Assembly (NCBI GenBank): GCA_000004985.1
Contig: GG738853.1
DNA from: Naegleria gruberi
Lineage: Eukaryota
DNA: 64,000 bases
Strand: one strand, 5' to 3'
Shown here: one piece after another, positions 1 to 64,000 of the stretch
Numbering within the stretch: the stretch's first letter is position 1
How the letters are laid out: each line of letters starts with the position of its first letter
Made by a program: the position numbers and the translations under genes
Notes under the pieces: model-generated
Databases searched by the model: none
What the model was told of the DNA's origin: nothing
What the model saw: the letters and a program-made list of their open reading frames with translations, nothing else

Positions 1-1644
1 CCTGGTCATTTAGGACGAGTGACGACCTTTTTGGTTATGTACATTTTTTACAACAACAAGATTCAACTGTAAAACGAGGTTGTTTAATGACTTCAGTCAT
101 TCTTCTAACCAAATATCCTTTCATCAAATTGTACAGATACATGGTTCAAAAAATTGCCATGAACTACTTTTCAGAAGTTGAGAAACAAAAACAAACAAAG
201 AAAAACTCATCAGAATCAGTTTTGAGTGCTTCTAACATTTTTGCACAAGTTATGAAGCAAGTGAACAATTGGGTTCTTCCTAATGTAGATTCTCAATATG
301 AATTGTCATTCTTTGAACAAAAGATTAAGTATAGATCTCCTCTATTTATTCCTTCATCTCAATCTTACCAAAATAAGATAAATCAATTGAAACCAAGAGA
401 AGGAGGTGGTGTTTCATCCGTTACTCCTCTAAAGGAGAGATTATTAGGAAGAAAGTATCCATATCAGCAGGAGGTGAATGTATATAGGAACTTTATTAGT
501 CATAGTTTGGAATCACTCGCTAAATTTTGGGAATTAGTAATAACTGGCGAACCTATACTAGTTTTGTCTCCAACACCTACACAATGTTGTGTTTCAGTTT
601 TTTCACTTGTTTCAATGATTGCTCCAATACCGTACGGAGGCGATGTAAGACCATATTTTACTGTACATAATCAAGACTTTAAATACTTCTCTCAAATGGG
701 AGGTCACCAAGGTTTCACATCAGCAATCGTTGGTGTGACCAATCCTTTCTTTGTTAAGGCCTATGAAAATGTAAGTAATATATCTCCCAATTCAAATATA
801 TAATGAAATAATTCTATAGTGGCCACATATTATCACAGTAGGAAAGCAACACAATTCCAGTCCAGTGAAAAAATCAACCTCACCGCCAAGTACTTTCCAA
901 AGTGCATTCTCAGCCAACAAAATTGTATCCTTCTTCACTAATGTTGACAATGAATCAAACGAAAGAAAACAGTTAATGTGGGACTATAAGGAAACATTCT
1001 TATCTAAGAAAAAGTCATTTATTGTAGATGATTTGGACATGTCAGGTATTAAATTATTAACTGAGGACATTAACGTTAGTGACAGAAGCTCTGCTGACAG
1101 TCTCAATAATGACCAAATTAGAAAATTCTTTGAACAATTGACCGAAGATTTCCTACACCCAATTCATCAATGTTTTGATACACTTGTTTGTTCCATGAAA
1201 ACTTTCATTGTACGATCGGAGCATGCAAAAGTTTTCAAGACTGAGAAATTTATCAACTATATCAAAAAGAATGGATATAATGAAAAGGTTTTCAAGGCCA
1301 AAAAGTCAGATGTATTTGAAATGTATAAGAGATTTGTCTACTCAACCAATTTTAAATCATTCATGGAACATAGATTAAGAGAAGCTTATGTAAATGATGT
1401 ACAACATACAGATATTGATGAATTTTTAAAGAATGAAAAATTCTCAGAAATTGACCTTATTGACCTCTTCCTACAAATCAAACAAGACTTGGAAGAAGAA
1501 ATGAAAACCTACGATGATGATGTCATTGTAACTCGTCTACAAGTTTTCCTATCTCAAATTCTTAAAAGATTACCAGATACTCTTAAATTGCATTTAGAGA
1601 GACAATTGAGTAATATGGTTGAAGACTTGAAAGATAGCTTTTAA
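1..1644 (+). CDS. DENND6 (FAM116) homologue, tripartite DENN-domain protein. The 5' end lies outside the window. Exons are <=770 and 820..1644, with a 49-nt intron at 771..819.
   Basis: The frame is open from the first base of the window. The translation '...FWELVITGEPILVLSPTPTQ...DVRPYFTVHNQDFKYF...GVTNPFFVKAYEN|WPHIITVG...' aligns with human DENND6A '...[20 protein letters not shown]...DFRPYFTIHDSEFKEY...[21 protein letters not shown]...'. The donor is GTAAGT at 771 and the acceptor is TATAG at 819. The splice restores the frame between ORF 87..803 and ORF 865..1644. Confidence 0.8.
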
Positions 1645-1780
1645 AAATCCAGAATAATCTATCAAACGCGCCATTCACTGAAGGAGATAACTAACCTTCC
1701 AATTTTGAATTAAAATTTACAGTTTTTCTAAATAAGCGTCCACCATTTCCTTTAAGGATTGCACAAACGTTCCAAAAAAA

Positions 1781-3735
1781 ATGAGTAAATCCAATGAATA
1801 TACCGAAGACGTTTCATTGGAGGCCATGAAAAACATTAATCCTGTATTATTTGATCTGATTGTGTGTAACAGTACGAGGGGGTCTAGGATTTCGGAATTG
1901 AAAAAACTTCTTAATTATGATACTAGTAGGACTTCATCAGCACCTAAATATATTGAAAAATCACCCCTTACTCATCGTACTATGGAAAGAAAGAGAAAAG
2001 CTGAAGGAAAACTACCCGAATTAAAGCTTGATGATAGTGGCACTTTCATAACGGGGATACAAAACAATGAATCAAAGAGTAAATCAAAAGACAGGAGTGT
2101 TAGTTGTAATGATCAATTGAGGGAATCTTTGATGAGGGAAATAACTCCTCCTTTCAAGGCTAGGAAAACAAGTAAAACATCAGAGGATACAAGGAGAAAA
2201 CCAACACAGGATGTTATTGAAATTGCAATGTCTAACTATACGGAACAGGAAAATATCAAACTAACTAAATTGATGAACATTTATGACAAGAAGCAAATAT
2301 CAGAAATTAGAGCAAGTCCTGCTCTTGTAAATATTTTGAGATATATCGAGGAAGCCAAGACACCTAGGGATAGGAGTTTGTTTTGGGAGGATTATGAATA
2401 CATTCAGAAAATGATTGTGGAAGAAAGGGAACCATTCTCAACCAAGAAGGAGAAGGAAAAGAAGTTGACAACAACTAAGAAAATCATTCCAAAGAAAACT
2501 GTAAATTTTAAAGAGCATACTCTAGAACCAATTAATATGTTTGAAAGAGATTTACCAAAAGCACTTCGACAGAGAATTACTGAAATTAAAAACAACCCTG
2601 CCTTTATGACAAAACTGGAAGAAATTAAAAGAAGTAAGAAGAAAAATTTACCAATTATTCAAGAGGAGGAACATAATGATGATCATGATTCGAGAGGGGA
2701 TGAAGGATTGGAGGAAGGAGCTGAAGATATTCCATTCCTGGGTCCTATTGGAAATAACGAGATTTCAAATATTATTTTACTGTTATTGAAAAAGGAAAGA
2801 ACTATTCAGTTGTTTGATACAGACACGAGGAATGATTTTTATGTGTTTTTGGATCAAAGTAGACTCCATTTTTGGCAATCCTTGGTTCTAAGGTCGAATT
2901 TTGTTCAGAATTTGCATTCCAAGTTCAAATCAAACAGAGAACTCGGTAACACGAAACAAACGGAAGCTCAAAAACCAAAAGAATTGGAAAAATTCTCTAG
3001 AAAGTATGTAATATTTCAATCTTGAATATTCTAACACTTTTTAGTCAATACGTGGCAAGAATGTTGTGGAAAATTAACAGAAAGAAAATTGCTGCAGAGA
3101 TTATTAGGAGGAGTTTTATTAGTTTCCTGGATGCCAAACTAGTGTACAAAGCAATGCAAAAACTGAGAGCAAACATGACGACTTGTAGGGATATGATTAG
3201 ATCCTATTTAGAAATTAAAAAAGCGAGATTATTACTTTTGAGATTGCAATTTCAAAAATTGGAAGGTTCTGTAAAGACAATAACCATGGCCAGTTTGATG
3301 CAATCAATCTTAAAGTCTAGGAATAGTACAAACAAGATTCACTTGGATGGTGAAATGAGAAAGGAGTACATTAAGCTTCATAAGGCAGTAAGACATGCTC
3401 ACGACCAAGGCAGACATACACCAAGTCCTGAACCATTCAGAATGTCTCCTAGCCCTGAACCGAAAACCCACGATCAACATCACAAAAATCTGCAACATCA
3501 TGAAGAGAATATCAGTGCAGTTCCACTTGAAGTTGTAAATCGAGTGCTGAAAGAAGATTACGTGATAAGAAGACAATTATTTATGAAACAGGTATTCGAT
3601 AGTACAGAAAAACAATATTTCAAATGTCTTCTCGATTCTGAAAGAATGTATCAACTTGTTGTAATTGCAAGAACAAGAGCAGCTTCAATGCTAGAGAAGA
3701 AGAGAAACTCTGTCTACCTCAGTGCTGAACAATGA
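1781..3735 (+). CDS. Hypothetical lysine/serine-rich protein made of 2 exons, 1781..3003 and 3045..3735, with a 41-nt intron at 3004..3044
   Basis: ORFs 1781..3025 and 3022..3735 differ by one frame. The donor GTATGT at 3004 and acceptor TTTTAG at 3044 join them in phase (...FSRN|QYVARMLWKIN...). I recognise no conserved domain. The protein is basic and low-complexity with an IQ-like 'IAAEIIRRSF' stretch. Confidence 0.45.
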
Positions 3736-3823
3736 ATGAAAATAATACTAATATATTTATTGATAATTTAACAAGTGTTTTAAAAGTGTGTTAATAAAAC
3801 TATATTTACACAGATCATTAAGA

Positions 3824-6800
3824 TTAGACTGAGGTAACTTGAACAAGTGTTTGGGAAGAACTGACAGAATACTTTTCAAGAAGAGCAGTTGGATATTCAC
3901 CACCTTCGAGAACTCTATACAAGTAAGTATCATAAACTGTCTTATCCCATTGGTGACCAGTAATACCACCTGGTACTAGAATCTTTGGTTTTATCGAAGA
4001 ACTTGATGCAACACTGTTTGCACCCAATACAGCATATTGTTGGAAGTAGAATCCTTGATTGGAGTAGAATCTTGGAGAGTAGTTTTCATCGAGACCAGTG
4101 GTAGATGAAGTTGAAGTAGAAATATCTGGACGAACTGGAGCAGATTGATAAATTGTAAATTCACCACCAGCAACAGAGTATGTAGAACGAGTACAAGCAC
4201 AACTGTAACTTCCATCTTCAGAGAAGTAGTGAGAGAACTTCTTTTCATAAATGTTACCCAACTTTGGATCACCATACTTCTTAATGACACTTTGTAATGC
4301 CTTAGCAGCATAGAGATCGCAAGCAGTTTGATCAGCAGCTTGACCAGTAACACCATAGATAGTGCTCAAAGCCAAAACACAAGATTGAATATTTCTATTT
4401 TGAGTATCAGATGAAATAGTTTCACTAGTGACAGTTGTTCCATTCTTAGAGTAGACATAGTTTGGCAAGAAGGCATCTCTGACGAAAATTGGATTGTCCC
4501 AATAAGCAACACCAGTATCAGAAGCAGCAATTCTACTCAATTCATAGTACCATCTTTGAGCAATTGGAGCTTCAGATGAGCTTGAAGTGAAACTACCATC
4601 CCATGCCAACAAAAGTTTACCAATTGATGAAGAGGAAATGTCAGAGTAATAATTGACAGACTTGGTCAACAATGGCATCAAATCTTCAGAGAAATAAACG
4701 TTAACTTGATCCTTAATGAACTTCTTAAGATCAGCTTCAAGGAATGGAGTTGTTGTAGAACCATAGTATGGAGAAATCAAATCGTTCAATCTTCTAGCTC
4801 TATAACTGTGACCAAAATCATAACCAAAGTTATAACGATAACCATATCCAACTGGTTTGTTGTTTGCACTGACAAAGTAATCCTTACGAGCAATGAAAGC
4901 TCTAAAGTTAACAAGAGCAGCATTGTAACCAGTCCAGACTTGATTATTTGAGGCAGGGAACAAACCAGAGTGACCAGTTGCTCTAATTGGGAATCTACCA
5001 ACACCAAAGTAAACTGGATAAGCAGCAGTAAACATGACCAACATGTTCATTGGTGGATTGTGGAAATTGTTAACAGTCAAAGTATTGAAAGTAGCCAAAG
5101 TAGTTTGTTGCCAAGCTTGAGTAATCCAATTCATGGTCAAATCAACATCAGAGAGGGATGTCCACTTTAATGCCAATTGAGCACCGCTCTTCTTCAAAGT
5201 ATCTGGAAGAATATCAGTCATGATTGGACCATAAACAGTTGAACGAACAGTGATAGTAACAGCAGATGCACCCTTAACATTGATAGTTTCAGTTCTGGTA
5301 GTATATGGAAGAGTAGCTCCATTAGCAGCATAGTTATTTGATGAACCATCATCCTTAATAATGTACCAATCCATACAGTCAGCATACATATTTGATGTAG
5401 TGAAGGTGTTAATTGAGGAACGACCTTCAATCAAACCTGGAATACCTGGAATAGTTGGTCCCATTGAGGAATAAGTAGAGGCAGTTGTCTTGAACTTGAG
5501 TTTAGCAACATAGACAGGATTAGGAACTTGAGTTCTGAAACCTTCACCCTTTGAAGAAACATAGGCAGAAGATGAAGCAGACAATGCAGTACCAAATAAG
5601 TAACCACCAGCACCAATCCAATCACTGTTTTGTTTGAGCATTGTTGTGAGAGGATCGAAATATAAGAGCAAATCATCAACACTGGCAAATTTAGGAGCAG
5701 TATAGGAAGTACTAGTTGATTTAGGAGAAGTAACACCAATATTTGATTGAGCATTGATGTTATTCAATCTGTCTTGAGTTAAACTATCGAGTTCAGTTTG
5801 TCTATAAATATTTCTCAAAGAAACTGGAGTATCCAATTCAACAGGAGTGAAAGAAGCAAAACTAGAATTCAAAGGAGTCATTGGAACTAGATCCATAACA
5901 CGATCCATACTCAATTCTTTAACAGTTGCCAAATAGAAACGTAAAATTTCCATATTAGCATTACCACTGTTAATGAATTGCCACAACTTTAAAACAGCCA
6001 TTGAATCATAAATAGTCCAATCAGCAATATCGTATGAACCCAAAGTGGTTTCAAAGGCCTTATTTGAAGAACCATATCTTCCCTTATAATAATTAACACC
6101 AGCTGCATATCTTGAAACAAAAGTTTGAGTGTCACTAGTTAAATTAGTATAATGAGAAACACCATAATTATATAAACTCAAAGTTCTCATATACTTGTCA
6201 CAATATAAAGCTCTGTCTCCGACAATTTCACTCAATTGACCTCTAGCAATTCTTCTATAATAATCCATTTGGAATAATCTATCACGAGCATGAGCAAATC
6301 CTAAACCGAAAGCAACATCTTCAATATCTGATCCAGTAATATGTGAAAAACCTTCAGAATCTCTTTCAATGACAATTTTATCACCCTTCACAACAATATC
6401 TCTCAAAATGGAAATGGTTTCTTGCACAAGTGAAACATGTTGTTGATGATATGCTGCTGCAATTGCTGTCAAAATTAAACACATACAAGTTGCCAACAAG
6501 ACAAATGTTGCCAAAGTAACATAACCAACAATTTTTAAATATTCAAGAGTTGTTCTAGAAGCTTGAACATCGGATGGAAGTGCTGCTTGTTCAACAGCAG
6601 GACTATAAAGAGTATATCATCATTGTTATGTTATTGAATATATCATAATTGTCATGTTATTGAATATATATATATCAGATTGAATATGAATATGAAGGAG
6701 AATTCAAAGTTATCAAATGTGAGTGTGTGTATTCATCATCATATTCATCAATATAATTATTATGAGAGTTGAAATTAAAATTGTTGTTGTGGTGATGGAA

Positions 6801-7147
6801 ATTGTGTTCAAGAATAGAGAGAGAGAAAATATCAAATATATTTGATTATAATATAGAGGTGTGTGTGTTAATTTTCAAAATATATATTGTTGAAACTATT
6901 CACATTCACATTCAAAACACACTTACATTTTAAAGTATTTAATAGCAAATATTAAATAGATAACAACAGGGAATGCCAAAAAGAATGGCACTGTGACTAA
7001 AAAGACAAATAACCAATATCCAGGACAGAATCTAAAAACTGTACCAGCATCAATGACTGGATAAATCCACAACAATAAATTGATTAAAATCAAGAAAACT
7101 AGACAGATGGCATAGGGCCTGTATAGTTTGTAGTGCAACCAGGCCAT
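3824..7147 (-). CDS. Penicillin amidase / acyl-homoserine-lactone acylase family Ntn hydrolase. Exon 1 (7147..6927) encodes an N-terminal multi-TM segment and exon 2 (6602..3824) encodes the catalytic domain. The intron is 324 nt at 6603..6926.
   Basis: The 896-aa ORF carries the family hallmark '...GFSHITGSDIEDVAFGLGFAHARDRLFQMDYYRR...' (penicillin acylase PF01804-like). The frame is open upstream of the annotated start back to the acceptor CTTTATAG at 6603/6604. A GTAAGT donor follows ORF 6923..7147 (MAWLHYKL..., 3 predicted TM helices), and joining them keeps the phase (…KYFK-I-PAVEQAAL…). The intron is full of (TA)n/(GA)n/(GT)n simple repeats. Confidence 0.7.
6640..6900. repeat. Simple-sequence repeats ((TA)n, (GA)n, (GT)n) inside the long intron of the penicillin-amidase gene
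   Basis: Direct reading shows 'atatatatatat' near 6664, 'gagagagagagaaaat' near 6826 and 'ggtgtgtgtgtt' near 6858. Confidence 0.8.
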
Positions 7148-7199
7148 TTGTTAATGATGGGTTGGTTGGGTTTTTGACTAGTTTTTTTTTGTGAAGTGG

Positions 7200-7672
7200 T
7201 TTTGATGATTGATGACTGGTAGCGTGTCAATGTCATCTGTTATAATTTAAGGGATGATGTTTTGAGAACGTTCGAATGTAATAACGGTAAGAGAAAGTGG
7301 GTTTCGTTCTCCCTATTCGAATCCTAAGGAAATTGAGTCAAGTTGACAGGTTTGCTGGTCGCGTTTCTTCTTCGCATTAATAAAGAGATCTTCAATAATT
7401 TTCAAATACTAGTATTTGTAAGCATGCCACTTGTCAACAATTGGTTTCCACTTGAGTAATGAATGTCAACTGTTATTTGAATGATTCGAAACTGACTCAT
7501 TCGAATAGCTTCGTTCACATGTCATCTACAAGAATCTCAATACTAATTTACAATAAATAACATTGTTTTTCTACAGCATTCTCATTCTTATTCATTCTTA
7601 TTCAATATCTATTACAATAAACATTAACAATAATAATGAGGTAAATTCTGCAATGGTGCATTCAAAATAAAA
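7200..7672. promoter_or_regulatory. Divergent intergenic/promoter region between the penicillin-amidase gene (-) and the Yae1-like gene (+). It carries four TTCGAA(T) palindromes.
   Basis: 'gttcgaatg' at 7271, 'attcgaatc' at 7316, 'attcgaaac' at 7484 and 'attcgaata' at 7500. There is a partial inverted repeat 'gagaacg...cgttctc' at 7265/7306. Confidence 0.3.
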
Positions 7673-8224
7673 ATGGAACAAGACAATCTTCACAATTCAA
7701 GCACCACCACACAAAACAATTCAACTCATTCCAATGATGATGATGATATTTGGGGAGAGGAGGAATTTAGAGTGGACGGACAAAATGATTCCAAGAGTTA
7801 CGATCAATATGTTGCTTCTTTGAATTTCGATCGTATGAGGGATACTTTTGTTACATTGGGAATAAAGGATGGTGTTTCCGAAGGCCTTGATGAGGCTAGA
7901 CAAGTCTATTTTGAAAAGGGACTCGTTGGAGGTATTAGAGAGGGTATTGTTTGTGGTTTTCTTATTCAATTGATGAGTTTGGAAGGATTAATAGATGAGG
8001 AGAAGAGGAACAAGATGAAGAGTGAAAGTGTATTGTGGAAGAAGGAAAAGATGGATCGAGTGATGGAGATGATTCTATCATCAGAGAAGAAGGTTGTTGC
8101 AGATTGTGATGATGGTGAAGGAATAGAAGATGAAGATTTGAGAATGATTCGGGAGGTTATTGAAAAGCATACTGACCACATTGAAATGTTCAAAGCAACC
8201 TACGAAAGTATTCTTCGTCACTAA
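7673..8224 (+). CDS. Yae1_N-domain protein (YAE1/LTO1-ORAOV1-like, a Rli1/ABCE1 Fe-S maturation adaptor)
   Basis: The 183-aa ORF contains consecutive GX3G repeats, 'LGIKDGVSEGLDEA...KGLVGGIREGIVCG' (the deca-GX3 motif). The N-terminus is acidic. It is a single exon. Confidence 0.45.
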   Translation: MEQDNLHNSSTTTQNNSTHSNDDDDIWGEEEFRVDGQNDSKSYDQYVASLNFDRMRDTFVTLGIKDGVSEGLDEARQVYFEKGLVGGIREGIVCGFLIQLMSLEGLIDEEKRNKMKSESVLWKKEKMDRVMEMILSSEKKVVADCDDGEGIEDEDLRMIREVIEKHTDHIEMFKATYESILRH

Positions 8225-8528
8225 GATTTGTTGTTTTAATTGTGTTTTTCATTCACGAGTTTGAAAAGAAGAACAATTATATTGTTAAAGAAGGCTGGGA
8301 AGAGTTTCAAGAATACTATCTACCACACACGACTAAGTAGAATATATTAATTCAAAACAACTGTATTATGTGAAGAGTTGAAGTATTAACTTTCATTGAA
8401 TAAATAACTTGAGAGTGATGTCATCAATTACATCACCACCATCAAAACAACAATTAAAATCATAATAATCAAAATATCCGTCACTTGCAACCATCAATGA
8501 GTAAATAATATTAAAATATTTATTAAAA

Positions 8529-11198
8529 ATGAGTACGAGACTCAGAGAACTCATTCGTGAGGTTCGTAATTGTAAAACAGCAGCAGAGGAAAGATCGGTC
8601 ATTGCTAAAGAATGTGCTGCTATTAGAACAGCATTGAAGGAACAACATGCCTACAGGGCAAGAAATGCTGCCAAGTTGATGTATATTCACATGTTGGGAT
8701 ATCCGACAAATTTTGGACAAATAGAATGTGTTAATTTAATATCAAGTTCTAAATATCCAGAGAAAAGAATTGGTTACTTGTCACTGATGATTATGTTGGA
8801 CGAACATCAAGAAATTCTTACCTTGACAGAACATAGATTTAAAGTGTAGGTTTTCTTCTTGTTTATTTAAAATTTGACTGATCAAATTAGAGATTTGAAT
8901 GATAGTAATCAATTTGTTCAAGCTTTGGCTCTTACAGCCATCGGAAACATTGCATCAGCAGATATTTGTCGTGATTTGAGTGTTGAAGTTGAAAAATTAT
9001 TAATTGGTGCTCCTTCTTTTATTAGAAAGAAGGCCGCACAATGTGCTATTAGAATTGTTTCTAAATGTCCAGATTTAATTGAAAATTATATTGAAAGAAT
9101 TGATACAATTTTGGAAAATGAACAACATCAAAGAAGTCACTCTGCCATGCTTGGCATTATTACTTTGATTCTTACAATTCTCAATCCAACAAAAGTTGGT
9201 GGATCTGAAACTAGAAATTATTTACTTCACTTTAGAAAACATATTCCTGTTTTTGTTAGATTACTCAATGCATTATTAAGTAGTAATTCTACTTCTGAAT
9301 ATGATGTTAATGGAGTTGCCGATCCATTTTTGCAAACAAAGCTCTTACGTTTATTGAAAGTTTTGGGAAGAGGAAGTTCTAAAGCAAGTGAACAAATGAC
9401 AGAAGTTTTGACAAAGACACTCACTAACACTGACAAGACTAAGAATACAGGTAATGCTGTAATTTATGAATGTGTTAGAACTGTTATGGATATTGAATGC
9501 GATCCTTCATTGAGAAAGATGGCTATTGGTCAACTTGGTACATTCCTTGGTAATAAGAAGGATAACAATCTTAGATATGTTGCTTTGCACACAATGAAAA
9601 AGGTTTCCAAATTGGACTCTCAAGCAGTCAGTAGACATTTGGCTACCATTGTTGAATGTTTGAAAGATCACGATATTTCAATTAGAAAGAGAGCTCTTGA
9701 TTTGGTTTATGTCATTGTTGATAACAGTAATGTAACATATCTTGTTCAAGAGTTGATTCAACATTTGGAAGTTTCCCCACCAGAATTTAAACCAGAATTG
9801 ACCACAAAAATTTGTACAATTATTGAAGAGCATGCTCCTTCAAAGGACTGGAAGATTACAACACTTTTACAAGTTATAATTTTATCAGCCCAATATGTTA
9901 GAGATGAAATTGCTTCCATCTTTATTGGTATGCTTTCACAATCTATTGATAATCAAGCTGAAATTACCAGAAAATTGTACGATACTCTTAAGGATTTAAT
10001 TCCAAAACCAAATATTTTGCTCAAACAAGAAATTCTTATGCAAGTAAGCAGTTGGTGTTTGGGTGAATATGGTGATTTGATTGTTGATAATGAAGTTACT
10101 AGTGAGAATGTTGTAAATGTATTATTCGATTTGGTTAACATGTTACCAAAGGGTTCAGTTAGTACTGTAAAGAGTAGAAGAGTTTTGTCAACTGATCCAA
10201 ACAATATAGTAAGGGCTTATGCACTTGTTGCCTTGTTGAAATTATCTGGAAGATTCCCTGATAGATCAGCAGATATTGAACGTTTTGTTTCAAGATATTC
10301 AGACAATGTTCAACTTGATTTACAACAAAGAGCTTGTGAATTACTCCAAATCGCCAAAATGTCTGCTTCAGTTAAAGAAAATATTCTTGACAAGATGCCT
10401 GAATTCCAAATTGATTCTATTATTGGTCAATTAAACTCATCCGAAAAAGAAGAAGAGGAGCAAGGAGAGGAAGAACATAACGAACCTTCTGACCGTACAA
10501 CTTCTGCAGTCGGTAGTGGTTTAAGCAGTTTGCTCATTGACATTGAAAATAATGGAGCTGTTAAACAAACTGAATCCAGCCTGATTGACTTTATTACAAC
10601 TACCACTGAAACAAAACCTGTAAAAACAACTGAACCAACACGTAAGGTTCCAACTGTTCAACAAACAGAAACTCTCCTTCCATTTGAGTCTATTCTTCCA
10701 ACTACCAATACTACCACCAGTCCTGTTCCTTCCTTGTTAAATATGTTAGATATGCCAAGCTCCAATTCAGCAAACTCACTTTTGTTGGATGACCTTCTCT
10801 CATCTCCTTCCCTACCAGCTTCTGCATTAATGCCACAAAAAGAAAAGAAGATTTTATCAGCTTATAATAAGAATTCCCTTAATATCAGATTTGAATATGT
10901 TGAAATGGATCCAGGAAGTCTCAATGTTATTGTCTATTTCTCCAACAATAACACCAAGGAAGTTATGGGATTGGACTTTAAGGCTGCCGCACCAAAATAT
11001 TGTGAGGTAACACTTTTCAAACCAAGTTCCACATCAATTGCACCAAACACCACTGATAGTGTCACTCAAAAATTCAAAGTTAAAATTGTTAACAGTGCTG
11101 CAAGACCAATCACTGATAGTCAAATACCAATCAGGTTTAAACTCATTTGTAAGATTGGTGATAAGGTTTTGGATGAGACAGGTACTGTAAAACTCTAA
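8529..11198 (+). CDS. ap1g1: AP-1 complex gamma-adaptin large subunit. Exons are 8529..8845 and 8891..11198, with a 45-nt intron at 8846..8890.
   Basis: The N-terminus '[30 protein letters not shown]...[36 protein letters not shown]' matches human AP1G1 '[30 protein letters not shown]...'. The splice GTAGGT...AATTAG yields 'FKV|[14 protein letters not shown]', equivalent to 'IKNDLNHSTQFVQGLAL'. The C-terminus has a gamma-ear-like domain. Confidence 0.88.
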
Positions 11199-11366
11199 TA
11201 AAACAAGATTTTATGAAATTGGAAGAAGATTGACAATTCCTTATCAGTTGTTCAAAGTCAAGTAAACTCAACCAAATTAACTGTGCATTTCCCTTTCTCT
11301 CCAATTCAGTTCCAATATAAAATAATCAAAGAATAAAAAATTAAAAATAAAACAAGATATAAAAAA

Positions 11367-12528
11367 ATGGGATTCTTTGATAAGAAGGAAAAGTTTGAAG
11401 TTCATAAAATGTACGTTGTTTTATTCTTGGGAGTGTGTGCTTACTGATGACGGGTTTTGTTGTTCATAAAATGCTGATGATGAATATTATGATAATTATT
11501 AATTTGATTATTTAATTGTTGGTTTGCCAATAATTGTATGAACTTATTTTCATCCGATATATGATGATCTCTAGTAAGAGCAATTTGAAAATGGCCATAA
11601 CAAGAATTGGCTTGTTGAAAAACAAGAAATCCAATGGCATTAAAGTTCAAAAGAGACAAGTTGCTGAATTACTTCAAAATGAAAAGGATGAATCAGCAAG
11701 AATTAAAGTTGAAAATATTATTAGAGAGGATTATGCTATTGAAGCTTTAGAAATTTTGGAATTATTTTGCGATTTAGTTCATACTAGAATACAGTTACTT
11801 TCCGAGTCAAAGTAAGTGATCATGATCAATGATTTAAATGATGATTAATTTTATTGTGAAATAGTACTTGCCCACATGATATGAAGGAAGCAGTTAGTAC
11901 ATTGATTTATGCTGCACCAAGAACTGAAGTTAAGGAATTGATGGAAGTTAGAAATCAATTTGCAGCAAAATTTGGAAAGGATTTTGTTGATGCAGCAATG
12001 GATAATAAGGATTTGGCCGTAAATCAACGTGTAATGTTCAAACTTGATGTTAAAGTACCAGAGCCATATCTCTGTATTGATTATTTGAGAGAAATTGCAA
12101 AGGAAAATGGTATAGAGTGGGATGATAGTAATGTGGTTACTGATGTGGATGTTCATAACCAAAAGATGACACCAATTAATCCACAATTACAAACCTTCTC
12201 AATTCCAACATCTGAGCCAATTCAACATAATCAACCTTTCCAAACTCAACAATTCCATCAAGGACCTCCGCCAGCTTATTCACCAAATACACAATTCCAA
12301 TCACAACCTCAATATTTAATTCCTCCTCCTTCCGATCTTCGTCCAACCAATCAATCTGGTTATTCTGTAGATTTTAATCCTCAACAACCATCAATGTTCC
12401 ACGATGTACCTCCACTTTCACAAGGAACTTTTGGAGCTAGTAATGTACCTGCATTTGGTCAAGATGCGAACAGTTATGATTTTGATGAATTACAAAAGAG
12501 ATTTGAAGCTCTCAAGAAACGAGAATAA
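11367..12528 (+). CDS. ist1: IST1 (ESCRT-III-associated, MIT-interacting). Proposed exons are 11367..11410, 11575..11811 and 11865..12528.
   Basis: '...KSNLKMAITRIGLLKNKK...ESARIKVENIIREDYAIEALEILELFCDLV...' matches IST1 '...NLRLVINRLKLLEKKK...ERARIRVEHIIREDYLVEAMEILELYCDLL...'. 'MKEAVSTLIYAAPR' corresponds to 'MKELDSGLAESVSTLIWAAPR'. The C-terminal MIM 'DFDELQKRFEALKKRE' corresponds to 'DFDDLSRRFEELKKKT'. The middle region is proline-rich. Exon 1 is less certain than the rest. It depends on a GTACGT donor at 11411 and a TCTCTAG acceptor at 11574, which are phase-consistent. Confidence 0.75.
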
Positions 12529-12556
12529 CTTGTACATTAGTAAATATTGAATTATA

Positions 12557-14129
12557 TTATTCTTGATAGAGATGATGTAACTTTTGAGCTATCTGCTCAA
12601 TTTCTCCTTTCTTCTCAATATTCTTAATGTGGCTCTCAATGACATTATTAAATCCATATCTTCCTCCATACCATGCAGCAGCAATTGAGCCAATAGAATC
12701 AGAATCACCTGCATTCAAACATGCTTGTAAAATGAGATTCTCATAATTATTGGCACCAGAATAGAGAACTGAATCATAGGCAATAATTACTGAATCATCT
12801 CCACTAGCTCCATACCATCCATCATATGCAAATTTCTTATAATATACATCCCTTTCATCAATGCCATAACGAGATGGGAAGGAAGGTTTCAAATTATTTA
12901 CAAGTTCCTCATTCTTGAAATCCCCTTCTTCCAAGAATAAGCTTCTATCTTTCAAATAGGTTTTGAAAACATTTTCGAAATGTGTAACTGAATCTTTCAT
13001 TTCCTTCCAATCTCTTTGAGCAACTGTCTGCAAATAAACTCTAGCTCTTGGCATGTCGTTATAGAGAAAGTGCACACCCCATTGAGCTGGAGGAATCTTT
13101 CCTTCCAAAGCATAGGATGTGAAAAGAGCAGAAACCAAAGATCCCAAAAAACCAGTTGGGTGATTATGAGTCAATCTTGCAGATTCAATACTAGTAGCAA
13201 TCAGCATGTCTCTTCTTTCCTTTCCTGTCATTATACCAATTCCCATAGCTCTCATCTATATACAATTTAAGAATTTATGATTTAGTAACAAACTTACACT
13301 ACCACCATTTCCTCCTCCTCTTTTATCATATGGATAAGCAAACCAATAGTCAAATCCATTCTCTCGAATAAAATCGACACCTCTTGCACCTTTAATCGAC
13401 AATTCAATAAATAAATTATTATTCGAGTGAAAAAATTTCATCAACTAGCTCACTTACATGTAGGTCCTGGTGCCCTTCCATACATATCATTCCAACAAAT
13501 CAAATATTCCTTTGCCATTTCTTTCATCAATGGATCTACAAATTCCACAAGAAAATTGGCATTTACCTTTTCATCCTTCTCATCAAACGTAAAAATCTTT
13601 TTTTTCGAATTTTCCATAAAACTAATCATTGCTCTCATTGTTGCCAAATGCATGACAGTATCATCAGAAACTCTCCAATTTTTAGTATCAATTCCATTCA
13701 AATTTCCATAATAATGTTTCAATTCATTATGAATGGAATGTGAATTCTTAGTAAATTCCCAACTTCCATTTCTAAAACCTAATAATTCATTCGAAAATTC
13801 AAACAAATCCAAAAAAGCAATTTGACTTTAGTTAAATATCGTCATGATCACATATTACACTCACCAATAGCATCACCAGCAGCTGCCAACAATAAACTAG
13901 CAAGAATTCTCTCCTTTAATGTATAACCATTCACGTTATCCATTACTGCTTGTTTTACAGAGGAAGACGAATGAAACAATTCTTGATCCGAATTATTCAT
14001 ATTTTCATGATTCAATCCTCCAGTAAAAACAGCTCCGATCATGAGCCTTTTGGAATTTTTAATGATCAATTTATTTCTAGATTGTGATGATGATACAGAG
14101 ATGAACGTTCTAGCCAGAGATTTAAACAT
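12557..14129 (-). CDS. ADP-ribosylarginine hydrolase (ARH1/ADPRH family) in 4 exons: 14129..13865, 13778..13458, 13389..13298 and 13255..12557. It has a 75-aa N-terminal extension.
   Basis: 'AAAGDAIG|FRNGSWEF...[18 protein letters not shown]...GRAPGPTC|ARG...GGGNGGS|MRAMGIGI...[27 protein letters not shown]...' follows human ARH1 'AAGDALGYYNGKWEF...[13 protein letters not shown]...GRAPGGAS...[27 protein letters not shown]'. All junctions are GTAAGT/GTGAGT...AG and in phase. The introns are 86, 68 and 42 nt. Confidence 0.8.
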
Positions 14130-14626
14130 TTTTTTTAATATTTGTAAAGTTGAAATCCTTGATCATTTAAATTACAAAATACACTATGATTAACAAAGAT
14201 ATTCAAAAGGTTTGAATATCAAAGCGAGATTGAAAAGACAAAATGAATTGCTTTCATGAATTGAATGGCATGAAGTTTCAATTTCGAATTGATTAGAAAA
14301 TCGGAAACCAAAAGTTGCATCAAGCAATTCAACATGCTTAATGTTCAATAAATACGAGTGTGATCAACTCTATCAATTTCTTCAACAAAACCTTACTGAA
14401 CCAACAAGATTCTGTCTTCGTTGCCTTCACTGTTCATACAGTCAAAGACTGTAGCGGGATTGTCGCCATATTCCTGGCAGGCTTCCCGTCTTAATTGTAA
14501 ATTGAATAACGAAACATTTCTAAGATGCCTACCGATTAGCAAGTTTAGCTCACAAGCGTATTTTACCTTTCATATTTTATAATATTATAGTAATGTATTT
14601 ATATTTGACAATTTGAGCTAATGAAT

Positions 14627-14744
14627 GACTACGGCCATATCACGATGAATGCACCTCATCCCGTCTGATTTGAGAAGTTAAGCATCGTCGAGCCACATCA
14701 GTACTGAGGTTGGAGACAACTTGGGAACCTGTGGTGCTGTAGTC
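14627..14744 (+). rRNA. rrn5: 5S ribosomal RNA gene (copy 1)
   Basis: 'GACTACGGCCATATCACGATGAATGCACCTCATCCCGTCTGATTTGAGAAGTTAAGCATCGTCGAGCCACATCAGTACTGAGGTTGGAGACAACTTGGGAACCTGTGGTGCTGTAGTC' matches the 5S consensus (CGGCCATA, CCCGTC, GAAGTTAAGC, GGTGCTGTAG). The 5' and 3' ends pair to form helix I. The 3' domain resembles the Dictyostelium 5S sequence. Confidence 0.93.
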
Positions 14745-14749
14745 TTTTT
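14745..14749 (+). terminator. Pol III terminator (T5 run) directly after 5S copy 1
   Basis: TTTTT immediately follows the 5S 3' end. After it comes a short direct repeat, 'ttaatttttgaaattttttt' x2, at 14749..14790. Confidence 0.7.
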
Positions 14750-15133
14750 AATTTTTGAAATTTTTTTTAATTTTTGAAATTTTTCAAGAAGTAAATTTAT
14801 GAATTCAGATAATGATTCCAAAAAAGAGAATTCAATTTAATATGTTGAAAGAGCATTCTTATGGAGATACAACCCTCAAAATATTTGGAACACTCATTGA
14901 AAAGCAAGCATGTTATTGTCAATTTTTAAGAAAAAACAATTTGGTTCTATTTTACCAATTGAATGATTCTGTTGTTTTAAAAGCGTAATGCAAAACAGGT
15001 CTATGCCAGGTATAATAGTCAGTGTCATCAAATACGTTGGTGAGGATATTCTTTTGTGTGAGCTCGTCACAAACACGTATTTCTTCCAATGTTGTTGGCT
15101 TAATGGTGAGTGTTTTGGAATCACAGATACCTC

Positions 15134-16138
15134 TCAACACAATGATGACATAATGTTTGACATTTGTTTTAGGGTTCCTTTGATTTCATCTGCTTCTGTT
15201 TTGATGATAGCGTCAATTACTTTGGCTATTTTTTCATCTGGCAAGGTTATTTCACCATTTACAAAGCTGGCAATCTTCTCATCATTAGATTTCAAAGATA
15301 TTGAGCCACACTCTTCTTCTAACAAAGTTGTGTGATTGCTAGAAATATGAATGGCACTGGCAAGTTGCTCTTCCACAAACTGAAGCATGTAGCCTGCAAT
15401 AATTTGGCAATCCTCGTTATCTGAAATGAAATCACTCAAGACAACAAGGGGAAATGGTGTTTCAATATCTTTTTCAGTTACTCTTTTGATTTTGATTTCT
15501 TCAAGTACTTGCTTTACACTTTCCAGCATTTGATGATTGTAAATTCTTTTTCTCTTTTGGATATCCGGAGAGCACTTTTGATATTGGGAATTGGTGATTG
15601 GTTTCGTAATGTAATATAAATAACATTCTTTCTTCCCTTTAGCTCTGTTTCTACTGCCGTTGATTTCCCACAATTAGATGGGCCATAAATATAGCTTAAC
15701 CTTGGAATGCAATCAGTTCTACACAACTCCTTCAACACTTCTGCTCCTTTTTTCACACAAGTCTATTCCTGGTATCATTGCAATTGTTGGTTCGAATGGT
15801 GTGTTCATTTTCTCCCTTACTTCTTGCAACAAGTCCTCAGAGTAATTGAGGTTATTTTGTTGTTGTTGCTGTGCATCTCTAGCGACCAATATGGCGTATA
15901 CTGATAAGGTGATACTCAACACGGATGATGCAGTAGTGAGTATTTTGCTTAGTGTTTCCTTTTCATTGGTTTTGTTCTCCTTGGTTTGTTGTGAGGAATC
16001 TGGTAATGGAACGAAACTGTACATCTCATTTCTGGTCCGAAAGAAAAAACTAAGAAACGATTGCTCACAACAGTACGGTATAACGAGCGAAGCATCTTGT
16101 ATTTTTTTGTTGCACCAATTGAAATAGGGGAGTTTCAC
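15134..16138 (-). pseudogene. P-loop NTPase locus with an N-terminal TM segment. Three overlapping ORFs are offset by single-nucleotide frame shifts. It is either a pseudogene or a real gene carrying homopolymer sequencing errors.
   Basis: ORF 15719..16138 (a TM-like 'ILTTASSVLSITLSVYAILVA' followed by polyQ), ORF 15514..15756 (Walker A 'YIYGPSNCGKST') and ORF 15134..15673 are consecutive. Each changes frame at an A-run (for example A6 at about 15759-15764, A5 at about 15560). No GT...AG pair of a plausible size can bridge the shifts. Confidence 0.4.
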
Positions 16139-16143
16139 AGAAA

Positions 16144-16752
16144 CTAAATTTCTTCTGTACTACTACTTGAATAATCATAGATTTCTCCAATATCTTCATC
16201 AGTTACAGCATACAGATAATCCAGATATGAGTTTGGAGCGTATTGAAAAATGAAATCAAATGGGGTTGGAATTTGAGAAAGAAATGAATCGCAGAACCAT
16301 AGGAAATGTTTGTCCTTTCTGATTGACTCTGGAAACTCAGTATTTAAAAAGCCAAATGATTCCCAAGTAGGAGTATTATCAAGTACTCTTTCGTCTAATT
16401 TCAATTGTTTGAATAATTTAACGATCTCTAATCTTGGTGCTGTTTTACAACTAAATATATCAATCCATTCATTTTCAGATGTTGAATGTTCATCAGCTGA
16501 AAATCCAATCCTTGCCTTAATATCAAGGTTAACATCTATGAATCTGTTGTAGTAAGTACTTGCTTTCACGTACAGATTTACACAAATTGGTTTCTCTTTC
16601 AAATAAATATTCATTTCAGATTCAATATTAGCAAACTGATTCAGTCCGTCATCGGCAGCCAAGGTTAGAAAATAGCATGGTTGAGTGGTTTTTAACATGT
16701 ACCATGATTTAGTAATATCGGTATTGTACAGCTTACTATTGATATTATGCAC
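16144..16752 (-). CDS. Hypothetical protein of 202 aa as shown in the track, open further upstream to an acceptor near 16826. It may be the 5' part of the adjacent P-loop locus.
   Basis: The ORF ends 5 nt before the start of the P-loop ORF at 16138, in a different frame. The upstream frame is open through 'YFRKCCFHKFDSFERNRLDNPYYNEGKFQHDRV' and preceded by a TATTTCAG acceptor. I see no recognised domain. Confidence 0.35.
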   Translation of the reverse strand: MHNINSKLYNTDITKSWYMLKTTQPCYFLTLAADDGLNQFANIESEMNIYLKEKPICVNLYVKASTYYNRFIDVNLDIKARIGFSADEHSTSENEWIDIFSCKTAPRLEIVKLFKQLKLDERVLDNTPTWESFGFLNTEFPESIRKDKHFLWFCDSFLSQIPTPFDFIFQYAPNSYLDYLYAVTDEDIGEIYDYSSSSTEEI

Positions 16753-16882
16753 CCTATCATGTTGGAACTTTCCTTCATTGTAATATGGATTGTCTAGTCT
16801 GTTTCTTTCAAAGCTGTCAAATTTGTGAAAACAACACTTTCTGAAATAGGTCCAATCAGTAATTTCATTAACATTCGAACAT

Positions 16883-17200
16883 TTATTTCCACATTAAATT
16901 AAACAAAGTTTTCCAAAATAAGGAATTTTCATAAATTTTCTCCATCATTTGACGATTAATTTTGTAAATTTGATTGTAAAATAAATTTTCATAACCTGCA
17001 AATGAATAAATTAATAACCATTCATCACCAGTTAATTTGGTTAGTGGTTTTTCTTCCGATTTCTTTTTCTTTTTTAATTGTTCAGAGACTTTATCTAATA
17101 TTGTGGAATAATCAAACTCTTCAGAATTTTCCTGTGAACGAAGGATGGAAACAATTCTCTCCACAAGTTGGTCACCATTTCTCTTTCTCTTGAGAGACAT
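16883..17200 (-). CDS. Hypothetical small basic protein of 105 aa. It might be the 5' exon of the downstream 16144..16752 gene.
   Basis: The ORF 'MSLKRKRNGDQLVERIVSILRS...' is followed about 60 nt downstream by an acceptor leading into the next ORF. No clean canonical donor is seen, so I list it separately. Confidence 0.3.
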   Translation of the reverse strand: MSLKRKRNGDQLVERIVSILRSQENSEEFDYSTILDKVSEQLKKKKKSEEKPLTKLTGDEWLLIYSFAGYENLFYNQIYKINRQMMEKIYENSLFWKTLFNLMWK

Positions 17201-17316
17201 TTTTTTTGAGTAAATATAATTCCAATGTTCATCTCTTATTTATTAACAAGAGAAAAATTACCTTTACAAAATGAAAATATTCAACTAATGCAAAAATCAG
17301 GTTATTTATAAACAAT

Positions 17317-20300
17317 TTATTCGTGCATATCAGAAACAAGGGAACCATTTGAATCATACAAACTGGCAAACTTCAAAACAGCTTCTTGTGAGAATTCACC
17401 TGGAGCAATACCTCTCTGAGATTTGTATTCAGTCTTACGAGGAACCATTTCAATACAATCCAAAACTGGACAAACAGAGTAACACAAAGTACAACCAGTA
17501 CAATCGTCATCACTAACCTTTGGAATGTGAGTGTCCTTATCGAAAGAAATGGCTTGATAACCACTGTCATTACAAGTCAGGTAGCATTTACCACAATTGA
17601 TACACTTGTCATCATTAATGACAGCAATAACGTGGTGATCGAATTTTGGATCCAATTCACCCCAAGAACCAATTCTTGGAACAGCCTTAGCAACAACATC
17701 GTTAATGGATGGAACCTTGATAACTTGTTCAATTTCAGCTGGCATATTATCTTCATGTCTACCAGTCAAAACTCCCTTTTCTTCAATTTCCTTGACATCG
17801 AGTTCTCTTCTCTTCAATTCATATGGACCAAATCTTGGCAAACCAACTTTCTTTTCTTCTACAACTGGTGGAGTTTGACCAGTCCAACCCTTGAATGCAG
17901 GATGAGCATTGATATACATCAAGGCCTTCAATCCAGTAATGTAATCTTCAATAACAGTAAAATCTTGATTTTGGACAGATGAACAAATTTGGACAACTGA
18001 AGCACCAGCATGAATGAATTGCAAAGCAACATCAGCACTGTCACAACCACCAGTAGCAAGAATTGGATAACCAGGAATGTTCTTAGCAACCTTAGAAACA
18101 GCCTTCATAGCAATTGGTCTAATTGCATTACCACTGACACCACCGTAGGTAGTTCTCTTATTGGCACCAACTGCTGGCCAGGCGGTCGCATCAGGTTTAA
18201 GAGTCATTAAACCAGAAACAGTATTTGTGGCAGTAACACCATCAGCACCACCATCTCTAGCAGCAGTAGCAATTTGCAAAACATCAGTAACGTTTGGAGT
18301 GAGCTTGGCAAAGAATGGAATCTTGGTAACAGCTCTAACCCATTTACAAATATTCAAAACAAGATATGGATCCATACCACAAGCCAAACCTAAACCCTTT
18401 TCACCCATACCGTGAGGACAAGACAAGTTCAATTCAATCATGTCAGCACCAGCTTGTTCGGCCTTAGTAGCAAGGAACTTCCAATCTTCTTCCTTAAAAG
18501 CAGCCATGATAGAGGCAATAACAATCTTAGTTGGATGTTTCTTCTTCAACTCAGTAATAGCAGTACACCAATAAGTAGCAGACTTTTCAGAAATCAATTC
18601 AATATTCATGAAAGCAGATTGATGAGGACCTCTGTTTGTAGTGACTGAACCACGAATAATTCTTGGTGAAACATTAGTAACCAAATCCTTATCCAAACCA
18701 AAAGTCTTAGTGACAGCAAAGCCCCAACCAGCATCAAAAGCACGATCAATCATATCAGCAGTAGTACAAGGTGGAGCAGAAGCAAGACCGTATGGATTTT
18801 CAAACTTGACACCACATACTTCAACTGAAATATCAACCTTATCAACTTCAGTAAAGAACTTTGGAAGTTGAGGAGCATCAGAGAGTCTATCAGCCTTATG
18901 CAATTCTTCTTGGATATAACGATGAATGTACCAAGATGCAGTTTTACCATCATTGCTTGCCTCTACTGTCATACCACTACCAATCAAGTCACCACCAGCA
19001 AAAACACCCTTGACTTCGGTTTCCATTGTTGTATTATTGATAGGAACTCTACCATAATTATTAACAGCAACAGGTGAAAGGGACTTGATAATATTTTCAC
19101 TCTTCAAAGTGCAACCAAATGCAGAAACGACAAAGTCACATTTGAGTCTGATGAACTGATCTTCATCAATGACAAGTTTACCATTAGAGTCAACTTCAGT
19201 CTTGTACAATTCGATACCAGAAATTCTGCCATCCTTCATGATAATTTGTTTTGGTAAACAATTTGGAAGTACGTCACACTTTTCCTTCATGGCTGGTTCA
19301 AATTCTTCTTCGACACATCTCATTTCAGAGAAACCACGACGGAAAACAAGAACAGCCTTATCAGCTCCACATCTAATACTAGAACCATAAACATCGAGGG
19401 CAGTATCACCAATACCCAAAATAACAACCTTACCATATAACTTTGGAAGCTTTTGGTTTGATGCCTTACAACCACAGATACCATCCTTTGATGATTGCAT
19501 GACCGCTGGAAGGAAATCCTTAGAGGTGTAGAAACCTTGTTCTGGGGTCAATCCGTCAAAGATTGATTCCTTATTTGGATCTGGAAGACCAATACCCAAA
19601 AAGATGGCTTCATAACCATCATTCTTGAGTGATTCAACAGTGAAATCTCTTCCTAATTCCTTGTTATATTCGACTTTAACACCCAAATCCTTCATCAAGT
19701 TGACTTCAAACTCAACAGCTTCGTATGGGAGACGATTTTGTGGAATTTCTTGAGTGCTCAAACCACCAGCATATTGTCCCTTTTCAAAGATGGTAACATT
19801 TTGATAACCCATTCTAGCCAAGAAAGTAGCACATGAAATACTGGCAGGACCTGCACCAACGAGAGCAATCTTGGCCTTGTATGATTCTGGTAATTTGTCG
19901 AGAGGAGTAGCATCTGGGTCTCTGATTTGTTTCAATTTCATCTTTCTAAAGACATCAGTTGCGAATGCTTGCAAACCACTATTGTTTTTTGATTGTTGTT
20001 ATTGAAAGTAAATTGCATTACACAAATATTGGTAATAAATGTATTTTGTGTTAAAATCATGGTGAAATTTAACAACTTACTTGATATTAATTGGGCCTTC
20101 TTCGGTAGCAGCCAAGTTACAGCTTCCTGCACACAAATTACTAACAGGACAAACCATACCACATGACAAACCTAGTGGATTGTCAGAGAAAATCATCTTG
20201 GCAGCACCATAGTAATTTCCAGTAGAAATACAACTAATAAAACTCTTAATATCCAATGAAGTTGGACAAGAAGATTGACATGGAGCGTCAGCACTATCAT

Positions 20301-20957
20301 TATGAAATATTCCAATTTTCAAAATGCATCAAACATTATGATGATTGAAAGGTAAAAAGTGCAAAAATGTGAATTGATTCCATTTTAAAATAATATTTCG
20401 CAGAGTTTTTTTTGCACAGGCAAAGGATTGATGTGGAATTTTGGTACAGTAGCAATAGTAGTGAACGGAAGGCATCAAAAAGGATAAATACATTAGTTTG
20501 TTCATCATCACGGTAATTAAATTATTGCATTTTAATTTTACAGTTGTGAAAATATTAACAACTGTCTTGATATTTTGATCAATTACATACCACTTTAAAC
20601 ATCTGCTTGCTTCCACGATAGCACTCTTCTCTGTCAATGTAGAGTGCTTGTTGTCTCTAAAATCATATTTTAATTGTTTGGTCTATTTGATGATTCGTTA
20701 TTTGGCGTTGTTTTGTATGAAATGATCAATCACATCATTTGAATTGATCAAAATATTATTGATAATAAAATTGTCGTTTTCTGAGTTTAAAAAGAAGGAA
20801 CACTTACATTGATTGGAATATTTCTCTTGTAGTGTTGCTTAAGCTTTTCAGTTTCCTTGCTTGGTCTCACTGAAGCATACTTTTGAATCTTTGGGTTGAG
20901 ATTTAAATTTTCAATGTCTTCCAATCCAAGAGTTAGGAAATTAGTCGATGAGGCCAT
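17317..20957 (-). CDS. pyd1: Dihydropyrimidine dehydrogenase [NADP+] (DPD) in 4 exons: 20957..20808, 20682..20591, 20293..20081 and 19978..17317
   Basis: Exon 4 (886 aa) aligns across the whole FAD/NADPH, DHODH-like TIM-barrel and C-terminal 2x[4Fe-4S] domains of human DPYD ('[24 protein letters not shown]', '[20 protein letters not shown]', '[19 protein letters not shown]'). Exons 1-3 encode 'MASSTNF...[10 protein letters not shown]...', '[21 protein letters not shown]|C' and '[18 protein letters not shown]...[27 protein letters not shown]', matching human residues about 1-175 with all Fe-S cysteines. The splices are GTAAGT/GTATGT...TAG and phase-checked. The introns are 125, 297 and 102 nt. 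Confidence 0.9.
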
Positions 20958-21635
20958 GTTTTATATTCTTCTATTACAAAATTGCAGCACTTTTTTCTTA
21001 TAGTAGTGTTTGTGTTGAGTTTTCTTTTGTACAATTAGATTTTTTAAACAACACAAAAGAGCAGATGAACTTGAGGGTTTTTTTTTGAGTTCTGTTAGTG
21101 TGCAACACTTGGTGTTTTGTGTGAAGGATCACTTTTAAAATGTCGTCACAGAATGCATTCTTTCTGTTGGTGATCAAAGCAAAAAGCAGGCGGATAGCTA
21201 TGAGGATTGTGAAGAAATTTAATTGTGGAATGATTCATGACGAGTTTTGATGTGATCAATTTCATGATGATTTTGTAATGACAAGCTCAGTGCGGAGATG
21301 ATAGATGAGAAATAGGGCAACTTTCAGCTTTCGCATTGGAATGAAACAGAAAGTATTTCCTGGTATTAGGTGTCAATAGTTGCCAAGAATAAATATTTTG
21401 TAGTAAGGTGTTGTTTGCCCATCGTAATATTACAACAAAACAGTAAAGCAACTCTCCACAAATATAGTTTTTAATATGGTGTGGCTGTTTTTTCACTGAG
21501 TCCTTAAATAGTGCCTACTGTTAGTTGTACAGTTCTTTATTAAGACTTTTAAAAGAGCTAAACAATTTAAAAAACCAGCTGGTGGCATATTGTTTTGCTT
21601 GGAAAACCAACAAGGCAGAACTAATTGTCTCTACA

Positions 21636-22832
21636 TTAATACATTAATGTAAATACTTCAATTTCCTTCACAATAAAGTTCTTTCCTCCAGCAAAATAGT
21701 TCTTATCAAAAGGAGCTAATGGTTGACCTACCAATGTTGAGGAAGATGCATTGTTGGCAACTGTCTGAGAGGATTGTTGTTGATCATTTGTTAGTGTGAG
21801 TGTTCCTTCCATATAGCTACATGGAAAAGTCATCGAGTCAGGCCTTGTATCACAATTATTACAAATGAAAATATCGTGACCAGAGCCAAATGTTGGCCCA
21901 TTTACCAGTCTATTTTGAATTGCATATCTGGAGGCATGGTGCTTGATTGGATGTTTTGAAGGAATATTATTTACATTCACTAAAGAGAAGAGGAATGCAT
22001 TTGGATCTCGAGAATATCCACTAAATGAATTCCAGCTGACTTCTGTGTATCCTCCAAAGATGCAATTATTTGAGGTTCGAATAATAGTAACAGTTGGTCC
22101 CTTATTGTCGCACTTTGAATGGAATGACCTCGAATCAAATCCATCTCTTGATCCTTGCCACAACAGTTTCCATTTTCTATCCTTTTCCACTCCAACAAAT
22201 GAATTCAATACTTCACATAATTCTATTGTCAAAACCTTTGTCCTTATGAATATCTTCATTCCACTTGCATAGTTGCATTCATTATTTGGAGCATATCTAT
22301 AGGAAGATGCTCTTCCTATTGAGACAAGAGATTCCAATTCAGGCATTATTTCTTCCAAATGCTCACACAAGCCAACTAATTGATAATAGTTAGCTTCCAA
22401 ATATAATCTTTTCAGAGCTAATTTATCTTCGGGAAGAACATATTGATTTCTCGACCCAGAAGCTCTCAAATAATTGAGAATGAATGGAAAATAGGTTGGA
22501 TCTCTGTCTAGAAAAATTCTTCCTTTCTCATCAGTAGTAAACGGGATTGATCCTTCCAACATGATGGAAAACATATTATCTGGATAATACTCTTCTTGAT
22601 CATCTTGATGCTTATTAATATTCGGAATTTTGTAAATTATTGTCTCTTTAAGAATGGTAAACTTTTTCCCACCAACATTCAGATGAACGAGAGTGTCATC
22701 AGAGTATCTATTTGGTGATTGCTCTTCAAGAGCTTGCTTCACTGCAATCTGTATTCTACTCTCCAATTGATCCAATAATTCCTCGGATAAAGTCGTGCTC
22801 ATTGTATTGTTATTTTTTCTAACTGAATGCAA
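21636..22832 (-). CDS. BTB/POZ (T1/KCTD-type) protein with a TLDc domain
   Basis: The N-terminus 'VHLNVGGKKFTILKETI...DRDPTYFPFILNYLR' has the BTB_2 signature. The C-terminus 'KLLWQGSRDGFDSRSFHSKCDNKGPTVTIIRTSNNCIFGGYTEVSWNS...DPNAFLFSL...GHDIFI...NYFAGGKNFIVKEIEVF' is TLDc-like. It is a single exon. Confidence 0.6.
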   Translation of the reverse strand: MHSVRKNNNTMSTTLSEELLDQLESRIQIAVKQALEEQSPNRYSDDTLVHLNVGGKKFTILKETIIYKIPNINKHQDDQEEYYPDNMFSIMLEGSIPFTTDEKGRIFLDRDPTYFPFILNYLRASGSRNQYVLPEDKLALKRLYLEANYYQLVGLCEHLEEIMPELESLVSIGRASSYRYAPNNECNYASGMKIFIRTKVLTIELCEVLNSFVGVEKDRKWKLLWQGSRDGFDSRSFHSKCDNKGPTVTIIRTSNNCIFGGYTEVSWNSFSGYSRDPNAFLFSLVNVNNIPSKHPIKHHASRYAIQNRLVNGPTFGSGHDIFICNNCDTRPDSMTFPCSYMEGTLTLTNDQQQSSQTVANNASSSTLVGQPLAPFDKNYFAGGKNFIVKEIEVFTLMY

Positions 22833-22883
22833 CCGACTTTACTAAGGAAATAGATTAATTGAACCTACTGGTAAATATAACCT

Positions 22884-24059
22884 CTATCGACGTTCAATTA
22901 AAATTCCATGCATTCCCCATCTGCTAACACCCTCTATAAATATTCCAAGACATAGACCAGAACATAATGTTCCAATATTGAAATAGCCAGTAGATCTGAA
23001 TAGTGGAATAATAATCAGAAATAAAAAATAATGATGCATGTGAAGGTAATGTGTCTTTCTAACATGTGACAGAGAAATGTAAACTATTGAAACAAACAGA
23101 AAGAAGAAAAAATAGCCAAGTGCATAAGCAATTAAAATATCGATACCAGATTTTGTAATGAAAGTAAATATTTGGAGACCAATCACTACAAGTAAAGCAA
23201 TAGCTGATATCAAGACTCCAATCCATTCAAAAATTCTAATTTCTTTCCACCTATTTGAGTTTGCAATTCTATCACCAAATAATTGTAAAAATTCAATTTT
23301 GTCTAAATAAGTGAATTGAAGTCCAATATAATAAGCTATAACGAAAATTCCATTATTTAAAAAGTAGGAAAATGCTGTTGATGTAGTAGATGTCTCAATA
23401 CAACTCATAACTCCAACTAAATAAATTGGAAAATACACAAAAATATCCTTCTTAGATCTCTTCCTGTTTTCTACCAGTTTAAAAGATCTAGGGCTCAATA
23501 AATTAATCAACTCACTACATGTACCCTCTCTATCTTGCAGATAATATTTGGAAAATTCTCTAAATGATCTTCCCCTTATAGATTCTATCAACTTTTTGAA
23601 AAAGTGCTTAATCCAAAAAACATGTCCAAACTCCTCAACACTAAACTCTTCATTCTGAACATTTTTCTGTTGCACCACCACAAGTTCTCTATACAAACAT
23701 CTTTGCTCCGTAACATTGGATACGTAGAAAAATCCCATCACCAACAATATCATATACCACATCCACTTGAAAATCTCATTCACAATTTCATATCCAAAAA
23801 TCTGAATATCCGGACAAGCCCAAAACCCAATCACCAATACAACACTATTCAATATTACAAAATATAAAAATCCAATTCCTATTAATTTCACTCTCGATTT
23901 CCAATAATCTCCATCATAGGAAGCATATCTAATTTCCACTACTTCCTTCGGTCCAGATAAATCATCTTGTTCATTGGATTGTTCATCACCATCGGAGGCT
24001 CGCTGAATATCATCATCATCACTACCATTATCAATGGGTACTCCTTCCAATAATGCCAT
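22884..24059 (-). CDS. Hypothetical multi-pass membrane protein of 391 aa with an acidic N-terminus and about 8 hydrophobic segments
   Basis: It is one long ORF, with hydrophobic runs such as 'LIGIGFLYFVILNSVVLVIGFWA' and 'IGVLISAIALLVVIGLQIF'. I recognise no family. Confidence 0.4.
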   Translation of the reverse strand: MALLEGVPIDNGSDDDDIQRASDGDEQSNEQDDLSGPKEVVEIRYASYDGDYWKSRVKLIGIGFLYFVILNSVVLVIGFWACPDIQIFGYEIVNEIFKWMWYMILLVMGFFYVSNVTEQRCLYRELVVVQQKNVQNEEFSVEEFGHVFWIKHFFKKLIESIRGRSFREFSKYYLQDREGTCSELINLLSPRSFKLVENRKRSKKDIFVYFPIYLVGVMSCIETSTTSTAFSYFLNNGIFVIAYYIGLQFTYLDKIEFLQLFGDRIANSNRWKEIRIFEWIGVLISAIALLVVIGLQIFTFITKSGIDILIAYALGYFFFFLFVSIVYISLSHVRKTHYLHMHHYFLFLIIIPLFRSTGYFNIGTLCSGLCLGIFIEGVSRWGMHGILIERR

Positions 24060-24304
24060 TTTTTTTAATTTGCTATTTAATAATTATATTACAATTTTTT
24101 AAAAATGAAAATGGCGGGAAATATTTAACTTGAATTTTTCTGTGATTATTAACTCAGTTTCATCATTCAAATTGAAACCTGCTAATAGAAATTTTCCACG
24201 CAATAACAAGCCAAACATTCATCCTTGAACATAATTCTCCTTTTGTTTGTCGCAGTGGTTGTAGTTGACTGCGCCATCAACAACAATTTAACCATCCATA
24301 AAAA

Positions 24305-25970
24305 ATGATTCTAAACACTCTCGTGCTATGTTTCGTCTATGTACCTGCTGGATGTCTCTTGTTTGTATCTCTTTTTTTATTAGAAAGATACATACAATAT
24401 AAGAAACTCTGTAAATAGTATGAACACTTGCCAGGTATCACTCAATTCCTTCCACCACAACTTTCCAGTCGTTTACCTAAATGGATCCTTCCTGCTGGTA
24501 TAATTTCTGACCCATACGAAACCCTCAGTCCAGAAACCATTATCAAAACCATCAAGACTGTCAAATGTGATTATTACAAGGTCATTTTTGGAATTATCAA
24601 CTTGCCATTGATTATTGTGGACTCACCTGAATTTTCCAAAGAAGTTGCAACAAAATCTGCAAAACTTTATAAGAAAACTTTCTTTTCCAAGAGAACTTTC
24701 TTGGAATTCTTTTATGGAACGAATGTTTTTGCTGAGGAGGATCATCAGGTTTGGTCTCAACATCGTCAATTAATTGATCAGAGCTTTGTACCATCAAATT
24801 TGAAACTTGTGGCTAAGGTTACTGATCAAGTTATTGAGAAGGATATGATTCCTGCTATTGAATCAAAATTGGAAAAGAGAGATGTTATGGTTGACTTTGC
24901 TAATTTAACAATGGTATGTTTTTAAAGGAATAGATTTTTCTTACAATGATAGGATGTAATTGGACATGCTGCCTTTGGTTATGCTCTTGATTCATTCCAT
25001 TCGAAACCAGGAGAAGAAACTATGGATAAAAAGACAAGTATATTTTTGGAGAAGGCAGATTTTTTGAGAATTATTCCATCAAAATTCTTGAGAATGAATT
25101 TAAGAATTGGTCCAGTTGGTGAGATCCATAGAGTTTGTGATTCATTCAGTGAAGTTATTAAAAAGATTATTGAGAAGAGGGAAAAGACTGGATTGACTGG
25201 AGAAGAGTCAGCTGATGATGCTTTATCTCTCTTATTGAAAGAAAGAAGAAATAATAGAGAGAATTCAACTGGAGGAGGAATTTTAACTGATGAAGAATTG
25301 ATTTCTAATGCTTTCGTATTGCTAGTTGCTGGTAAGTAGGATTTAGACTACTGGTATTTCTAATAATTTTAAAGGACATGAAACTACTGCACGTACTCTT
25401 GGTTTCCTACTGTACCTTCTTTCCAAGAATCCACACATTCAACAAGAACTTCACAATGCTCTGGATAAATTAGTGGAAGAAACAGGAAGAGAAACTTTTG
25501 ATTATTCAGATTACGAAAGTGGAAGATTGGACTATGTCAAGGCAGTTTTTAATGAAACATTGAGATTGGTTCCAGTTGCTTTTGGTATTTTCAGAGAATT
25601 ACCAAAGAAGGTTGAATGTAATGGTGTTTCACTTCCAAAAGATTCAATTGTTGCAGTTTCTTTTGTAAATACTTTGGTCAATGAGAAATATTGGGAAGAT
25701 CCATTAGAATTTAAACCTATGAGATTTATTAAGGATGGTAAATTCCACAATCCTCAAAGTAATCCGTTTGTATTTACTGTTTTTGGAGTTGGTGGAAGAA
25801 TCTGTGCTGGTCGTTACTTTGCTCTTGTGGAAGGAATTTGTGCATTGGCCAAGTTGGCTAGACGTTATTCATTCAAACTTCCAGATCCAAGTCATGTCAT
25901 GAAGGTTGAAATGGCTGTCACACTAAGACCAACAGAAAAACTATTGATTGACTTTGTGCCTCGTAAATAA
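24305..25970 (+). CDS. Cytochrome P450 monooxygenase. Exons are 24305..24364 (tentative), 24419..24913, 24953..25331 and 25375..25970.
   Basis: I-helix 'LLVAG|HETTAR', K-helix 'ETLRL', and heme loop 'FGVGGRICAGRYFA' (FxxGxRxCxG). The splices are GTATGT...GATAG (39 nt) and GTAAGT...TTAAAG (43 nt), both phase-correct. Exon 1 encodes a signal anchor, 'MILNTLVLCFVYVPAGCLLF'. It is joined through a 54-nt intron (GTATCT...AATAG) that removes an in-frame TAG. Confidence 0.8.
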
Positions 25971-25977
25971 AAATGAT

Positions 25978-27258
25978 TTATTGGAACATTTTATTAAACA
26001 TTGCCTTTTCCTTCTTTGTTTGTTCAGCAATGGCATTGTTGATCTTGACCAAGAATGATTTAGCAGAGGCAAGTAATTGGATTTGAGTTTCTTCAGTTAC
26101 ATTGGCACAAACTTCAACACATTGTTCGAGAGTAGTCTTGGATTCTTCAAGTTCTCCAAGAGATTGATAAGATTGAGCCTTTCTATAGTATGCCTTAATG
26201 TTTTCTCTATCAACATCCAAAACTTTGTTACATTCATCGATGGCAAACTTCCAGTTTGATTGTTTGACATAGATGGCTCCCAAATTGCTGTGACATGAAG
26301 AAATAATTTGAGCTCTCTTCTTCTTTTGATCTTCTGGTTCATCGTCTGGCTTTTCATCTTCAATGAATCTCAAAGCTCTTTCGTATCTCTTCTTGGCGAG
26401 TTCAAGTCTATTCTTCTTGAAAAGTTCATTACCTTGTTCCTTCTTTGATTCGGCAAGATTCAACTTTTCGAGAGCTTCTATTTCCCAAGCATTCTTTTCA
26501 TTTTCGATGGCTGTCACGGTTACTTCCATTTTAACGGTATGAGTGCCCTTAATCAATTCAGTTTCGAAAACCTTCTTGAATTCAGCAGTGTGACCAGTGT
26601 ATTCAAGATATTTACAAGGTCTGAAATGTGTAACAGTAAAGATTGCCTTTTCATTCAATTTCATTGAACCAACAGCATCTTCCACAAATCCAACAACATT
26701 TTCATCTCCAAAAACAAGGGTAACATTATCACGTTGTTCCAAAACTTGTTCCCCTTCATAGATCTTATAATTACAAACAGCAGTAGCACCTTCTTCCTCA
26801 GCATTTCTCCATCCTTCTCCTTTTGACAAAACTTTCTTTGTAATACCTTGAGTAACTTCCATTTCATCATTAAAATCAAGCAATTCAACTTCGAAATTCA
26901 AGGTACTATTTGGTGGAATAGATGGTGGAGAACCACTCTTACCATAAGCATATTCTGGTTTCAATGTGAAAAGAGCAAGTTCACCTCTTTTCATTGTGGC
27001 AACACCTTCATCCCAACCTTTTATAACTTGTCCTTCACCAATCTTGAATTTGAAAGGTTCATTTCTATCTCTACTACTATCAAACTTGTTACCATTACTA
27101 GCCAATGTACCATGATAGTGAACAGTAACTTCGGAACCACTTGGTGGTGTATCCACTTGATCTTCAGGTGCAAATCTGAGAATCTTTTTAATAATACCAC
27201 CATCACCCAAAACATCAACAATACTTTGATCATTCATGACAATATCTTCGGAGGACAT
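25978..27258 (-). CDS. FKBP-type peptidyl-prolyl isomerase with two FKBP domains and a C-terminal TPR domain (FKBP4/5/52-like immunophilin)
   Basis: '[61 protein letters not shown]' has the FKBP signature. A second FKBP-like repeat follows. The TPR region reads '[11 protein letters not shown]...[37 protein letters not shown]'. It is a single exon. Confidence 0.85.
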
Positions 27259-27498
27259 TTTCTATGATTTAATTGATTAAATTGAAGAATAAATAAAGGA
27301 TTAATTGTGTTGTATTTTTTTTGATTAAAATTCCGAATTTTTCATCACAACTTTTTAAATAGTTTTTCGGAATTTCTAGTTCATCAACATTCCGAAAAAC
27401 TTTCAGCTTCATCATATCTTGGAAGAAGTTTTCATAGAGAAATAATTCCCTGTAATTGATTTGTAGCCAGTAATTTGATTCAATAAGATTTGTAAAAA

Positions 27499-28602
27499 AT
27501 GTCTCGATCGAATCAATTTCCAAAGAATTTTCAAACAATTGTTGATGAAATTAAAATTGATAATCAATTTAAATTAATTGAATTAACAAATTCTAACAAG
27601 GAAATTCATATTCTCGATGTTCAAATTACCTTTTGCAATTTATTTGTCTTATTCGGAGCTGTGAAAAATCAATCCAATGATGAAACTCTTATTGTTCAAA
27701 ATTTAAAAACAAGAGAAGAGGAAATTGTTGAATGGAAAGTAATTGAAAACCCAATGGAAATTAAGAAAATACTTCGAATGCAAACTCATATGAATTATGG
27801 ATTATTGTTATTGATTGAAAAGAGGAATGGAAGATTTGCAATTTATTATATTGATGAAGAATTGATGAAATTTGTGGAATTGTGTGAAATAGAATTGGAG
27901 AATGTGAAGGATTTTGCAATTTCTACATTTCAGGTGAATGGTTTGATTGGATTATTGGTCAATCAGAAGAATGAACTGTTTAAATTCTCAATTCTAGATC
28001 AAAATGTTCAAAATATTGAAAAACTGACCATTGAAACATCTGCTACCATTTGTTCACTCAATTCTGGTGCCTATCACTTTACCATTCTCGATCAAGATGG
28101 TTCAGTATTTTGTTTTGGAAATAATTCTTATATGCAATGTGGAATTTCGCATGAAACCTATGATGACAAGATTGACTTTCCCAGATTTATTGAGGAGAGA
28201 CCTCTTCCTTTGGAAATTCTTAGAGGAGACGTTCAAATAAGAAAGACATGCTGCGGAGCATCCCACACCTTGCTATTGAGCCAAGATAATTGTCTCTATG
28301 TTATGGGAAGTAACAATGAAAATCAATGTGGTTTCATTGGTGAGGAAAAGTTTCTTCCTGGGCCAGTTCTATTGGAAAGTAATGAAGAAGAAGCTTTAGA
28401 AGAGAGAATTTTGGATGCTTGTTGTGGTCCCAACTATTCTGTCATTCTAGTAGAAGGAATGAAAGATGAAACTTTCAATCATATTCTCGTTTCAGGAAAA
28501 CGTTTAGGATTCAACAAACTTGACAAATTCAAGAAATTGAAAACAACAAATGCAACGAGAATTTACTGTAGCTCAATGGGCTCTTTCATTGTAACATGTT
28601 AA
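27499..28602 (+). CDS. RCC1-repeat (regulator of chromosome condensation-like) protein
   Basis: The C-terminal half has RCC1 blades: 'GAYHFTILDQDGSVFCFGNNSYMQCG' and 'CCGASHTLLLSQDNCLYVMGSNNENQCGF'. The N-terminal half is unassigned. Confidence 0.5.
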   Translation: MSRSNQFPKNFQTIVDEIKIDNQFKLIELTNSNKEIHILDVQITFCNLFVLFGAVKNQSNDETLIVQNLKTREEEIVEWKVIENPMEIKKILRMQTHMNYGLLLLIEKRNGRFAIYYIDEELMKFVELCEIELENVKDFAISTFQVNGLIGLLVNQKNELFKFSILDQNVQNIEKLTIETSATICSLNSGAYHFTILDQDGSVFCFGNNSYMQCGISHETYDDKIDFPRFIEERPLPLEILRGDVQIRKTCCGASHTLLLSQDNCLYVMGSNNENQCGFIGEEKFLPGPVLLESNEEEALEERILDACCGPNYSVILVEGMKDETFNHILVSGKRLGFNKLDKFKKLKTTNATRIYCSSMGSFIVTC

Positions 28603-28681
28603 TCTGTCCAATGGTGATGACGATGATCATTCAAATTCAATCTGTATCCATCACAAATTAACACATTAACACTTTAAAAAA

Positions 28682-29761
28682 ATGGCTCAAATAGAATCTC
28701 TGCCAACTGACATGATTTTTCACATGATGCAGTTTTGTGATTTTGATGAGATGAATTCCGTCATGATGGTATCCAGTGAATGGTTTAGAACTTCACTCAA
28801 TTTTAAATTTGACAAACAATTTGGCTCATACGGTTATGAGAAAGATATTGATGAAAGTAATAGAAAATTTAAGGAATTATCGGATCTTACCTCATCACTA
28901 TTAATCAACTCACTCTATATTCATGGTCGTGTATCTGATGAGATGATTACAATTTTTTCAAAATCACAAAATTTGATAAATTTAACTAAATTGAACATTA
29001 GAGATTGGGATGATAAAATTAATGTAGAACCCTTGTTTAGTGGAATGGTATTGAAGAATTTAACCGAGTTAGATATTGATAGAGTGAGAATTGGAGATGA
29101 AGGATTCAAAGCATTGAGCAAGAGTTCATACATTAAGAATTTGACATATTTAAGAGCTTTTTGGGCTGGACATTCATATTTGGCTGCTAAATATGTTGCA
29201 GAAAGTGAAAACTTTTCAAATTTAACATTTCTTGATCTGAGTAATTTGTATGAAAACCCTGTTGAAGGAGTGAGATGTATGTGTCAAAGTCCATTTCTAT
29301 CAAATTTGAAACATATTGGACTTTCTCATTTTGCCAATGATGATGTTATGAAATTATTAGAAGAAAGTAATTATTTGACTAAATTAGAAACCATAATGTT
29401 GGATAGAGGAGATTTTACACTTGAACCATTCAAACTATTCCTCAACAGTAATAATGCAAAGAATTTAACTGATCTATACTTTGAATATACTGAATTGGGT
29501 GTTGAAGGTGTAAAGATTATTGCAGAATGCCCAAACATGATAAATTTGAAATGTTTAGACATTACCCACGCATATGTTGGAGATGAGGGTGCAAGATACA
29601 TTATAGAGAGCAAGTATTTGAAGAATTTGACGCAGCTTGAGTATTATCCAAACGATCCTTATTATGAATATTATGAAGGAGAAAATTTTAGTGAGGAAAT
29701 GAGGCTGTCTATTGAGAGATTTCTTACATCAAACATTAATAGACATTATGAACAAAATTAA
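28682..29761 (+). CDS. F-box-like / leucine-rich-repeat (RNI-type) protein
   Basis: The N-terminus 'LPTDMIFHMMQFCDFDEMNSVMMVSSEWF' is F-box-like. After it come about 8 LRRs of the 'KNLTxLxI...IGDEGxKxL' type. Confidence 0.55.
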   Translation: MAQIESLPTDMIFHMMQFCDFDEMNSVMMVSSEWFRTSLNFKFDKQFGSYGYEKDIDESNRKFKELSDLTSSLLINSLYIHGRVSDEMITIFSKSQNLINLTKLNIRDWDDKINVEPLFSGMVLKNLTELDIDRVRIGDEGFKALSKSSYIKNLTYLRAFWAGHSYLAAKYVAESENFSNLTFLDLSNLYENPVEGVRCMCQSPFLSNLKHIGLSHFANDDVMKLLEESNYLTKLETIMLDRGDFTLEPFKLFLNSNNAKNLTDLYFEYTELGVEGVKIIAECPNMINLKCLDITHAYVGDEGARYIIESKYLKNLTQLEYYPNDPYYEYYEGENFSEEMRLSIERFLTSNINRHYEQN

Positions 29762-30119
29762 AGATCATGCAAAGATTTCTACATTGATTTTGTTAATGCA
29801 ATATGTTATTGTAGTTGAGTTGAACATGAAGTATTGACAGAATTATTGACAGACGGATAGAAGACCAGTGAGCGTTTACAACCATAGATAGAGTTTTAAT
29901 GTAGTCAAGTAAGGAAATGAGTCTATTGAGATTTCTCAATGAATTTGTTTACTTCCTTGTGTTTAAATTCTCAAAGAGGTAATGATGCAGTTTGATAATT
30001 AAAATCTATTAATGAAAGTGTTGAAAAATTGGGTTTTATGCTGCAAGTGAAGAGTCGGGATTGAAACAGTACTTGTTTGGCATTCACAAATCTCTTGTCA
30101 AAAAATTCAAACACAAAAA

Positions 30120-30365
30120 ATGTCATCCTCACCTTCTGATCAACAACAACCAACACAACAAACTCTCACAGTCAAAACAGATACAGCTACCTATGCAAGT
30201 CCTCTCATAAATAAATACAAGGAATCAGAAGACCACGAAGAAAATACCTTTGGAGATATCCCAGAAAATCATCACGTTCGTATGAGAAGTATTTTCAATC
30301 ATGATGTGGCAACATTGACTTTGGATGAAGACTGGTCCGATGATTTGGAAAACGAAAAACACTAA
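30120..30365 (+). CDS. Small acidic hypothetical protein (81 aa)
   Basis: The ORF sits in an intergenic slot with an A-rich leader. I find no homology, and coding status is uncertain. Confidence 0.25.
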   Translation: MSSSPSDQQQPTQQTLTVKTDTATYASPLINKYKESEDHEENTFGDIPENHHVRMRSIFNHDVATLTLDEDWSDDLENEKH

Positions 30366-30440
30366 CTTATCAATGTGTTTCCAATAAGTTGCGAACACAA
30401 AATAATACAAATCGAATGTACATAATAAATGTAAAATAAT

Positions 30441-32812
30441 TTACTTCTTTTTTGGAGGTTTCACAACAGGGAATTGGGAAGAAATTGAAAAATCAAAGAA
30501 TGGTGTTTGACTTGTTTGAGTTTCGTCTTTTGGAACCCTCGAACAAACAACCACTGAAACTGCATTAGTCTTGGCTACTTTCAATAATAATTCTAAAGAT
30601 TGTTTTTCGGATGGTGAAAGTTTGATATCTTGTTTCAAAACCATATCAATGGCCTTTTGTGTTGCCTCGAAATGATCTTTGGCAGAATCAAACAAATCCT
30701 TTTCACCAACAAATGATAAATCATTAGCTCTAGTATATGATTCAAAACTAACTGGTGGAGGTTGCATAGTATTGAAGAATGCTCTAAATCTGTTCGTAAA
30801 ACGAAGTTCGTCTGATGTGAGTGGATAATCAGTTTCTGCACTAATGTTAGTGTAAAGTCCTTTCTTATGCATGGCCATAAGGAACTGTTTGATGGTTTAC
30901 AATTAGATAATTATTAGAAAAATTAGATTCATATTACAACTTACTCTAAATAATCCTCTGTAGAATAAATTGTGAACTTCTGTTAAGGTTCTAGCATATA
31001 ATTGATATCTATTCAAATTGACTGGACCAGATTTTTTCTTTTTAACATCGGTAAACAATTTGGCCAGATTAGAACTTCTAATCTTTGTAATGTAGTCAAT
31101 ATACCAAGCAACTTGCACAATTTCTGTATGATGATAGATATCCAAATCAAAGCCAACTACCAAAGTTTGATGCATAATGTCAATAATGTAATCAATCATG
31201 AAGAGTGAGAATGAGAATAGCTATCACTCTTTCTAACTAATTCTATATTATTAACATCAATTCCAATCCAGGTAACATCAATTTGTTCTGCTCGTTGTTC
31301 AGCCAATCCTAGGTCAGCAATACAGTTATTGAAAATTCTTCTCAATCTCGACTTGTTATTACAATAAGCATTCAATATTTTCTGTATTATGTGGGAAAGA
31401 GCAGCAAGCCATTCTTGATACAATCTATCAGGAGTCTTCTTTTGCTTTTTGATTTCCTGGGCATGTTTTTCGGTAAGACAAATCACTTCAGTTTCTAAAT
31501 GCTTTTCAATCCAATCACCAAGCTTGTGCTTTCCAAAGATTAAATCATCCTGGAGTGTAGTATAGTAAAGGAAAGCTCTAGAAACAACAGAGTTTTCTGC
31601 TTTCTTTGAGAAGGAGAAATTTCTGAAAAAGTGCAATAATTGACTGAGACTTTGGACTTGTCTAACTCCCAAAACGTAATTCATTTCATTTAAATAGTTT
31701 GTAGCAATCTCGAGTGACGTCTCCATACTGAAAATTTCAATAGCTTTAAGTGGAGAGATGTAATTTCCAATCAAGGCAATATGTTTATCGAATCCAACAC
31801 TATGACTATTTAATTCCAATAATGTATTTTCATCCTTAATTTGTGTAAATAGAGCAAGACAAGTTGTAATTGATTTTTTACAATTGTTAACTTGTGGTGA
31901 AACAACACTAATCATTGAACTATGAATAATCAAGAAATTCTTTAAAGCATTAATAAATATGTATCTGCTAAACAAACCTTGATAAATGAAATTCTAGACA
32001 GCAATGCCTTTACAATAGTTTCCTCAATAGCACCATCTTCTTGAATTGGCTCAAAGACAACTTGTGTACTCTTTTTTGTTAAATAATCCAAACGAGAGCC
32101 AAGTTCCTTTTCCAAACTCTCCAATCGTTCCATAACAATCGATTCCTTCTCTGCTACAACTCTCAATCCACATGAATCATAGGAGAACTCCTCTTGTTCT
32201 CTACACAAAGCTTTTGACATGACAATTTCCAATTTTTCCTTGACAGATAACACACCACAAGCAAGTGCATGGAAATATTTAACAATATTCTTTCTATCTT
32301 CATAGCTACTTGCTTCCGAGACATGATCCATATGGTGAATATATTCACAAGTTAAAATTGATTGAATCAATGACCATCCTTCATACCAAGTAAACTATTT
32401 TCCAAATATATTAACAAATTAATTTGAACATGATGATGATAATATTTAAATGTAAGCAATTAATCAACAATTAACATCAACAACTTACCACTCCACATAA
32501 TAACTTATCCATCATGAATAAAATTTGTTTAATATTCAAGGTAGAAATAGGCTTGATAATTCCTTTTGAAAGTCTATCCTTTGGCCAATAAATATATTCC
32601 TTGTTAGGTCCATTGAGAAAAGTATCCATCTTTTCATCTCCCATCTCTGTTGCACTCAAAATATCATATAAATTAAATCCTGGTCCGTGAACCATCTCTC
32701 CCTCCTCGAATTCATCTTTTGTTGTATCACGGAGGAATTGTGTTACGTCCCTCCACTTACTACTTTCCAGAATTTCTTGTGAAGTTTTTGGTGGATTGTT
32801 TGTTGTGCTCAT
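30441..32812 (-). CDS. naa35: N-alpha-acetyltransferase 35 (NatC auxiliary subunit MAK10/NAA35), about 5 exons. Exon 1 is 32812..32489, exon 2 is 32394..~31978, and further exons follow down to the last exon ~30880..30441.
   Basis: 'EGEMVHGPGFNLYDILSATEMGDEKMD' matches '[27 protein letters not shown]'. 'CGV|FTWYEGWSLIQSILTCEYIHHMDH' matches '[25 protein letters not shown]'. The C-terminus 'RFRAFFNTMQPPPVSFESY...LLKVAKTNAV...FDFSISSQFPVVK' matches human 'RFAPFNSVMTPPPVHYLQF...ILKVAKPNFV...FDFSAHKYFPVVK'. The first intron (GTAAGT...AATAG, 94 nt) is secure. The internal mini-introns of 35-38 nt are tentative. Confidence 0.75.
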
Positions 32813-32952
32813 TTTTTTTAATTTTACTTTTAATTGTGTTGTGGAAATTGTTTAATTATTAAAAATTGATTGAGGTGAAGAAATGGTGATTTGTTGGGTG
32901 GAAAGAATAAGTGCTCGAGAGGGAATGTTATTTTTTGGGAGAGTTTGAATCA

Positions 32953-33848
32953 TTAGTGGAGATGTGAAGAGTTCTTAATTAAATTCCAAACGTTGATAGA
33001 GTTTGAGAGCAATTTGTAATAAAACAGCAGTGGTCGAACAGCATATTGACCTAGCAGTGTACTCTTTGAGAGCTCTTCTATAACATTTCGAGGAAATGGA
33101 GCTATTGTCTTGAATATAATAGCCTCAACATCCTATAATTGGTAAATATATTAAGAGATTGAAACATTCAAACACTCACCTTCACATGTGTCAACTCCTT
33201 CTCCATTGAAATGGTCATGATAGAGTCCTGTCTTATTTTACTGGCATGCACCAATGTATGATCGAAAAACACATTTCCCGATGAAAGCATAACCAATCTA
33301 TAACTCAGGTTTTCATTTGAATATTCCATAAACTTTCCAATTGTTAATTCCGTTTCAATAATCCTAATCTTGACTTTTTCTTTGGACTGCAATAAACTTC
33401 TAATTGCGAGATTGTGTCGTTTATCCCTTTGAAGAAAATGATATTCACAAACAAAAGGATTCCATAAATTCATTTGAATGGTAGTTAATAAATCGTCAAG
33501 TTGATGTGCATCCTCCACATGTAATTGGCTCACCATGATGATACATGGATTGTAAGCATCTCCAGTCCTTATATCTTGCGAGATTTTCCTCACACTTTTT
33601 AGCATACTGTTATCTTCTTCACTTATTGGTATGTGCTTTGAATTTTCAATGGCATGTGGATTTATAATTGAGTTGTCTGTCACAGAAGTGATTGGATTTG
33701 TGTTCTGCTGATGTGAATAGATGACTTTCATAGAATAAATTACCAGCGAGACAGCTATCGTCGAAAGGATAATAAGGTTTAACAGTATAATTTTCTTTGC
33801 TGATTTCATTGTTGTTGAATAAGTTACTATTGGTTTTATTATGAGCAC
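32953..33848 (-). CDS. Hypothetical type II membrane protein with an N-terminal signal anchor, possibly a Golgi glycosyltransferase-like protein. Exons are 33848..33180 and 33132..32953.
   Basis: The N-terminus has one TM, 'IILLNLIILSTIAVSLVIYS'. GTGAGT at 33179 and ATTATAG at 33133 define a 47-nt intron, and the splice is in phase (…THVK|DVEAIIFK…). I recognise no family. Confidence 0.45.
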
Positions 33849-34319
33849 AATTTTTTCAATATGTTAACATAGACTTTGAACAAAAGCACTCCAAGGTTAT
33901 CCGTTGTGGTAAATGATCTGGAAATGTCACCGACTCTCACACTATAATATATGTCAAAATAAATCTATTCGGAGTTTCAATAAGAAATAAGCAGTTGGAT
34001 GGACTGCAACTGTAACCGAGTTAGTATCGAGTAACTTGTGTATGGAACAAATAGGAAGCAGGTCTAAGTTTGTCTGGCCAATACCATGGAAATTCTTAGA
34101 TAACATGAGAAGGAGTAATAACCATGGCCATTTAAGGCAATCTATTTACTGAAGAATCAAACGAAACTGCTTCCTTTTTGCTGTTAGAAACAGTTCCATT
34201 TCATGTTTTGGCAATACCCTGATATTAGATGTTTGTTTAGTGGTCTCATTAGCATTTAATCCACTGTAAAATCTTTACCAAATCGATCTCAAGTTTATTG
34301 ATAAAACTTTATGAATAAT

Positions 34320-36047
34320 TTAATATGATCTACCGAACAAAGCCCACTTGTTTGGCTTTCTGTCAGATAATTCTGGACAGAAGACTTCACAATCACCCAA
34401 TGATGGATAAATAGATTGATCAAGAGGAACACACAATGACTTGGCAGCACCAGTCAATCCAGTGTTAGAATCAGAATCACTCAACATGGCGCTTTCCTTC
34501 TTGGATCTTTCCTTAATGTATTCTTCAGCCTTCTTTTCTTCTTCAATCTTGGCATCATATTCCTTACGTTCTTCTTCAGAGAGATCTTCCAAAACAACAT
34601 CATCTTTGTGAGTTTGACGCCATGGAATCAAAACTAAATTACCAGCATTGAGGGCAGTCATGAATTCTTCCCAAGTCCTAGCAACAGAAATTCTTTGATT
34701 TCTTACTTCTCTAGCCTTTTCCAACATGGAATTGTGAATCTTGTCCAAAATCTCATTGACGTATTGAGCAGTAAGTTGTTCAAGAGGAACTGACCATTTT
34801 TCACCATTATCTCTTCTACAAAGCATAGCTACACCATTTTCCAAATCCTTTGGACCAATTTCGATTCTCAAAGGAACACCACGAAGTTCCCAATAATTGT
34901 ACTTCCAACCTGGAGTCTTTTCCAAACGATCATCAAGCTTGATACGAACTCCATTTTCTTCAAGTTGAGCGAAAATTGTCTTTGACTTTGTTTCCAATTC
35001 ACTATTATCCTTATTCTTAAAGTAGAGAGGAATGAGAACAACTTGAGTGAAAGCAACTCTTGGTGGCAAGACCATACCCTTGTCATCACCGTGGACCATG
35101 ATCATAACACCCAATGAACGAGTTGACAAACCCCATGAATTTTGATAGACGAGCTTACTCTTCTTATCTTCAGCTTCGAATTCAATCTTGAACATTCTAG
35201 AGAAGTTTTGACCTAAGTGGTGACTTGTGGCAGCTTGAACAGCTCTACCATTTGTTGGAATGAAAGCTTCAATAGTTGTTGTAAAATCGGCTCCAGCAAA
35301 CTTTTCAGCTTCAGTCTTCTTACCCTTAATGACTGGAACAGCCAAAATTTCTTCATAAGTTCTCTTGTACAATTCCAAAATATCATAAACTTCAGTTTTA
35401 GCTTGTTCGAAATTCTTGAAAGCACTGTGACCTTCTTGCCAGTAGAATTCTCTTGATCTAATGAAAGGAACGGCATGTTTGAATTCCCATCTAACAACGT
35501 TGGTCCATTGGTTCAATTTTAATGGCAAATCTCTGTGAGACTTAATCCACTTGGCATATGATGGATACATAATAGTTTCGGAAGTTGGTCTCAAAGCGAT
35601 TGGTTCATCCAAATCAGAGTTACCAGACTTTGTAACCCAAGCAACTTCTGGGGAGAATCCTTCAACGTGATCCTTTTCAGTTTCGAGAGCTCTCTTGGTA
35701 ACAAACATTGGGAACATTACGTTTTGAACGCCCAACTTTTTAATGTGACCATCAAAGAAGTTTTGTACCTTTTCCCAGACATAGAAACAATTTGGTCTAA
35801 AGATATAACATCCACTGACTTCATAGTAATCAAGGAAATCACTCTTGGTGATAACTTGAGTATACCATTCAGAGAAGTTTTCAGCCTTCTTGACATCAAC
35901 ACCTTCGTTTTGTTTGTTTCCGGCAGCTGAAGATCCTTGTTGTTGTTTTGGAGCCTTTGGTTCTTTTGGTGGTTTGACCTTCTTTTCTCTTGGTTGCTTT
36001 TGAACAGTTTCAGCAACTGGAGTTTCTTGTTGTGGTGAATCAGACAT
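34320..36047 (-). CDS. Prolyl-tRNA synthetase (class II, eukaryote/archaeal type) with a lysine-rich N-terminal extension
   Basis: The class II motifs and anticodon-binding region are present, and the C-terminus reads '...NKWALFGRSY' (the ProRS zinc-binding C-terminal domain). It is one 575-aa exon. Confidence 0.9.
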   Translation of the reverse strand: MSDSPQQETPVAETVQKQPREKKVKPPKEPKAPKQQQGSSAAGNKQNEGVDVKKAENFSEWYTQVITKSDFLDYYEVSGCYIFRPNCFYVWEKVQNFFDGHIKKLGVQNVMFPMFVTKRALETEKDHVEGFSPEVAWVTKSGNSDLDEPIALRPTSETIMYPSYAKWIKSHRDLPLKLNQWTNVVRWEFKHAVPFIRSREFYWQEGHSAFKNFEQAKTEVYDILELYKRTYEEILAVPVIKGKKTEAEKFAGADFTTTIEAFIPTNGRAVQAATSHHLGQNFSRMFKIEFEAEDKKSKLVYQNSWGLSTRSLGVMIMVHGDDKGMVLPPRVAFTQVVLIPLYFKNKDNSELETKSKTIFAQLEENGVRIKLDDRLEKTPGWKYNYWELRGVPLRIEIGPKDLENGVAMLCRRDNGEKWSVPLEQLTAQYVNEILDKIHNSMLEKAREVRNQRISVARTWEEFMTALNAGNLVLIPWRQTHKDDVVLEDLSEEERKEYDAKIEEEKKAEEYIKERSKKESAMLSDSDSNTGLTGAAKSLCVPLDQSIYPSLGDCEVFCPELSDRKPNKWALFGRSY

Positions 36048-36575
36048 CTGTGATGATGAAAAATATTTTTTTTTTAAAGATGATTTTAGTTTTTTGAAGA
36101 GGAAAATTTAAATAGTCACGATCAACTTTTATATTATTACACAATGAATTCAATATATTGGCAAAATAATATTATTAGTGGTTTGTGGTCTTTAGAAATA
36201 GCACATACTATGCAAATTAAAATCCCTATTTGAAGTCGGGTTTGGTGCAAATTTGAATTTCTTGTTGGAATTTGAAGCAAATTGAAGGCTTGTGACTCAG
36301 CTCATTTTTAAATTGCTTGGAACTAATAATAAGTAATACAACATTGTACGTTTGATGAGCTATCATGGATATCAAAGAACAATTATTGACTCTACATTGC
36401 TATCATTATTTCGAATCAAAGAAGCGTCGATGATCGTCAATACGAGCAATTATTGGTGTAATGAAAAGGTAATTTTTTCTCCAATCCAAAAACGACCATT
36501 TGTAAGAGTCAACCACTTGCGATCCCAATTTGTACATAAATCAGTACAAGAATTTATAAAAGTCAAACTTAAAAA
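36048..36575. promoter_or_regulatory. Divergent promoter region shared by ProRS (-) and the small mitochondrial-like protein gene (+)
   Basis: The two start codons face away from each other 528 bp apart. The region is A/T-rich with oligo(dT)/(dA) tracts. Confidence 0.35.
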
Positions 36576-36896
36576 ATGAGAGTACTTAGATCATTCAACA
36601 ACAACTTGAGAAAGCTCACCAGAGGACATGATGCCCACGCCCATCATCACGAGGTAAGTGAAAATAATATTTTGATCAAACCAACATTGGACTTGAACAA
36701 CAACAAAAAAACATTGTATTTAAATATTATTGATTAACAATAGCTCGTCTGCCTCAATAATGGACCACCATCAAAGGCTGCTGCCCTCACTTTCCTTGGA
36801 TCTTTGAGTGTTGTTCCAACTCTTTTGACTAGTTTGTGGTATGCCACTTATGTTGGTAATCCAATTACTAGAGCTTCCCAAAAGAAGGAAGAATAA
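36576..36896 (+). CDS. Small single-TM protein with a mitochondrial-presequence-like N-terminus (COX7A-like?). Exons are 36576..36653 and 36744..36896.
   Basis: 'MRVLRSFNNNLRKLTRGHDAHAHHHE|LVCLNNGPPSKAAALTFLGSLSVVPTLLTSLWYATYVGNPITRASQKKEE'. GTAAGT at 36654 and ACAATAG at 36743 define a 90-nt intron. The gene is divergent from ProRS. Its identity is unverified. Confidence 0.4.
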
Positions 36897-36976
36897 ATCC
36901 ATTCAGCTAGCATGCAAAATAACTAGTAAATATCGAGATGGGCCAAACAGAAAAAAGAAAATAAATTAGGTTGGTT

Positions 36977-38737
36977 TTATTCATTATCACTGTCGTTGTA
37001 TTCTCTTCTCTTTTTACTTTCAGGTTCTTCGAGTGTAGAATCGTGGTTTTGTTTCATCATTTCTTTCAAAGCCATTGTTGCAGCCATTTGTGCTATTCCA
37101 ACTGCCTTTTCTTGTTCTTGTTTAAAGTATTCGGTTGGTGTTTGTGGACCTAGTTGATTTTGAGGAGCTGTCTCTTTTCTTGGCTTTGAGAGAGCAGCAT
37201 TGGTTGTTCTCATAATTGATGAGGTGTAACCATCCCAGATTTGATCAGTACCAACAGATGAGCCTTCTTGTGTTTCACTATCTTCATTCCATGAGGCAAT
37301 AACTTTGGTCATTTCAATACCTGGAGCAATGTTAGTTTTTTCTCTCTTTGCCTTTTCTCTTTCTTTCTGTTCAAAGTATTGTGGATTAATTGTAGAAACT
37401 TTGAGATGTTTCTCTGCTCTATCAACTGGAATGAGTTCACCAGTTTTTTTATCCTTAAACATGAGAGGTGTGGATGATTTGACACCTTTTTGAGGTTGAT
37501 AAGTTCTGGCAAATCTACTCGGATCTAACTCTTCCTCATCCTCATCTTCATCATTCATACGGTTTTCTTCTTGTATATCTGTAAAGGTTGGTTCTGCAGG
37601 ATTAACATTTTCATCTTCGTTTGTTTCCATTTGATTCATATCTGAATCAGCAAATCCACTTGGATACATATTTTCATAAATATTTTCCTCTGGTTCTACA
37701 AATTCTTGTTCATTGATTTCCTCTTCCTCTTCCTCGTCGTCCATTTCAATTTCATTAATATCTTCATCAAAATCTATTGTCTGTACTACAATAAAGTCTT
37801 GCCAGTCAATCATGTCGAATACTGATTTGTCTTCATCTCTACCAAGTTGTTCCTTTCTTTGATTTTCTTCTTGTATCAATTCCCATTCAGCTTTCTGAAG
37901 GAGCATATCGAGTACTTGTAATTTCTTATCACTATCTGAGAACATGTTGAGATATTTAAAGATGTGATCTTCTGGCTTAACTGAAATTTGTTGAAGTTCA
38001 GAATTTGGATTATTTGGAATGTTATTTTCTTGATTGTACTTTTGAATTTGCATTGGTGTTAATCGGTCTGGGTGGATAATTCCAGTATAGATATCTACAA
38101 GCTTTGTGAAAAAGTGAAAGTGTCTGTGATTAGGCTTTAAAAAATCAAATTGAGGATTACTACTTTCCAAAGATGCAATTTCGAACATAAATTGCTTTCC
38201 ATTAGCAGCTGTATATTGAGCAGTCAATTTGATAATATCCAATTCTAAAGGTTTAATCGAGGAAGGAATTGTTGTATCATAGAAATATTCGAATGGGTCC
38301 CTAGTTGGTTTTTCTCGAGATCTGTTCATGTAAAATGCAACAGAGGCACTCTTAGATATGTTTCCAACAGTAATTTCCGACTTTTCTGATTTTAATGTTT
38401 CAAAATCGTCATCATCATCTTTAAATTCATCATTCTCAAATTCCTCTTCCAAGGTTTTAAATTTCTTTAATTTTTCCACAATATGTTTATAATACTTGTT
38501 GTATGGATTTTCTGGGAGGAGGAAATTAAATGTATTTTCATTACTTGACAAGAGTTGTTTCTCGGGAATTTTACTAGATACAATATGTTCTGCGGTAACT
38601 TCAATGGTCCTCTTCAATGCTGGAGGTGGAATAATAATTCCAATCTTTTTAGAATCGGTTGCTAATTCCGAAGATGATCCAAGACCACCGATCAGTGTAT
38701 TGTTATTAGTGTGGGATGAAGGGTGAGGATTTTGCAT
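36977..38737 (-). CDS. sf3a1: Splicing factor 3a subunit 1 (SF3A1/Prp21) with two SURP domains and no C-terminal ubiquitin-like domain
   Basis: SURP1 'FNFLLPENPYNKYYKHIVEKLKK' matches human 'FNFLNPNDPYHAYYRHKVSEFKE'. SURP2 'LTAQYTAANGKQFMFEIASLESSNPQFDFLKPNHRHFHFFTKLVDIY'. The middle region is acidic and repeat-rich. Confidence 0.8.
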   Translation of the reverse strand: MQNPHPSSHTNNNTLIGGLGSSSELATDSKKIGIIIPPPALKRTIEVTAEHIVSSKIPEKQLLSSNENTFNFLLPENPYNKYYKHIVEKLKKFKTLEEEFENDEFKDDDDDFETLKSEKSEITVGNISKSASVAFYMNRSREKPTRDPFEYFYDTTIPSSIKPLELDIIKLTAQYTAANGKQFMFEIASLESSNPQFDFLKPNHRHFHFFTKLVDIYTGIIHPDRLTPMQIQKYNQENNIPNNPNSELQQISVKPEDHIFKYLNMFSDSDKKLQVLDMLLQKAEWELIQEENQRKEQLGRDEDKSVFDMIDWQDFIVVQTIDFDEDINEIEMDDEEEEEEINEQEFVEPEENIYENMYPSGFADSDMNQMETNEDENVNPAEPTFTDIQEENRMNDEDEDEEELDPSRFARTYQPQKGVKSSTPLMFKDKKTGELIPVDRAEKHLKVSTINPQYFEQKEREKAKREKTNIAPGIEMTKVIASWNEDSETQEGSSVGTDQIWDGYTSSIMRTTNAALSKPRKETAPQNQLGPQTPTEYFKQEQEKAVGIAQMAATMALKEMMKQNHDSTLEEPESKKRREYNDSDNE

Positions 38738-38885
38738 TTTTTTTGATTTTATTAAAAATAATTGAACAAGTTGTTTTATAGTGGATGCAAATATTATTGA
38801 CCTAATGAATAACTTTGATTACACAAATACTAATTAAATAAATAATTTTAAATAGTACCTAATGGTTGAAAATTTTGTTTTTTTA

Positions 38886-40148
38886 TTATATACTTTGCTC
38901 AGAAATGAGATCCTCTGGAGGAACATCCAATTGTTTGAAAAAGGACATGGAAAAGAATGGATTTTCACCTCCATCATCATAGGCAACCACATGGTTTGAA
39001 GAAACAGTTATAATCTTTCCATCTAATCTCTTAGCTCTAAAAACTATGAAACAATTATCATTGCTTGCAAGGGCAGATTGTAAAAATGTTGAAAATACTC
39101 GTTGGCGATCTTCCTGAACAACAACATCACTCCACTTGCTAACAATACTCCTAAATTGTTCCAAATCATCATAACCAAGTAGTTTCAAAACACAAGAGTT
39201 GGCACTTAAAATCCTTCCAGTGTCTCCACTCGTTATTATGACTCCCAAACCAGAGCTGGCTCTTCCCAGAAAGTTATTCTTGAATTCTACAAAGCTTGAA
39301 GCAAAATCTGTTAATTCTCCCTTTACACGAGCATTTTCTTGTTTGAGAGTTTGGATTTCACCCTCTAAGGATTGAATTTTAGCAATCAAGTTTTGAATTT
39401 GTTGGTTGTTTGAACCTGGCAAAGAGGCTATTTGTGATTGCTGTTGTTGTGGCTGTTGTTGTGGAACTGCAAAGTTCTGGTTGGCTAAAATAGAGGCCAA
39501 TAAGCTTACCGATGATTGATTACTGTTGTTATTATTATTAACTGGTCTTTGATTACCAGAGAGTGGAGTAAAATTAAAAGGAGGAGAAGATTGAGGGTAA
39601 GGTTGTTGAGTATTATTCATCATTGGATAGGGAGATGAGCTTGGAGAAGGTGTATTAAATTGTTGTTGTTGTTGTTGCTGATTATTCTGGTAGTTGTTTG
39701 GAGATCTTTGAAGAGATTGAAAAAGAGATGGAGGAATCTGACCACTATTATTGTTGCTCATATTGTTGATGGAAGGGAAATTATTGTTAGGTTGAAGGGG
39801 TGAAGCAATAGTATTAGTAGCTTGTTGTTGTTGTTTGGAAATGTTATTGAATTGGAGGAATTTAGAGATGGTATTATTGATGATATTTTGTCCAACAACA
39901 GGATCAATTAATAAATCGCCTCCCTCGTTGTTGTTATTATTATTATTGGTACTACTATTATTTAAAGTAGAACTTGTTGTACGGAAGGATGACTCTTGTG
40001 ATAGGAATGAATTGATATCCGAGAGTTGTTGTTGTTGTGGTTGAGCAGTAGTGGTATTGGAAGAAGACTTGTTGGCTCCTGGATTATTATTATTGTTATT
40101 ATTGGAAAAGAATGGATTGGATGGATCGTTCATCGAGTGGTTCTTCAA
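38886..40148 (-). CDS. PolyQ/N-rich protein with a coiled-coil and a C-terminal PAS-like domain
   Basis: Long (CAA/AAT)n-encoded Q/N tracts lead into the heptad 'IQNLIAKIQSLEGEIQTLKQENARVKGEL'. After that comes 'GVIITSGDTGRILSANSCVLKLLGYDDLEQF...FIVFRAKRLDGKIITVSSNHVVAYDDGG', which has a PAS fold. Confidence 0.5.
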   Translation of the reverse strand: MKNHSMNDPSNPFFSNNNNNNNPGANKSSSNTTTAQPQQQQLSDINSFLSQESSFRTTSSTLNNSSTNNNNNNNEGGDLLIDPVVGQNIINNTISKFLQFNNISKQQQQATNTIASPLQPNNNFPSINNMSNNNSGQIPPSLFQSLQRSPNNYQNNQQQQQQQFNTPSPSSSPYPMMNNTQQPYPQSSPPFNFTPLSGNQRPVNNNNNSNQSSVSLLASILANQNFAVPQQQPQQQQSQIASLPGSNNQQIQNLIAKIQSLEGEIQTLKQENARVKGELTDFASSFVEFKNNFLGRASSGLGVIITSGDTGRILSANSCVLKLLGYDDLEQFRSIVSKWSDVVVQEDRQRVFSTFLQSALASNDNCFIVFRAKRLDGKIITVSSNHVVAYDDGGENPFFSMSFFKQLDVPPEDLISEQSI

Positions 40149-40872
40149 TTAATTGTTGCTATTTTAAATAGGATTAGATGACTGAAAAACAATGAGATAG
40201 TGGCTGAGTTTGTAAAAGAAATAATATCTCTAGACACAAAACTTGTGTGTTTCTGTTCTTGGAGTTGATGTTGTTGTGCAGTAGCAATAAAATCAAACCG
40301 CAACACATAGAAAAAAGTGCGGAATACCTTTTGCTAAATTTTTTAAATTGTTTCAGGTACGGTTTTGCGAGTTGCTGATAAAATTGCTAAATGCAAGTAC
40401 CAGATAAAAATCTCCCGTAAGCCAAGGTAGTCAAATAAGAGAATGAACGCTTTGGTTGAGGAGAAGTATCCCAAATTTATGAATCGCTTCTATGAAACCT
40501 TATTTGTTTTCTTATGAAAATGAAAATAATTAGAAAAATCAAACAACACAGGAAAAAGCAATAAGAATATTCTTCAAGATTCTTATCCTTGTACACTAAG
40601 GAAAGAATATTCTCTCAATGATTGTTTTATTAACTAACAACAATTGACTTGAGTGAATATTCGTTCATTCGTAGGAAATTCTGACTTCCAAAAATGTCGG
40701 GGAAAATCTTGATAAATATGATCACTAGTAAGAATCTTTGCAAAGATATCAATTATTTCCTGGAAAGGAATTTACAATAATAATTGAAAAATAATAAATA
40801 ATATATGAATTCAATATCAAAGCAAAAATCACCTTCATTCTTTTTGTTGATGAAAAAGTTAATAATAAAAAA

Positions 40873-41964
40873 ATGTCATCAAATCATCACAATTTTGATA
40901 CCAATTTTGATACTGTTCTTGCATTCAACATTTTGAAATTCACTCATCATGAAGAGTGGAGTGTTATCAAGCCATTTCTCATCTCATCTTCATTTAGGAA
41001 TGTATTTGAATCGGAGGAGTTTGCAAAGCAATACTTGTTGAATTGGTTTCAATTATCGGAAGAGGAGATTAATCAATTGGAAAGATTTGGTCTTGAATTT
41101 GGAAGGATTTGGAAAAACAATTCAGAAAATACAGATGAACAACCACAAAAGAAGAGAAAGATGGATCGTGAAATTGTAACAGAGACCTTTTCACCTCCAC
41201 AAACAATGAATGAAATTTTACAAATGTACACCAAACTATTCTATAAAGTAAATCTGGAAAAGACCAAGACACGTATCATTGAAACATTGAATAATTATAA
41301 TAGAGGTGATAGGAATAGTGCAGAAAAGATTTCAGAAATTAAAAAATTGGTTGCCTGTATGGAGTGTGATGAACTGATTGCTCAATCATTCAAACGATTT
41401 GGTAACAATAGTTTGGCAAGTGTTGAGACTAAGGAGAAGGACTTTACATTTAATAGATTAACAGTTCAACAATGTTTTGGAAGAGTGAAAGAAGTTTTTC
41501 TGTTGGATCATGTTGTGGAGGAAAGAGTTACTGATTTTGTTACCAAGAATGAGATTATTGTATTTACAAATATTGGATATCCTCTCTTACTGAAAACAAC
41601 ATTTATTAATGGATATAGTCTTGATCAATCTGAGAATTTATACATTTACTCTCACGAATTATTCAACAATCAGAGAAGAGAAAACATGAGAGTAAGTCAA
41701 TATTCTCAAACTCACAATCAAGAGCTTTTAGATTCACTGAAAACAATACTCCTTTCCAAAAGAGCGAATGAGTTTTTGATAAGAAATGGAGTCAAAGTTC
41801 ATCAAATTGATGATGTAAAACAAGCAATGATTTATGATTTTCTAGAATTGAGTTTTGGAAGTTTCAATTCATCCTTTAGATTGGACAGCTTGGGCTGGAT
41901 TCCTTTTGTAGGAAAGGTTAAGGGTGATGGAGATGATTACGAATCAGACGATTCTGACTATTAG
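40873..41964 (+). CDS. Hypothetical protein (363 aa)
   Basis: It is a single long ORF with an acidic C-terminus and no recognised domain. Confidence 0.4.
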   Translation: MSSNHHNFDTNFDTVLAFNILKFTHHEEWSVIKPFLISSSFRNVFESEEFAKQYLLNWFQLSEEEINQLERFGLEFGRIWKNNSENTDEQPQKKRKMDREIVTETFSPPQTMNEILQMYTKLFYKVNLEKTKTRIIETLNNYNRGDRNSAEKISEIKKLVACMECDELIAQSFKRFGNNSLASVETKEKDFTFNRLTVQQCFGRVKEVFLLDHVVEERVTDFVTKNEIIVFTNIGYPLLLKTTFINGYSLDQSENLYIYSHELFNNQRRENMRVSQYSQTHNQELLDSLKTILLSKRANEFLIRNGVKVHQIDDVKQAMIYDFLELSFGSFNSSFRLDSLGWIPFVGKVKGDGDDYESDDSDY

Positions 41965-42499
41965 AAATAATCAGATTATTCAATAACTCCAGTTTTTCTG
42001 GAGAATAATTGTTTCAAGGTAGAATCAAGTTTATTCAGCAGAAGGAGGGTAACATCTATTCCTTTGAACACTATCTTGTTTCAAATAACAGGATTTACCA
42101 GAATTATTTTCCCAGTAATTATTTAGATACTGATATATTTGTATCATTAGGAATGACTAGCTTTTGTGAAATGTATAGACTTTGGAAAGTGTCAGAATTT
42201 GGATTTGTGGGTATTGTGGTCGATTTGATTGTTTGTTGCTTATTGCCATAATTATTATAATTAAATATCAAATTAAAACTCAGTAAATATAACTCTTACT
42301 ACCTATACGGATATTTATACGTAAACTCATCAATGTTTGGAAAATATTCAATCACATTCATAATACTCCCACAGAGGGGCCATTAAATAAACGAATCTTT
42401 ACAATGTAAGGCAGCAAATCCCTACACGAATCTTAGATAGTCTAAAGATTTGGTCTCAGGTTGTTATTGATATAAGAGACATTAATAAAGTTTCACGTT

Positions 42500-43210
42500 T
42501 TATTGTTCTCTAATAGCACCAATAAAAAGTGATGTTAATTGTTTCATTTCACGTATGAATTTGGATCCTTCTACACCAATTTGATTGTGACTAATGTCAA
42601 GCGATGTTAATTGTTTCATTTCACTTATGAATTTGGATCCTTCTACACCAATTTGATTGTGACTAATATTAAGTGATGTTAATTGTTTCATATCACTTAT
42701 GAATTTGGATCCCTCTACACCAATTTCATTATAATATATATCAAGTGATGTTAATTGTTTCATTTCATGTATGAATTTGGATCCTTCTACACCAATTTGA
42801 TTGTTCCCAATATTAAGTAATGTTAATTGTTTCATTCCACTTATGAATTTAACTTTATCTGGAGAGTTAAGCAACCTAAAGGAACACTTAACATTTACAA
42901 TACTATTCATGAATTGACTTTTCATTAACAATTCAATTCTATTTTCTGTAAATTGTTTTTTAAATTGAATAACAAGTTTTGAACGTTCCTTGATCACATT
43001 AAACCATTGTTTTGAAATTAAAGTACAATTATTTAAAATAAACCACGAATCAAGCATTGAAATTATTTCAAAACAAACATCATCTGAAAATATTTCTTTT
43101 TCGAGTTTTACAAGCTTTGCTTTCTCTTCCATATTAGTATTGTTAGTGAATATTTCCTCCAAATTAATGAATTGATGATTTTCAAAATCTTGTCTGTTTC
43201 GTTTGCTCAT
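42500..43210 (-). CDS. F-box-like / LRR (RNI-type) protein containing a perfect 24-aa (72-bp) tandem repeat
   Basis: The N-terminus 'FSDDVCFEIISMLDSWFILNNCTLISKQWFNVIKE' is F-box-like. The C-terminus has 4.5 copies of 'LTSLDISHNQIGVEGSKFISEMKQ'. Confidence 0.55.
   Translation of the reverse strand: MSKRNRQDFENHQFINLEEIFTNNTNMEEKAKLVKLEKEIFSDDVCFEIISMLDSWFILNNCTLISKQWFNVIKERSKLVIQFKKQFTENRIELLMKSQFMNSIVNVKCSFRLLNSPDKVKFISGMKQLTLLNIGNNQIGVEGSKFIHEMKQLTSLDIYYNEIGVEGSKFISDMKQLTSLNISHNQIGVEGSKFISEMKQLTSLDISHNQIGVEGSKFIREMKQLTSLFIGAIREQ
42530..42850. repeat. 72-bp tandem repeat (about 4.5 copies, >90% identical) encoding LRR units
   Basis: '...ttaattgtttcatttcac(g/t)tatgaatttggatccttctacaccaatttgattgtgactaat(g/a)t(c/t)aag(c/t)gatg...' repeats head-to-tail. 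Confidence 0.85.
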
Positions 43211-43386
43211 TTTTTTAATTAAACCTTTGTGTCACTCCAATCCAAAATCAATAATCTTAATAATTCCTCTAATTTTTATGTTAATAATTCACATCGCCAA
43301 AATTTGAACCTGATAATTTTTAAAAGCAATTCATTAACCTTCGAGAAAATACTAATATATTCAATCATCTCGTAAGATGTATTAGC

Positions 43387-43392
43387 AAAAAA
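43387..43392 (-). terminator. Pol III terminator (T6 on the minus strand) after 5S copy 2
   Basis: The plus strand reads 'aaaaaa' at 43387-43392, which is TTTTTT immediately 3' of the 5S gene on the minus strand. Confidence 0.7.
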
Positions 43393-43510
43393 GACTACGG
43401 CACCACAGGTTCCCAAGTTGTCTCCAACCTCAGTACTGATGTGGCTCGACGATGCTTAACTTCTCAAATCGGACGGGATGAGGTGCATTCATCGTGATAT
43501 GGCCGTAGCC
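43393..43510 (-). rRNA. rrn5: 5S ribosomal RNA gene (copy 2, reverse strand)
   Basis: The reverse complement of 43393..43510 is 'GGCTACGGCCATATCACGATGAATGCACCTCATCCCGTCCGATTTGAGAAGTTAAGCATCGTCGAGCCACATCAGTACTGAGGTTGGAGACAACTTGGGAACCTGTGGTGCCGTAGTC'. It differs from copy 1 at 3 positions. Confidence 0.92.
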
Positions 43511-43753
43511 ATTCTCTATACTAAATTAAGGTTTATCAAAAGAGTCAGCCTTAAAAGTTTATGCTAAGAAAATCAAATTGGAGATCTTTATGAAAATCCA
43601 AATAAAAGAAACATACCAATTCCTACATATATTCCAATGTTCAATTACTAAGACTTTAGCATTTGGAAATTAATAAACAATAATATTTTGTAATACTAAT
43701 TGTTTATCAAGATTAATAGGATACATTAATGCAAATGAAGTGGACTGAGAAAA

Positions 43754-44539
43754 TTACTTAAAAGGTGGAGGAGGTATCAGAGGAATATGAGGAGGAAGAG
43801 GTGGTGTGAAGAAATGAGGTGGAGGTGGACCACCCAATAACTCTAATGGATGTGGCTTTGGAATATTCAAATTGAAGAATACACATTGTTTCTGTTGTGC
43901 TCTGTAAGTCATTTCCTTGGCAGTGGTAATTTGATAGACCTTTGAATTACATCCAGAGCAGAACCTCACCTGACGATATACAGTGTTAGTATTTAAAGGA
44001 GGAGGTGGTGGAGGAACACCAAAAGAATTAATAGGAGGTGGAGGTGGTACACTCTCAATTGGTTGATCGAGCTCTGGATCCAATATTTTCTCCTCATCAA
44101 CTATTGGCATTGCAGAAAAATCCATTGGACACTTGTAAATAAATTCACACAACTCAACAAATGGTGTATCAGTCAATGGAAATCTAACAGTTCTTCCTAA
44201 AGGGAGCATCTGTGGAGACTTTTGGACAATATGTCTAATTCTCCTCTTGAGAATGTGCAACCAATTTTTCACATTCAAATCAGCATAGAATTTAGGGAAA
44301 TACATTAATACTAATGGTTTCCAAATGGATACCTGCACTGGTGTGAATTCTTGCTTTTCTTGTTCAATCGCTAAATCATTCATTTCATTTGATAGATTTT
44401 CGGATTTGATTGGAACATCACAAGTCATGTTGAAAAATAATTTCAAATAATATTTACTGCTCAACGCAAAGAAAGAAATGTCTTTTGCAACCAAAAAGGT
44501 TCCGATGTGAATTAGCAAATCATTAGGAATTTCGTTCAT
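43754..44539 (-). CDS. F-box-like protein with a proline-rich C-terminus
   Basis: The N-terminus 'IPNDLLIHIGTFLVAKDISFFALSSKYYLKLF' is F-box-like. The C-terminus has PPPPPP tracts and a CxxC pair. Confidence 0.45.
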   Translation of the reverse strand: MNEIPNDLLIHIGTFLVAKDISFFALSSKYYLKLFFNMTCDVPIKSENLSNEMNDLAIEQEKQEFTPVQVSIWKPLVLMYFPKFYADLNVKNWLHILKRRIRHIVQKSPQMLPLGRTVRFPLTDTPFVELCEFIYKCPMDFSAMPIVDEEKILDPELDQPIESVPPPPPINSFGVPPPPPPLNTNTVYRQVRFCSGCNSKVYQITTAKEMTYRAQQKQCVFFNLNIPKPHPLELLGGPPPPHFFTPPLPPHIPLIPPPPFK

Positions 44540-44810
44540 TGTTACAACTTTCGTCTCGTTCTTTTACTGGACTAGCATCATTTAATGATGGTGATGGTTT
44601 ATTTTCCACTATTACTTGATCAATATCATCAGCAGCTTGATTATGTGAATTGGATGCATTCGAAAAGAAAGATTTTAGTTTCTTCATTTTTTTTATCTTT
44701 GCAACTCTGAACTATTCAGATCTGCACTGACGATTGAAACTGTCAAACTTTACAAAATATCTTGAGAGATAGTTAATAGTTCATTTGTTATTCACAAATA
44801 TTGAAAAAAA

Positions 44811-47375
44811 ATGCATGAAAACAATGAAGGGAATCCTTTTCTCAATCTCTCATCCGATCTTCATTGTTATATTTGTTCATTTCTTCTCGGAGAGTTATTC
44901 AACAATTATCAAGAACGCAATGAACAAAAACTCAAGTTTTCCACCACTCGTAAATCACACCGATGGTTTCAAAATGGTAAATCATCAAATATTTCAACTA
45001 ATTCGAGTGTTGGACGTTTTTTGAATTTTCCATCATTGAATAATGATCATGATGGTCATCAGAGATTTTATTTAAATTCTCCATTGAAATTGAATGGAAT
45101 GATGATGTTATTTTCATTGAAGAATACATGTAGGAGAATGTTTGAATTTGTGAGTGAGAGTGAAGAGTTGTGGCATTCGATATTGATTTCCTTTCCGATT
45201 AGTTTGGGTTTTAAGAGTGGACATGAGAAATCTTGGATGATGAATATGAATTTGGAGGGATATTATTTGTTGGATGGAGATGGGATTGATGTGATTCAGA
45301 GAGAGAATATGGTTGCAGATGTGTTGAATATTTTGTTTTTATTGAACAAGTTGTGTCATGTAAAGAGGGTCATTAAGAGAATTTCAATTGATTTTACAAT
45401 GAAATCATTGTATTCTGATATGAATTCTAGATTGGAGCTATTGAATATATCACAGATTAATGGGGAGAGCCCTGCATTGTCTTTCATGTCCTACATCTTT
45501 AAGAGTTTGGAAGAGTTGATTTTATTACCAAACAATGAAGATAATCAATCGATGGCATTGGATTTGTCTCTGAAACATCCTTTCAAGAAATTGAAACATT
45601 TGGTTATTGATGCAGAACTTGCTTATTGCTTGGATTTTATCAAATATCACATTGCAACCCTAGAAAATATAACCTTTGTAAATAAGGGAAATAATTTCAG
45701 AATTATTAATAATATTATGGTAGGCTTGTTGAATAGAGGAATAATAGAATCAGAGATTTTGGAGAGTGTGGAATTTGTTGGCACAGTGGATTTAAGATAT
45801 ATAGCTACAGTTCAAATGGAATATGTGAAAAAGTATGGAGCCAATGCTACAAAATATTTATCAAAAATCAAGAATCTTTCAATATTCCAATTTACAAATG
45901 AGGCGGAATTGGGGCATGAATCTAATCAAATACTTCTATCCAACATGGTGGAATTGACATTAGTTCAATATCAGGGAGGAGATTTTCTAGATTTGAGTAA
46001 TATGGATTTTCCAAATTTAAAAATATTGAATATGAAAGGATGTATGCAAACACTCAATTTGAAAGGGATGGACGCTAGATCACTAGAATCCCTCCAATTG
46101 AGAATGTTTGATATGTCTGGAACTGTTCCATTGTTCCATACATTGAAATACCTGACTATTGATAATTGTAAAGGTATTGATGCCAACTCATGGTTCAATA
46201 ATCATGAAAATCTCAAAGAATTTAGAATTATTCCCAACAAACTGGATTCTTCTCTAGATAGCATGGAAATGGTTCTTTCTGGACACCCATCTATAACTTG
46301 CATCAGTGTTACTGCTTGCGATAATGTGACCATTTTCCAGTGTAAGAATTTAGAGGAGGTTCATCTCTTGGATTGTAAACTCTCTACCATTTCAACAAAC
46401 TTTGGAGAGTTCTGTAGAGGACTGAAAATTTTGGAAATTGAAAACACGCTTAATCCATCTTCAATAGCACATCTTGATATTTCCTATTGCTACTATGCGG
46501 AATTCAGAACTTTTAAGATAATATTTGATAGAATATTAAGAGTTAATCATTTAAATATTAATTCAAGTTATTTATTCAATTCTATTGCTGATAATTTGGA
46601 AATTTCCAATATCTATATAGAAAATCAATTAACAGAAGAAATTTGTTCAATAGTAAGAAAAGCCAAAGTCAGTAATAATTTTGGAATTACACATCTCTCA
46701 AAAGAATTCAGACCAAAACGACAATTTGAATGTCGTTCCAATAATGAAACGTTAAATATTGTTTCCAATACTCTGAAATCAGACACCGAAACTTTTGATC
46801 ACATAGAAAATTTTCTCTACTCTAAAACTTGTTCTCCTGCTGATTTTGGAAACATGTCCTTCCTTTGTTATGATGGGGATTATTCAGATAGATTGTTGAA
46901 ATCACAAACTAATAGTCTATTTAGAAACATTGTATATCTTTCCATCAGTTCATATGTTTCAGAGATAGAACTAGACCTCAATAGTATGGTTAACCTGAAA
47001 GAGTTGTATTCCTCAAGCCATAAAGTTTCCCTAGAAGCTAAAAATATTACTCACCAATCATTGAGATCGCTTGTTTTACTGAACCACTCCAAAATTTCAA
47101 TCACATTCAGTGAACTTAAAGCTCCAAAGCTAATGCATTTCTTTATTAGTAGCAATACAAGGAGTGGTTCTTTTAACCTAGACGAACGACAGGAAAATAC
47201 ACAAAAAGTGGAAATTGTGAATTGCGAATTTCCCTCATTGATATTCCATTCTCCAATTGTGAAGGATGAGTTTCTGAATGAGAAGGTTAAAAGCTTGAAT
47301 AATTTATTGAAAGGTTTTTCTAGAATTGAAAAATCAACAGCAAACTCTTCTAAAAATTTTTGTAAATTAATGTAA
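44811..47375 (+). CDS. Large leucine-rich-repeat protein (854 aa), F-box/LRR-like
   Basis: It is a single ORF with irregular LRRs ('LKHLVIDAELAY..', 'NLKILNMKGC..LNLKGM..', 'LKYLTIDNCKGI..') and an F-box-like N-terminus, 'LHCYICSFLLGELF'. Confidence 0.45.
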   Translation: MHENNEGNPFLNLSSDLHCYICSFLLGELFNNYQERNEQKLKFSTTRKSHRWFQNGKSSNISTNSSVGRFLNFPSLNNDHDGHQRFYLNSPLKLNGMMMLFSLKNTCRRMFEFVSESEELWHSILISFPISLGFKSGHEKSWMMNMNLEGYYLLDGDGIDVIQRENMVADVLNILFLLNKLCHVKRVIKRISIDFTMKSLYSDMNSRLELLNISQINGESPALSFMSYIFKSLEELILLPNNEDNQSMALDLSLKHPFKKLKHLVIDAELAYCLDFIKYHIATLENITFVNKGNNFRIINNIMVGLLNRGIIESEILESVEFVGTVDLRYIATVQMEYVKKYGANATKYLSKIKNLSIFQFTNEAELGHESNQILLSNMVELTLVQYQGGDFLDLSNMDFPNLKILNMKGCMQTLNLKGMDARSLESLQLRMFDMSGTVPLFHTLKYLTIDNCKGIDANSWFNNHENLKEFRIIPNKLDSSLDSMEMVLSGHPSITCISVTACDNVTIFQCKNLEEVHLLDCKLSTISTNFGEFCRGLKILEIENTLNPSSIAHLDISYCYYAEFRTFKIIFDRILRVNHLNINSSYLFNSIADNLEISNIYIENQLTEEICSIVRKAKVSNNFGITHLSKEFRPKRQFECRSNNETLNIVSNTLKSDTETFDHIENFLYSKTCSPADFGNMSFLCYDGDYSDRLLKSQTNSLFRNIVYLSISSYVSEIELDLNSMVNLKELYSSSHKVSLEAKNITHQSLRSLVLLNHSKISITFSELKAPKLMHFFISSNTRSGSFNLDERQENTQKVEIVNCEFPSLIFHSPIVKDEFLNEKVKSLNNLLKGFSRIEKSTANSSKNFCKLM

Positions 47376-47542
47376 AGTACAAGTTTGTAACATCTATTTC
47401 AATAAACATTCGCAGTTGAGTTCAACAACAAGAAATTTACATTATTTACGAGCCAAACAGCAATGGATGAACATTTATTTCATCTTTTTGTGAGATAATG
47501 TTTCCTATTCTTCCCAGCAAGATGGATGTATTATCTTGAAGT

Positions 47543-48241
47543 TTAGACATCAACTTGGACTGGAGCAGATTTGTTCCACAAGTCAAAAATACAAGTACTG
47601 TCAGATGATGAATCTGCGCACTTGTTAGAGTTAGCTTGGTTAGATTGCAAACGCAATAATTCTTGGAGTTTTTCAAATTCGACAGAAATAGTGAGAGAGT
47701 GGTTTTGGGAGATTTGGTGTTTAGAGGCCTTGGAGGCCCCTGAAGATGGTTTAAACATTGACTTTTTGTAAACAACTTTGACTCGTAAAGATTTTTGTTC
47801 TTTTGCCAACAAGAAGGCCTGTTGATACTCTTCTTGATTGTCAAAAGAAATCCAATCCTTTTCTCCATCTTGGTATTTGAAGGAGATTGTCTTCTTTTTC
47901 TTTTGGGTGTTAACAAGTGACATTGGAATATGGTCACTAAGATATTGTTTTCCATCCTCATTTCTTCCACTTGATAAACTGAGCATAATTGAATTATAAA
48001 ATTCTTGATAGGAATCACAAAGTGCAATCTTTCTGATTTCCTCATGTTTTTTCGGTTGAACATTGGAAGAAGCTTCCATTGAGGAAGCACTAGATTTTTT
48101 TTGCTTTGCATAGAAGTAAACTTTGGCAAAGATCTTTTCTGATGATTGATTTTTGTACATGTTAAAAGAGAGAGAGGGGTTTGGTGGATTGAGGGTGGTG
48201 GAGTTGTGTATTTGTAGAGAAGTTTCTTTTCGAAATTGCAA
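47543..48241 (-). CDS. PB1-domain protein
   Basis: 'TISFKYQDGEKDWISFDNQEEYQQAFLLAKEQKSLRVKVV' has a PB1 fold signature. The overlapping ORF 47446..48357 in another frame is low-complexity and probably spurious. Confidence 0.4.
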   Translation of the reverse strand: MQFRKETSLQIHNSTTLNPPNPSLSFNMYKNQSSEKIFAKVYFYAKQKKSSASSMEASSNVQPKKHEEIRKIALCDSYQEFYNSIMLSLSSGRNEDGKQYLSDHIPMSLVNTQKKKKTISFKYQDGEKDWISFDNQEEYQQAFLLAKEQKSLRVKVVYKKSMFKPSSGASKASKHQISQNHSLTISVEFEKLQELLRLQSNQANSNKCADSSSDSTCIFDLWNKSAPVQVDV

Positions 48242-48599
48242 ACTGAAAACTTTAAAAATGGAGTGATCAAAAAAAATTCAAAGTCAAAATAGGTGCTGCA
48301 GAAGAAATGCGCGCGAGTGAGACGAAGTGTTTTTTTTGTGGTTACTCTTTCCAGCAAACAACTTCAGCAGGTATTATAAATAACTACGATAACTTTATTT
48401 TTAGATTTTTATTTATAGTTTGAACATTGGCGGAAACAAGGTGCTGCAAACTACGGTTTTGCTGCGTGAGGAGATGACCTTCTAACATCTCCTACAAACG
48501 ACAATTTTAAATATCTATTGATAACAGTGTTTCTAAAGTGCATACACGAGAAAAAGTGTTTCATTGGTATGTTGATGGTTGAAATTTAACTTTGTGTGG

Positions 48600-48770
48600 A
48601 AGTGCAAACCAAGATTCACCTGTTTGAGGAGGTACCTATTGTAAATTGAACTTCAATCTCAGATGAAACAATAACAGTTGTGCATTAATTCATGATATTC
48701 ATTTTCAAAGATTTCATTCACCAACCAAATTGAAAGAAGAAAATCTATGATATTATACAAGTGATTTTTT
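48600..48770. repeat. Dispersed repeat, copy A (about 150 bp)
   Basis: It shares '...ttgtaaattga(a/c)ttc(a/c)aatct...atgaaa...gaaagaagaaaatct(a/t)tgatattatacaagt...tttt(a/g)aatatg...' with 49060..49230. Confidence 0.6.
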
Positions 48771-49059
48771 AATATGCATTGTAATAGAGGAGATTAAACT
48801 TGGAGACAATACCAAACAAAGCAATTTGGGAACCTACTCTATTATTTATACGATTAATACGATTTCAAATCGTAATTCTTTTCCATCTCTTGAGTTACAG
48901 GAGTCCTGATATCAAAAATGTTGAACAGATAACCATCATATTGTAATAAGTTTGGTGACTAGCTCACTAGTAGTGGTAGATGAAACGAATTGCCAAACAT
49001 ACAACCAAAGGTATCTATGAATTTCAGCAACAGGAAGGAATTTTCTCATTCAGTTTATT

Positions 49060-49230
49060 GCTACTTTGTGATTGAAACCCTAATTCTACACAATTCTGTT
49101 GTAAATTGACTTCCAATCTAAAATGAAATATGAATGATTGTTGATTCACTTTCAATGAAAAGAAGAAAATCTTTGATATTATACAAGTATTTTTGAATAT
49201 GAAATTTTATAGGGATATTAAAACTTCTTG
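49060..49230. repeat. Dispersed repeat, copy B (about 150 bp), same orientation, immediately downstream of the calcineurin B 3' end
   Basis: See copy A. It is about 75% identical by eye. Confidence 0.6.
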
Positions 49231-49240
49231 GAGAATGAAA

Positions 49241-50087
49241 TTACAAACGAATGGTCATCTTATTTTCCAAATCTTGATGTGATAGTGTCTTGGCAAATTC
49301 TTCAAAGCTAATTTTACCATCACCATCTTCATCAGCTTCCAAAATTGTTTTATCGACAATTTGTTGCAATTGTACATCACTAAGGTTATTACCAACCATC
49401 ATTTTCAAAACTGTGAAAAGTTCTCCGTTACTTATGTAACCATCTCCATCAATATCGTATACTTTGAAAGCAACTATTAATAAGGTAAATATTTAGTAAC
49501 TAAGGAGAGAAATTGTCTAATTACTTACATTCAAGTTTCCTTTGCTTATCACCTTGAGCATTGAATACCGAGAGTGCAGCAATAAATTCTTTAAAGTTTA
49601 CGGATCCATCACCGTTTTCATCGAATATAGATATAACTCTTTTCACAAGGGGATTGACTGCAAGTTCAGGTATCATCAAAAATTCATCCTTTGATATAGT
49701 TCCGTTACCATCCTTATCAAGCTTCTTGAATCTCTTGTATAACTTTTTAATTTCCTTTTGGGTAACTATTTTAAGATGAAGTAGTTATCAATAAATTGTA
49801 TTATTTTAATTGTCATCGTCATATCGTAAATATTGATCAATCACATTTAAATCATTAAATCAATAATATCAATAATATCATCACCGTCATCATGATGCAA
49901 AGGTGTATTAAAAATATTATTGTTGTATCCGCAAAGATTTTGAAAATTTAATTAGTTTCATACAATAAATACAATAGCAATTAAATCTCTAAGAATGACT
50001 CTTCTACAACAACAATAACTTACAGTTAGTACCCTTTTGCATCTCTTCGACTTCTTCTGGTCTCAACGAGCTGGTATTAGTTCCCAT
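49241..50087 (-). CDS. cnbA: Calcineurin B regulatory subunit (4 EF-hands). Exons are 50087..50024, 49765..49529 and 49473..49241.
   Basis: '[21 protein letters not shown]|[68 protein letters not shown]...LE|[60 protein letters not shown]' is close to human CNB. The N-terminus has the myristoylation motif MG(T/N). The introns are 258 and 55 nt (GTAAGT...TAG). Confidence 0.9.
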
Positions 50088-50560
50088 ATTTACCGTTGTA
50101 TTTTTTTTGAGTAGTGTTGAGTGAGAGCAACACAGTTGTTAGCCATTTGATCAAAGAGGGAAAAGAAGACTCCAACAACAACCTTTACCTTTCAAAAGAG
50201 ATTTGGAATGGTGATGATTTGTTGTTAGCCAACTTTGCATTTGAAGAATAATTCGAATAAAAAGTTCAAATTGGTTGTTTGGCTCTAAATGCTGAACTCT
50301 ATTGAACACTAACAGCAAAGGTTGATTGTTCCCTCAATAGTTACTTTCTGCATTCTGAAATAACAACAATATAATTATTCTGAATTGAGGCCATAGTTGA
50401 AGCAAAGGTGAAACAATTCGAGTTATAAATCTCTTAAGGTGAAACTTGATGTTTGAGAGTTATTAGCGTATGGTTTCTTCATTGTTCTCTGCTAAAAATT
50501 TAAAGCTGGAATTAAAATCTATTTTTACTTCCATCAAGTAAAATACACAATCTAAAAAAT

Positions 50561-53519
50561 ATGGCAACAGCAACCCTTTCAAATCATTCAGCTTATTCAG
50601 CAGCTGGTATTTTATCTTTGTTGGATGAAAATGATTTCGACCTTCAGGAAATGGCTCTTAGGAAGTTGGATCAAGTTGTGGATCAATACTGGGCCGAAAT
50701 TTCTGAATCCGTTCGTAAATTGTAAGTTGTATTAATACAACAAAAAGAGGAGGCTTACATAGTATTTCAATCATTTAATATTTGACGTGATGATCAATAT
50801 TGTATTAAATAATTTACCATAATCTAGGGAATCGTTGTATGAAAATGAAAAATTCCCAAATCGTGAATTAGCTGCTTTACTTACCTCCAAAGTGTATTAT
50901 CATCTTAACGAGTTTGATGAATCTTTACAATTTGCTCTTGGTGCTGGAAATTTATTTGATGTTAGTAAACAAGACGATGATGAATATGTTAATAAGATCA
51001 TCAGCAAGTGTATTGATACTTACATACAAACAAGACAAAACAATGGAAAGGAGGATCCAAGATTGACAAATATTGTAGAAAGAATGTTTGATAGATGTCT
51101 GCAAGAAGGTGAATATAAACAAGCTTTAGGAATTGCTATTGAAGCTAGAAGATTGGATAAAATAACTCAAGCTATCAAAATTTCACCAAATATCAAGGAA
51201 ATGCTTAACTATACATTTGATGTTGCTATGAATCTTATTGAATTAAGAGATTTTAGACATAATGTTTTGAAGCAATTAGTTGATATTTATATGGAAGATA
51301 AGGAAAATACTGACTACTTTGCAGTGACACAATGTTTAACATTTTTGGATGATGCTAAATCTGTTGCTAATATTTTACATCAATTAATTACATCCAATGA
51401 AGTTAATGATCATGCTATTGCTTATCAAATTGGATTTGATTTACACGATCGTGCACCACAACACTTTTTGGTTTCTGCTCGTGATGTACTTTTACAAGAT
51501 CCTAAGGCTGAGGAACAAGAAACACCTCTTGCTAAACTTTTAACTGTCCTTTCAGGAGAAATTACTATTCAACATAATGTTGACTTTTTACTCAGACACA
51601 ACCATACAGATCTTCAAATTCTTAACAATATCAAATCATCATTTGAAAGAAATTCTGTTCTCCATTCTGGTACAATTACATCCAATGCTTTTATGCATGC
51701 TGGTACAACTGTAGATAAATTCCTTAGAGATAATCTTGAATGGTTGGGTAAGGCCAATAATTGGGCTAAATTCAGTGCTACTGCCAGTTTGGGTGTTATT
51801 CAAAAGGGTAGAATTAAGGACAGTCTCACTATTTTGAAGCCATATCTTCCATCATCAGGTACTGCTTCTACCGCTAGTTCAAGTGTTTATTCTGAAGGTG
51901 GTGCTCTCTTTGGTTTGGGTATTATTCACTCTAATCATTTAGCTAATGATATGACTCAATATTTACTCAATGTTGTTTCTAATCAATCAGCTGATCCAGT
52001 TGTCCAACATGGTGCTTGTTTTGGTTTGGGTTTATGTGGTATGGCTACTCAAGAAGCAGAACTTTATGAAAAGATGAAGGATGTCATGTTTTTGGATAAT
52101 GCTGTTTCAGGTGAAGCTGCTGCTATTGGTATGGGTCTCGTTATGTTGGGAAGTGGTGATGATAAGGCCATTGATGAAATGTTGAACTATGCTCATGAAA
52201 CTGCTCACGAAAAGATTATTAGAGGTCTTGCCATGGGTTTGGCTTTAACTGTTTATGGTAGAGAAGAAGAAGGTAACAAGTTAATTGATAGATTGACTAA
52301 TGATAAGGATCCAATTCTCAGATATGGTGGAATGTACGCTATTGGTTTGGCATTTGCTGGTACTGGTAATAATAATGCTATCAGAAAATTGTTGCAAGTT
52401 GCTGTTTCTGATGTATCTGATGATGTCAGAAGAGCTGCTGTTATTAACTTGGGTTTCCTCCTCTTCAAGTCACCAAAACAATGTCCAAGAATTGTTTCTC
52501 TCCTCGCCGAAAGTTATAATCCTCATGTAAGATATGGTGTTGCTCTTGCTGTTGGTATTTCATGTGCTGGTTCTGGTTTAAAGGAAGCTTTGGATCTTTT
52601 GGAACCATTAGCTTTGGATAGAGTTGACTTTGTTCGTCAAGGTGCTCTCATTGCTCAATCAATGGTTTTGATGCAATTGAATGAAGTTCAAGAACCAAAG
52701 GTTGCTGATTTCCGTAAACATTTGCAAAAGACTTGGTCAACCAGAGCTGAAGAAGTTATGTGTAAATTAGGTTCAATCCTTTCTGCAGGTATTTTAGATG
52801 CTGGTGGTAGAAATGCTACAATTTGTTTGCACAGACATGGTAATAACAAGATGAGAAATATTGTTGGTCTTGCTCTCTTTACTCAATATTGGTTCTGGTA
52901 TCCATATTTACATTTCTTATCACTTTCTCTTGAACCAACTTCAATTATTGGTTTGAATACTGATTTGAAGATGCCATCCCAATTCACTTTCAAGAGTAAT
53001 CAAAAACCATCCATGTTTGCCTATCCACCTCCACTCAAGACTGAAGAAGAAAAGAAGGAAGTTACTGTTGGTCCTGTTGCTGAATTGTCTCTCTCTGCTA
53101 AGGCCAGAGTTAGAGAAGAAAGAAAGAGAAGAAGACCAGAAGGTAGTGCTACTCCTCTCCTCACTCCTCTTACTTCAACTCCAACACCACAAGTTGATCC
53201 AAAGCAACTACCATCACAACCTTCACAAACAGATAAGGATACAAAGAAACAAAAGAAGAAGAAGGAACCAACTTCTGAATCTCTTACAAATCCTGCTCGT
53301 GTAACACCTTCACAACTTAACTTTATTTCATTCGATACAACCAGTAGATATGTTCCTATCAAATTATCTTCTTCATCTGGTATCAATTTGGGTATTAACG
53401 TGCTCAGTGATACAAAACCAGGTGAAGATGCTGATATTTTAACACCTCAAGCTGGTCAAAAATCAGAAGAAAAGGAAGAAAATGAACCACAACCACCAGC
53501 AAGCTTTGAATGGAATTAA
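50561..53519 (+). CDS. psmD1: 26S proteasome regulatory subunit RPN2 (PSMD1). Exons are 50561..50721 and 50828..53519.
   Basis: '[54 protein letters not shown]|[26 protein letters not shown]' matches human PSMD1 '[67 protein letters not shown]'. The PC repeats and the C-terminal KEKE region are present. The intron is GTAAGT...ATCTAG, 106 nt. Confidence 0.92.
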
Positions 53520-53649
53520 ATCCAATTGTACAAAAATAAAGTCTTAAACTTGATTGTAACGTGTACTTATTATTGTTTTCTACCTACAATAAATTCGTGC
53601 TCCTCATGTTCTAGTAGTAATTGTTGCAAATCTGAAATCTAATGAATCC

Positions 53650-54504
53650 TTAGCGGTTATTTTGATATAAATCTTTATTGATTCTTCTTTTTTGGAAAAA
53701 AGAATTCAGTTTCTTTAGCTTGTTTTCTTTCAATTTCTCAGCTTTCTTGACCGCCTTTTCTTGTTGTTTGGATGTAATGTCATCAATAGTACTACCAGAT
53801 TTATATGTGTCACTGGTCCTGGTGGCTTTGATAGCAATACAGTTTAAATCAGCAATGTTGTGAATAAATTCAACACCTTGGAGCCATTCCACTAAATTGA
53901 AATTTGAAGCACTTCTCAATCTTTTACAGACCTGAACAATAATGTAAGATTGAGCCAAGAGTATAGGATAACAACTACTTCTGAAATCTTTGTAACAAAA
54001 TGCATCTGGAATAGGAGCATCTACTTCTTCTCTGAATACTCTTTGAAGAAATGCCATACGATGTTTGAATTCTTTGTCGCCTGAATATTGTTCATTAGAA
54101 ACTGATAACAACAATTCAAAGATTTCATCTGTAGATAACTCATCATTAACTGATTCCCCAGTGATTGATTGATAGCAATCACAAAGGTAATTCTTCAAAG
54201 AAATACCCTCAGAATCTCTTTCTCTTTTGCCAATGAGGTTATCAACTTCTTTGCCATCTGAATCAGCATGTCTTAAGTTAAGAGAGGTAGCGAGAGCAGA
54301 AGCACCAGAGGACATATTTCTATTAACCTGTTGAGTTTCTTGGTTATTCAGTTGTTGACTGCTTGAAATATTGGATGCAGAATCTGCTTTACCGTAAATC
54401 TGTGCAGTGGAGCTACCAGAAGAAGTTGTGTCGGATTGAAGTTGTTTGAGATGAGATGGAGATGATCTTTTGTGTTTCTTCTTTGGAGTTCTGTTCTTGT
54501 TCAT
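53650..54504 (-). CDS. Hypothetical protein (284 aa) with a basic N-terminus, an S/Q-rich region and a KK-rich C-terminus
   Basis: It is a single ORF with no recognised domain. Confidence 0.35.
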   Translation of the reverse strand: MNKNRTPKKKHKRSSPSHLKQLQSDTTSSGSSTAQIYGKADSASNISSSQQLNNQETQQVNRNMSSGASALATSLNLRHADSDGKEVDNLIGKRERDSEGISLKNYLCDCYQSITGESVNDELSTDEIFELLLSVSNEQYSGDKEFKHRMAFLQRVFREEVDAPIPDAFCYKDFRSSCYPILLAQSYIIVQVCKRLRSASNFNLVEWLQGVEFIHNIADLNCIAIKATRTSDTYKSGSTIDDITSKQQEKAVKKAEKLKENKLKKLNSFFQKRRINKDLYQNNR

Positions 54505-54796
54505 TCAAAATGAGATTCGAATAATTTTTTGAGCATGGAAAAATAATTACTCTCGGAATTGAGGTTGCTTATTAAGCGTATCGGAATATTCATTTTATTT
54601 TGTAATTTACAATCGGAAACATTCTAAAGTAGTTGTCAAACTGTGAAAAAATGTTGATTAAATCCAAAAGAAAAAACTGTAAATGCTTGATCATATTAAT
54701 TATTCTGTTCCAAAATCCTAATCAACATCACATTTTGAAAATCCAAGGCACACAGAATGACAAAAAAGCAAAATCACGTTTCACATATTTAAAAAA

Positions 54797-55540
54797 ATGT
54801 CTTTACCATTCCATGACATTTCATTCTCCTTTGATTGTGAAAGTGTACACAATTCCGAGACTCATGGCCATATGAATCTGTACACTCACCTAAAAACAAG
54901 TAAATTCGATACAAATCAATCAAATTCTCTACAGGGATGGTGTTCTCCTATTCAACAACAAGAATTATTGCACCTCATCAGGAGTAAATTGGGAATTACT
55001 CGTAATTGTAACTTATCTTTGGTTTTTTCATGTGACGAGAATAGACCATTCGATTATTCACACTTCCACAATGTTCAAGCCAAATACAATCAACCAAATC
55101 TGATATTATTCGAAACAAATAGTGGATCAATATTTGGAGGATTTACCAGTAAAGCTTGGGTAAGACAACGATCAGACGTGGAGAATGTTAGAGATGAGCA
55201 TGCCTTTTTATTTTCCATCAACTTGAATCTTATCAGTGATTCTCCCTCATCATCAGTACAGAGCATCACCAATGAATCATGTGAACAATCCAACTTGCAC
55301 ATTTATGGATTGGCTCATTTCCAACAAAAAGTTGCCATTACAATTCTCGATGATGATAAGTATGGTGGAATAATGTTTGGCAGAGATACTCTCTTCATAT
55401 CGAATGATTGTACCAATCCTAACAAGGATTCATGCTCCCTCTATATTGATTCCAGAGAAGCTACCTACTGTAGAGGAGATGATGTTATTGAACTGGAGAA
55501 TTTCTACATTAAGAAACTTTCTTTCTATCACATTAAATAA
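54797..55540 (+). CDS. TLDc-domain protein
   Basis: 'ILFETNSGSIFGGFTSKAWVRQRSDV...DEHAFLFSINL...GIMFGRDTLFISNDCT...' has the TLDc signature (GG[FY]T..W....F.F.L), related to the C-terminus of the 21636..22832 protein. Confidence 0.5.
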   Translation: MSLPFHDISFSFDCESVHNSETHGHMNLYTHLKTSKFDTNQSNSLQGWCSPIQQQELLHLIRSKLGITRNCNLSLVFSCDENRPFDYSHFHNVQAKYNQPNLILFETNSGSIFGGFTSKAWVRQRSDVENVRDEHAFLFSINLNLISDSPSSSVQSITNESCEQSNLHIYGLAHFQQKVAITILDDDKYGGIMFGRDTLFISNDCTNPNKDSCSLYIDSREATYCRGDDVIELENFYIKKLSFYHIK

Positions 55541-55785
55541 AATTAAGAACCTTAAAAAAGATAGGAAAAGTAGATGTGAAAAACTTTATAAAAATTCAAA
55601 CGTGATGATGAAATTTTTCATGCAATTATTACGAATGAACATGGAATTATTCTTCCTTTGCCCAATGGCACCAGAGAAATAATACACAAAAACCTTCCGA
55701 TAAAGAATTTCTCTTGGTCAATTACAAAAAAAAATACACATCACCCAAGTTTATTTTTTAAGCGGTTTTATACATCATCATCAAA

Positions 55786-58700
55786 ATGACATCCACTCTC
55801 TCTTATAACAAGGAACAATTGCTCAATTACTATAGAGCATCATGCCCTGAGATTCAAGAACCTCCAGAAAATTTAAAACAATTCCCACTTATTTTGTCTA
55901 CAAAATTACTTCAACCTGTAAATGAAACAAATCTTCACCTTTTCGATTCGGATTATGTAAGTTATAATTGTTGTTTGTTTATTAATTTAATATCATTTTG
56001 TTCAACATATTGTTATTTCAAAATAATACAACATTCGTCATGATGAATTTTTCTACAATAATTTCTTATTAATATCAACATATGATGATATGCTATAATG
56101 TATTACTAACAATAACACAAAAACACAAAACAACTTATCAATAATATAATAATACTAATTAACAATAATAGAATATTAATCCAGAATCCACTTTCCCTAC
56201 ACTTTCTACAAGAGGCAGAGGTCGTGGAGGAAGAGGAGGAAGTAGAAGAGGTGGTGGATTATCCTCAAGTGGCAGAGGTTCTTCAATTAGTCCCCTCGTA
56301 ACATCATCATTGGGCGGAAGTCCAAGTGGAACATCAAGCTTGTTTGGATCAAGTCCAACCTCTCTTGGAAGAGCTGGTACTCCAATAGGTTCAGGTCCAA
56401 GGGCTATTGCAAGATCACCACTTTCTCTTGGAGGTTCTAGACTTCCTGCTTGGGCCATGGATGAAGATCTGACACAAACAGACTCTTCACTCACTGGTTT
56501 AAACAATAATAGTAATTCACTTCTTTCAAACAATAGTTTCTTTGGAAATTCAACATCTAATTCATCTTTGGATGATGATACTTTTGGTCCTGGGGCTTTA
56601 CAACCACAATCATCTCATACATATCAACCAATGGTTTCACTTGAAAGTTTAGCTGCTGCTACAATGAAAATGAATGAACATTGGAAGACTCAAATGGGTA
56701 AGAAACCTCTTGATGACTTTGATGATTCTCTTGAGCCACAAGGATTAAATGATAATGACGGTGCTATTGAAGCTATTGATTGGGATTCTCAATGGTACTA
56801 TCTTTCCGAAGATAATGAGCCAAAAGGTCCTTATAATTTGCAAAAATTGAAGGAATGGATGGATTTATTCTATCTCCAATCTGAAACTAGAATCAAACAA
56901 GATATTGAATCTCATGCAACAACTACATTGGGAGAAGTTTTGAACAGTTTAACTCAACAAAACAATTCTCACATGAATCATGGAATGGGTAACAATATTT
57001 TGGCTTCTCAACATTTGCTATCCAACAATGGTATGAAGGGCAATATGCATTCCAATGACTTTTTCATGAATGATAAGCCAAGCATTCCAACTGGAAGTAT
57101 TTTGGGCTCTCCTTTCATGTCTCAATCTCTTGTAAAGTCTCCTATTCAAGGATCTTTGCTTTCCTCGTTGGATAAGCCACAACAACCAACACCAATTACT
57201 CCAACAAGTCAACAATTTTCTCATCCTTGGGGATTTGGACAACAACCAATGGAACAAATGGTTCATCCAGGATATCCATTTGTTAATCCAAACATGCCAA
57301 ATCATTTCATGCCACCATTCCATCAAGGACCAGGTCACTGGGGTAACATGCCAAACTTGGCTATGAATTTGGGTGCCTCCAATAATAGTAATAGCATTCC
57401 AAGCGTTACTGATATTGAAAATGAATTACTCTATGTTCAACCAAGTATTCCACAACATCCTACTCATCAAGAAGTTTTCCAACATTACACTCCTATTCAA
57501 CCTATTAGTAATGTTCAAGAACAAATGGTTGTTGAAGAGCAAGAACCTATTGATGAAGAAGAAGATATTGACACTGAACAAGTAGTCGAAACACCAGTTG
57601 AAGAAGAAACTCAAATTCCACAAAAGGAAGAAACTATTGCTCAAGAAACTCCAAAGGTTGATGACAAGACCTCAAAGAAGGAAAAGAACAAAAAGAAGGG
57701 AGCTGAAGCTAAACCAGCTAACACACCAAGCAAGAAGAAGCAAGAATTGCCACCTGTCAAGGAAGAACCAGTTTTCAAATCTGTTCCACCAACTGAAACT
57801 GTTAGTTTTGCTGATCCAAAGAAGGAAGAAGTTAAAGGATGGGGAGTCCAACCAGCTGTTACTACTGCTCCTGTTCAAACTTTGAAGCAAATTATGGAAC
57901 AACAAAAGAAGGAAGCCCTCAAGCAAAGTAAGGAAACTCAACAAAAGAAGAAGGAAGCTGCTGAACAAGTTATCAAAGTTAATACAGCCAATCCATGGGG
58001 AGTTGCCAATGCTAATGTTGTTGCTCCATCTCTTAAGGAAATTCAAGAAGAAGAAGCAAAGAAGAAGAAACAAAAGGCTCAAAAGCAACAACAATCTCAA
58101 AATCAAGCTTCTGTTGTTAAGAATGCTAGTTCAACTTGGGGAGGAAGTGCTCTTCAATTTAAGGCAATCCCTGAAAAGGACGTTCCATCTACCTCATCTT
58201 CATCTACCCATTTTGGAGCTGTTACTCCAACTAAGACTGTTGAAACCAAGTCATTCCAATTCCAAGCTATTAAGCCTCAAACTATTCCAGCTTCTACCTC
58301 TTCTACTTCTCCAAAGGAAGAAGAGGAAGACCAAGAAGAAGGTGTCTTCTGGGATTACAGCCCAACTCCAGCCAATGCTGCTACTAATCCAGTAATTACT
58401 ACTGCCTCTGAAAAGAAGAATAGCAAGAAGGATAAAAAGAAGAAGGCAACCAATGAAAAGCCAACTACAACCACTAGTCAAACAACCACCAGCGTCAATA
58501 CTCCAAGCAATACTGCTGTTGAAGAAGATTTCCCATCCATTTCTGCAAAGAATAATCCATTTGGCCAAGCAGATGTTTCTCAAGAATTCAAGGACTGGTT
58601 CAAGAAGGGTTTGAAGAAATTGAACAAGTCTGTTGATCCATCATTCATGTACTTCTTGTTGTCCCTCAACTCTGAAAAGGAAACTATTGACTACATGTCA

Positions 58701-58805
58701 GAATATATTGGTAATTCCTCAGCTGCTCAAAAGTTTGCTCAAGAATTCATTGCCAACAAGTCATTCGAAAATCCAAATCAAGGAGCTAATAAGAAGAAGA
58801 AATAA
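55786..58805 (+). CDS. GYF-domain protein of the GIGYF type. Exons are 55786..55956 and 56172..58805. It carries an N-terminal 4EHP-binding-like motif, an RGG box, a GYF domain and a K/E/Q-rich C-terminal half.
   Basis: Exon 1 'MTSTLSYNKEQLLNYY...' contains a YxxxxLL motif (the canonical 4EHP-binding site is YXYX4LΦ). A GTAAGT donor at 55957 joins it through a 215-nt intron, with acceptor AATAG at 56171, in frame to 'NINPESTFPTLSTRGRGRGGRGGSRRGGG...' (RGG). The GYF domain is 'IDWDSQWYYLSEDNEPKGPYNLQKLKEWMDLFYLQSETRIKQD'. Confidence 0.65.
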
Positions 58806-58810
58806 ATTTA

Positions 58811-59680
58811 TTAATCACTGTCGTGCTCAACGATTTGCATTCTTGACATTCTGCTCTTGGCTCTTTTATCTGTGACTGCTTCTTGAGGTTCTTTGGATTT
58901 GGATTTTGGTTTAGAGTTCTTTTCGGAATTGGTTTTGTTTGATGAGATTTCAACTTTTTGTTCGAATTCAATTTCCTTAGTATCTAAATCATATTCCGAA
59001 AGTTTCTTGTACACATCAATTTCCATAACAGGGGCTGTTTTCTTTATAGTTGGTTGTGGACTTTTGACAAAGTCTCCAACCTTTGCCCATTCCTGTTCCA
59101 ATTCCTCAATATTCTTTGGTTTATCACTCCTAGCTTCATTGTTACTGCTATGAATGTTCCAAAAGTCCACATCTGTAGAAAAGAATTGTTTTTCAAATTC
59201 CGAAGGTGGTGGAAGTCCTGAAGAGAAGATATTTTCATCGTCACTATCCTGATCTTCTATTGAGGGAAGAATTCTATTAACTTCCTTATGCATTTGTTTG
59301 TATTTCGACCTGAGATTTTCAGCTTGTTTTCTCTTTGTTTCCTCATAATTATTTGGTGAGGTTGGTTTTGTTTTACCACCGATATAATTCCATTTCCCCC
59401 AGTCTAAGGCAGCGTACCTTGCCCTGCAAATATCGGGTGTAAAAATTTGAGGTTCTATATTCACTAACTCCTTTTCATAAACTGACTTGAGAAATACAAT
59501 AAATTTCTGAAAAGAGCCAGCAACTCTCACAAAATCAAAATCATGAACCTCGACCAATCGCATCAATTGCTCATTCATTTCTACAATACACTCTCTTGTT
59601 TGATTTACATAGGGTTTCTCCGAGTTACTTAGATGATTTGTTTCCTCTTGATGATGAAGACGTTCCTTAGCAAGTACCAT
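58811..59680 (-). CDS. Hypothetical protein (289 aa) with an acidic/serine-rich C-terminal half
   Basis: It is a single ORF, convergent with the GYF gene with a 5-nt gap between stop codons. No family was recognised. Confidence 0.35.
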   Translation of the reverse strand: MVLAKERLHHQEETNHLSNSEKPYVNQTRECIVEMNEQLMRLVEVHDFDFVRVAGSFQKFIVFLKSVYEKELVNIEPQIFTPDICRARYAALDWGKWNYIGGKTKPTSPNNYEETKRKQAENLRSKYKQMHKEVNRILPSIEDQDSDDENIFSSGLPPPSEFEKQFFSTDVDFWNIHSSNNEARSDKPKNIEELEQEWAKVGDFVKSPQPTIKKTAPVMEIDVYKKLSEYDLDTKEIEFEQKVEISSNKTNSEKNSKPKSKSKEPQEAVTDKRAKSRMSRMQIVEHDSD

Positions 59681-59917
59681 TTTTCTTGTTTTTTCTGATT
59701 TTTATTTCGTACTACAACAAGGGAGCGTGTTGTATGAAGCCTCATTGCAAGGAAAGTTGTAAAAAAAAATGGCGCGATCTTATTTAGTAGCCCACACAAA
59801 AACAATCAAAAGATAATCACGCAACAAGCTGGCTCTCTTAATTGATTAATAAGGAGAAGGTTTACAGTTGTTTTCTTTTTTGGTCAATGTCGTTACAAAC
59901 TGAGGAAAAGATTAATC

Positions 59918-62900
59918 TTACTTCATATCCTTCAGCTCGACATATTTAAATAATGCAGTATTGGGTAGAAGTGTATCTTTCTTCTCACTAATGTCTTGCA
60001 TTTGTCTCTTGATGAGTAGGAGGCAATTAAGAATGGTTTCAAAGGTTGGACGTACTCGATAATCATCTGCCCAACAAGATTTCATTAATTCCAAATATTC
60101 ACTCACCAACAGTCCAATGCTATCTTTCTGAGTGGGATAGGTTTTGAATTCTGGCATGAATTCTTCAAGCCATTCCATCTTTTCCTCCTCACTGAATGGA
60201 ATTAGCGGTCTTTCACCTTGCATGACACGAGCTAGGACTGTGAATGGAGTTTTTGGATCTGCATTCAAGGAATTTCTCTTTTGATTAGAGTGGAATTTGT
60301 GGAGCTTGTAGGACTTTCCGTTCATGTATGGGTTGTCCTCAAAGAACATTTCCCACATTATAATACTGAAACTGAAAACATCCTTTTGAGATTTGTAAAT
60401 ATTATAATTGAGTAATAATGTACTTACAACTGCCGTAGTGATCATATTGTTATCATTATTTCCGTCATCTGATTTCATAACTTCTGGAGCTATATAGAAT
60501 AATGTGCCTACGCATGTTGTGGTTGTGTGGCAAGTATTGGACATGATCTTACTCAATCCAAAATCACACACTTTACAAATTCCTTTAGAATCAATTAAAA
60601 TATTAGCAGGTTTCAAATCTCTGAGAATAGAAAGAGTGAATATCAAGTAATCTAAGCTCACTTACCTGTGAATAATTTTCAAACTATGCAGATATACCAT
60701 TCCACAAGTGATATCGATGAGAGTATTCAATTTTTGAATGAAGGAAATTTGAGTAGGATTTTCTGTTCTTCTCATTTCATTAATTAGCTTTTCTAAACTT
60801 CCCTTCTCCAAATATTCGACAACCAAATATTGTTTGTGGAGACTAATAGAAATACCATAGAATAGTACAATATTAGGATGTCTAAGTTTACATAATAGAG
60901 CCGCTTCCTTTTCAATCTCATCAGAATCCATACTTCCAGACGAAGTAGTGTCAATTCTCAAGCATTTAACTGCGACAGCATTATGGTGCCATTTACCTAA
61001 ATAGACAACTCCTGATCCTCCTTCTCCAATTTTTTTCTCCAAAAATATTTGATCTATACTAATGACAAAACTGTTCTTCTTATCATGGCTGTGCTGATGA
61101 CCTGGTTCATTGAGAGAAATATACTCATTCTCCAATAGTCTCTTCTCAATGTCCTTCTCAGCCTTATCTCGTTGCACCCAATACAGAACCTTCCTTCCTG
61201 CCTTTACACAGACACAAATGACTAGAGACAATATAAGGAGTGATAAAGCAAATACTACAATAGTCACGCACACAGCTACAATGATTATATAATCAGTAGG
61301 TGTATTCTCTTTACAAATGTAGGAAGATGAGTGTGACAGATAGTTAGCTTGGTTAATACTGAATCCATTTGGGCAGGGGATTACGTTGATGGTCAACTCG
61401 GTACTAGTTCTTAAAAAAGTGAGCTTGGCTCTAATTTTAGTCGGTACGAATGTGGAATTTGAAGCAGTAACAAACATGTTGTTGAAATCTGCGCTAGTTG
61501 AGAGTGAAAAGCTCTCAGGGTTAGTTGTAGTGACAAAACTTTCCTTGCATGTAAAAAACTGATTGCCTACAAAGTCGGTAAAGGTTGGAGTAAATGAAAA
61601 CGCTTGACCTGGATATAAAGTCATTTCAGTTTGCTTGGCATCTCTTGATATTGGTCCCCAGTCAACTGATTTAATTGGTGTGGAAATGTCATTACCATGA
61701 CTAGTAGCAGAGTTTCCTGTAATTGTATTGGTTTTAGTGTCGAGCTCCAAGTCATTTAGCGAGAAGAAAATTCCACCACCAGAATAGACAGCCTTATTGT
61801 TGATAACTGTGTTATTGACAAACTTGGCAGCTGGGTCTGGGGTGAAGATTCTCAGTGATATTGCCCCACCAGAAACAGCAGAATTCCTTTCAAATCTATT
61901 AGAAACCAATTCAATTTCAGATCCAGTATTGCTTGAATCAAAGTAAATAGCACCACCATATCCTTTGCATATTTCTCTATTGCAATTCACAATATCTTTT
62001 GATACCACTGAGTTCTCTATGAATGTTGTGGTGACAATTGACATGGTATCATGTGACAGAGCAGCTCCTCCAGAATACAGAGCCCTATTACCAATGAAAA
62101 GGCAATCTTCCAAATGAAGTCCATATCGAGAGTAGATAGCTCCCCCTATTGTTGCATAATTGTCTTTGAATTGACACATTGAAAACAATACTGGTGTGTA
62201 GCTGATATAAATGGCACCACCACCCACATTGCTTGCTCTATTTCTAATAAAGGAGCACCCAGTAAAATATGAAAGAGATCCATATGTATACTCCTCATTG
62301 GTAAATGAAATAGCTCCATATGAACCACTGTTATTGATAAAGGAAACATTGTTCATTAGGACAGAGGAAACTTGATTCAATCTGAGAGAGCTAAAGTCTG
62401 CTACATTATTCTCAAACACAGAGTCTACCACAGCGAGACTTCTAATATTTCTAAGTTGGACATTATTTCCAGCAATACCTGCAATCCCATTAGAAACAAT
62501 CATTTCATAAATTGCGGCCATGGCTGTCTGCTCAATTCTTAATGATGATTTTCCAATGTATCTATCAAAAGTCATTGCAAAAATGACAGCAACTTTACAA
62601 TATGAAACTCTCAGAATTGGAAGATTTTCGCGTGGGGATTCTACCAATTCAATGCTAGCTTTATATGCTGCAAATTCATCCACATCCTGAAATAATAAAT
62701 ATCCTCCAACTCTCAGTACTGACTCATAAAGCCATACTGACGTAATGGACGAGAATACATCATTCTTTTGAATTGGTAAACTCGAATTACTAATAATTAA
62801 GGTTTTAAAATTTTTAAATACCAAATGATTCAACACTTCCACTTGTACATTGTGAAAAAAGGCACTTGTGACAACACCTGTTGGATCCCCTAATATTAAT

Positions 62901-63778
62901 CCGAGATGACCTTTAGAATTTACATTAATCAACGCAACAGACTCATAAATACTATTCAGTGTAGTATTGTTCAATACAGCATCCCTGATCACAACACAAC
63001 CCAAAACAAATGTATTATAAAGAGATATGCCATTAAAAATCATGTAAACTTTCGGATTGGGAGTATAATGCAATAAATATGCATTATTACAATTAACAAT
63101 CTTATTTTCTCCATGAATTTGGTAAATGATCGTGTAATCTAATGAATACATTTTCATAAGAAAGTTCAATTCAACTATTCCAGTACAAGATGCACTCGGC
63201 ACATCAGTTGCCAACAAGATATCAATCACAACAAGTGCAATTGGAATTTTTGTGTTATTGGCCTCATTATAAATATCCAATAATTTTGTTGTTAAATCTG
63301 TAATTATTTGTTTTCCAATTTTTGTAAAAGTATTACATCCAATCACACAATCCATATATTCCGAATCTGGAGTATCGGCAACATAGACATAACTTAATTT
63401 CTGATAGGCACATCTACCCTTCTGTACAAAATAACAATCTGTAATCCTCCTCTCTGTAAAGGTATCCACCTCATATTTGACATAATTTATACCTGCTTTC
63501 ATGTATCGTGGAGTAAGATATAGAGTTTGATGATCTAGTTTTTCGGTGGGTGAAAAAACTGGATTATTATTGTTTGTAGAGGCTACATTAATTATAGTAT
63601 TAGTAGTGTTACTACTAATCGGAGTGATGAAATTATTTACAAATACTAGTATTACTAGAATGATGGTAAAAAGTTTCGAATAATAAATACATGGTTTCGA
63701 ATAATTTATAAAAGGAATGATGATGGTGTGAGGGAATTTATTCCATGCATCAATGTTAATGAGATTTAAATTTCGCAT
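59918..63778 (-). CDS. Receptor-type TKL protein kinase. It has a signal/anchor, about 800 aa of right-handed parallel beta-helix (PbH1 / pectin-lyase-like) ectodomain, a single TM and a cytoplasmic kinase. Exons are 63778..60666 and 60620..59918.
   Basis: The ectodomain has repeated 'N.x.N.AxxGGAI' beta-helix rungs ('NRFERNSAVSGGAISL', 'NNKAVYSGGGIFF', 'GNRALYSGGAALS'). The TM is 'IIIVAVCVTIVVFALSLLILSLVICVCV'. The kinase has 'IGEGGSGVVYLGKW...AVK' and 'IIHR|DLKPANILI...DFGLSK...APE'. A 45-nt intron (GTAAGT...TCTCAG) splits the HRD motif in phase. Confidence 0.75.
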
Positions 63779-64000
63779 TGTTGTGTGATCAATTGCTCTC
63801 CATTGGTCAGTTGATAGATGATTAGGAAGGTTGAGTGATTTTTTTAATAATTAAATTTTAATGGAAGTTCGTGGGATTACAATAATGATTTTCGAAATCC
63901 CGCTTTGGAAGATGACTGATTATTTTCTTGATTTAACAACTTGCTATTTCATCATTTATTTCATGAAATTTTTTCATTGTAACACTCACATTCATCAAGA

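What the first reader, a model, noticed from the sequence alone, without database searches (positions are those of the whole stretch)
3824..7147. Penicillin-amidase (Ntn-hydrolase) gene fused in frame to a eukaryotic multi-TM first exon, a candidate HGT-derived gene
Penicillin/AHL acylases are overwhelmingly bacterial. Here the catalytic ORF (the 'FGLGFAHARDRLFQMD' motif) sits in a eukaryote and is preceded by a phase-compatible exon encoding three predicted TM helices. A 324-nt repeat-rich intron with GTAAGT...TTTATAG boundaries separates them. An amidase that is secreted in bacteria would thus have been domesticated as a membrane-anchored enzyme, possibly for quorum-signal (AHL) degradation or processing of bacterial prey.
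Basis: partly seen in the sequence, partly recalled or inferred. Interest (0 to 1): 0.75.

Follow-up and report, generated by a model that had tools for sequence, protein, structure and literature searches.

The report
Membrane-anchored, probably inactive acylase-like protein
This is the already annotated Naegleria gruberi "penicillin amidase family" gene: it belongs to an old, eukaryote-wide family of three-helix membrane-anchored acylases rather than being a recent bacterial import, and its own branch has lost the residues that make such enzymes work.

Summary
The two-exon gene is real. Exons 7147..6927 and 6602..3824 (minus strand) splice to a 999-aa protein identical to NCBI's "penicillin amidase family protein [Naegleria gruberi]" (PF01804, E 1.4e-93). 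An unidentified related genome (52% identity) keeps the same 221-nt exon 1, phase and intron position.

- Only two of the three hydrophobic helices lie in exon 1. The third is in exon 2, where bacterial homologues carry their single N-terminal anchor.
- The gene is not a Naegleria-specific transfer. The three-helix plus acylase architecture occurs in Acrasis, Pharyngomonas, Balamuthia, the choanoflagellate Didymoeca, two further N. gruberi paralogues and unnamed eukaryotic contigs. All but one fall in one NJ clade (86% bootstrap).
- These proteins share a eukaryote-only cysteine pair (C41, C875).
- The intron is not a fusion seam. Acrasis has its intron elsewhere and other members are intronless.

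The window gene sits in a fast-evolving subclade whose named members are all heteroloboseans (100% bootstrap). This subclade has lost the catalytic signature: Ser-Asn at beta1-beta2 reads Asn399-Ser400 in N. gruberi, and His beta23 is absent in 12 of 12 members. It is most likely a non-catalytic surface or luminal protein, less likely an acylase with a shifted nucleophile. Interest is moderate.

The parts
6927..7147 (-). Exon 1 (221 nt). It holds the ATG at 7147..7145, codons 1-73 and the first two bases of codon 74. It encodes the cytoplasmic N-tail, helix 1, a short loop containing Cys41, and helix 2.
   Evidence: The spliced product equals the annotated protein. L001 has the same exon length and phase.
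6603..6926 (-). Intron of 324 nt, phase 2, GTAAGTGTGT...CTTTATAG. It contains a 26-nt tandem repeat of 2.2 copies at 6613-6669.
   Evidence: The orthologous intron in L001 is 146 nt with the same first 10 bases. The Acrasis orthologue has no intron at this position.
3824..6602 (-). Exon 2 (2779 nt including the TAA stop at 3826..3824). It encodes the cytoplasmic loop 2, helix 3 and the whole acylase-fold domain.
7055..7120 (-). Hydrophobic helix 1 (residues ~10-31).
   Evidence: Kyte-Doolittle peak of 2.72. AlphaFold2 helix 10-31.
7025..7027 (-). Cys41 in the helix 1-helix 2 loop (motif FRFCPGYW). Cys is near-invariant at this column in eukaryotic three-helix family members.
   Evidence: Cys is present in 10 of 10 evaluable members of the divergent clade and 42 of 46 canonical three-helix proteins. 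It co-occurs with Cys875.
6935..7024 (-). Hydrophobic helix 2 (residues ~42-71).
6452..6532 (-). Hydrophobic helix 3 (residues ~98-124), in exon 2. It is the positional equivalent of the single N-terminal anchor or signal of bacterial homologues.
   Evidence: Bacterial N-termini are shown.
4133..6373 (-). Penicillin amidase (PF01804, peptidase S45) domain match, residues 151-897. The fold continues to the C-terminus.
   Evidence: 315.6 bits. Foldseek matches D-succinylase, cephalosporin acylase precursor and MacQ with target-normalised TM-scores of 0.76-0.79.
5624..5629 (-). Asn399-Ser400 (AAC AGT), at the columns where the family has the nucleophile Ser beta1 and Asn beta2. The two residues are swapped.
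   Evidence: MAFFT columns: Ser in 97 of 99 and Asn in 97 of 99 sequences, with only the two Naegleria species differing. L-INS-i table.
5537..5557 (-). The SSKGEGF loop, which replaces the canonical A-N-D-P-H-L-G loop (beta19-25). His beta23 is absent.
4862..4864 (-). Asn654, the retained oxyanion-hole asparagine (equivalent to Asn beta241 of E. coli PGA).
   Evidence: Invariant in 99 of 99 sequences. Aligns with the NN of PGA 'ANWNNSP' in the PDB alignment.
4799..4801 (-). Arg675, the retained conserved arginine (equivalent to Arg beta263 of PGA).
   Evidence: Invariant in 99 of 99 sequences.
4199..4201 (-). Cys875 in the catalytic domain (motif YSCAC). Cys at this column is eukaryote-specific.
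   Evidence: Cys is present in 13 of 13 divergent-clade members and 42 of 46 canonical three-helix proteins. It is present in only 2 of 120 one-helix bacterial-type proteins.

Best explanation
The locus is the annotated two-exon N. gruberi gene for a 999-aa three-pass membrane protein. Its large C-terminal domain has the penicillin/cephalosporin/AHL-acylase (Ntn-hydrolase, PF01804) fold.

Inferred topology: the N-terminus is in the cytoplasm, the short helix 1-helix 2 loop with Cys41 is outside, the basic helix 2-helix 3 loop is in the cytoplasm, and the acylase-fold domain is outside the cytoplasm (cell surface, or the lumen of vesicles or phagosomes). Cys41 may form a disulfide with Cys875 of the domain.

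Evolution: the gene was not acquired by Naegleria and then joined to a host exon. It is one of at least three N. gruberi paralogues of an old eukaryotic family in which the three-helix anchor was already present. The intron at codon 74 is a later, lineage-specific insertion.

Function: the gene belongs to a fast-evolving subclade whose named members are all heteroloboseans. In this subclade the catalytic set has decayed in a mosaic way (Ser beta1, Asn beta2, Asp-Pro-His beta21-23 and, in some members, the oxyanion Asn). In N. gruberi, Ser-Asn has become Asn399-Ser400 and His beta23 is gone. I therefore infer that the protein no longer works as a canonical self-processing N-terminal-nucleophile amidase. 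It most likely serves as a non-catalytic extracytoplasmic binding or scaffold domain (a pseudo-acylase).

Shown here: gene model, family, fold, distribution of the architecture, and residue states. Inferred: topology, the disulfide, loss of activity, and any binding role.
For: Gene model:
- Searches give the spliced CDS, which is 100% identical to the NCBI protein.
- The exon 1 length, phase and donor are conserved in L001, while the intron itself is diverged.

Family and fold:
- PF01804 matches with E 1.4e-93.
- The AlphaFold2 model has pTM 0.83.
- Foldseek finds 7ea4 (E 3e-30), 1keh and 5c9i.

Architecture:
- Among the top 150 representatives from 1.84 billion proteins, ~800-aa proteins have one N-terminal helix and ~920-1350-aa proteins have three.
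- Every named three-helix protein is eukaryotic: Acrasis, Pharyngomonas, Balamuthia, Didymoeca, N. gruberi XP_002674471.1 and XP_002671819.1, and N. lovaniensis.
- The unnamed P0148 and P0115 lie among eukaryotic genes.

Tree:
- The divergent clade has 100% bootstrap support.
- A 75-taxon clade with 86% support holds all but one of the three-helix proteins, plus a 7-taxon bacterial branch that includes Chroococcidiopsis.

Shared derived cysteines:
- Both C41 and C875 are present in 51 of 55 evaluable three-helix proteins and neither in 3.
- C875 is present in 2 of 120 bacterial-type proteins.

Topology: K+R density is 0.16 in the N-tail, 0.07 in loop 1, 0.14 in loop 2 and 0.06 after helix 3, over 47 proteins.

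Intron is not a seam: the Acrasis intron is at codon ~39, and P0115 and P0148 are intronless.

Catalytic decay:
- All 35 canonical sequences keep S-N, D-[PT]-H, N and R.
- In the divergent clade His beta23 is kept in 0 of 12, Asn beta2 in 1 of 12, Ser beta1 in 5 of 12 and the oxyanion Asn in 5 of 12.
- Ser beta1 is present in 97 of 99 sequences in a broader sample, the exceptions being only the two Naegleria species.
- Mean distance to bacterial sequences is 2.01 for this clade against 1.51 for canonical three-helix proteins.
- The Pfam score is 316 bits against 515-533 bits for the two N. gruberi paralogues.
Against: - N. gruberi keeps the oxyanion Asn654 and Arg675, and has a Ser (S400) immediately next to the canonical nucleophile column.
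- 11 of the 12 clade members have a hydroxyl residue at beta1 or beta2 in the L-INS-i alignment (the exception is P0109). A register-shifted nucleophile therefore cannot be excluded.
- The protein is well conserved among three genomes (about 45% of columns invariant). It is clearly functional, and that function could still be enzymatic.
- Alignment around the nucleophile is not unique. hhalign in global mode puts beta1 opposite G404, at low confidence, and the AlphaFold2 model is unreliable there (pLDDT below 50 at residues 397-402).
- Placement of the divergent clade inside the eukaryotic group rests on a distance tree with weak internal nodes (under 10-30%) and long branches.
- A profile test for sequence homology of the N-terminal anchors was inconclusive (1 of 46 above controls).
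- No expression, processing, localisation or activity data were available for this gene. The disulfide could not be checked because no model coordinates are returned.
Confidence: 0.6

Rival explanations
1. The protein is an active membrane-anchored amidase with a shifted nucleophile. The precursor cleaves itself between Asn399 and Ser400, and Ser400 becomes the N-terminal nucleophile. The enzyme hydrolyses N-acyl amides such as bacterial acyl-homoserine lactones at the cell surface or in phagosomes.
For: Asn654 and Arg675 are retained. A Ser lies one residue from the canonical column, and a hydroxyl residue is present at beta1 or beta2 in 11 of 12 clade members. The fold is intact. Conservation among Naegleria species and L001 is strong.
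Against: The closest sequenced relative (L001) has S-N where Naegleria has N-S, so the nucleophile column is not held fixed even at 52-66% identity. His beta23 and Asp beta21 are lost, and 5-7 residues (depending on the alignment) are inserted in the beta1-beta29 hairpin. Other clade members have also lost the oxyanion Asn, or carry Lys or Ile at beta1. All 35 canonical relatives, including two N. gruberi paralogues, keep the complete set, so the decay is specific to this clade. There is no hit to the NCBIfam PvdQ model.
Confidence: 0.25
2. Recent lineage-specific horizontal transfer: a bacterial acylase gene entered the Naegleria lineage and became membrane-anchored by capturing a pre-existing host exon that encodes transmembrane helices.
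For: The word-indexed search lists bacterial proteins at 24-28% identity directly after the three Naegleria-like hits. The family is mostly prokaryotic. An intron separates part of the anchor from the rest of the gene.
Against: The exhaustive search finds full-length relatives with the same three-helix N-terminus in Acrasis, Pharyngomonas and other eukaryotes. Canonical three-helix homologues occur in Amoebozoa and a choanoflagellate. They share the C41/C875 cysteine pair and one NJ clade at 86%. The intron position is not conserved, and many members are intronless across the anchor-domain junction. The helix adjacent to the domain is in exon 2. Base composition is not anomalous.
Confidence: 0.05
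3. The eukaryotic family is not ancestral to eukaryotes. It arose from one ancient bacterial transfer, possibly from a cyanobacterium-like donor, gained the anchor once, and then spread among bacterivorous protists by eukaryote-to-eukaryote transfer. This concerns deep origin only and is compatible with the best explanation for this gene.
For: The distribution is patchy: Heterolobosea, Amoebozoa, a choanoflagellate, and published reports in a ctenophore (PMC6005172) and a diplonemid (bioRxiv 10.64898/2026.01.29.702485). The NJ sister branch is bacterial and includes a Chroococcidiopsis protein (72.5% and 86% bootstrap).
Against: Only a distance tree was built, only one sister sequence is named, and relationships inside the eukaryotic clade are unresolved. 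Vertical descent with many losses fits equally well.
Confidence: 0.4
4. The feature is an artefact: bacterial contamination, or a mis-joined gene model.
For: None beyond the bacterial flavour of the family.
Against: The gene lies in a 64-kb window, and on a 695-kb contig, among adaptin, Ist1 and other eukaryotic genes. It carries an intron conserved in a second genome, and orthologues exist in N. fowleri and Acrasis.
Confidence: 0.01

Closest known systems
Bacterial penicillin G / cephalosporin / AHL acylases and D-succinylase (Pfam PF01804, MEROPS S45; e.g. E. coli PGA 1ai4/1pnk, cephalosporin acylase precursor 1keh, MacQ 5c9i, D-succinylase 7ea4)
   Same: The domain is the same over its whole length (E 1.4e-93) and the predicted fold is the same (target-normalised TM-score 0.76-0.79). 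The alpha-region motif DRLFQMD, the oxyanion Asn and the conserved Arg are kept. The domain lies outside the cytoplasm and follows a hydrophobic N-terminal segment, as in the closest bacterial homologues.
   Different: There is no Ser at beta1 and no Asn at beta2 (the residues are Asn399-Ser400). There is no Asp-Pro-His loop, and the first hairpin carries an insertion. Two extra transmembrane helices lie upstream. The protein has the eukaryote-only Cys41/Cys875 pair. Identity to bacterial members is only 24-28%, and the Pfam score is about half theirs.
Canonical eukaryotic three-helix acylase homologues (N. gruberi XP_002674471.1 and XP_002671819.1, N. lovaniensis XP_044544430.1, Balamuthia mandrillaris KAL6042778.1, Didymoeca costata EP00039_P001838)
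   Same: They share the three N-terminal hydrophobic helices in a 2+1 arrangement, the Cys pair, and the same NJ clade.
   Different: They retain the S-N-x-W and N-D-P-H motifs and all other catalytic residues. They evolve more slowly and score 515-672 bits on PF01804 against 316 bits. They are the likelier active acylases.
Direct orthologues and clade-mates: N. fowleri 1000-aa protein (66% identity), L001 metagenome gene (52%), Acrasis kona 'quiP' KAL0476890.1, Pharyngomonas kirbyi EP00761_P013585, Heterolobosea sp. BB2 EP01027_P009767
   Same: The architecture is the same, the N-terminal motif (LYRP...FRxCxGYW) is conserved, and the Asp-Pro-His loop is lost in all.
   Different: The state of the nucleophile column varies: S-N in L001, T-S in Acrasis and S-S in Pharyngomonas. 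The intron position differs in Acrasis. The Acrasis annotation 'quiP' implies an AHL acylase, which the residues do not support.
Published eukaryotic 'penicillin amidase' reports: N. fowleri 'Penicillin amidase homolog (fragment)' Q25548, Willaertia magna K01434, Mnemiopsis ML02771a, Rhynchopus
   Same: The Pfam family is the same. Q25548 was detected by mass spectrometry in N. fowleri extracellular vesicles and in a 100-kDa immunoreactive band (PMC9312180, PMC7350353). The Willaertia gene is transcribed at a low level (PMC7285305). The ctenophore and diplonemid genes are called HGT (PMC6005172; bioRxiv 10.64898/2026.01.29.702485).
   Different: None of these papers, in the passages read, discusses the membrane anchor or the catalytic residues. 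Which paralogue Q25548 or the Willaertia gene corresponds to was not determined here.

Membership tests
Penicillin amidase family (Pfam PF01804 / peptidase S45) | Significant full-length match to the family profile | tested here: met
   PF01804 matches with E 1.4e-93 and 315.6 bits (cut-off 21.3), covering residues 151-897. PDB sequence hits are to PGA, glutaryl-7-ACA acylase and D-succinylase.
Penicillin amidase family (Pfam PF01804 / peptidase S45) | Ntn-hydrolase acylase fold | tested here: met
   The AlphaFold2 model has pTM 0.83. Foldseek against the PDB finds 7ea4 (E 3e-30, target-normalised TM-score 0.76), 1keh (0.77) and 5c9i. This is a predicted structure only.
Catalytically competent Ntn acylase (PGA / PvdQ / cephalosporin acylase type) | Ser (or Thr/Cys) at beta1 that becomes the N-terminal nucleophile, within the [GA]-S-N-x-W motif | tested here: not met
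   The beta1 column holds Ser in 97 of 99 sequences and Asn399 in N. gruberi. The beta2 column holds Asn in 97 of 99 and Ser400 here. L-INS-i gives the same result. hhalign offers an alternative register that places Gly404 at beta1. No alignment gives a Ser at beta1.
Catalytically competent Ntn acylase (PGA / PvdQ / cephalosporin acylase type) | His (or Gln in PGA) at beta23 within the N-[DG]-P-[HQ] loop | tested here: not met
   The loop reads S-S-K-G-E-G-F. His is present in 95 of 99 relatives, in 35 of 35 canonical sequences and in 0 of 12 members of this clade.
Catalytically competent Ntn acylase (PGA / PvdQ / cephalosporin acylase type) | Oxyanion-hole Asn (PGA beta241) and conserved Arg (PGA beta263) | tested here: met
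   Asn654 and Arg675 are invariant in 99 of 99 sequences. However, the Asn is retained in only 5 of 12 clade members.
Catalytically competent Ntn acylase (PGA / PvdQ / cephalosporin acylase type) | Autoproteolytic maturation into alpha and beta chains, and amide-hydrolase activity | not testable with these tools
   This needs protein biochemistry. The only hint is Q25548 in a 100-kDa band (PMC7350353). The paralogue is unknown and the band also holds proteins of many other sizes.
AHL acylase PvdQ/QuiP equivalog | Match to the curated NCBIfam equivalog model above its cut-off | tested here: not met
   The window protein has no NCBIfam hit. The paralogues hit NF051460 (PvdQ) at only 37-51 bits against a cut-off of 950.
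   Hydropathy segments lie at 16-29, 49-68 and 102-118 (window centres). AlphaFold2 helices lie at 10-31, 42-71 and 90-129.
   C41 and C875 are both present. Both occur in 51 of 55 evaluable three-helix proteins, and C875 occurs in 2 of 120 bacterial-type proteins.
   It falls inside a clade with 86% NJ bootstrap support that holds all but one of the three-helix proteins. That clade also includes a 7-taxon bacterial branch. The nodes nearer the divergent clade have under 10-30% support, and long-branch effects are possible.
Recently horizontally acquired bacterial gene | Nearest relatives bacterial, restricted to one host lineage, with atypical composition | tested here: not met
   The nearest relatives are eukaryotes from at least four heterolobosean genera. 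G+C is 0.37-0.38 across the gene, inside the window's range of 0.29-0.41. An intron is present.

The most novel reading that the evidence does not exclude
Eukaryotes possess an undescribed, widely but patchily distributed family of three-pass membrane-anchored acylases. It is marked by a conserved extracytoplasmic disulfide (Cys41-Cys875) that clamps the anchor loop to the catalytic domain. In Heterolobosea one duplicate lost catalysis and became a surface receptor or binding protein for bacterial N-acyl molecules such as acyl-homoserine lactones or lipopeptides. A bacterivorous amoeba would then sense prey signals with a dead quorum-quenching enzyme and degrade them with the live paralogues.
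Probability: 0.1. Interest if true: 0.7.

Novelty: new variant of a known kind. Interest (0 to 1): 0.4.

Why it matters
The gene itself is already annotated, and 'penicillin amidase' has been noted in Naegleria, Willaertia and other protists. It is usually read at face value, as penicillin metabolism or as HGT. Three points from this analysis change how it should be read.

1. The membrane anchor is a family-wide eukaryotic feature with its own conserved cysteine pair. It is not a Naegleria exon capture, so lineage-by-lineage HGT calls for this family (ctenophore, diplonemid, amoebae) should be re-examined together.
2. Annotations such as 'penicillin amidase' or 'quiP' for this subclade probably mislabel a non-catalytic or mechanistically unusual protein.
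3. N. gruberi offers a natural pair for experiments on how an Ntn-hydrolase is repurposed: two canonical paralogues and one decayed paralogue. This is relevant to amoeba-bacteria interactions and to N. fowleri, where a homologue has been reported in extracellular vesicles and among immunogenic antigens.

Tried and rejected
- Word-indexed homology search alone. It showed bacteria directly after the three Naegleria-like hits and would have suggested a Naegleria-specific HGT. The exhaustive profile search overturned this.
- Raw pairwise distances from the window protein. Only 5 of the 30 nearest non-clade sequences are three-helix proteins. The distances are saturated (1.6-1.9) and favour slowly evolving bacterial sequences, so this was not used as evidence.
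- Fast MAFFT alignment of 194 sequences. It misaligned the nucleophile region. It was replaced by L-INS-i on 47 sequences and by an HMM-anchored alignment for the tree.
- hhalign between the divergent and canonical profiles. It gave a different, low-confidence register at the nucleophile. I prefer the MAFFT register because most clade members (Acrasis, P0107, P0109 and P0111-P0114) keep the canonical spacing from beta1 to the invariant Pro at beta29. L001 also has an exact S-N-D-W.
- Profile test for sequence homology of the N-terminal anchors between the divergent and canonical groups, against shuffled and reversed controls. The result was inconclusive (1 of 46). The Cys41 column later gave better evidence.
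- A weak Pfam hit to Phage_T4_gp36 at residues 441-537 (24.7 bits, below the cut-off of 26). I treated it as spurious.
- N. fowleri and N. gruberi paralogue DNA could not be fetched. Intron conservation there and dN/dS were therefore not tested, and the L001 comparison is too diverged for dS.
- One literature search on 'quiP' returned only unrelated papers.
- The AlphaFold2 output carries no coordinates, so neither the Cys41-Cys875 distance nor the active-site geometry could be checked.

Full report
**1. The observation**

Read on the minus strand, the window has an ATG at 7147. A 221-nt open stretch ends in AT|GTAAGT at 6927/6926. An acceptor...CTTTATAG|T, follows at 6603/6602, and an open frame then runs to a TAA at 3826..3824.

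Joining 7147..6927 to 6602..3824 gives exactly 3000 nt and a 999-aa product. Upstream of the acceptor, the exon 2 frame is closed by stop codons. The only in-frame Met before the catalytic domain lies inside a hydrophobic helix, so exon 1 is needed for a sensible start.

The product is 100% identical over 100% of its length to the protein that NCBI, UniRef and EukProt hold as 'penicillin amidase family protein [Naegleria gruberi]', on a 695-kb contig.

Other checks on the observation:
- Pfam PF01804 matches residues 151-897 with E 1.4e-93.
- The quoted motif is at residues 172-187.
- The neighbouring ORFs encode adaptin, Ist1 and an ADP-ribosylglycohydrolase, so this is ordinary eukaryotic chromosome.
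- G+C across the gene (0.37-0.38) is unremarkable for the window.
- The intron carries a 26-nt tandem repeat of 2.2 copies.

**2. Comparative support for the splice junction**

An ENA metagenome contig, L001 (4187 bp, 40% G+C), encodes a protein 52% identical. A prokaryote-style gene caller had truncated it at an internal Met.

Upstream on that contig I found an exon of exactly 221 nt (426..646) that ends in phase 2. It is followed by an intron starting with the same GTAAGTGTGT but only 146 nt long. An acceptor then restores the frame. The encoded N-terminal 135 residues align without gaps and are about 70% identical to N. gruberi. The introns differ in length and barely align, with 122 matches over a 324-column global alignment.

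The N. fowleri orthologue (66% identical, 1000 aa) reads KYFKIPAVEQAALP across the junction, as N. gruberi does. No transcript data were available, but the junction is well supported.

**3. Correction on the helices**

Hydropathy analysis and the AlphaFold2 model both give three hydrophobic helices, at residues about 10-31, 42-71 and 98-124. Exon 1 ends at codon 74, so it carries two helices. The third is in exon 2, directly upstream of the catalytic domain.

The closest bacterial homologues each have one hydrophobic N-terminal segment in exactly that position. A membrane-proximal acylase is therefore not a eukaryotic invention. What eukaryotes added is the first ~95 residues.

**4. Relatives**

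The word-indexed search showed N. fowleri, L001 and then bacteria at 24-28% identity. Taken alone, that looks like HGT. I then ran the exhaustive profile search of 1.84 billion representatives.

That search gave 12,852 hits. Directly after the query come proteins of 919-999 aa that align from about residue 5. In other words, they share the N-terminal anchor.

Named members:
- Acrasis kona 'quiP' (KAL0476890.1)
- Pharyngomonas kirbyi
- Heterolobosea sp. BB2
- Balamuthia mandrillaris (KAL6042778.1)
- the choanoflagellate Didymoeca costata
- two further N. gruberi proteins (XP_002674471.1 and XP_002671819.1)
- one N. lovaniensis protein

Across the top 150 representatives there is a clean split. 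Proteins of ~800 aa have one N-terminal helix. Proteins of ~920-1350 aa have three, arranged as two close together plus one next to the domain. Every named three-helix protein is eukaryotic. Two unnamed ones that I located sit among eukaryotic genes:
- P0148, next to IF-2B, CNOT11, Rrp44, SPC22 and DOCK
- P0115, next to Ist1, Dpy-30, PPR and PIG-X

Published work also reports the family in a ctenophore and a diplonemid, as HGT (PMC6005172; bioRxiv 10.64898/2026.01.29.702485), and in Willaertia (PMC6892926, PMC7285305).

**5. Phylogeny and shared derived characters**

I built a neighbour-joining tree of the catalytic domain only: 194 sequences, 694 HMM-anchored columns, Kimura distances and 200 bootstraps. 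The results:

| Clade | Bootstrap |
|---|---|
| Window protein + N. fowleri + L001 | 100% |
| 13-taxon divergent clade (adds Acrasis, Pharyngomonas, BB2 and unnamed contigs) | 100% |
| 75-taxon clade: all but one of the 57 three-helix or divergent proteins, ten N-truncated or one-helix relatives, and a 7-taxon bacterial branch including a Chroococcidiopsis protein | 86% |

Nodes between the divergent clade and the 75-taxon clade are weak (under 10-30%), and the divergent clade is a long branch. The tree alone is therefore only suggestive.

Independent support comes from two alignment columns that separate eukaryotic from bacterial members:
- **Cys41**, in the helix 1-helix 2 loop, is Cys in 10 of 10 evaluable divergent proteins and 42 of 46 canonical three-helix proteins.
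- **Cys875**, in the domain, is Cys in 13 of 13 and 42 of 46 respectively. It is Cys in only 2 of 120 bacterial-type proteins, and both of those cluster with eukaryotes in the tree.
- The two cysteines co-occur. Both are present in 51 proteins and neither in 3. Mismatches are almost all truncated sequences.

This argues that the anchor is homologous across the family and was gained once. A direct profile test of anchor homology was inconclusive.

**6. The intron is not a fusion seam**

The Acrasis orthologue (L004) has a single 43-nt intron at codon ~39, between helices 1 and 2, and none at codon 74. The P0115 and P0148 genes are uninterrupted from the first helix to the stop codon. Several ~3-kb contigs also gave full-length three-helix proteins to a prokaryotic gene caller.

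The simplest reading is that a complete anchor-plus-domain gene already existed, and that the Naegleria/L001 lineage later gained an intron at codon 74.

**7. Catalytic residues**

I aligned 12 divergent, 19 canonical three-helix and 16 bacterial sequences with L-INS-i. All 35 canonical sequences have:
- [GA]-S-N-x-W at beta0-4
- D-[PT]-H at beta21-23
- the oxyanion Asn
- two Arg residues

The divergent clade differs as follows:

| Feature | State in the divergent clade (12 members) |
|---|---|
| His beta23 | retained in 0 of 12 |
| Asn beta2 | retained in 1 of 12 |
| Residue at beta1 | Ser 5, Thr 1, Asn 4, Lys 1, Ile 1 |
| Oxyanion Asn | retained in 5 of 12 |

N. gruberi and N. fowleri read N-S-D-W, while L001 reads S-N-D-W. 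In a separate 99-sequence alignment the beta1 column is Ser in 97 sequences, and the only exceptions are the two Naegleria species.

N. gruberi keeps Asn654 and Arg675. It replaces A-N-D-P-H-L-G with S-S-K-G-E-G-F and carries an insertion of 5-7 residues, depending on the alignment, in the first hairpin.

On the alignment register:
- Most clade members (Acrasis, P0107, P0109 and P0111-P0114) keep the canonical spacing from beta1 to the invariant Pro at beta29. This anchors the register used above.
- hhalign proposes another register at low confidence, with Gly404 at beta1.
- AlphaFold2 is unreliable at residues 397-402.
- Under either register there is no Ser at beta1.

The clade also evolves faster. 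Its mean distance to bacterial sequences is 2.01, against 1.51 for canonical three-helix proteins. It scores 298-370 bits on PF01804, against 515-758 bits for the other sequences tested. There is no NCBIfam match.

Mosaic, lineage-by-lineage loss of residues that are invariant everywhere else is the usual signature of a clade released from catalytic constraint. The whole protein nevertheless stays conserved: about 45% of columns are invariant among three genomes.

**8. Mechanism proposed**

*Shown:* the fold is intact (pTM 0.83; Foldseek matches D-succinylase, cephalosporin acylase precursor and MacQ at target-normalised TM-scores of 0.76-0.79). There are three N-terminal helices.

*Inferred, topology:* K+R density over 47 family members is 0.16 in the N-tail, 0.07 in loop 1, 0.14 in loop 2 and 0.06 after helix 3. 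This fits a cytoplasmic N-terminus, an external loop 1, a cytoplasmic loop 2 and an extracytoplasmic domain, which matches the periplasmic location of bacterial acylases. It puts Cys41 and Cys875 on the same side of the membrane, so a disulfide between them is plausible.

*Inferred, function:*
- The protein most likely does not self-process or hydrolyse amides in the canonical way. It would act instead as a binding or scaffold ectodomain (about 0.6).
- The main rival is an active enzyme that uses Ser400 after cleavage at N399|S400 (about 0.25).
- The two canonical N. gruberi paralogues are better candidates for AHL or N-acyl amide hydrolysis.

Reports that an N. fowleri 'penicillin amidase homolog' (Q25548) is present in extracellular vesicles and in a 100-kDa immunoreactive band (PMC9312180, PMC7350353) fit a membrane-associated protein. 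I could not establish which paralogue that is.

**9. Comparison with what is known, and novelty**

The protein is a member of PF01804 by sequence and predicted fold. It fails two defining features of a catalytically competent Ntn acylase (Ser beta1 and His/Gln beta23) and is not a PvdQ/QuiP equivalog.

The gene and its family assignment are already in public databases. Protist 'penicillin amidases' have been mentioned in several papers, generally as antibiotic-related enzymes or as HGT. In the literature I could search, I found no description of the conserved three-helix anchor, the cysteine pair, or the decayed active site of the heterolobosean clade.

I therefore rate it a new variant of a known kind, of moderate interest.

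Noticed in passing
window 11881-12528 (+) and L003 1786-3058 (-): An Ist1 (ESCRT-III-related) gene lies about 5 kb from the acylase-family gene in the N. gruberi window. The same is true on the unnamed eukaryotic contig that carries the canonical three-helix homologue P0115. The Ist1 proteins are 41% identical (tblastn E 1.5e-46). This could be conserved micro-synteny or coincidence.
   Followed up: partly
window 1781-3025 (+) and 3022-3735 (+): Two long ORFs of 414 and 237 aa abut with a 4-nt overlap, and the second starts only at a TTG. Neither has a Pfam hit. They may be one gene interrupted by a frame change or a short intron. They converge on the 3' end of the acylase gene.
   Followed up: no
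L004 3001-6043 (Acrasis kona JAOPGA020000108.1): The Acrasis orthologue, annotated 'quiP', has a very short 43-nt intron (GTATGT...TTAG) at codon ~39. This differs from the Naegleria intron position. Its nucleophile motif reads T-S-T-F, and the oxyanion Asn is replaced by Gly.
   Followed up: yes
N. gruberi proteins XP_002674471.1 (P0136) and XP_002671819.1 (P0156), outside the window: N. gruberi has at least two further three-helix acylase paralogues annotated only as 'predicted protein'. Both keep the full catalytic signature (SNNW/SNAW and NDPHL/NDPHM) and score 515-533 bits on PF01804.
   Followed up: partly
L002 (ENA ERZ28548055 contig_30770, 295 kb): The contig carrying the canonical three-helix homologue P0148 is very AT-rich (23% G+C) and is packed with short eukaryotic genes. 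The organism was not identified.
   Followed up: no
window 4622-4912 (residues 441-537 of the protein): There is a sub-threshold Pfam hit to Phage_T4_gp36 (tail fibre; 24.7 bits against a cut-off of 26) in the beta-rich part of the acylase domain. It is most likely a chance or compositional match.
   Followed up: no
window 8874-11198 (+), 12557-13255 (-): The neighbouring ORFs encode an adaptin large subunit (Adaptin_N, E 1e-86) and an ADP-ribosylglycohydrolase fragment. Both ORFs match only part of their Pfam profiles, which suggests further exons that the ORF list does not join.
   Followed up: no

Follow-up and report, generated by a model that had tools for sequence, protein, structure and literature searches.

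Two dispersed, oppositely oriented 5S rRNA genes in a 64-kb stretch of the Naegleria gruberi genome and their three sequence differences

A 64,000-nucleotide stretch of the Naegleria gruberi genome (contig GG738853.1; hereafter the window) contains two 5S rRNA genes in opposite orientation. With a probability of about 0.9, we take them to belong to the 5S rRNA gene family that is dispersed through the nuclear genome of this organism, each forming an autonomous RNA polymerase III (Pol III) unit. Scanning the window with Rfam cmscan yielded exactly two matches to the 5S model RF00001, one on the plus strand (copy 1, E 6.5e-22) and one on the minus strand (copy 2, E 2.5e-22). The scores (Table 1) lie far above 38 bits, the gathering score that serves as threshold for 5S rRNA membership, and each copy covers model positions 1-120, neither being truncated. 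Both features are thus genuine full-length 5S rRNA genes, as originally predicted from the sequence. The coordinates initially assigned to them (14627-14744 and 43393-43510) were correct except that they stop at C118, whereas the Rfam match takes in the first T of the terminator as well. A permissive Rfam scan (E up to 0.1) and a blastn-short search disclosed no further 5S copy or fragment in the window.

Table 1. Coordinates of the two 5S rRNA genes and of their associated elements in the window.
Feature	Position	Strand	Basis
5S rRNA gene copy 1 (A2, U40, U112)	14627..14745	+	RF00001 104.8 bits; fold
5S rRNA gene copy 2 (G2, C40, C112)	43392..43510	-	RF00001 106.3 bits; fold
Internal control region, copy 1 (box A to box C)	14676..14723	+	Motif scan
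Internal control region, copy 2 (box A to box C)	43414..43461	-	Motif scan; copy comparison
Pol III terminator, copy 1	14745..14784	+	T5 at 14745-14749; tandem repeat
Pol III terminator, copy 2 (T6)	43387..43392	-	Sequence
TATA-like A/T-rich stretch TATTTATATTT, -31 to -21 of copy 1	14596..14606	+	Putative
TATA-like A/T-rich stretch TTTTGATAAA, -31 to -22 of copy 2	43532..43541	-	Putative

Analysis of open reading frames and Pfam domains placed both genes in short spacers. Copy 1 occupies a spacer of about 760 bp that extends from the start of an ADP-ribosylglycohydrolase-like gene (minus strand, ATG at 14129) to the 3′ end of another minus-strand gene (approximately 14894). Copy 2 lies in a 543-bp spacer delimited by the ATG of a gene for a leucine-rich repeat (LRR) protein (43210, minus strand) and the stop codon of the upstream minus-strand gene (43754). 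The two copies are 28,765 bp apart on opposite strands, and their flanks have nothing in common besides the tetranucleotide GAAT at -4 to -1 upstream and the T-run downstream. ARAGORN found no tRNA genes in the 64-kb window, and Rfam found no SSU, LSU or 5.8S rRNA there, even when E-values up to 0.1 were admitted. Both copies are therefore solitary units, which agrees with their original description as solitary Pol III units in gene-dense DNA. Other arrangements were considered and rejected: pieces of a larger rDNA repeat (unrelated flanks, and no rRNA gene besides the two 5S copies in the 64 kb), 5S genes linked to rDNA, either in a palindrome of the Dictyostelium type or within an 18S-28S repeat (no 18S, 5.8S or 28S neighbour, protein-coding flanks), and a tandem 5S array (wide separation, opposite strands, no homologous spacers, and genome-wide coordinates without a regular period).

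Dispersed chromosomal 5S genes are already known in N. gruberi, and the pair in the window is an ordinary one. Chen et al. (2012, PLoS One 7:e36878, Table S1; PMC3369914) catalogued 279 5S loci, unlinked to rDNA, in the genome of this organism, so the novelty at first implied for chromosomal dispersal does not hold. When their Table S1 was re-parsed, the loci were found to be spread over 117 scaffolds; neighbouring loci lie a median of 33.9 kb apart, and only one of 162 neighbour pairs is separated by less than 1 kb. Table 1 of the same paper labels the arrangement “tandem” (PMC3369914), a term that misfits the authors' own coordinates, which are those of dispersed, loosely clustered genes. 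At least 15 of the loci in Table S1 are short or of low similarity; the family therefore includes relics. Two loci on scaffold_9 (430630-430746 and 459390-459508) are spaced 28,760 bp, a match to the window pair in spacing only and about 5 bp off; the mismatch could be due to differing BLAST match boundaries. The next 5S loci on scaffold_9 would fall just beyond the limits of the window. The catalogued family and the window copies represent the same gene in the same organism, with the same features (internal control region, T-run, no linkage to rDNA), and nothing of substance differs between them. Unlike the present analysis, the 2012 study left sequence variants undiscussed.

Folding both copies yielded the canonical, Y-shaped 5S structure as the MFE structure of each, at -42.1 kcal/mol for copy 1 (z -2.8) and -43.7 kcal/mol for copy 2 (z -3.4). 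In both cases the centroid, as well as the MFE structure, is the three-helix junction composed of helix I, helices II-III with loop C, and helices IV-V with loop E/D. Across four 5S sequences, 95.5% of the cells are paired, as against 30-44% when the partners are slid, the structure having been derived from the same four sequences. In helix I, all nine pairs are standard in either copy.

A position-by-position comparison confirmed that the two copies differ at exactly three sites, namely position 2 (A/G), position 40 (T/C) and position 112 (T/C). The first and the last affect helix I. Pair 2:117 is A2-U117 in copy 1 and G2·U117 in copy 2; pair 7:112 is G7·U112 in copy 1 and G7-C112 in copy 2. 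The C/U change at site 40 sits in loop C. While these pair assignments are the ones originally made, the term “compensatory” then applied to the helix I substitutions must be abandoned. A compensatory substitution is one where both partners of a single pair have changed and pairing is restored, whereas here two separate pairs have each undergone a one-sided transition via a G·U wobble; no helix I pair has changed on both sides between copy 1 and copy 2. Two-sided changes, at pairs 1:118 and 3:116, are seen only against a distant lineage (L007). A near-identical environmental gene of the Naegleria type (L006, 106.3 bits) combines G2 with U112 and thus provides a third combination of the variant sites, with G·U at both 2:117 and 7:112. 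Its existence indicates that positions 2 and 112 vary independently. Moreover, since 56% of all possible helix I transitions retain a standard pair, finding two that do so is weak evidence of selection. The metagenome scan, performed with a 20-mer from helix IV/V, returned three contigs, which represent a single locus of the Naegleria type and a distant locus that was recovered twice. Such a sample is too small for covariation statistics or for a census of variants. The differences at the three sites between the window copies are ordinary polymorphism of the 5S family and do not disable either copy.

All three variant sites lie outside the internal control region (ICR), the sequence of which is identical in the two copies. 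Box A and box C together coincide with the classical ICR of 5S genes, which spans positions 50 to 97. Box A (gene positions 50-64) matches exactly the consensus that Chen et al. employed, and box C (80-97) carries two mismatches to its consensus; a motif scan for IE is uninformative, given the degeneracy of its consensus. The presence of T-run terminators, another element of the original prediction, was verified (TTTTT and TTTTTT in copies 1 and 2, respectively). In copy 1, the run of five T's begins a perfect tandem repeat of period 19 bp (2.1 copies, 100% matches, score 80 in Tandem Repeats Finder) that supplies more T-runs downstream (T5, T8, T5). On the upstream side, the A/T-rich, TATA-like stretches listed in Table 1 are tentatively viewed as putative promoter elements. 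No alignment or conservation in the region near -30 to -20 was seen between copy 1, copy 2 and L006, and the stretches may have arisen by chance in a background of 67% A+T. The motif TATAG is present upstream of all three genes, at differing distances; its candidacy as a shared promoter element was dismissed on this ground, and its occurrence in such A+T-rich DNA was treated as fortuitous. Chen et al. reported a TATA box and an ICR for N. gruberi 5S genes, and did not find TFIIIA in this organism (PMC3369914).

Judging from gene structure and predicted fold, both copies are probably functional, a view already expressed in the original prediction and upheld by the full pairing of helix I in each. 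A different reading would have one copy, more likely copy 1, silent or decaying, so that 5S rRNA would come from just some of the 279 loci. At positions 40 and 112, copy 1 does not have the Rfam consensus base, its score is slightly lower (104.8 versus 106.3 bits) and its fold slightly less stable than those of copy 2, and relics do exist in the family. However, copy 1 is full length, with all helix pairs intact, the ICR unchanged and a terminator in place, and a silent or decaying state appears improbable. U112 also occurs in L006 and in the L007 lineage and is probably a tolerated, common state; in addition, vertebrate 5S rRNA has U at the variable site of loop C, which likewise counts against a silent copy 1. 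We consider it very improbable that the variants denote functionally distinct 5S classes employed in different states (amoeba versus flagellate or cyst), as might be imagined by analogy with Xenopus, which has separate oocyte and somatic 5S genes. The three sites do occur in at least three haplotypes, and developmentally specific 5S types known in vertebrates (PMC6562748) set a precedent; yet the differences are minimal, structure-neutral and external to the internal promoter, and no common flank defines a class.

Similarity between the two copies extends from no more than 4 bp upstream of position 1 as far as the terminator, delimiting a segment of approximately transcript size. This is what one would expect if the copies were not conventional genes but RNA-derived insertions, either a 5S-derived SINE or retroposed 5S transcripts. 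In the same direction points the lack of 5S genes next to the anchor genes in related species: none was found within 10 kb on either side of ProRS in N. fowleri, Willaertia magna and an environmental Naegleria-like contig, nor near DPD in N. lovaniensis or Willaertia. However, the synteny detected by tblastn is limited to the anchor genes themselves (DPD alone; ProRS plus Surp/PRP21), so that a missing 5S gene says little about orthologous sites; with microsynteny so far eroded, absence from other species carries little weight. Furthermore, neither copy shows an A-rich tail, an unrelated SINE body or evident target-site duplications (the latter judged by eye), the shared GAAT sits upstream of position 1, and both copies are full length, structurally perfect and end in a T-run. 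An origin as a 5S-derived SINE or retropseudogene was rejected on such grounds, and RNA-derived insertion of the window copies is scarcely credible. Even so, 5S copies of this derivation would still be functional genes, because their promoter is internal. A broader proposition, that the 5S genes of Naegleria are propagated and replaced as units of transcript size through RNA- or small-circle-mediated insertion into intergenic spacers, making their positions lineage-specific, is speculative and rather unlikely, though compatible with the limits of homology between the copies (-4 to the terminator) and with the lack of 5S genes near the anchors in N. fowleri, N. lovaniensis and Willaertia. If true, chromosomal positions of 5S genes would shift quickly between species.

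Under the explanation we favour, membership in a family of autonomous Pol III genes, each 5S unit of about 125 bp would be transcribed by Pol III from within a short spacer amid protein-coding genes. The ICR, from box A to box C (positions 50-97), is expected to direct transcription, possibly assisted by the A/T-rich TATA-like element upstream. Synthesis would start at or beside G1 and stop in the T-run straight after C118; the resulting 119-nt RNA is predicted to adopt the standard three-helix-junction fold and would then enter the large ribosomal subunit. The variation between the two copies consists of wobble-tolerated transitions at two separate helix I pairs and a C/U change in loop C, none touching the internal promoter.

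Dispersed 5S rRNA genes are present in Schizosaccharomyces pombe and Neurospora crassa. Dispersed 5S repeats also occur in the macronuclear genome of Tetrahymena (PMC1557398). Naegleria resembles these other eukaryotes in having many solitary, internal-promoter Pol III units scattered among Pol II genes, as well as near-identical copies with unrelated flanks and minor variants. It differs from them in that this member of the Discoba has its large rRNAs on a circular plasmid and the 5S gene as its sole chromosomal rRNA gene. In another discoban, the kinetoplastid Trypanosoma cruzi, Pol III likewise transcribes 5S genes that are unlinked to rDNA and for which an ICR has been reported; about 1600 copies are arrayed there head to tail (cited by Chen et al., PMC3369914), in contrast with the two distant, opposite copies with unrelated flanks in the window. 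The comparison made originally was with Dictyostelium discoideum. It was correct in stating that the 5S gene of this species is carried on the extrachromosomal rDNA palindrome (PMC5391098), and the two organisms are alike in that 18S, 5.8S and 28S reside on an extrachromosomal element present in many copies. In D. discoideum this element also carries the 5S gene, whereas in Naegleria the gene is chromosomal, dispersed and absent from the corresponding plasmid (CERE). The taxonomic framing in terms of Dictyostelium was nonetheless misplaced. The source of the DNA is N. gruberi, a heterolobosean, as attested by a ProRS open reading frame in the window (GC content about 33%) that is 100% identical over 575 amino acids to an N. 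gruberi protein encoded on a 695,587-bp scaffold. Because Amoebozoa and Heterolobosea are unrelated, the contrast carries no taxonomic signal within one group.

The CERE of N. gruberi, a multicopy circular plasmid, encodes 18S, 5.8S and 28S rRNA only; 5S is therefore the only chromosomally encoded rRNA in Naegleria. The analysis of the window confirms that 5S is the sole rRNA species on the chromosomes, a result that matters little beyond bookkeeping. Points of wider interest, neither of them new to this window, concern the family as a whole. The output of a few hundred scattered Pol III units has to match that of about 4000 plasmid-borne Pol I units per cell, and Naegleria 5S genes make a reasonable system for studying how supplies of 5S and large rRNAs are matched. 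Given that TFIIIA was not found, the family could also show how an ICR is read without this factor.

An Rfam cmscan of the window bore out the original prediction of two 5S rRNA genes on opposite strands. Only two matches exceeded the gathering score, both to RF00001 and both far over its value of 38 (see table), and each spans model positions 1-120 without truncation. The predicted coordinates were exact to the base, ending at C118; the Rfam matches extend to the first T of the terminator. A permissive Rfam scan (E up to 0.1) yielded no further match of any family in the 64 kb, blastn-short with the 5S gene as query no 5S fragment or relic elsewhere in it, and ARAGORN no tRNA gene.

Positions of the 5S rRNA genes, their terminators and neighboring features in the window
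Feature	Position	Strand	Description
5S rRNA copy 1	14627-14745	+	RF00001, 104.8 bits, E 6.5e-22 (Rfam cmscan)
T5 run after copy 1	14745-14749	+	sequence
19-bp tandem repeat	14745-14784		exact, 2.1 copies
Copy 1 spacer			~760 bp, between ATG 14129 of an ADP-ribosylglycohydrolase-like gene (-, intron-containing) and the 3′ end of another - strand gene
5S rRNA copy 2	43392-43510	-	RF00001, 106.3 bits, E 2.5e-22 (Rfam cmscan)
T6 run after copy 2	43387-43392	-	sequence
Copy 2 spacer			543 bp, between the ATG of the leucine-rich-repeat (LRR) gene and the stop of the preceding gene; all genes -
LRR gene	42500-43210	-	downstream of copy 2; LRR_8, E 9e-21
Dihydropyrimidine dehydrogenase (DPD) ORF	17317-19974	-
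Prolyl-tRNA synthetase (ProRS) ORF	34320-36047	-
1038-aa ORF	60662-63778	-

When each copy was folded alone, the canonical three-arm 5S structure emerged as both the minimum-energy and the centroid structure, at -42.1 kcal/mol for copy 1 and -43.7 kcal/mol for copy 2 (z-scores of -2.8 and -3.4, respectively, against dinucleotide shuffles), with all nine helix I pairs standard in either copy. Both carry an exact box A match (gene positions 50-64) and a box C with two mismatches (positions 80-97), and both are followed by a T-run, as had been claimed. The copies differ at exactly the number of sites originally counted, three: positions 2 (A/G), 40 (T/C) and 112 (T/C). All of these fall outside the internal promoter (50-97), which is unchanged between the copies. 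That both copies are probably functional is suggested by their full-length, high-scoring matches, their intact folds and terminators, and an internal promoter that does not differ between them. This part of the original prediction thus stands, on a basis other than the "compensatory" helix I changes invoked for it. Silencing of one copy, a possible but unsupported alternative, would have to be reconciled with the presence of its variant states in other 5S genes. Equally, the notion that the variants represent functionally specialized classes finds no support, the differences being structure-neutral and outside the promoter.

The helix I pairs had been described correctly, A2-U117 and G7·U112 in copy 1, G2·U117 and G7-C112 in copy 2; the term "compensatory" is wrong. 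Two different base pairs are involved, each having undergone a one-sided transition via a G·U wobble, and no helix I pair is altered on both sides between the two copies. We extended the pair count to four sequences by including an environmental Naegleria-type 5S gene (L006; contig Ga0247722_10036048, 539-657, - strand, 106.3 bits) and a distant environmental one (L007). Among these four, pair 2:117 is GU twice, AU once and GC once, and pair 7:112 is GU three times and GC once, all one-sided changes; pairs changed on both sides (e.g., 1:118 and 3:116) appear only against the distant lineage. The L006 gene represents a third haplotype (G2, A24, C40, U112) with wobbles at both 2:117 and 7:112. 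Since it joins G2 with U112, sites 2 and 112 vary independently. By enumeration, 19% of all single substitutions in helix I, and 56% of transitions, keep a standard pair; two such transitions therefore constitute, on their own, weak evidence for selection. The L006 gene lies 165 bp upstream of a 361-aa ORF, in flanks unlike those of either window copy. The distant gene (L007, 301-419, - strand) is identical, flanks included, to L008 (184-302, - strand), and the two represent one locus from independent metagenome records; at 73.8 bits, it has an exact helix IV/V 20-mer in common with Naegleria and is divergent otherwise.

Alignment of the copies together with 300-bp flanks showed that similarity between them ends at the gene plus four upstream bases (GAAT) and the T-run. 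The flanks being otherwise unrelated, neither copy belongs to a larger duplicated segment or an rDNA repeat, in agreement with their description as solitary units. The transcript-sized repeated unit might point to an origin by retroposition or as a SINE; against this, neither copy shows an A-tail, an added body or truncation, and GAAT, common to both, lies upstream of the gene. The copy 1 terminator forms the opening unit of a perfect 19-bp tandem repeat (TTTTTAATTTTTGAAATTT), and this repeat provides several successive T-runs downstream of the copy; copy 2 has a single run. Each copy also has an A/T-rich, TATA-like stretch at about -31 to -21; the two align neither with one another nor with L006, and in DNA of 67% A+T they may be due to chance.

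The window has a G+C content of about 33% and is densely packed with long ORFs. Copy 2 lies 182 bp upstream of the LRR gene ATG, inside the would-be promoter region of this gene (repeats of the type MKQLTSL(D/N)I..N.IGVEGSKFI), and 244 bp downstream of the preceding gene's stop. The ProRS ORF is 100% identical over 575 residues to a Naegleria gruberi protein encoded on a scaffold of 695,587 bp, which identifies the window as nuclear DNA of this species; the next matches are an environmental protein (P0002; contigs L004 and L005) and N. fowleri, each 72% identical, and Willaertia magna, 68% identical. Unlike ProRS, the DPD ORF retrieved no N. gruberi entry of 100% identity from a large protein database (top match N. 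lovaniensis, 84%); the corresponding gene model may be missing, intron-split or clustered differently. The 1038-aa ORF begins with a signal- or transmembrane-like segment followed by a long Gly/Ser/Asn-rich repetitive region of extracellular-domain appearance. Next come a transmembrane segment and the beginning of a protein kinase domain that breaks off at HR*. Judging from this sequence, the ORF probably encodes a receptor-like kinase whose coding sequence goes on in another exon.

ProRS and DPD, located 7.3 kb from copy 2 and 2.6 kb from copy 1, respectively, served as anchors for comparison with other species. No 5S gene was found in the 122 kb made up by ±10 kb around the ProRS orthologue (N. 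fowleri, Willaertia magna, an environmental Naegleria-like contig) and the DPD orthologue (N. lovaniensis, Willaertia). Window segments 11500-24000 and 30000-48000 were compared with these loci (L001, L003, L004, L009, L010). By tblastn, synteny is confined to the anchors (DPD alone; ProRS with the adjacent Surp/PRP21 gene), microsynteny with N. fowleri, N. lovaniensis and Willaertia being almost gone within ±10 kb. The genes beside both 5S copies (the LRR protein, ORFs without Pfam match) have no counterpart in the five loci, and positional conservation of 5S can therefore not be judged from them.

Chen et al. (2012; PMC3369914) reported 279 putative 5S rRNA genes in the N. gruberi genome, apart from the rDNA unit and carrying an internal control region, a TATA box and T-run terminators; components of TFIIIB and TFIIIC were also reported, and TFIIIA was not found. 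We parsed the scaffold coordinates in their Table S1. The 279 loci (264 of at least 110 nt) occupy 117 scaffolds; neighbors on the same scaffold lie a median of 33.9 kb apart (10th percentile, 2.4 kb), less than 1 kb separates only 1 of the 162 such pairs, and the coordinates show no regular period. Such wide, aperiodic spacing indicates a dispersed family with loose clusters. Table 1 of the same paper scores "tandem arrangement" as present; its own Table S1 coordinates show dispersal. Two listed loci, scaffold_9:430630-430746 and 459390-459508, are 28,760 bp apart, as compared to 28,765 bp for the window copies. From this we infer that the window corresponds approximately to scaffold_9:416-480 kb and that the list of Chen et al. 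already includes both genes. The next loci on scaffold_9, at 399400 and 481854, would lie just outside a 64-kb window set on this pair, in agreement with only two copies here.

The Naegleria 18S, 5.8S and 28S genes reside as single copies on a circular plasmid of about 14 kb (CERE), present in thousands of copies, for which no 5S gene is listed (PMC5805870; PMC12482156). The CERE announcements (PMC5805870 and others) hold for these three rRNAs; they do not for 5S, whose genes are chromosomal, as seen in the window. Each 5S gene, with the anatomy observed here, most likely works as a Pol III unit in its own right. Its internal control region would recruit the TFIIIC/TFIIIB machinery; transcription, starting at or beside G1, is inferred, as is whatever part the A/T stretch upstream may play. 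Transcripts would end within the T-run and join the large subunit with the plasmid-encoded rRNAs. The original prediction had viewed the arrangement in a dictyostelid frame, which is wrong, the host being a heterolobosean (Discoba); its reading of the genes as probably functional, solitary and dispersed holds, that of compensatory change does not. For N. gruberi, the two 5S genes are an ordinary genomic feature that has probably been catalogued already.

What the first reader, a model, noticed from the sequence alone, without database searches (positions are those of the whole stretch)
15134..16880. Chain of adjacent ORFs offset by +1/-1 frames at homopolymer runs, either a decaying gene or sequencing frameshifts
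Four consecutive minus-strand ORFs (16883-17200?, 16144-16752, 15719-16138, 15514-15756, 15134-15673) abut or overlap by a few bases in different frames. The stop of 16144..16752 is 5 nt from the start of the next ORF. Two further shifts coincide with A5/A6 runs, and no canonical intron can bridge them. The product would be a TM-anchored P-loop NTPase ('YIYGPSNCGKST'). Either this is a young pseudogene in an otherwise intact, gene-dense region or the assembly has indel errors here. This matters for annotation quality.
Basis: seen in the sequence. Interest (0 to 1): 0.55.

Follow-up and report, generated by a model that had tools for sequence, protein, structure and literature searches.

The report
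Two neighbouring decaying genes in Naegleria
The chain of frame-shifted ORFs is two adjacent Naegleria gruberi genes (an F-box-like protein and a membrane-anchored P-loop NTPase), both broken by real small insertions and deletions; these are ordinary young pseudogenes that the reference annotation lists as three small "predicted proteins".

Summary
The window is Naegleria gruberi NEG-M. The chain is two same-strand genes, not one.

**Gene 1 (17200→16144, F-box-like, about 348 aa).** It is cut by a 4-nt tandem duplication, AAAT→AAATAAAT, at 16888-16881. An about 99%-identical metagenome contig (L004) and two more distant homologs read straight through this point.

**Gene 2 (16024→14952, TM-anchored P-loop NTPase).**
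- It aligns colinearly with a 425-aa homolog (L003) only if three 1-nt frame changes are allowed: +1 in 15762-15722, -1 in about 15558-15533, and -1 in about 15160-15137.
- It also lacks about 57 residues that the homolog has.
- The "shift" between ORFs 16144..16752 and 15719..16138 is simply the 119-nt spacer between the two genes.

**What the evidence excludes or disfavours.**
- Introns are excluded, because every candidate would remove conserved residues.
- Programmed frameshifting is excluded, because the break sites are not shared between homologs.
- Assembly error is unlikely. The other long ORFs in the window are unbroken, or are joined by GT-AG introns. The sister haplotype carries different lesions: a 34-nt deletion that removes the ATG, and a 669-nt deletion in gene 2.

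RefSeq lists fragments of the locus as XP_002680618, XP_002680619 and XP_002680620.

Verdict: ordinary young pseudogenes. The finding is useful for annotation and has low novelty.

The parts
16886..17200 (-). Gene 1, 5' part (ORF A; annotated as NAEGRDRAFT_64240 / XP_002680620.1, 105 aa). It has an F-box-like N-terminal region.
   Evidence: ORF. The exact sequence is P0127. It is colinear with residues 1-102 of P0128 and with P0123 and P0124.
16881..16888 (-). 4-nt tandem duplication, AAAT AAAT. It gives a +1 frameshift and creates the stop TAA at 16885-16883.
   Evidence: In the DNA alignment, the window has 4 extra bases relative to the ~99%-identical contig L004. P0128 reads 'LMWK-CSNVNEITDW' across this point. 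P0123 and P0124 keep the following 'DW.Y.R..C..K[FY].SF' contiguous.
16144..16880 (-). Gene 1, 3' part (B frame), ending at stop TAG 16146-16144. The sub-part 16144-16614 is annotated as NAEGRDRAFT_64239 / XP_002680619.1 (156 aa).
   Evidence: Homologs end 16-17 residues after the aligned B region.
16025..16143 (-). Intergenic spacer between gene 1 and gene 2 (119 nt). It contains the GTG at 16138 that the ORF list used as a start.
   Evidence: The homolog's Met aligns with ATG 16024. The spacer is conserved in L004 down to 16077. The DPD-to-gene 1 spacer has a similar size, 116 nt.
15754..16024 (-). Gene 2 segment C: start ATG 16024, polar N-terminus, hydrophobic anchor 'ILTTASSVLSITLSVYAILVA', and linker.
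   Evidence: Frameshift-aware alignment to the L003 homolog. Alignment A2.
15722..15762 (-). Interval that must contain frameshift 1 (+1, equivalent to a 1-nt insertion). The A6 run at 15753-15748 is the likeliest site.
   Evidence: Overlap of open frames C and D. The homolog reads 'PGLPNIKRQGAESICHY' in one frame across it.
15536..15747 (-). Gene 2 segment D: Walker A motif (GPSNCGKST) and the following strand 'NVIYITLRN'.
15533..15558 (-). Interval that must contain frameshift 2 (-1, equivalent to a 1-nt deletion). It contains the A4 and A5 runs and 'ATCAAATG'.
   Evidence: The homolog is continuous across 'DALSILKTDKKDLQVPEIMLALKEVL'. The window's D frame matches up to 'SALRISK..' and its E frame matches from 'MLESVKQVL'.
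15156..15532 (-). Gene 2 segment E: Walker-B-like 'PLVVLSDF' and the conserved 'LQFVEEQLAS'. The part from the ATG to stop 15134 is annotated as NAEGRDRAFT_64238 / XP_002680618.1 (131 aa).
15270..15300 (-). Approximate site of an internal deletion of ~57 codons relative to the homolog.
   Evidence: Alignment gaps of 6 + 51 residues. L007 retains this region.
15137..15160 (-). Interval that must contain frameshift 3 (-1). There is no homopolymer here; the local sequence is 'ATGTCATCATTGTG'.
   Evidence: The E frame matches the homolog up to 'KQMSN' and the F frame matches from 'VLRGICDS'. Sequence.
14952..15155 (-). Gene 2 segment F: conserved C-terminus '..NILTNVFDDTDYYTWHRPVLHYAFKTTESFNW', with stop TAA at 14954-14952.
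   Evidence: tblastn of F against L003 gives E = 1e-16. Alignments.

Best explanation
The region holds two separate, tandem, same-strand, lineage-restricted genes of Naegleria gruberi, directly downstream of the dihydropyrimidine dehydrogenase (DPD) gene. Both have been inactivated by small real mutations and are decaying.

**Gene 1 (17200→16144).** It encodes an F-box-like protein of about 348 aa. A 4-bp tandem duplication, (AAAT)2, shifts the frame by +1 and gives an immediate TAA stop.

**Gene 2 (16024→14952).** It encodes a P-loop NTPase with an N-terminal hydrophobic anchor. It carries three single-nucleotide frame changes (+1, -1, -1) and has lost about 57 codons.

**Shown:**
- the frame breaks exist;
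- they are absent from homologs;
- no intron can account for them;
- the break sites are not conserved between copies;
- a sister haplotype or strain carries different disabling lesions.

**Inferred:**
- the lesions arose by replication slippage in short repeats and A-runs, after selection on the locus relaxed;
- no functional protein is made;
- the three RefSeq 'predicted proteins' are fragments.
For: **Organism and annotation**
- The flanking DPD ORF is 84% identical to the N. lovaniensis protein.
- ORF A, part of B and part of E are exactly XP_002680620.1, XP_002680619.1 and XP_002680618.1 of N. gruberi.

**Gene 1**
- A full HMMER scan with B found P0123 (351 aa) and P0124 (NAEGRDRAFT_78004, 391 aa). 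Both align B to their C-terminal 215 residues.
- A and B hit one continuous frame in L005.
- P0128 (348 aa, ENA contig L004) reads through the junction.
- The DNA alignment shows the window has 4 extra bases, making AAATAAAT.
- The invariant residues D, W, Y, R, C, K, S and F lie in the stretch that the 52/64-nt intron candidates would remove.

**Gene 2**
- P0121 matches with E = 4e-41.
- L003 has one 369-codon ORF colinear with D+E+F.
- The frameshift-aware alignment runs from ATG 16024 to the last residue, with exactly three shifts and a ~57-aa gap.

**Relaxed constraint and real mutations**
- L004 is about 99% identical (8 mismatches in ~1208 aligned nt) but has its own lesions: a 34-nt deletion that removes ATG 17200, and a 669-nt deletion (window 16076-15408) that removes gene 2's start, anchor and P-loop.
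- The substitutions in gene 1 split 5 nonsynonymous to 1 synonymous.
- Other family copies are damaged too: L003 needs a -1 shift at a different site, and L007 has in-frame stops, a frameshift and truncations.

**Against assembly error**
- 29 other long ORFs in the window, totalling 13,864 codons, are unbroken.
- Every other exon junction I examined has a GT-AG intron.
Against: - No read-level or transcript data could be examined. The three 1-nt shifts in gene 2 are not confirmed by an independent sequence, because L004 is deleted across two of the sites and ends before the third.
- Neither gene has an in-frame stop codon apart from those caused by the shifts, so the decay is recent; alternatively, some lesions could be errors.
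- The 5:1 N:S ratio rests on six substitutions.
- NEG-M may carry an intact second allele that is not in the assembly.
- L004 is a metagenome contig, so its deletions could in principle be assembly artefacts.
Confidence: 0.8

Rival explanations
1. Assembly or base-calling indel errors in the N. gruberi reference: the genes are intact in the organism and the shifts are artefacts.
For:
- There are no independent in-frame stop codons.
- The gene 2 shift sites are not covered by any second sequence.
Against: - The gene 1 lesion is a 4-nt tandem duplication, which is not a typical base-calling error.
- Four lesions fall within 1.75 kb, while 13,864 codons of neighbouring long ORFs have none.
- Gene 2 also lacks ~57 codons in frame, which is not an error type.
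- The ~99%-identical contig L004 carries different and larger disabling deletions in both genes. Selection on the locus therefore looks relaxed regardless of any errors.
Confidence: 0.1
2. The ORFs are exons of intact gene(s), joined by short spliceosomal introns with weak donors.
For: - GT...AG pairs in the right phase exist at every junction.
- The genome probably has some short weak-donor introns: the best candidates at two NAA35 junctions have GTTTGT (38 nt) and GTTAAT (35 nt) donors.
Against: - Every candidate would remove residues that are conserved and contiguous in homologs:
  - A>B would lose 'NVNEITDWTYFR'.
  - C>D would lose 'KGAEVLKELCR' or 'VREKMNTPFEPTIAMIPGID'.
  - D>E would lose 'VIYITLRNQ...' or 'MLESVKQVLEEIKIKR'.
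  - E>F would lose most of F.
- Candidate splice-site scores total <=8 (<=11.7 for one that deletes the P-loop), against 14-22 for 16 real introns. Candidate GC is 0.28-0.46, against 0.19-0.33.
Confidence: 0.02
3. Programmed ribosomal frameshifting or transcriptional slippage. The A>B junction reads 'AAA TAA A', which resembles a Euplotes-type +1 site, and both gene 2 and its L003 homolog change frame between the anchor and the NTPase domain.
For: - The sequence at 16888-16882 is AAA TAA A.
- The window needs a +1 shift at or near an A6 run. L003 needs a -1 shift at CAAAAGAAG about 17 codons upstream.
Against: - The gene 1 site is a derived 4-nt duplication that is absent from a ~99%-identical haplotype and from the paralogs.
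- The gene 2 sites differ in position and direction between copies.
- Three shifts of mixed sign in one mRNA have no precedent outside Euplotes. Naegleria uses standard stop codons throughout the window.
- There are no canonical X XXY YYZ heptamers at the -1 sites (sequence).
Confidence: 0.03
4. One long gene (A through F), with five shifts.
For: All segments lie on the same strand and abut each other.
Against: - Homologs of A+B terminate 16-17 residues after the B region and have no NTPase part.
- The NTPase homolog begins with its own Met plus anchor, and its upstream neighbour is an unrelated RWP-RK gene.
- In L005, the gene next to the gene 1 homolog is an LRR protein.
Confidence: 0.02

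Closest known systems
Unitary/young pseudogenes inactivated by slippage indels (frameshift pseudogenes)
   Same: - Intact or near-intact homologs exist.
- The disabling lesions are small indels in short repeats or A-runs, plus an internal deletion.
- Different lesions occur in closely related haplotypes.
- There is an excess of nonsynonymous changes.
   Different: - Two unrelated neighbouring genes are both hit.
- No nonsense substitutions have appeared yet.
- The expression status is unknown.
P-loop NTPases of the AAA_22 / ATPase_2 (PF13401 / PF01637) type
   Same: - A Walker A motif, GPSN[CT]GKS.
- It is followed by a beta-strand-like 'NV[IV]YITLRN'.
- A hhhhSD Walker-B-like motif lies ~65-80 residues later.
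- There are weak Pfam matches over the first ~75 positions.
   Different: - All Pfam scores are below the gathering cut-offs: 20.9 vs 33.2 for ATPase_2, and 22.2 vs 27 for AAA_22.
- The protein has an N-terminal hydrophobic anchor.
- Only two relatives (L003 and L007) were found in public collections.
- No solved-structure relative was found.
F-box proteins (PF00646)
   Same: The motif 'L..DEWLLIYSF.G...LF........IN......KIYE...FW' resembles the F-box helix pattern. It is conserved in P0123 and P0124.
   Different: No Pfam F-box hit for any of the four sequences. The C-terminal 215-residue domain matches no known family.
Euplotes-type +1 programmed frameshift (AAA-TAA)
   Same: The local sequence AAA TAA A sits at the gene 1 break.
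   Different: The site was created by a recent 4-nt duplication. It is not conserved and lies outside any organism known to use this mechanism.

Membership tests
Pseudogene (frameshift-disabled) | Homologs with an uninterrupted reading frame exist | tested here: met
   - Gene 1: P0128, P0123 and P0124.
- Gene 2: a 369-codon ORF in L003 covers D+E+F.
Pseudogene (frameshift-disabled) | Frame-disrupting lesions relative to those homologs, not bridgeable by introns | tested here: met
   Intron candidates were scored and rejected.
Pseudogene (frameshift-disabled) | The lesions are present in the organism's DNA, not sequencing artefacts | tested here: inconclusive
   The evidence is indirect only: the type of lesion (a 4-nt duplication and a 57-codon deletion), the clean neighbouring ORFs, and the different lesions in L004. 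No reads were available.
Pseudogene (frameshift-disabled) | Relaxed selective constraint | tested here: inconclusive
   The N:S ratio is 5:1 for gene 1 against L004, based on six substitutions. L004 and L007 carry independent disabling lesions.
Pseudogene (frameshift-disabled) | No full-length protein product | not testable with these tools
   No transcript or proteome data were available.
Spliceosomal introns at the junctions | Removal of the GT-AG segment restores colinearity with homologs | tested here: not met
   All candidates delete conserved residues.
Programmed ribosomal frameshift | A shift site conserved in position and direction among homologs | tested here: not met
P-loop NTPase, AAA_22/ATPase_2 families | Walker A motif GxxxxGK[ST] | tested here: met
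   GPSNCGKST in the window. GPSNTGKS in L003. GPSNAGKS in L007.
P-loop NTPase, AAA_22/ATPase_2 families | Pfam score above the gathering threshold | tested here: not met
   ATPase_2 scores 20.9 bits against a cut-off of 33.2. AAA_22 scores 22.2 against 27.
F-box (PF00646) | A profile match to the F-box domain | tested here: not met
   No Pfam hit for ORF A, the A+B fusion, P0128, P0123 or P0124. The resemblance is by eye only.

The most novel reading that the evidence does not exclude
Every copy of the anchored NTPase seen so far changes frame between, or close to, the membrane anchor and the NTPase domain, at an A-run. The window needs +1 at or near A6. L003 needs -1 at CAAAAGAAG, about 17 codons upstream. 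This could reflect a slippage-prone on/off switch (phase-variation-like, or transcriptional slippage) that controls whether the full anchored NTPase or only a short anchor peptide is made, rather than plain decay.
Probability: 0.04. Interest if true: 0.65.

Novelty: new member of a known kind. Interest (0 to 1): 0.2.

Why it matters
- **Annotation quality.** Three RefSeq/UniProt 'predicted proteins' of N. gruberi (NAEGRDRAFT_64238, 64239 and 64240) are fragments of two disabled genes and should be re-annotated as pseudogenes.
- **A worked example.** A chain of abutting ORFs in a gene-dense protist genome can be resolved without reads, by aligning against metagenome-derived sister haplotypes.
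- **Rapid turnover.** Small lineage-restricted gene families in Heterolobosea appear to turn over quickly, with different lesions in ~99%-identical haplotypes.
- **Limits.** There is no new mechanism and no open question is addressed.

Tried and rejected
1. **Euplotes-like +1 frameshifting or an alternative genetic code.** Rejected. Stop usage is standard across the window and the AAA-TAA site is a derived duplication.
2. **Tiny-intron organism (Stentor-like).** Rejected. Real introns here are 35-324 nt, with mostly GTAAGT donors.
3. **Synteny with N. lovaniensis (L001) and Willaertia magna (L002) downstream of DPD.** Only DPD itself is conserved, and no homolog of A-F is present.
4. **First word-indexed protein search with a 731-aa concatenation of A-F.** No hits. 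A focused 355-aa gene 2 query then found P0121.
5. **Exact look-ups of four window-encoded products and the paralog P0124.** Not on record.
6. **Pfam scoring of alternative splice and shift models of gene 2.** Not discriminating, at 18.6-20.5 bits.
7. **PWM scoring of intron candidates.** Suggestive, but the training set was selected by strong donors. It is weakened further because the best intron candidates at two NAA35 junctions have weak donors.
8. **Exact DNA pattern scan of JGI metagenomes for further N. gruberi-like haplotypes.** Nothing found.
9. **Viral origin of the NTPase.** No relative in IMG/VR.
10. **PDB profile search.** Nothing meaningful.
11. **AlphaFold2 on P0121 without an alignment.** pLDDT 38.6, unusable, so no fold search was run.
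12. **Paralogs within the window.** None.
Full report
**1. The observation**

Read from stop to stop, the strand holds six open segments:

| Segment | Coordinates | Frame | Codons |
|---|---|---|---|
| A | 17239-16886 | 1 | 118 |
| B | 16893-16147 | 2 | 249 |
| C | 16159-15722 | 1 | 146 |
| D | 15762-15517 | 2 | 82 |
| E | 15673-15137 | 1 | 179 |
| F | 15185-14955 | 0 | 77 |

The frame steps between successive segments are +1, -1, +1, -1 and -1. This layout is far beyond chance. In 2000 shuffles of the same 2291 nt, the longest open segment averaged 70 codons. P(longest >=118) was 0.0075, and the mean number of segments of 77 codons or more was 0.33, against six observed. Codon-usage scoring, trained on 29 other long ORFs of the window, follows the same succession of frames.

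**2. Context**

The window is a gene-dense eukaryotic genome with 33% GC.
- The ORF just upstream, 17317-19974, is dihydropyrimidine dehydrogenase (DPD). It is 84% identical to the Naegleria lovaniensis protein and 70% identical to that of Willaertia magna.
- Exact look-ups identify the source as the N. gruberi reference. ORF A is XP_002680620.1 (NAEGRDRAFT_64240, 105 aa). The ATG 16614-to-stop part of B is XP_002680619.1 (NAEGRDRAFT_64239, 156 aa). The ATG-to-stop part of E is XP_002680618.1 (NAEGRDRAFT_64238, 131 aa).
- The genome has ordinary spliceosomal introns of 35-324 nt. Most donors are GTAAGT, GTATGT, GTGAGT or GTAGGT, and the introns are AT-rich.
- In the conserved NAA35 gene, the best intron candidates at two junctions have weak donors: GTTTGT (38 nt) and GTTAAT (35 nt). 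Splice-site scores alone therefore could not settle the question.

**3. Introns or frameshifts?**

GT...AG pairs in the right phase exist at every junction. They score poorly: donor plus acceptor totals are <=8, against 14-22 for 16 real introns, and GC is 0.28-0.46 against 0.19-0.33.

Homologs give the decisive evidence.
- A full HMMER scan with segment B found, besides the self-hit, P0123 (351 aa) and P0124 (391 aa, the N. gruberi paralog NAEGRDRAFT_78004). In both, B aligns to the C-terminal ~215 residues and is preceded by 120-175 residues.
- In locus L005, A and B hit one continuous frame.
- The 90% cluster of the annotated fragments contains P0128, a 348-aa protein from an ENA metagenome contig (L004). 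It reads '...TLFNLMWKCSNVNEITDWTYFRKCCFHKFDSF...' straight across the A/B junction.
- At DNA level, L004 matches window 17324-16077 with 8 mismatches. The window has four extra bases, which turn AAAT into AAATAAAT at 16888-16881. This shifts the frame by +1 and creates the TAA at 16885-16883.
- The stretch that the 52- or 64-nt intron candidates would remove contains residues that are invariant in all three homologs (D, W, Y, R, C, K, S, F). The A/B junction therefore has no intron.

**4. One gene or two?**

Gene 1 homologs end 16-17 residues after the B-like region. In L005 the next gene downstream is an unrelated LRR protein.

A focused search with a fused C-D-E-F query found P0121 (E = 4e-41, 33% identity), on a 10.8-kb metagenome contig, L003. 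L003 has no A/B-like sequence, and its upstream neighbour is an RWP-RK gene.

The homolog starts with its own Met, followed by a polar stretch and a hydrophobic segment. This aligns with the window from ATG 16024 ('MYSFVPLPD...ILTTASSVLSITLSVYAILVA').

The apparent B>C shift is therefore the 119-nt spacer between two genes. The DPD-to-gene 1 spacer is of similar size, at 116 nt.

**5. Gene 2**

In L003, a single 369-codon ORF covers what the window spreads over D, E and F. A protein-to-DNA alignment that allows frameshifts runs from ATG 16024 to the last residue before the TAA at 14954-14952. Its raw BLOSUM62 score is 451, and it needs exactly three shifts:
- **+1 within 15762-15722.** This interval contains the A6 run at 15753-15748.
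- **-1 within about 15558-15533.** This interval contains A4 and A5 runs and 'ATCAAATG'. The alignment slightly favours the latter end.
- **-1 within about 15160-15137.** There is no homopolymer here; the local sequence is 'ATGTCATCATTG'.

At each site the conserved residues on the two sides are adjacent in the DNA, so there is no room for an intron. The window copy also lacks about 57 residues that are present in L003 and in a second copy, L007. The Walker A motif (GPSNCGKST) and a Walker-B-like motif, 'PLVVLSD', are still recognisable.

**6. Real mutations or assembly errors?**

No reads could be inspected. The indirect evidence favours real mutations.
- The gene 1 lesion is a 4-nt tandem duplication, and gene 2 has an in-frame multi-codon deletion. 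Neither is a typical base-calling error.
- 29 other long ORFs in the window (13,864 codons) are uninterrupted. Every other exon junction I examined has a GT-AG intron.
- The ~99%-identical contig L004 lacks the duplication but has different disabling lesions. A 34-nt deletion removes ATG 17200, leaving only a TTG 'start' chosen by the gene caller. A 669-nt deletion, from window 16076 to 15408, removes gene 2's start, anchor and P-loop.
- The six substitutions in gene 1 between the two haplotypes are five nonsynonymous and one synonymous.
- Other family members are also damaged. L003 needs a -1 shift at CAAAAGAAG, at a different position from any window shift. L007 (84% nucleotide identity to L003) has in-frame stops, a frameshift and truncations.

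The absence of nonsense substitutions in the window copies suggests that the decay is recent.

**7. Other readings**

Programmed frameshifting was considered because the gene 1 junction reads AAA TAA A, and because both the window and L003 change frame near the boundary between anchor and NTPase domain. It is rejected for three reasons:
- The gene 1 site is a derived duplication, absent from a sister haplotype and from the paralogs.
- The gene 2 sites differ in place and sign between copies.
- Stop codon usage in the window is standard.

A small residual probability remains for a slippage-based switch at A-runs.

**8. Comparison with known families**

Gene 2 is a P-loop NTPase by motif. Its Pfam matches are below threshold: ATPase_2 at 20.9 bits against 33.2, and AAA_22 at 22.2 against 27. 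There are no relatives among viral contigs or in PDB sequences, and the AlphaFold2 model of P0121 was unusable (pLDDT 38.6).

Gene 1 looks F-box-like by eye but has no Pfam hit.

Both are small, lineage-restricted families. L003 and L007 come from a metagenome of a terrestrial cyanobacterial culture (IMG 3300037860; PMC8354539). They presumably derive from a co-cultured amoeba, but I did not establish the taxon.

**9. Verdict**

- there are two neighbouring genes, not one;
- one apparent shift is an intergenic spacer;
- one lesion is a 4-nt duplication;
- the NTPase gene extends a further frame-shifted segment down to 14952.

This is an ordinary phenomenon with value for annotation. Interest is low.

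Noticed in passing
window 14627-14745 (+) and 43392-43510 (-): Two dispersed 5S rRNA genes (Rfam 105-106 bits). One lies ~200 nt downstream of the decayed NTPase gene, on the opposite strand.
   Followed up: no
window 30444-32851 (-), junctions near 31977-31940 and 31255-31221: The conserved NAA35/Mak10 gene has two exon junctions with overlapping ORFs in different frames and no consensus donor. The best candidates are very short introns with GTTTGT (38 nt) and GTTAAT (35 nt) donors. Neither was verified by transcripts or orthologs.
   Followed up: partly
L004 (ENA ERZ929261, k127_523435) vs window 17324-15342: This is a ~99%-identical N. gruberi-like haplotype from a metagenome. Over ~1.2 kb it has 8 substitutions but 6 indel events, of 2, 34, 4, 3, 1 and 669 nt. 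That is an unusually high indel-to-substitution ratio.
   Followed up: partly
L003 1917-1925: The otherwise intact NTPase homolog needs a -1 shift at CAAAAGAAG to join its Met-plus-anchor exon (frame 1) to the 369-codon NTPase ORF (frame 0). There is no GT...AG intron that would preserve the conserved residues.
   Followed up: partly
L007 743-1773 (JAESGV010004366.1): A second copy of the NTPase gene in the same metagenome assembly, 84% nucleotide identity to L003. It has in-frame stops and a frameshift, and it has lost both termini. It is a clear pseudogene.
   Followed up: yes
window 43757-44563 (-): Another ORF with an F-box-like start ('MNEIPNDLLIHIGTFL') and no Pfam hit. It is unrelated in sequence to gene 1.
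   Followed up: no
window 59918-63778 (-): A large protein kinase gene, with a 45-nt GTAAGT intron at 60665-60621 inside the kinase domain. Its N-terminal part gives a Pfam hit to the Chlamydia polymorphic membrane protein repeat (PF02415, 34.9 bits).
   Followed up: no
window 15638-15517 (-): All three forward frames of the minus strand are open simultaneously for ~120 nt around the D/E junction. The sequence here is purine-rich and T-poor.
   Followed up: no
window 15949-16095 (-): A 48-codon ORF in the gene 1/gene 2 spacer and the start of gene 2, in frame 2, begins 'MLRSLYRTVVSNRFL', which looks like a mitochondrial presequence. The homolog alignment places it out of frame, so it is probably fortuitous.
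   Followed up: partly
L001 and L002 (N. lovaniensis, Willaertia magna DPD loci): Apart from DPD itself, no similarity to the N. gruberi window was detected in the ~10 kb on either side of DPD. This suggests little conserved gene order around DPD among these heteroloboseans.
   Followed up: partly

What the first reader, a model, noticed from the sequence alone, without database searches (positions are those of the whole stretch)
55786..58805. GIGYF-type translational repressor candidate with the full motif set
The two-exon gene encodes a YxxxxLL motif at the extreme N-terminus (the canonical eIF4E2/4EHP site is YXYX4LΦ), an RGG box, a canonical GYF domain and a long K/E/Q-rich tail. This is the 4EHP-GIGYF architecture. 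The 215-nt intron sits exactly between the 4EHP motif and the RGG box.
Basis: partly seen in the sequence, partly recalled or inferred. Interest (0 to 1): 0.5.

Follow-up and report, generated by a model that had tools for sequence, protein, structure and literature searches.

The report
Naegleria GIGYF-family translational repressor gene
This is the already annotated Naegleria gruberi gene for a GIGYF/Smy2/EXA1-type adaptor protein, an ordinary member of a family found across eukaryotes, whose layout suggests it links an eIF4E-type cap-binding protein to mRNA-bound partners to silence translation.

Summary
The two-exon gene is real. The spliced 934-aa product is identical to N. gruberi XP_002680480.1 (NAEGRDRAFT_57247, UniProt "GYF domain-containing protein"). 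N. fowleri, Willaertia magna and a fourth relative keep exon 1 and a phase-0 GTAAGT intron at the same codon. Exon 1 is under strong purifying selection.

The protein belongs to the GIGYF family:
- A profile search reaches named GIGYF2 (oyster) and GYF proteins of nematode, red and green algae and Rhizaria.
- The C-terminal domain and the GYF domain are collinear with oyster GIGYF2.
- The GYF region is predicted to fold like Smy2/GIGYF-type GYF domains.
- The N-terminal YNKEQLLNYY fits a motif found in 14 of 31 family members, against 0.14 expected by chance.
- It has the GIGYF-type aromatic residue at position +9.
- A Gly/Arg box follows it, as in GIGYF1/2.

Corrections to the finding:
- The GYF domain is not canonical. 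It has GPY and FYL, and scores 21.5 bits against Pfam's 25.7 cut-off.
- The first Tyr of YXYX4LΦ is absent.
- No 4EHP-class partner has been shown in Naegleria, which has six unclassified eIF4E paralogues.

Verdict: a new, uncharacterised member of a known kind. Interest is low to moderate.

The parts
55786..55956 (+). Exon 1 (aa 1-57): the whole candidate eIF4E-family-binding region
   Evidence: ATG at 55786, with the donor GT at 55957. It is conserved at 69-80% identity in three relatives. Synonymous sites are saturated (pS 0.69-0.89) while pN is 0.10-0.19.
55804..55833 (+). Canonical 4E-binding-type motif Y7-NKEQ-L12-L13-N-Y-Y16, with an aromatic residue at +9
   Evidence: Y7, K9, Q11, L13 and Y16 are invariant in four species. 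The regex [YF]x[KR]xxΦLx(1,2)Φ is found upstream of the GYF domain in 14 of 31 family members, against 0.14 expected. Position +9 is aromatic in 14 of 18 members, as at Y50 of GIGYF1 and F52 of GIGYF2 (PMC5538437).
55882..55917 (+). F33-PLILSTKLLQ-P44: candidate non-canonical and first auxiliary element
   Evidence: F33, I36, L37, L41, L42, Q43 and P44 are invariant in four species. The F..IL....L.P pattern and spacing resemble F67..I70 L71..P78 of human GIGYF2, using the residue numbers in PMC5538437. Similar LLPV/LPPV blocks occur in Spongospora, Leptophrys and Steinernema. This is a manual alignment and is not statistically significant.
55957..56171 (+). Intron: 215 nt, phase 0, GTAAGT...TAG
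   Evidence: GC is 19%. TACTAAC lies at 56104-56110 and TACTAAT at 56153-56159. An intron sits at the identical codon position in L001 (67 nt), L002/N. fowleri (315 nt) and L003/W. magna (44 nt). All have GTAAGT...[TC]AG.
56172..58805 (+). Exon 2 (aa 58-934, plus the stop codon)
   Evidence: The frame is open from 56172. The first in-frame ATG is M153, so the conserved RGG region needs an upstream start.
56211..56258 (+). RGG box, R71-G86 (RGRGRGGRGGSRRGGG)
   Evidence: Nearly invariant in four species. In GIGYF1/2 a Gly/Arg-rich stretch directly follows the 4EHP-binding region (PMC5538437), and the same is seen in oyster GIGYF2.
56442..56588 (+). MBM-like motif: L148-P-A-W151-A-M-D-E ... D191-D-D-T-F195-G196
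   Evidence: LPAWA.D and D.DTFG are invariant in four species. P[EAD]W[A/F].D recurs in family members, for example oyster LPEWSMPD...GTFDSSGAF, Steinernema KPEWADD, and P0060 VPDWAMD. Compare the PEW + FDx4F Me31B/DDX6-binding motif (PMC6771390). The spacing here is 44 aa, against about 12.
56634..56678 (+). Conserved block V212-SLESLAAATMKMNE-226
   Evidence: [VF]SLES[LM].AAT.KMNE.WK is conserved in four species. It aligns with FDFEKMAAATQKM in P0090, P0097 and P0114, so it sits where those relatives have a true FDF motif. Function is inferred only.
56781..56963 (+). Divergent Smy2/GIGYF-type GYF domain (about aa 261-321)
   Evidence: Pfam GYF scores 21.5 bits, below the 25.7 cut-off; orthologues reach E=3e-7. 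The best sequence match in the PDB is the GIGYF2 GYF domain, 7rup, E=0.012. The AF2 model has pLDDT 79. Foldseek top hits are 1wh2, Smy2 3fma and GIGYF2 7rup at E about 5e-4, while CD2BP2 scores only E=0.57.
57513..58574 (+). Acidic, then K/E/Q-rich low-complexity tail, with conserved WG and SLKEIQEEE-type repeats and the FWD motif
   Evidence: The conserved islands are KGWG, TLKQIMEQQKKEA, NPWG, PSLKEIQEEEAKKKKQ, STWG and FWDY. The same elements appear in oyster GIGYF2 (SLLEIQEQEE, TLLEIQEEQRK, SAWGG, GFWDD) and are aligned by BLASTP.
58575..58769 (+). C-terminal family domain (aa 859-923), predicted four-helix bundle
   Evidence: This is the most widely conserved part: 135 of 144 profile hits match it. 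It aligns with the C-terminus of oyster GIGYF2 (FSQWCDKALKALN...[40 protein letters not shown]). AF2 predicts four helices with pLDDT 85-90 in the core. A weak TRI4_N hit is seen in 4 of 4 orthologues.

Best explanation
The locus is the Naegleria gruberi orthologue (NAEGRDRAFT_57247) of the GIGYF/Smy2/EXA1 family of cytoplasmic adaptor proteins.

Shown here:
- The two-exon gene model.
- Family membership.
- A conserved modular layout, in this order: (1) an N-terminal 57-aa exon that encodes a Yx4LΦ helix motif with a GIGYF-type aromatic residue at +9, followed by a conserved F..IL....L.P segment; (2) a Gly/Arg box; (3) a PAW...DDTFG motif; (4) a divergent Smy2-type GYF domain; (5) a K/E/Q-rich region with WG islands; (6) a C-terminal helical domain.

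Inferred from the animal and plant relatives:
- Module 1 clamps an eIF4E-family cap-binding protein, one of six paralogues in N. gruberi, on its dorsal and lateral surfaces. This keeps that protein from engaging eIF4G.
- The GYF domain docks proline-rich (PPGΦ-like) RNA-associated proteins, which choose the target mRNAs.
- The PAW/DDTFG motif recruits the single Dhh1/DDX6 helicase.
- Together these produce transcript-specific translational repression, and probably decay.
For: Gene model:
- The spliced product is identical to RefSeq XP_002680480.1.
- The same intron position occurs in four species.
- Exon 1 shows pN 0.10-0.19 against pS 0.69-0.89.

Family:
- The profile search gives 234 hits at E<1e-3. 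Of the top 150, 35 have both a GYF domain and the C-terminal domain.
- Named members include Magallana gigas GIGYF2, and GYF proteins of Steinernema, Rhodosorus, Spongospora, Paulinella, Leptophrys and Ostreobium.
- BLASTP against oyster GIGYF2 is collinear, with E=4e-16 and E=0.005.
- The predicted GYF fold matches Smy2-type domains.

eIF4E-binding region:
- The motif is enriched, 14 of 31 members against 0.14 expected.
- Position +9 is aromatic in 14 of 18 members. This matches the GIGYF-specific feature described in PMC5538437.
- The Gly/Arg box follows, as in GIGYF1/2.

Partners exist in N. gruberi: six eIF4E homologues and one Dhh1 are listed in PMC5862402 S3.

Plant EXA1 has the same combination of an N-terminal eIF4E-binding motif and a GYF domain, and interacts with eIF4E1 (PMC5403212).
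Against: - No binding, expression or repression data exist for this protein.
- The N-terminal region shows no statistically significant sequence similarity to the crystallised GIGYF 4EHP-binding peptides or to distant family members. The correspondence rests on a short motif plus manual alignment.
- The regex used for the enrichment test was written after seeing some of the sequences.
- The GYF ligand groove is altered: G561->F, F563->L, L567->T and D540->S in GIGYF2 numbering. PPGΦ binding is therefore not assured.
- The PAW-to-TFG spacing is 44 aa, against about 12 in animals, and the second Phe of FDx4F is not conserved.
- No class II eIF4E is documented in Naegleria.
Confidence: 0.7

Rival explanations
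1. Same protein family, but the partner of the N-terminal motif is the general class-I-like eIF4E. The protein would then act as a 4E-BP-like competitor of eIF4G, as reported for plant EXA1 with eIF4E1, rather than with a dedicated 4EHP-like repressive paralogue.
For: - The motif is the generic Yx(K)xxLΦ, without the first Tyr of YXYX4LΦ.
- EXA1 interacted with eIF4E1 and eIF4E1B in split-luciferase assays (PMC5403212).
- The PLAL auxiliary motif that contacts 4EHP-specific residues R103 and E149 is not conserved beyond its Pro.
- Excavate eIF4Es were reported not to fall into class II.
Against: - Position +9 is an invariant Tyr, not the R/K/Q that contacts eIF4E N77 in 4E-BPs. In the human structures this aromatic residue is the GIGYF-type feature.
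- N. gruberi has six eIF4E paralogues, which leaves room for a specialised one. XP_002682429.1 has a deletion where human W56 lies.
- According to PMC5538437, the first Tyr is not a specificity determinant.
Confidence: 0.3
2. A Smy2/Syh1-like GYF adaptor whose conserved N-terminus does not bind any eIF4E. It would act only through GYF-ligand and other contacts, for example in mRNA surveillance, ribosome-collision responses or Cdc48-related functions.
For: - Family members have 4EHP-independent activities (titles and abstracts of PMC6009589 and PMC9638028).
- Sequence similarity of the N-terminus to solved 4EHP-binding peptides is not significant.
- Of 31 family members, 17 lack a detectable motif.
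Against: - Exon 1 is the best conserved part of the protein, at 69-80% identity against 39-53% overall.
- It carries every residue of the extended motif Yx(R/K)xxLΦ in a helix-compatible context.
- Many of the motif-less family members are probably N-terminally truncated ORF calls.
Confidence: 0.12
3. Gene-model artefact: ORF 55786..56043 is a separate small ORF or untranslated, and the real protein starts inside exon 2.
For: No transcript data were available here. A prokaryote-style caller splits the gene (P0001, P0005).
Against: - The first ATG in the exon-2 frame is M153. That would discard the invariant RGG box and the open, conserved 56172-56628 region.
- Splice sites and phase are conserved in four species, with intron lengths of 44-315 nt.
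- dN<<dS in exon 1.
- Exon 1 is identical in a second assembly, while the read-through diverges straight after the donor (P0005).
- Three independent annotations use the junction.
Confidence: 0.02

Closest known systems
Animal GIGYF1/GIGYF2 (and Drosophila GIGYF)
   Same: The order of modules is the same: an N-terminal Yx4LΦ helix with an aromatic residue at +9, a hydrophobic F..I/V element and a Pro-containing segment, then a Gly/Arg-rich stretch, a P-x-W + TF(D/G) motif, a Smy2-type GYF domain, a Q/E/K-rich region with SLxEIQ and WG islands, FWD, and the C-terminal helical domain (PMC5538437; PMC6771390).
   Different: - There is no first Tyr (LxYx4LL).
- The PLAL motif is reduced to its Pro.
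- The motif reads PAW, not PEW, and lies 44 aa from TFG.
- The GYF signature is degenerate (GPY, FYL; Ser instead of the Smy2-class Asp).
- Long coiled-coil E/R repeats are absent.
- The terminal 'LGF...GEIE' tail seen in oyster, Steinernema and several protist members is absent.
- Overall identity is detectable only in the GYF domain and the C-terminus.
Arabidopsis EXA1/MUSE11 (plant GYF protein)
   Same: It has a predicted N-terminal eIF4E-binding motif plus a Smy2-type GYF domain. It is cytosolic, associates with ribosomes and eIF4E, and acts as a translational repressor (PMC5403212).
   Different: EXA1 is 1714 aa, with its GYF domain at 546-603. It was not compared directly here, because no plant sequence was retrieved.
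Yeast Smy2/Syh1
   Same: The predicted GYF fold is close to the Smy2 GYF domain, 3fma/3k3v (E about 5e-4 to 2e-3).
   Different: S. cerevisiae has no class II eIF4E (PMC3388326). From my own knowledge, Smy2/Syh1 are not known to use an eIF4E-binding motif. Their sequences were not examined here.
Trypanosomatid EIF4E1-4EIP repressive pair (own knowledge, not tested here)
   Same: It is a discoban example of a Yx4LΦ-containing partner that turns an eIF4E paralogue into a repressor. In that sense it is a functional analogue of 4EHP-GIGYF.
   Different: To my knowledge 4EIP has no GYF domain. No homology to the Naegleria protein was tested or seen.

Membership tests
GIGYF/Smy2-type GYF adaptor family | GYF domain fold of the Smy2 subclass | tested here: met
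   The AF2 model of aa 243-322 has pLDDT 78.9. Foldseek top hits are At5g08430 (1wh2), Smy2 (3fma) and GIGYF2 (7rup) at E 4e-4 to 6e-4. CD2BP2 (1gyf) scores only E=0.57. All four orthologues hit PF02213, best E=3e-7.
GIGYF/Smy2-type GYF adaptor family | GYF sequence signature GPF-x4-[M/V/I]-x2-W-x3-GYF, passing the Pfam gathering score | tested here: not met
   N. gruberi has GPY-x4-L-x2-W-x3-FYL. PF02213 scores 21.5 bits, below the 25.7 cut-off. Of the six GIGYF2 groove residues (Y538, F549, W557, Y562, F563, L567), the equivalents here are Y, Y, W, Y, L, T.
GIGYF/Smy2-type GYF adaptor family | Smy2-subclass Asp (D540 of GIGYF2) in place of the CD2BP2-class Trp | tested here: not met
   The aligned residue is S269 (Ser or Thr in the orthologues). 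It is neither Asp nor Trp. A small residue should leave the Φ pocket open, but that is inference.
GIGYF/Smy2-type GYF adaptor family | Conserved C-terminal helical domain (W-C/F...F[VL].FL...Y...Y[LV]G...FA..F) | tested here: met
   BLASTP against oyster GIGYF2 gives E=4e-16 over aa 677-921. Of 144 profile hits, 135 match this domain.
4EHP-GIGYF repressor complex | N-terminal canonical motif YXYX4LΦ | tested here: inconclusive
   Y7-x4-L12-L13 is present and conserved. The first Tyr is replaced by L, I, A or N in the four heteroloboseans. PMC5538437 states that this Tyr is not a specificity determinant, and 4E-BP1 has Ile there.
4EHP-GIGYF repressor complex | Aromatic residue at position +9 of the extended motif (Y50 in GIGYF1, F52 in GIGYF2), instead of R/K/Q | tested here: met
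   Y16 is invariant in four species. Position +9 is aromatic in 14 of 18 family members.
4EHP-GIGYF repressor complex | Non-canonical Phe element and the invariant PLAL auxiliary motif | tested here: inconclusive
   F33..I36 L37 and P44 align by hand with F67..I70 L71 and P78, with a 2-residue longer linker. 'LAL' is not conserved (QPVNE). HMM searches are not significant.
4EHP-GIGYF repressor complex | Me31B/DDX6-binding motif (PEW + FDx4F) | tested here: inconclusive
   LPAWAMDE and DDDTFG are invariant among the orthologues. The spacer is 29-44 aa, and the second aromatic residue is variable. W. magna fits F-G-x4-F. A profile search against the PDB found nothing.
4EHP-GIGYF repressor complex | Presence of, and physical binding to, a class II eIF4E (4EHP) | not testable with these tools
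   The N. gruberi proteome could not be searched. The literature lists six eIF4E homologues, none assigned to class II. There is no eIF4E gene in the window.
4EHP-GIGYF repressor complex | Gly/Arg-rich stretch directly after the 4E-binding region | tested here: met
   RGRGRGGRGGSRRGGG lies at aa 71-86, 14 residues after exon 1, and is conserved. It is described for GIGYF1/2 in PMC5538437.

The most novel reading that the evidence does not exclude
The complete GIGYF repressor scaffold was already assembled before Discoba diverged from other eukaryotes. That scaffold comprises the 4E-binding region with the +9 aromatic residue and Pro clamp, the Gly/Arg box, the DDX6 motif, the GYF domain and the C-terminal domain. 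In Naegleria it would pair with an atypical eIF4E paralogue that is not class II by the W43/W56 rule but is functionally a 4EHP. A candidate is XP_002682429.1, which lacks the W56 segment. If so, '4EHP-like' repressive cap-binding proteins would be older and more diverse than the class II definition captures.
Probability: 0.35. Interest if true: 0.45.

Novelty: new member of a known kind. Interest (0 to 1): 0.25.

Why it matters
The gene itself is ordinary. It is already in RefSeq and UniProt as a hypothetical or GYF-domain protein, and the family is known to be pan-eukaryotic.

The modest value is evolutionary. A heterolobosean, from a lineage far from animals, plants and fungi, keeps the full GIGYF layout. 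This includes the GIGYF-type aromatic residue at +9 of the eIF4E-binding helix and a DDX6-motif-like element. That argues the adaptor's mode of action is ancestral.

It also gives a concrete handle on which of Naegleria's six unclassified eIF4E paralogues is a repressive one: the 57-aa exon-1 peptide can be used as bait. No paper in the searchable library mentions both Naegleria and GYF.

Tried and rejected
- phmmer of aa 1-86, and an HMM of four N-termini, against all PDB chains, to reach the crystallised GIGYF1/2 4EHP-binding peptides. Only chance matches appeared (ubiquitin-RGG, selenoprotein M).
- The same N-terminal HMM against 144 family hits. The best i-E was 0.2. Eight of the weak hits did align the Yx4L\u03a6 motif in register, so I switched to a regex enrichment test.
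- A profile of the PAW...SLESL region against the PDB. No DDX6-motif peptide was found.
- The search for homologous proteins with the C-terminal alignment returned nothing at E<=0.01, not even the source proteins. This is unexplained and looks like a limitation of the word index.
- The first full-length search scored only 8000 candidates and found 4 relatives.
The accepted alignment, A1, had exon 1 in only 2 of 4 rows.
- Foldseek of the C-terminal domain model against the PDB gave no match better than E=2. The weak TRI4_N/ASC-1 sequence resemblance therefore could not be confirmed structurally.
- I considered budding-yeast origin, because of the TACTAAC in the intron. I rejected it once the homologues proved to be Naegleria and Willaertia.
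- I ran no further search on eIF4E. Its ranked output would be swamped by animal sequences.
Full report
**Observation.** The region reads as the first-stage reader described.
- An ATG at 55786 opens 57 codons ending ...LHLFDSDY.
- A GTAAGT donor follows at 55957. The next 215 nt are 19% GC (exons 33-39%) and hold several in-frame stops.
- The intron ends TAG at 56171, and the frame continues from 56172 to the stop at 58803-58805.
- The spliced product is 934 aa.
- It contains Y7-NKEQ-L12-L13, RGRGRGGRGGSRRGGG (aa 71-86), a WYY...GPY...W...FYL segment (aa 265-292) and a long K/E/Q-rich tail.
- In shuffles of the protein, a Yx4L[LMIVF] site appears somewhere in 20% of cases, but within the first 20 residues in only 0.5%. 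The motif alone is weak evidence. Its position and conservation are what count.

**Organism and prior annotation.**
- A protein search found four relatives: a 99% identical partial ORF, two ENA proteins (53% and 43% identity), and a Willaertia magna protein.
- A cluster look-up showed that the 99% cluster contains Naegleria gruberi XP_002680480.1/EFC47736.1 (NAEGRDRAFT_57247). UniProt D2V601 names it 'GYF domain-containing protein'.
- That protein is identical to the spliced model. The window is therefore N. gruberi, and the two-exon model is the public one.
- My independent reconstruction from locus L002 equals N. fowleri CAG4715875.1. The one from L003 equals the W. magna annotation.

**The exon 1-exon 2 join.**
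- In L001, L002 and L003, exon 1 is found upstream of the called ORF and ends FD[ST]DY. A GTAAGT...[TC]AG intron of 67, 315 or 44 nt follows, and exon 2 starts NINP[ED].
- Position and phase are identical in all four species, while intron length and sequence are free to vary.
- Over the 51 ungapped codons of exon 1, synonymous sites are saturated (pS 0.69-0.89) and pN is 0.10-0.19.
- Exon 1 is the best conserved part of the protein, at 69-80% identity against 39-53% overall.
- Without exon 1 the first Met would be M153, which would drop the invariant RGG box.
- A second assembly has an identical exon 1, and its read-through diverges immediately after the donor (P0005).
- The RPN2 gene lies upstream in N. 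gruberi, N. fowleri and W. magna, which supports orthology.

**Family membership.**
- An exhaustive HMMER profile search of 1.84 billion representatives gave 234 hits at E<1e-3.
- Most hits match the C-terminal about 100 positions. With local HMMs, 135 of 144 hits match the C-terminal domain, and 35 have both a GYF domain and the C-terminal domain.
- Named members include Magallana gigas 'GRB10-interacting GYF protein 2', and GYF-domain proteins of Steinernema, Rhodosorus (red alga), Ostreobium (green alga), and Spongospora, Paulinella and Leptophrys (Rhizaria).
- BLASTP of the Naegleria protein against oyster GIGYF2 aligns aa 677-921 with 993-1200 (E=4e-16). That stretch includes SLKEIQEEE/TLLEIQEEQ, STWGG/SAWGG, FWD and the terminal helical domain. 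The GYF domain aligns upstream of it (E=0.005).

**GYF domain.**
- It is real, but not canonical. PF02213 scores 21.5 bits, below the 25.7 gathering cut-off.
- The orthologues score up to E=3e-7. The best PDB sequence match is the GIGYF2 GYF domain (7rup, E=0.012).
- An AlphaFold2 model (pLDDT 78.9; \u03b2-\u03b2-\u03b1-\u03b2-\u03b1) finds GYF domains of the Smy2 subclass first: 1wh2, 3fma, 7rup and 7ruq, at E 4e-4 to 2e-3. The CD2BP2 type scores only E about 0.6.
- I mapped the GIGYF2 ligand groove (Y538, F549, W557, Y562, F563, L567; D540; PMC10187677) through the alignment. Naegleria has Y267, Y278, W286, Y291, L292 and T296, with S269 for D540. The proline-stacking core is kept, and the \u03a6 pocket is altered.

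**N-terminal eIF4E-binding-type region.**
- Sequence searches with this region against PDB chains and against distant family members are not significant.
- A motif written from the Naegleria sequence, [YF]x[KR]xx[LMIVF]Lx(1,2)[LFYMIR], occurs upstream of the GYF domain in 14 of 31 family members. Those members were selected through other domains. Shuffling gives 0.14 expected, with a maximum of 3 in 1000 shuffles. The regex was tuned after inspection, but the excess is far beyond what tuning could produce.
- Peter et al. (PMC5538437) report three relevant points. First, GIGYF1/2 differ from 4E-BPs in having an aromatic residue at position 9 of the extended motif (Y50/F52) instead of R/K/Q. Second, this residue packs on the invariant Pro of the PLAL auxiliary motif. 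Third, the first Tyr of YXYX4L\u03a6 is not a specificity determinant.
- Naegleria has an invariant Tyr at +9 (Y16). Fourteen of 18 family members are aromatic there. A subgroup of four has Arg.
- Downstream, F33-x2-I36-L37-x4-L42-x-P44 can be aligned by hand with F67, I70, L71, L76 and P78 of GIGYF2, with a 2-residue longer linker. Similar LLPV/LPPV blocks occur in Spongospora, Leptophrys and Steinernema.
- The Gly/Arg box then follows, as in GIGYF1/2.

- LPAWA[ML]D[ED], followed 29-44 residues later by D[DE]DTFG, is invariant among the four orthologues.
- It resembles LPEW...GTFDSSGAF of oyster GIGYF2, KPEWADD...GSFDDDGNF of Steinernema, and P[EAD]W[AF].D in other members. That is the PEW + FDx4F Me31B/DDX6-binding motif (PMC6771390).
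- The next block, [VF]SLES[LM]AAAT.KMNE, sits where a stramenopile-like subgroup has FDFEKMAAATQKM.
- N. gruberi has one Dhh1/DDX6 homologue (PMC5862402 supplement).
- The C-terminal domain is predicted as a four-helix bundle with no solved structural neighbour.

**The partner.**
- Whether a 4EHP exists in Naegleria could not be tested. PMC5862402 lists six N. gruberi eIF4E homologues and states that excavate eIF4Es do not fall into metazoan classes I-III.
- Reviews of protist and fungal eIF4Es do not cover Naegleria.
- The one sequence given, XP_002682429.1, has a deletion where human W56 lies.
- The window holds no eIF4E gene.

**Mechanism.**
- Shown: the gene model, family membership and the conserved modules.
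[quoted passage not shown] The GYF domain binds proline-rich RNA-associated proteins. The PAW/DDTFG motif binds Dhh1. Together they repress selected mRNAs.
- I put about 0.9 on family membership, about 0.65 on eIF4E-family binding, and about 0.35 on the partner being a dedicated 4EHP-like paralogue.

**Verdict.** The finding is correct and its interpretation is essentially right. What it describes is an uncharacterised orthologue of a well-known, pan-eukaryotic adaptor family, already annotated as a GYF-domain protein. It is a new member of a known kind, and interest is low to moderate.

Noticed in passing
window 58575-58769 (aa 859-923): The C-terminal four-helix domain is the most widely conserved part of the family. 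It gives weak, sub-threshold hits to Pfam TRI4_N (the N-terminal domain of TRIP4/ASC-1) in all four heterolobosean orthologues (best E=6e-4), and to PDB 8alz (E=0.35). Foldseek of the model against the PDB found nothing.
   Followed up: partly
family hits P0090, P0094, P0097, P0114 (not in window): A subgroup of family members has Arg at +9 of the motif (RYTREKLL[AS][LM]R), which is the 4E-BP-type extended motif. These members also carry a true FDF followed by KMAAAT, where Naegleria has [VF]SLES[LM]AAAT. This suggests two flavours of eIF4E-binding region within one family.
   Followed up: partly
window 50835-53519 (+), 53650-54504 (-), 54797-55540 (+): The proteasome RPN2 gene is the upstream neighbour of the GYF gene in N. 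gruberi, N. fowleri (L002) and W. magna (L003). Only N. gruberi has two extra genes in between: one with no Pfam hit, and one TLDc-domain protein.
   Followed up: partly
window 59918-63778 (-): This is a receptor-like protein kinase with Chlamydia-PMP-type repeats in the N-terminal part. Its kinase domain is interrupted by an in-frame stop at 60662-60664, between ...LKIIHR and DLKPANIL. The likeliest cause is a short in-frame intron.
   Followed up: no
window 56104-56110 and 56153-56159: The 215-nt intron contains a perfect yeast-type TACTAAC 61 nt from the acceptor, and a TACTAAT 12 nt from it. Which one serves as branch point is unknown.
   Followed up: no
literature, not in window (PMC5862402 supplements): N. 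gruberi is listed with six eIF4E homologues and one Dhh1. The eIF4E XP_002682429.1 has a 7-9-residue deletion spanning the position of human W56, so it is an atypical cap-binding protein and a candidate partner.
   Followed up: partly
window 58811-59680 (-): A convergent downstream ORF of 289 aa ends only 6 nt from the stop codon of the GYF gene and has no Pfam match. The 3' UTRs of the two genes must overlap or be extremely short.
   Followed up: no
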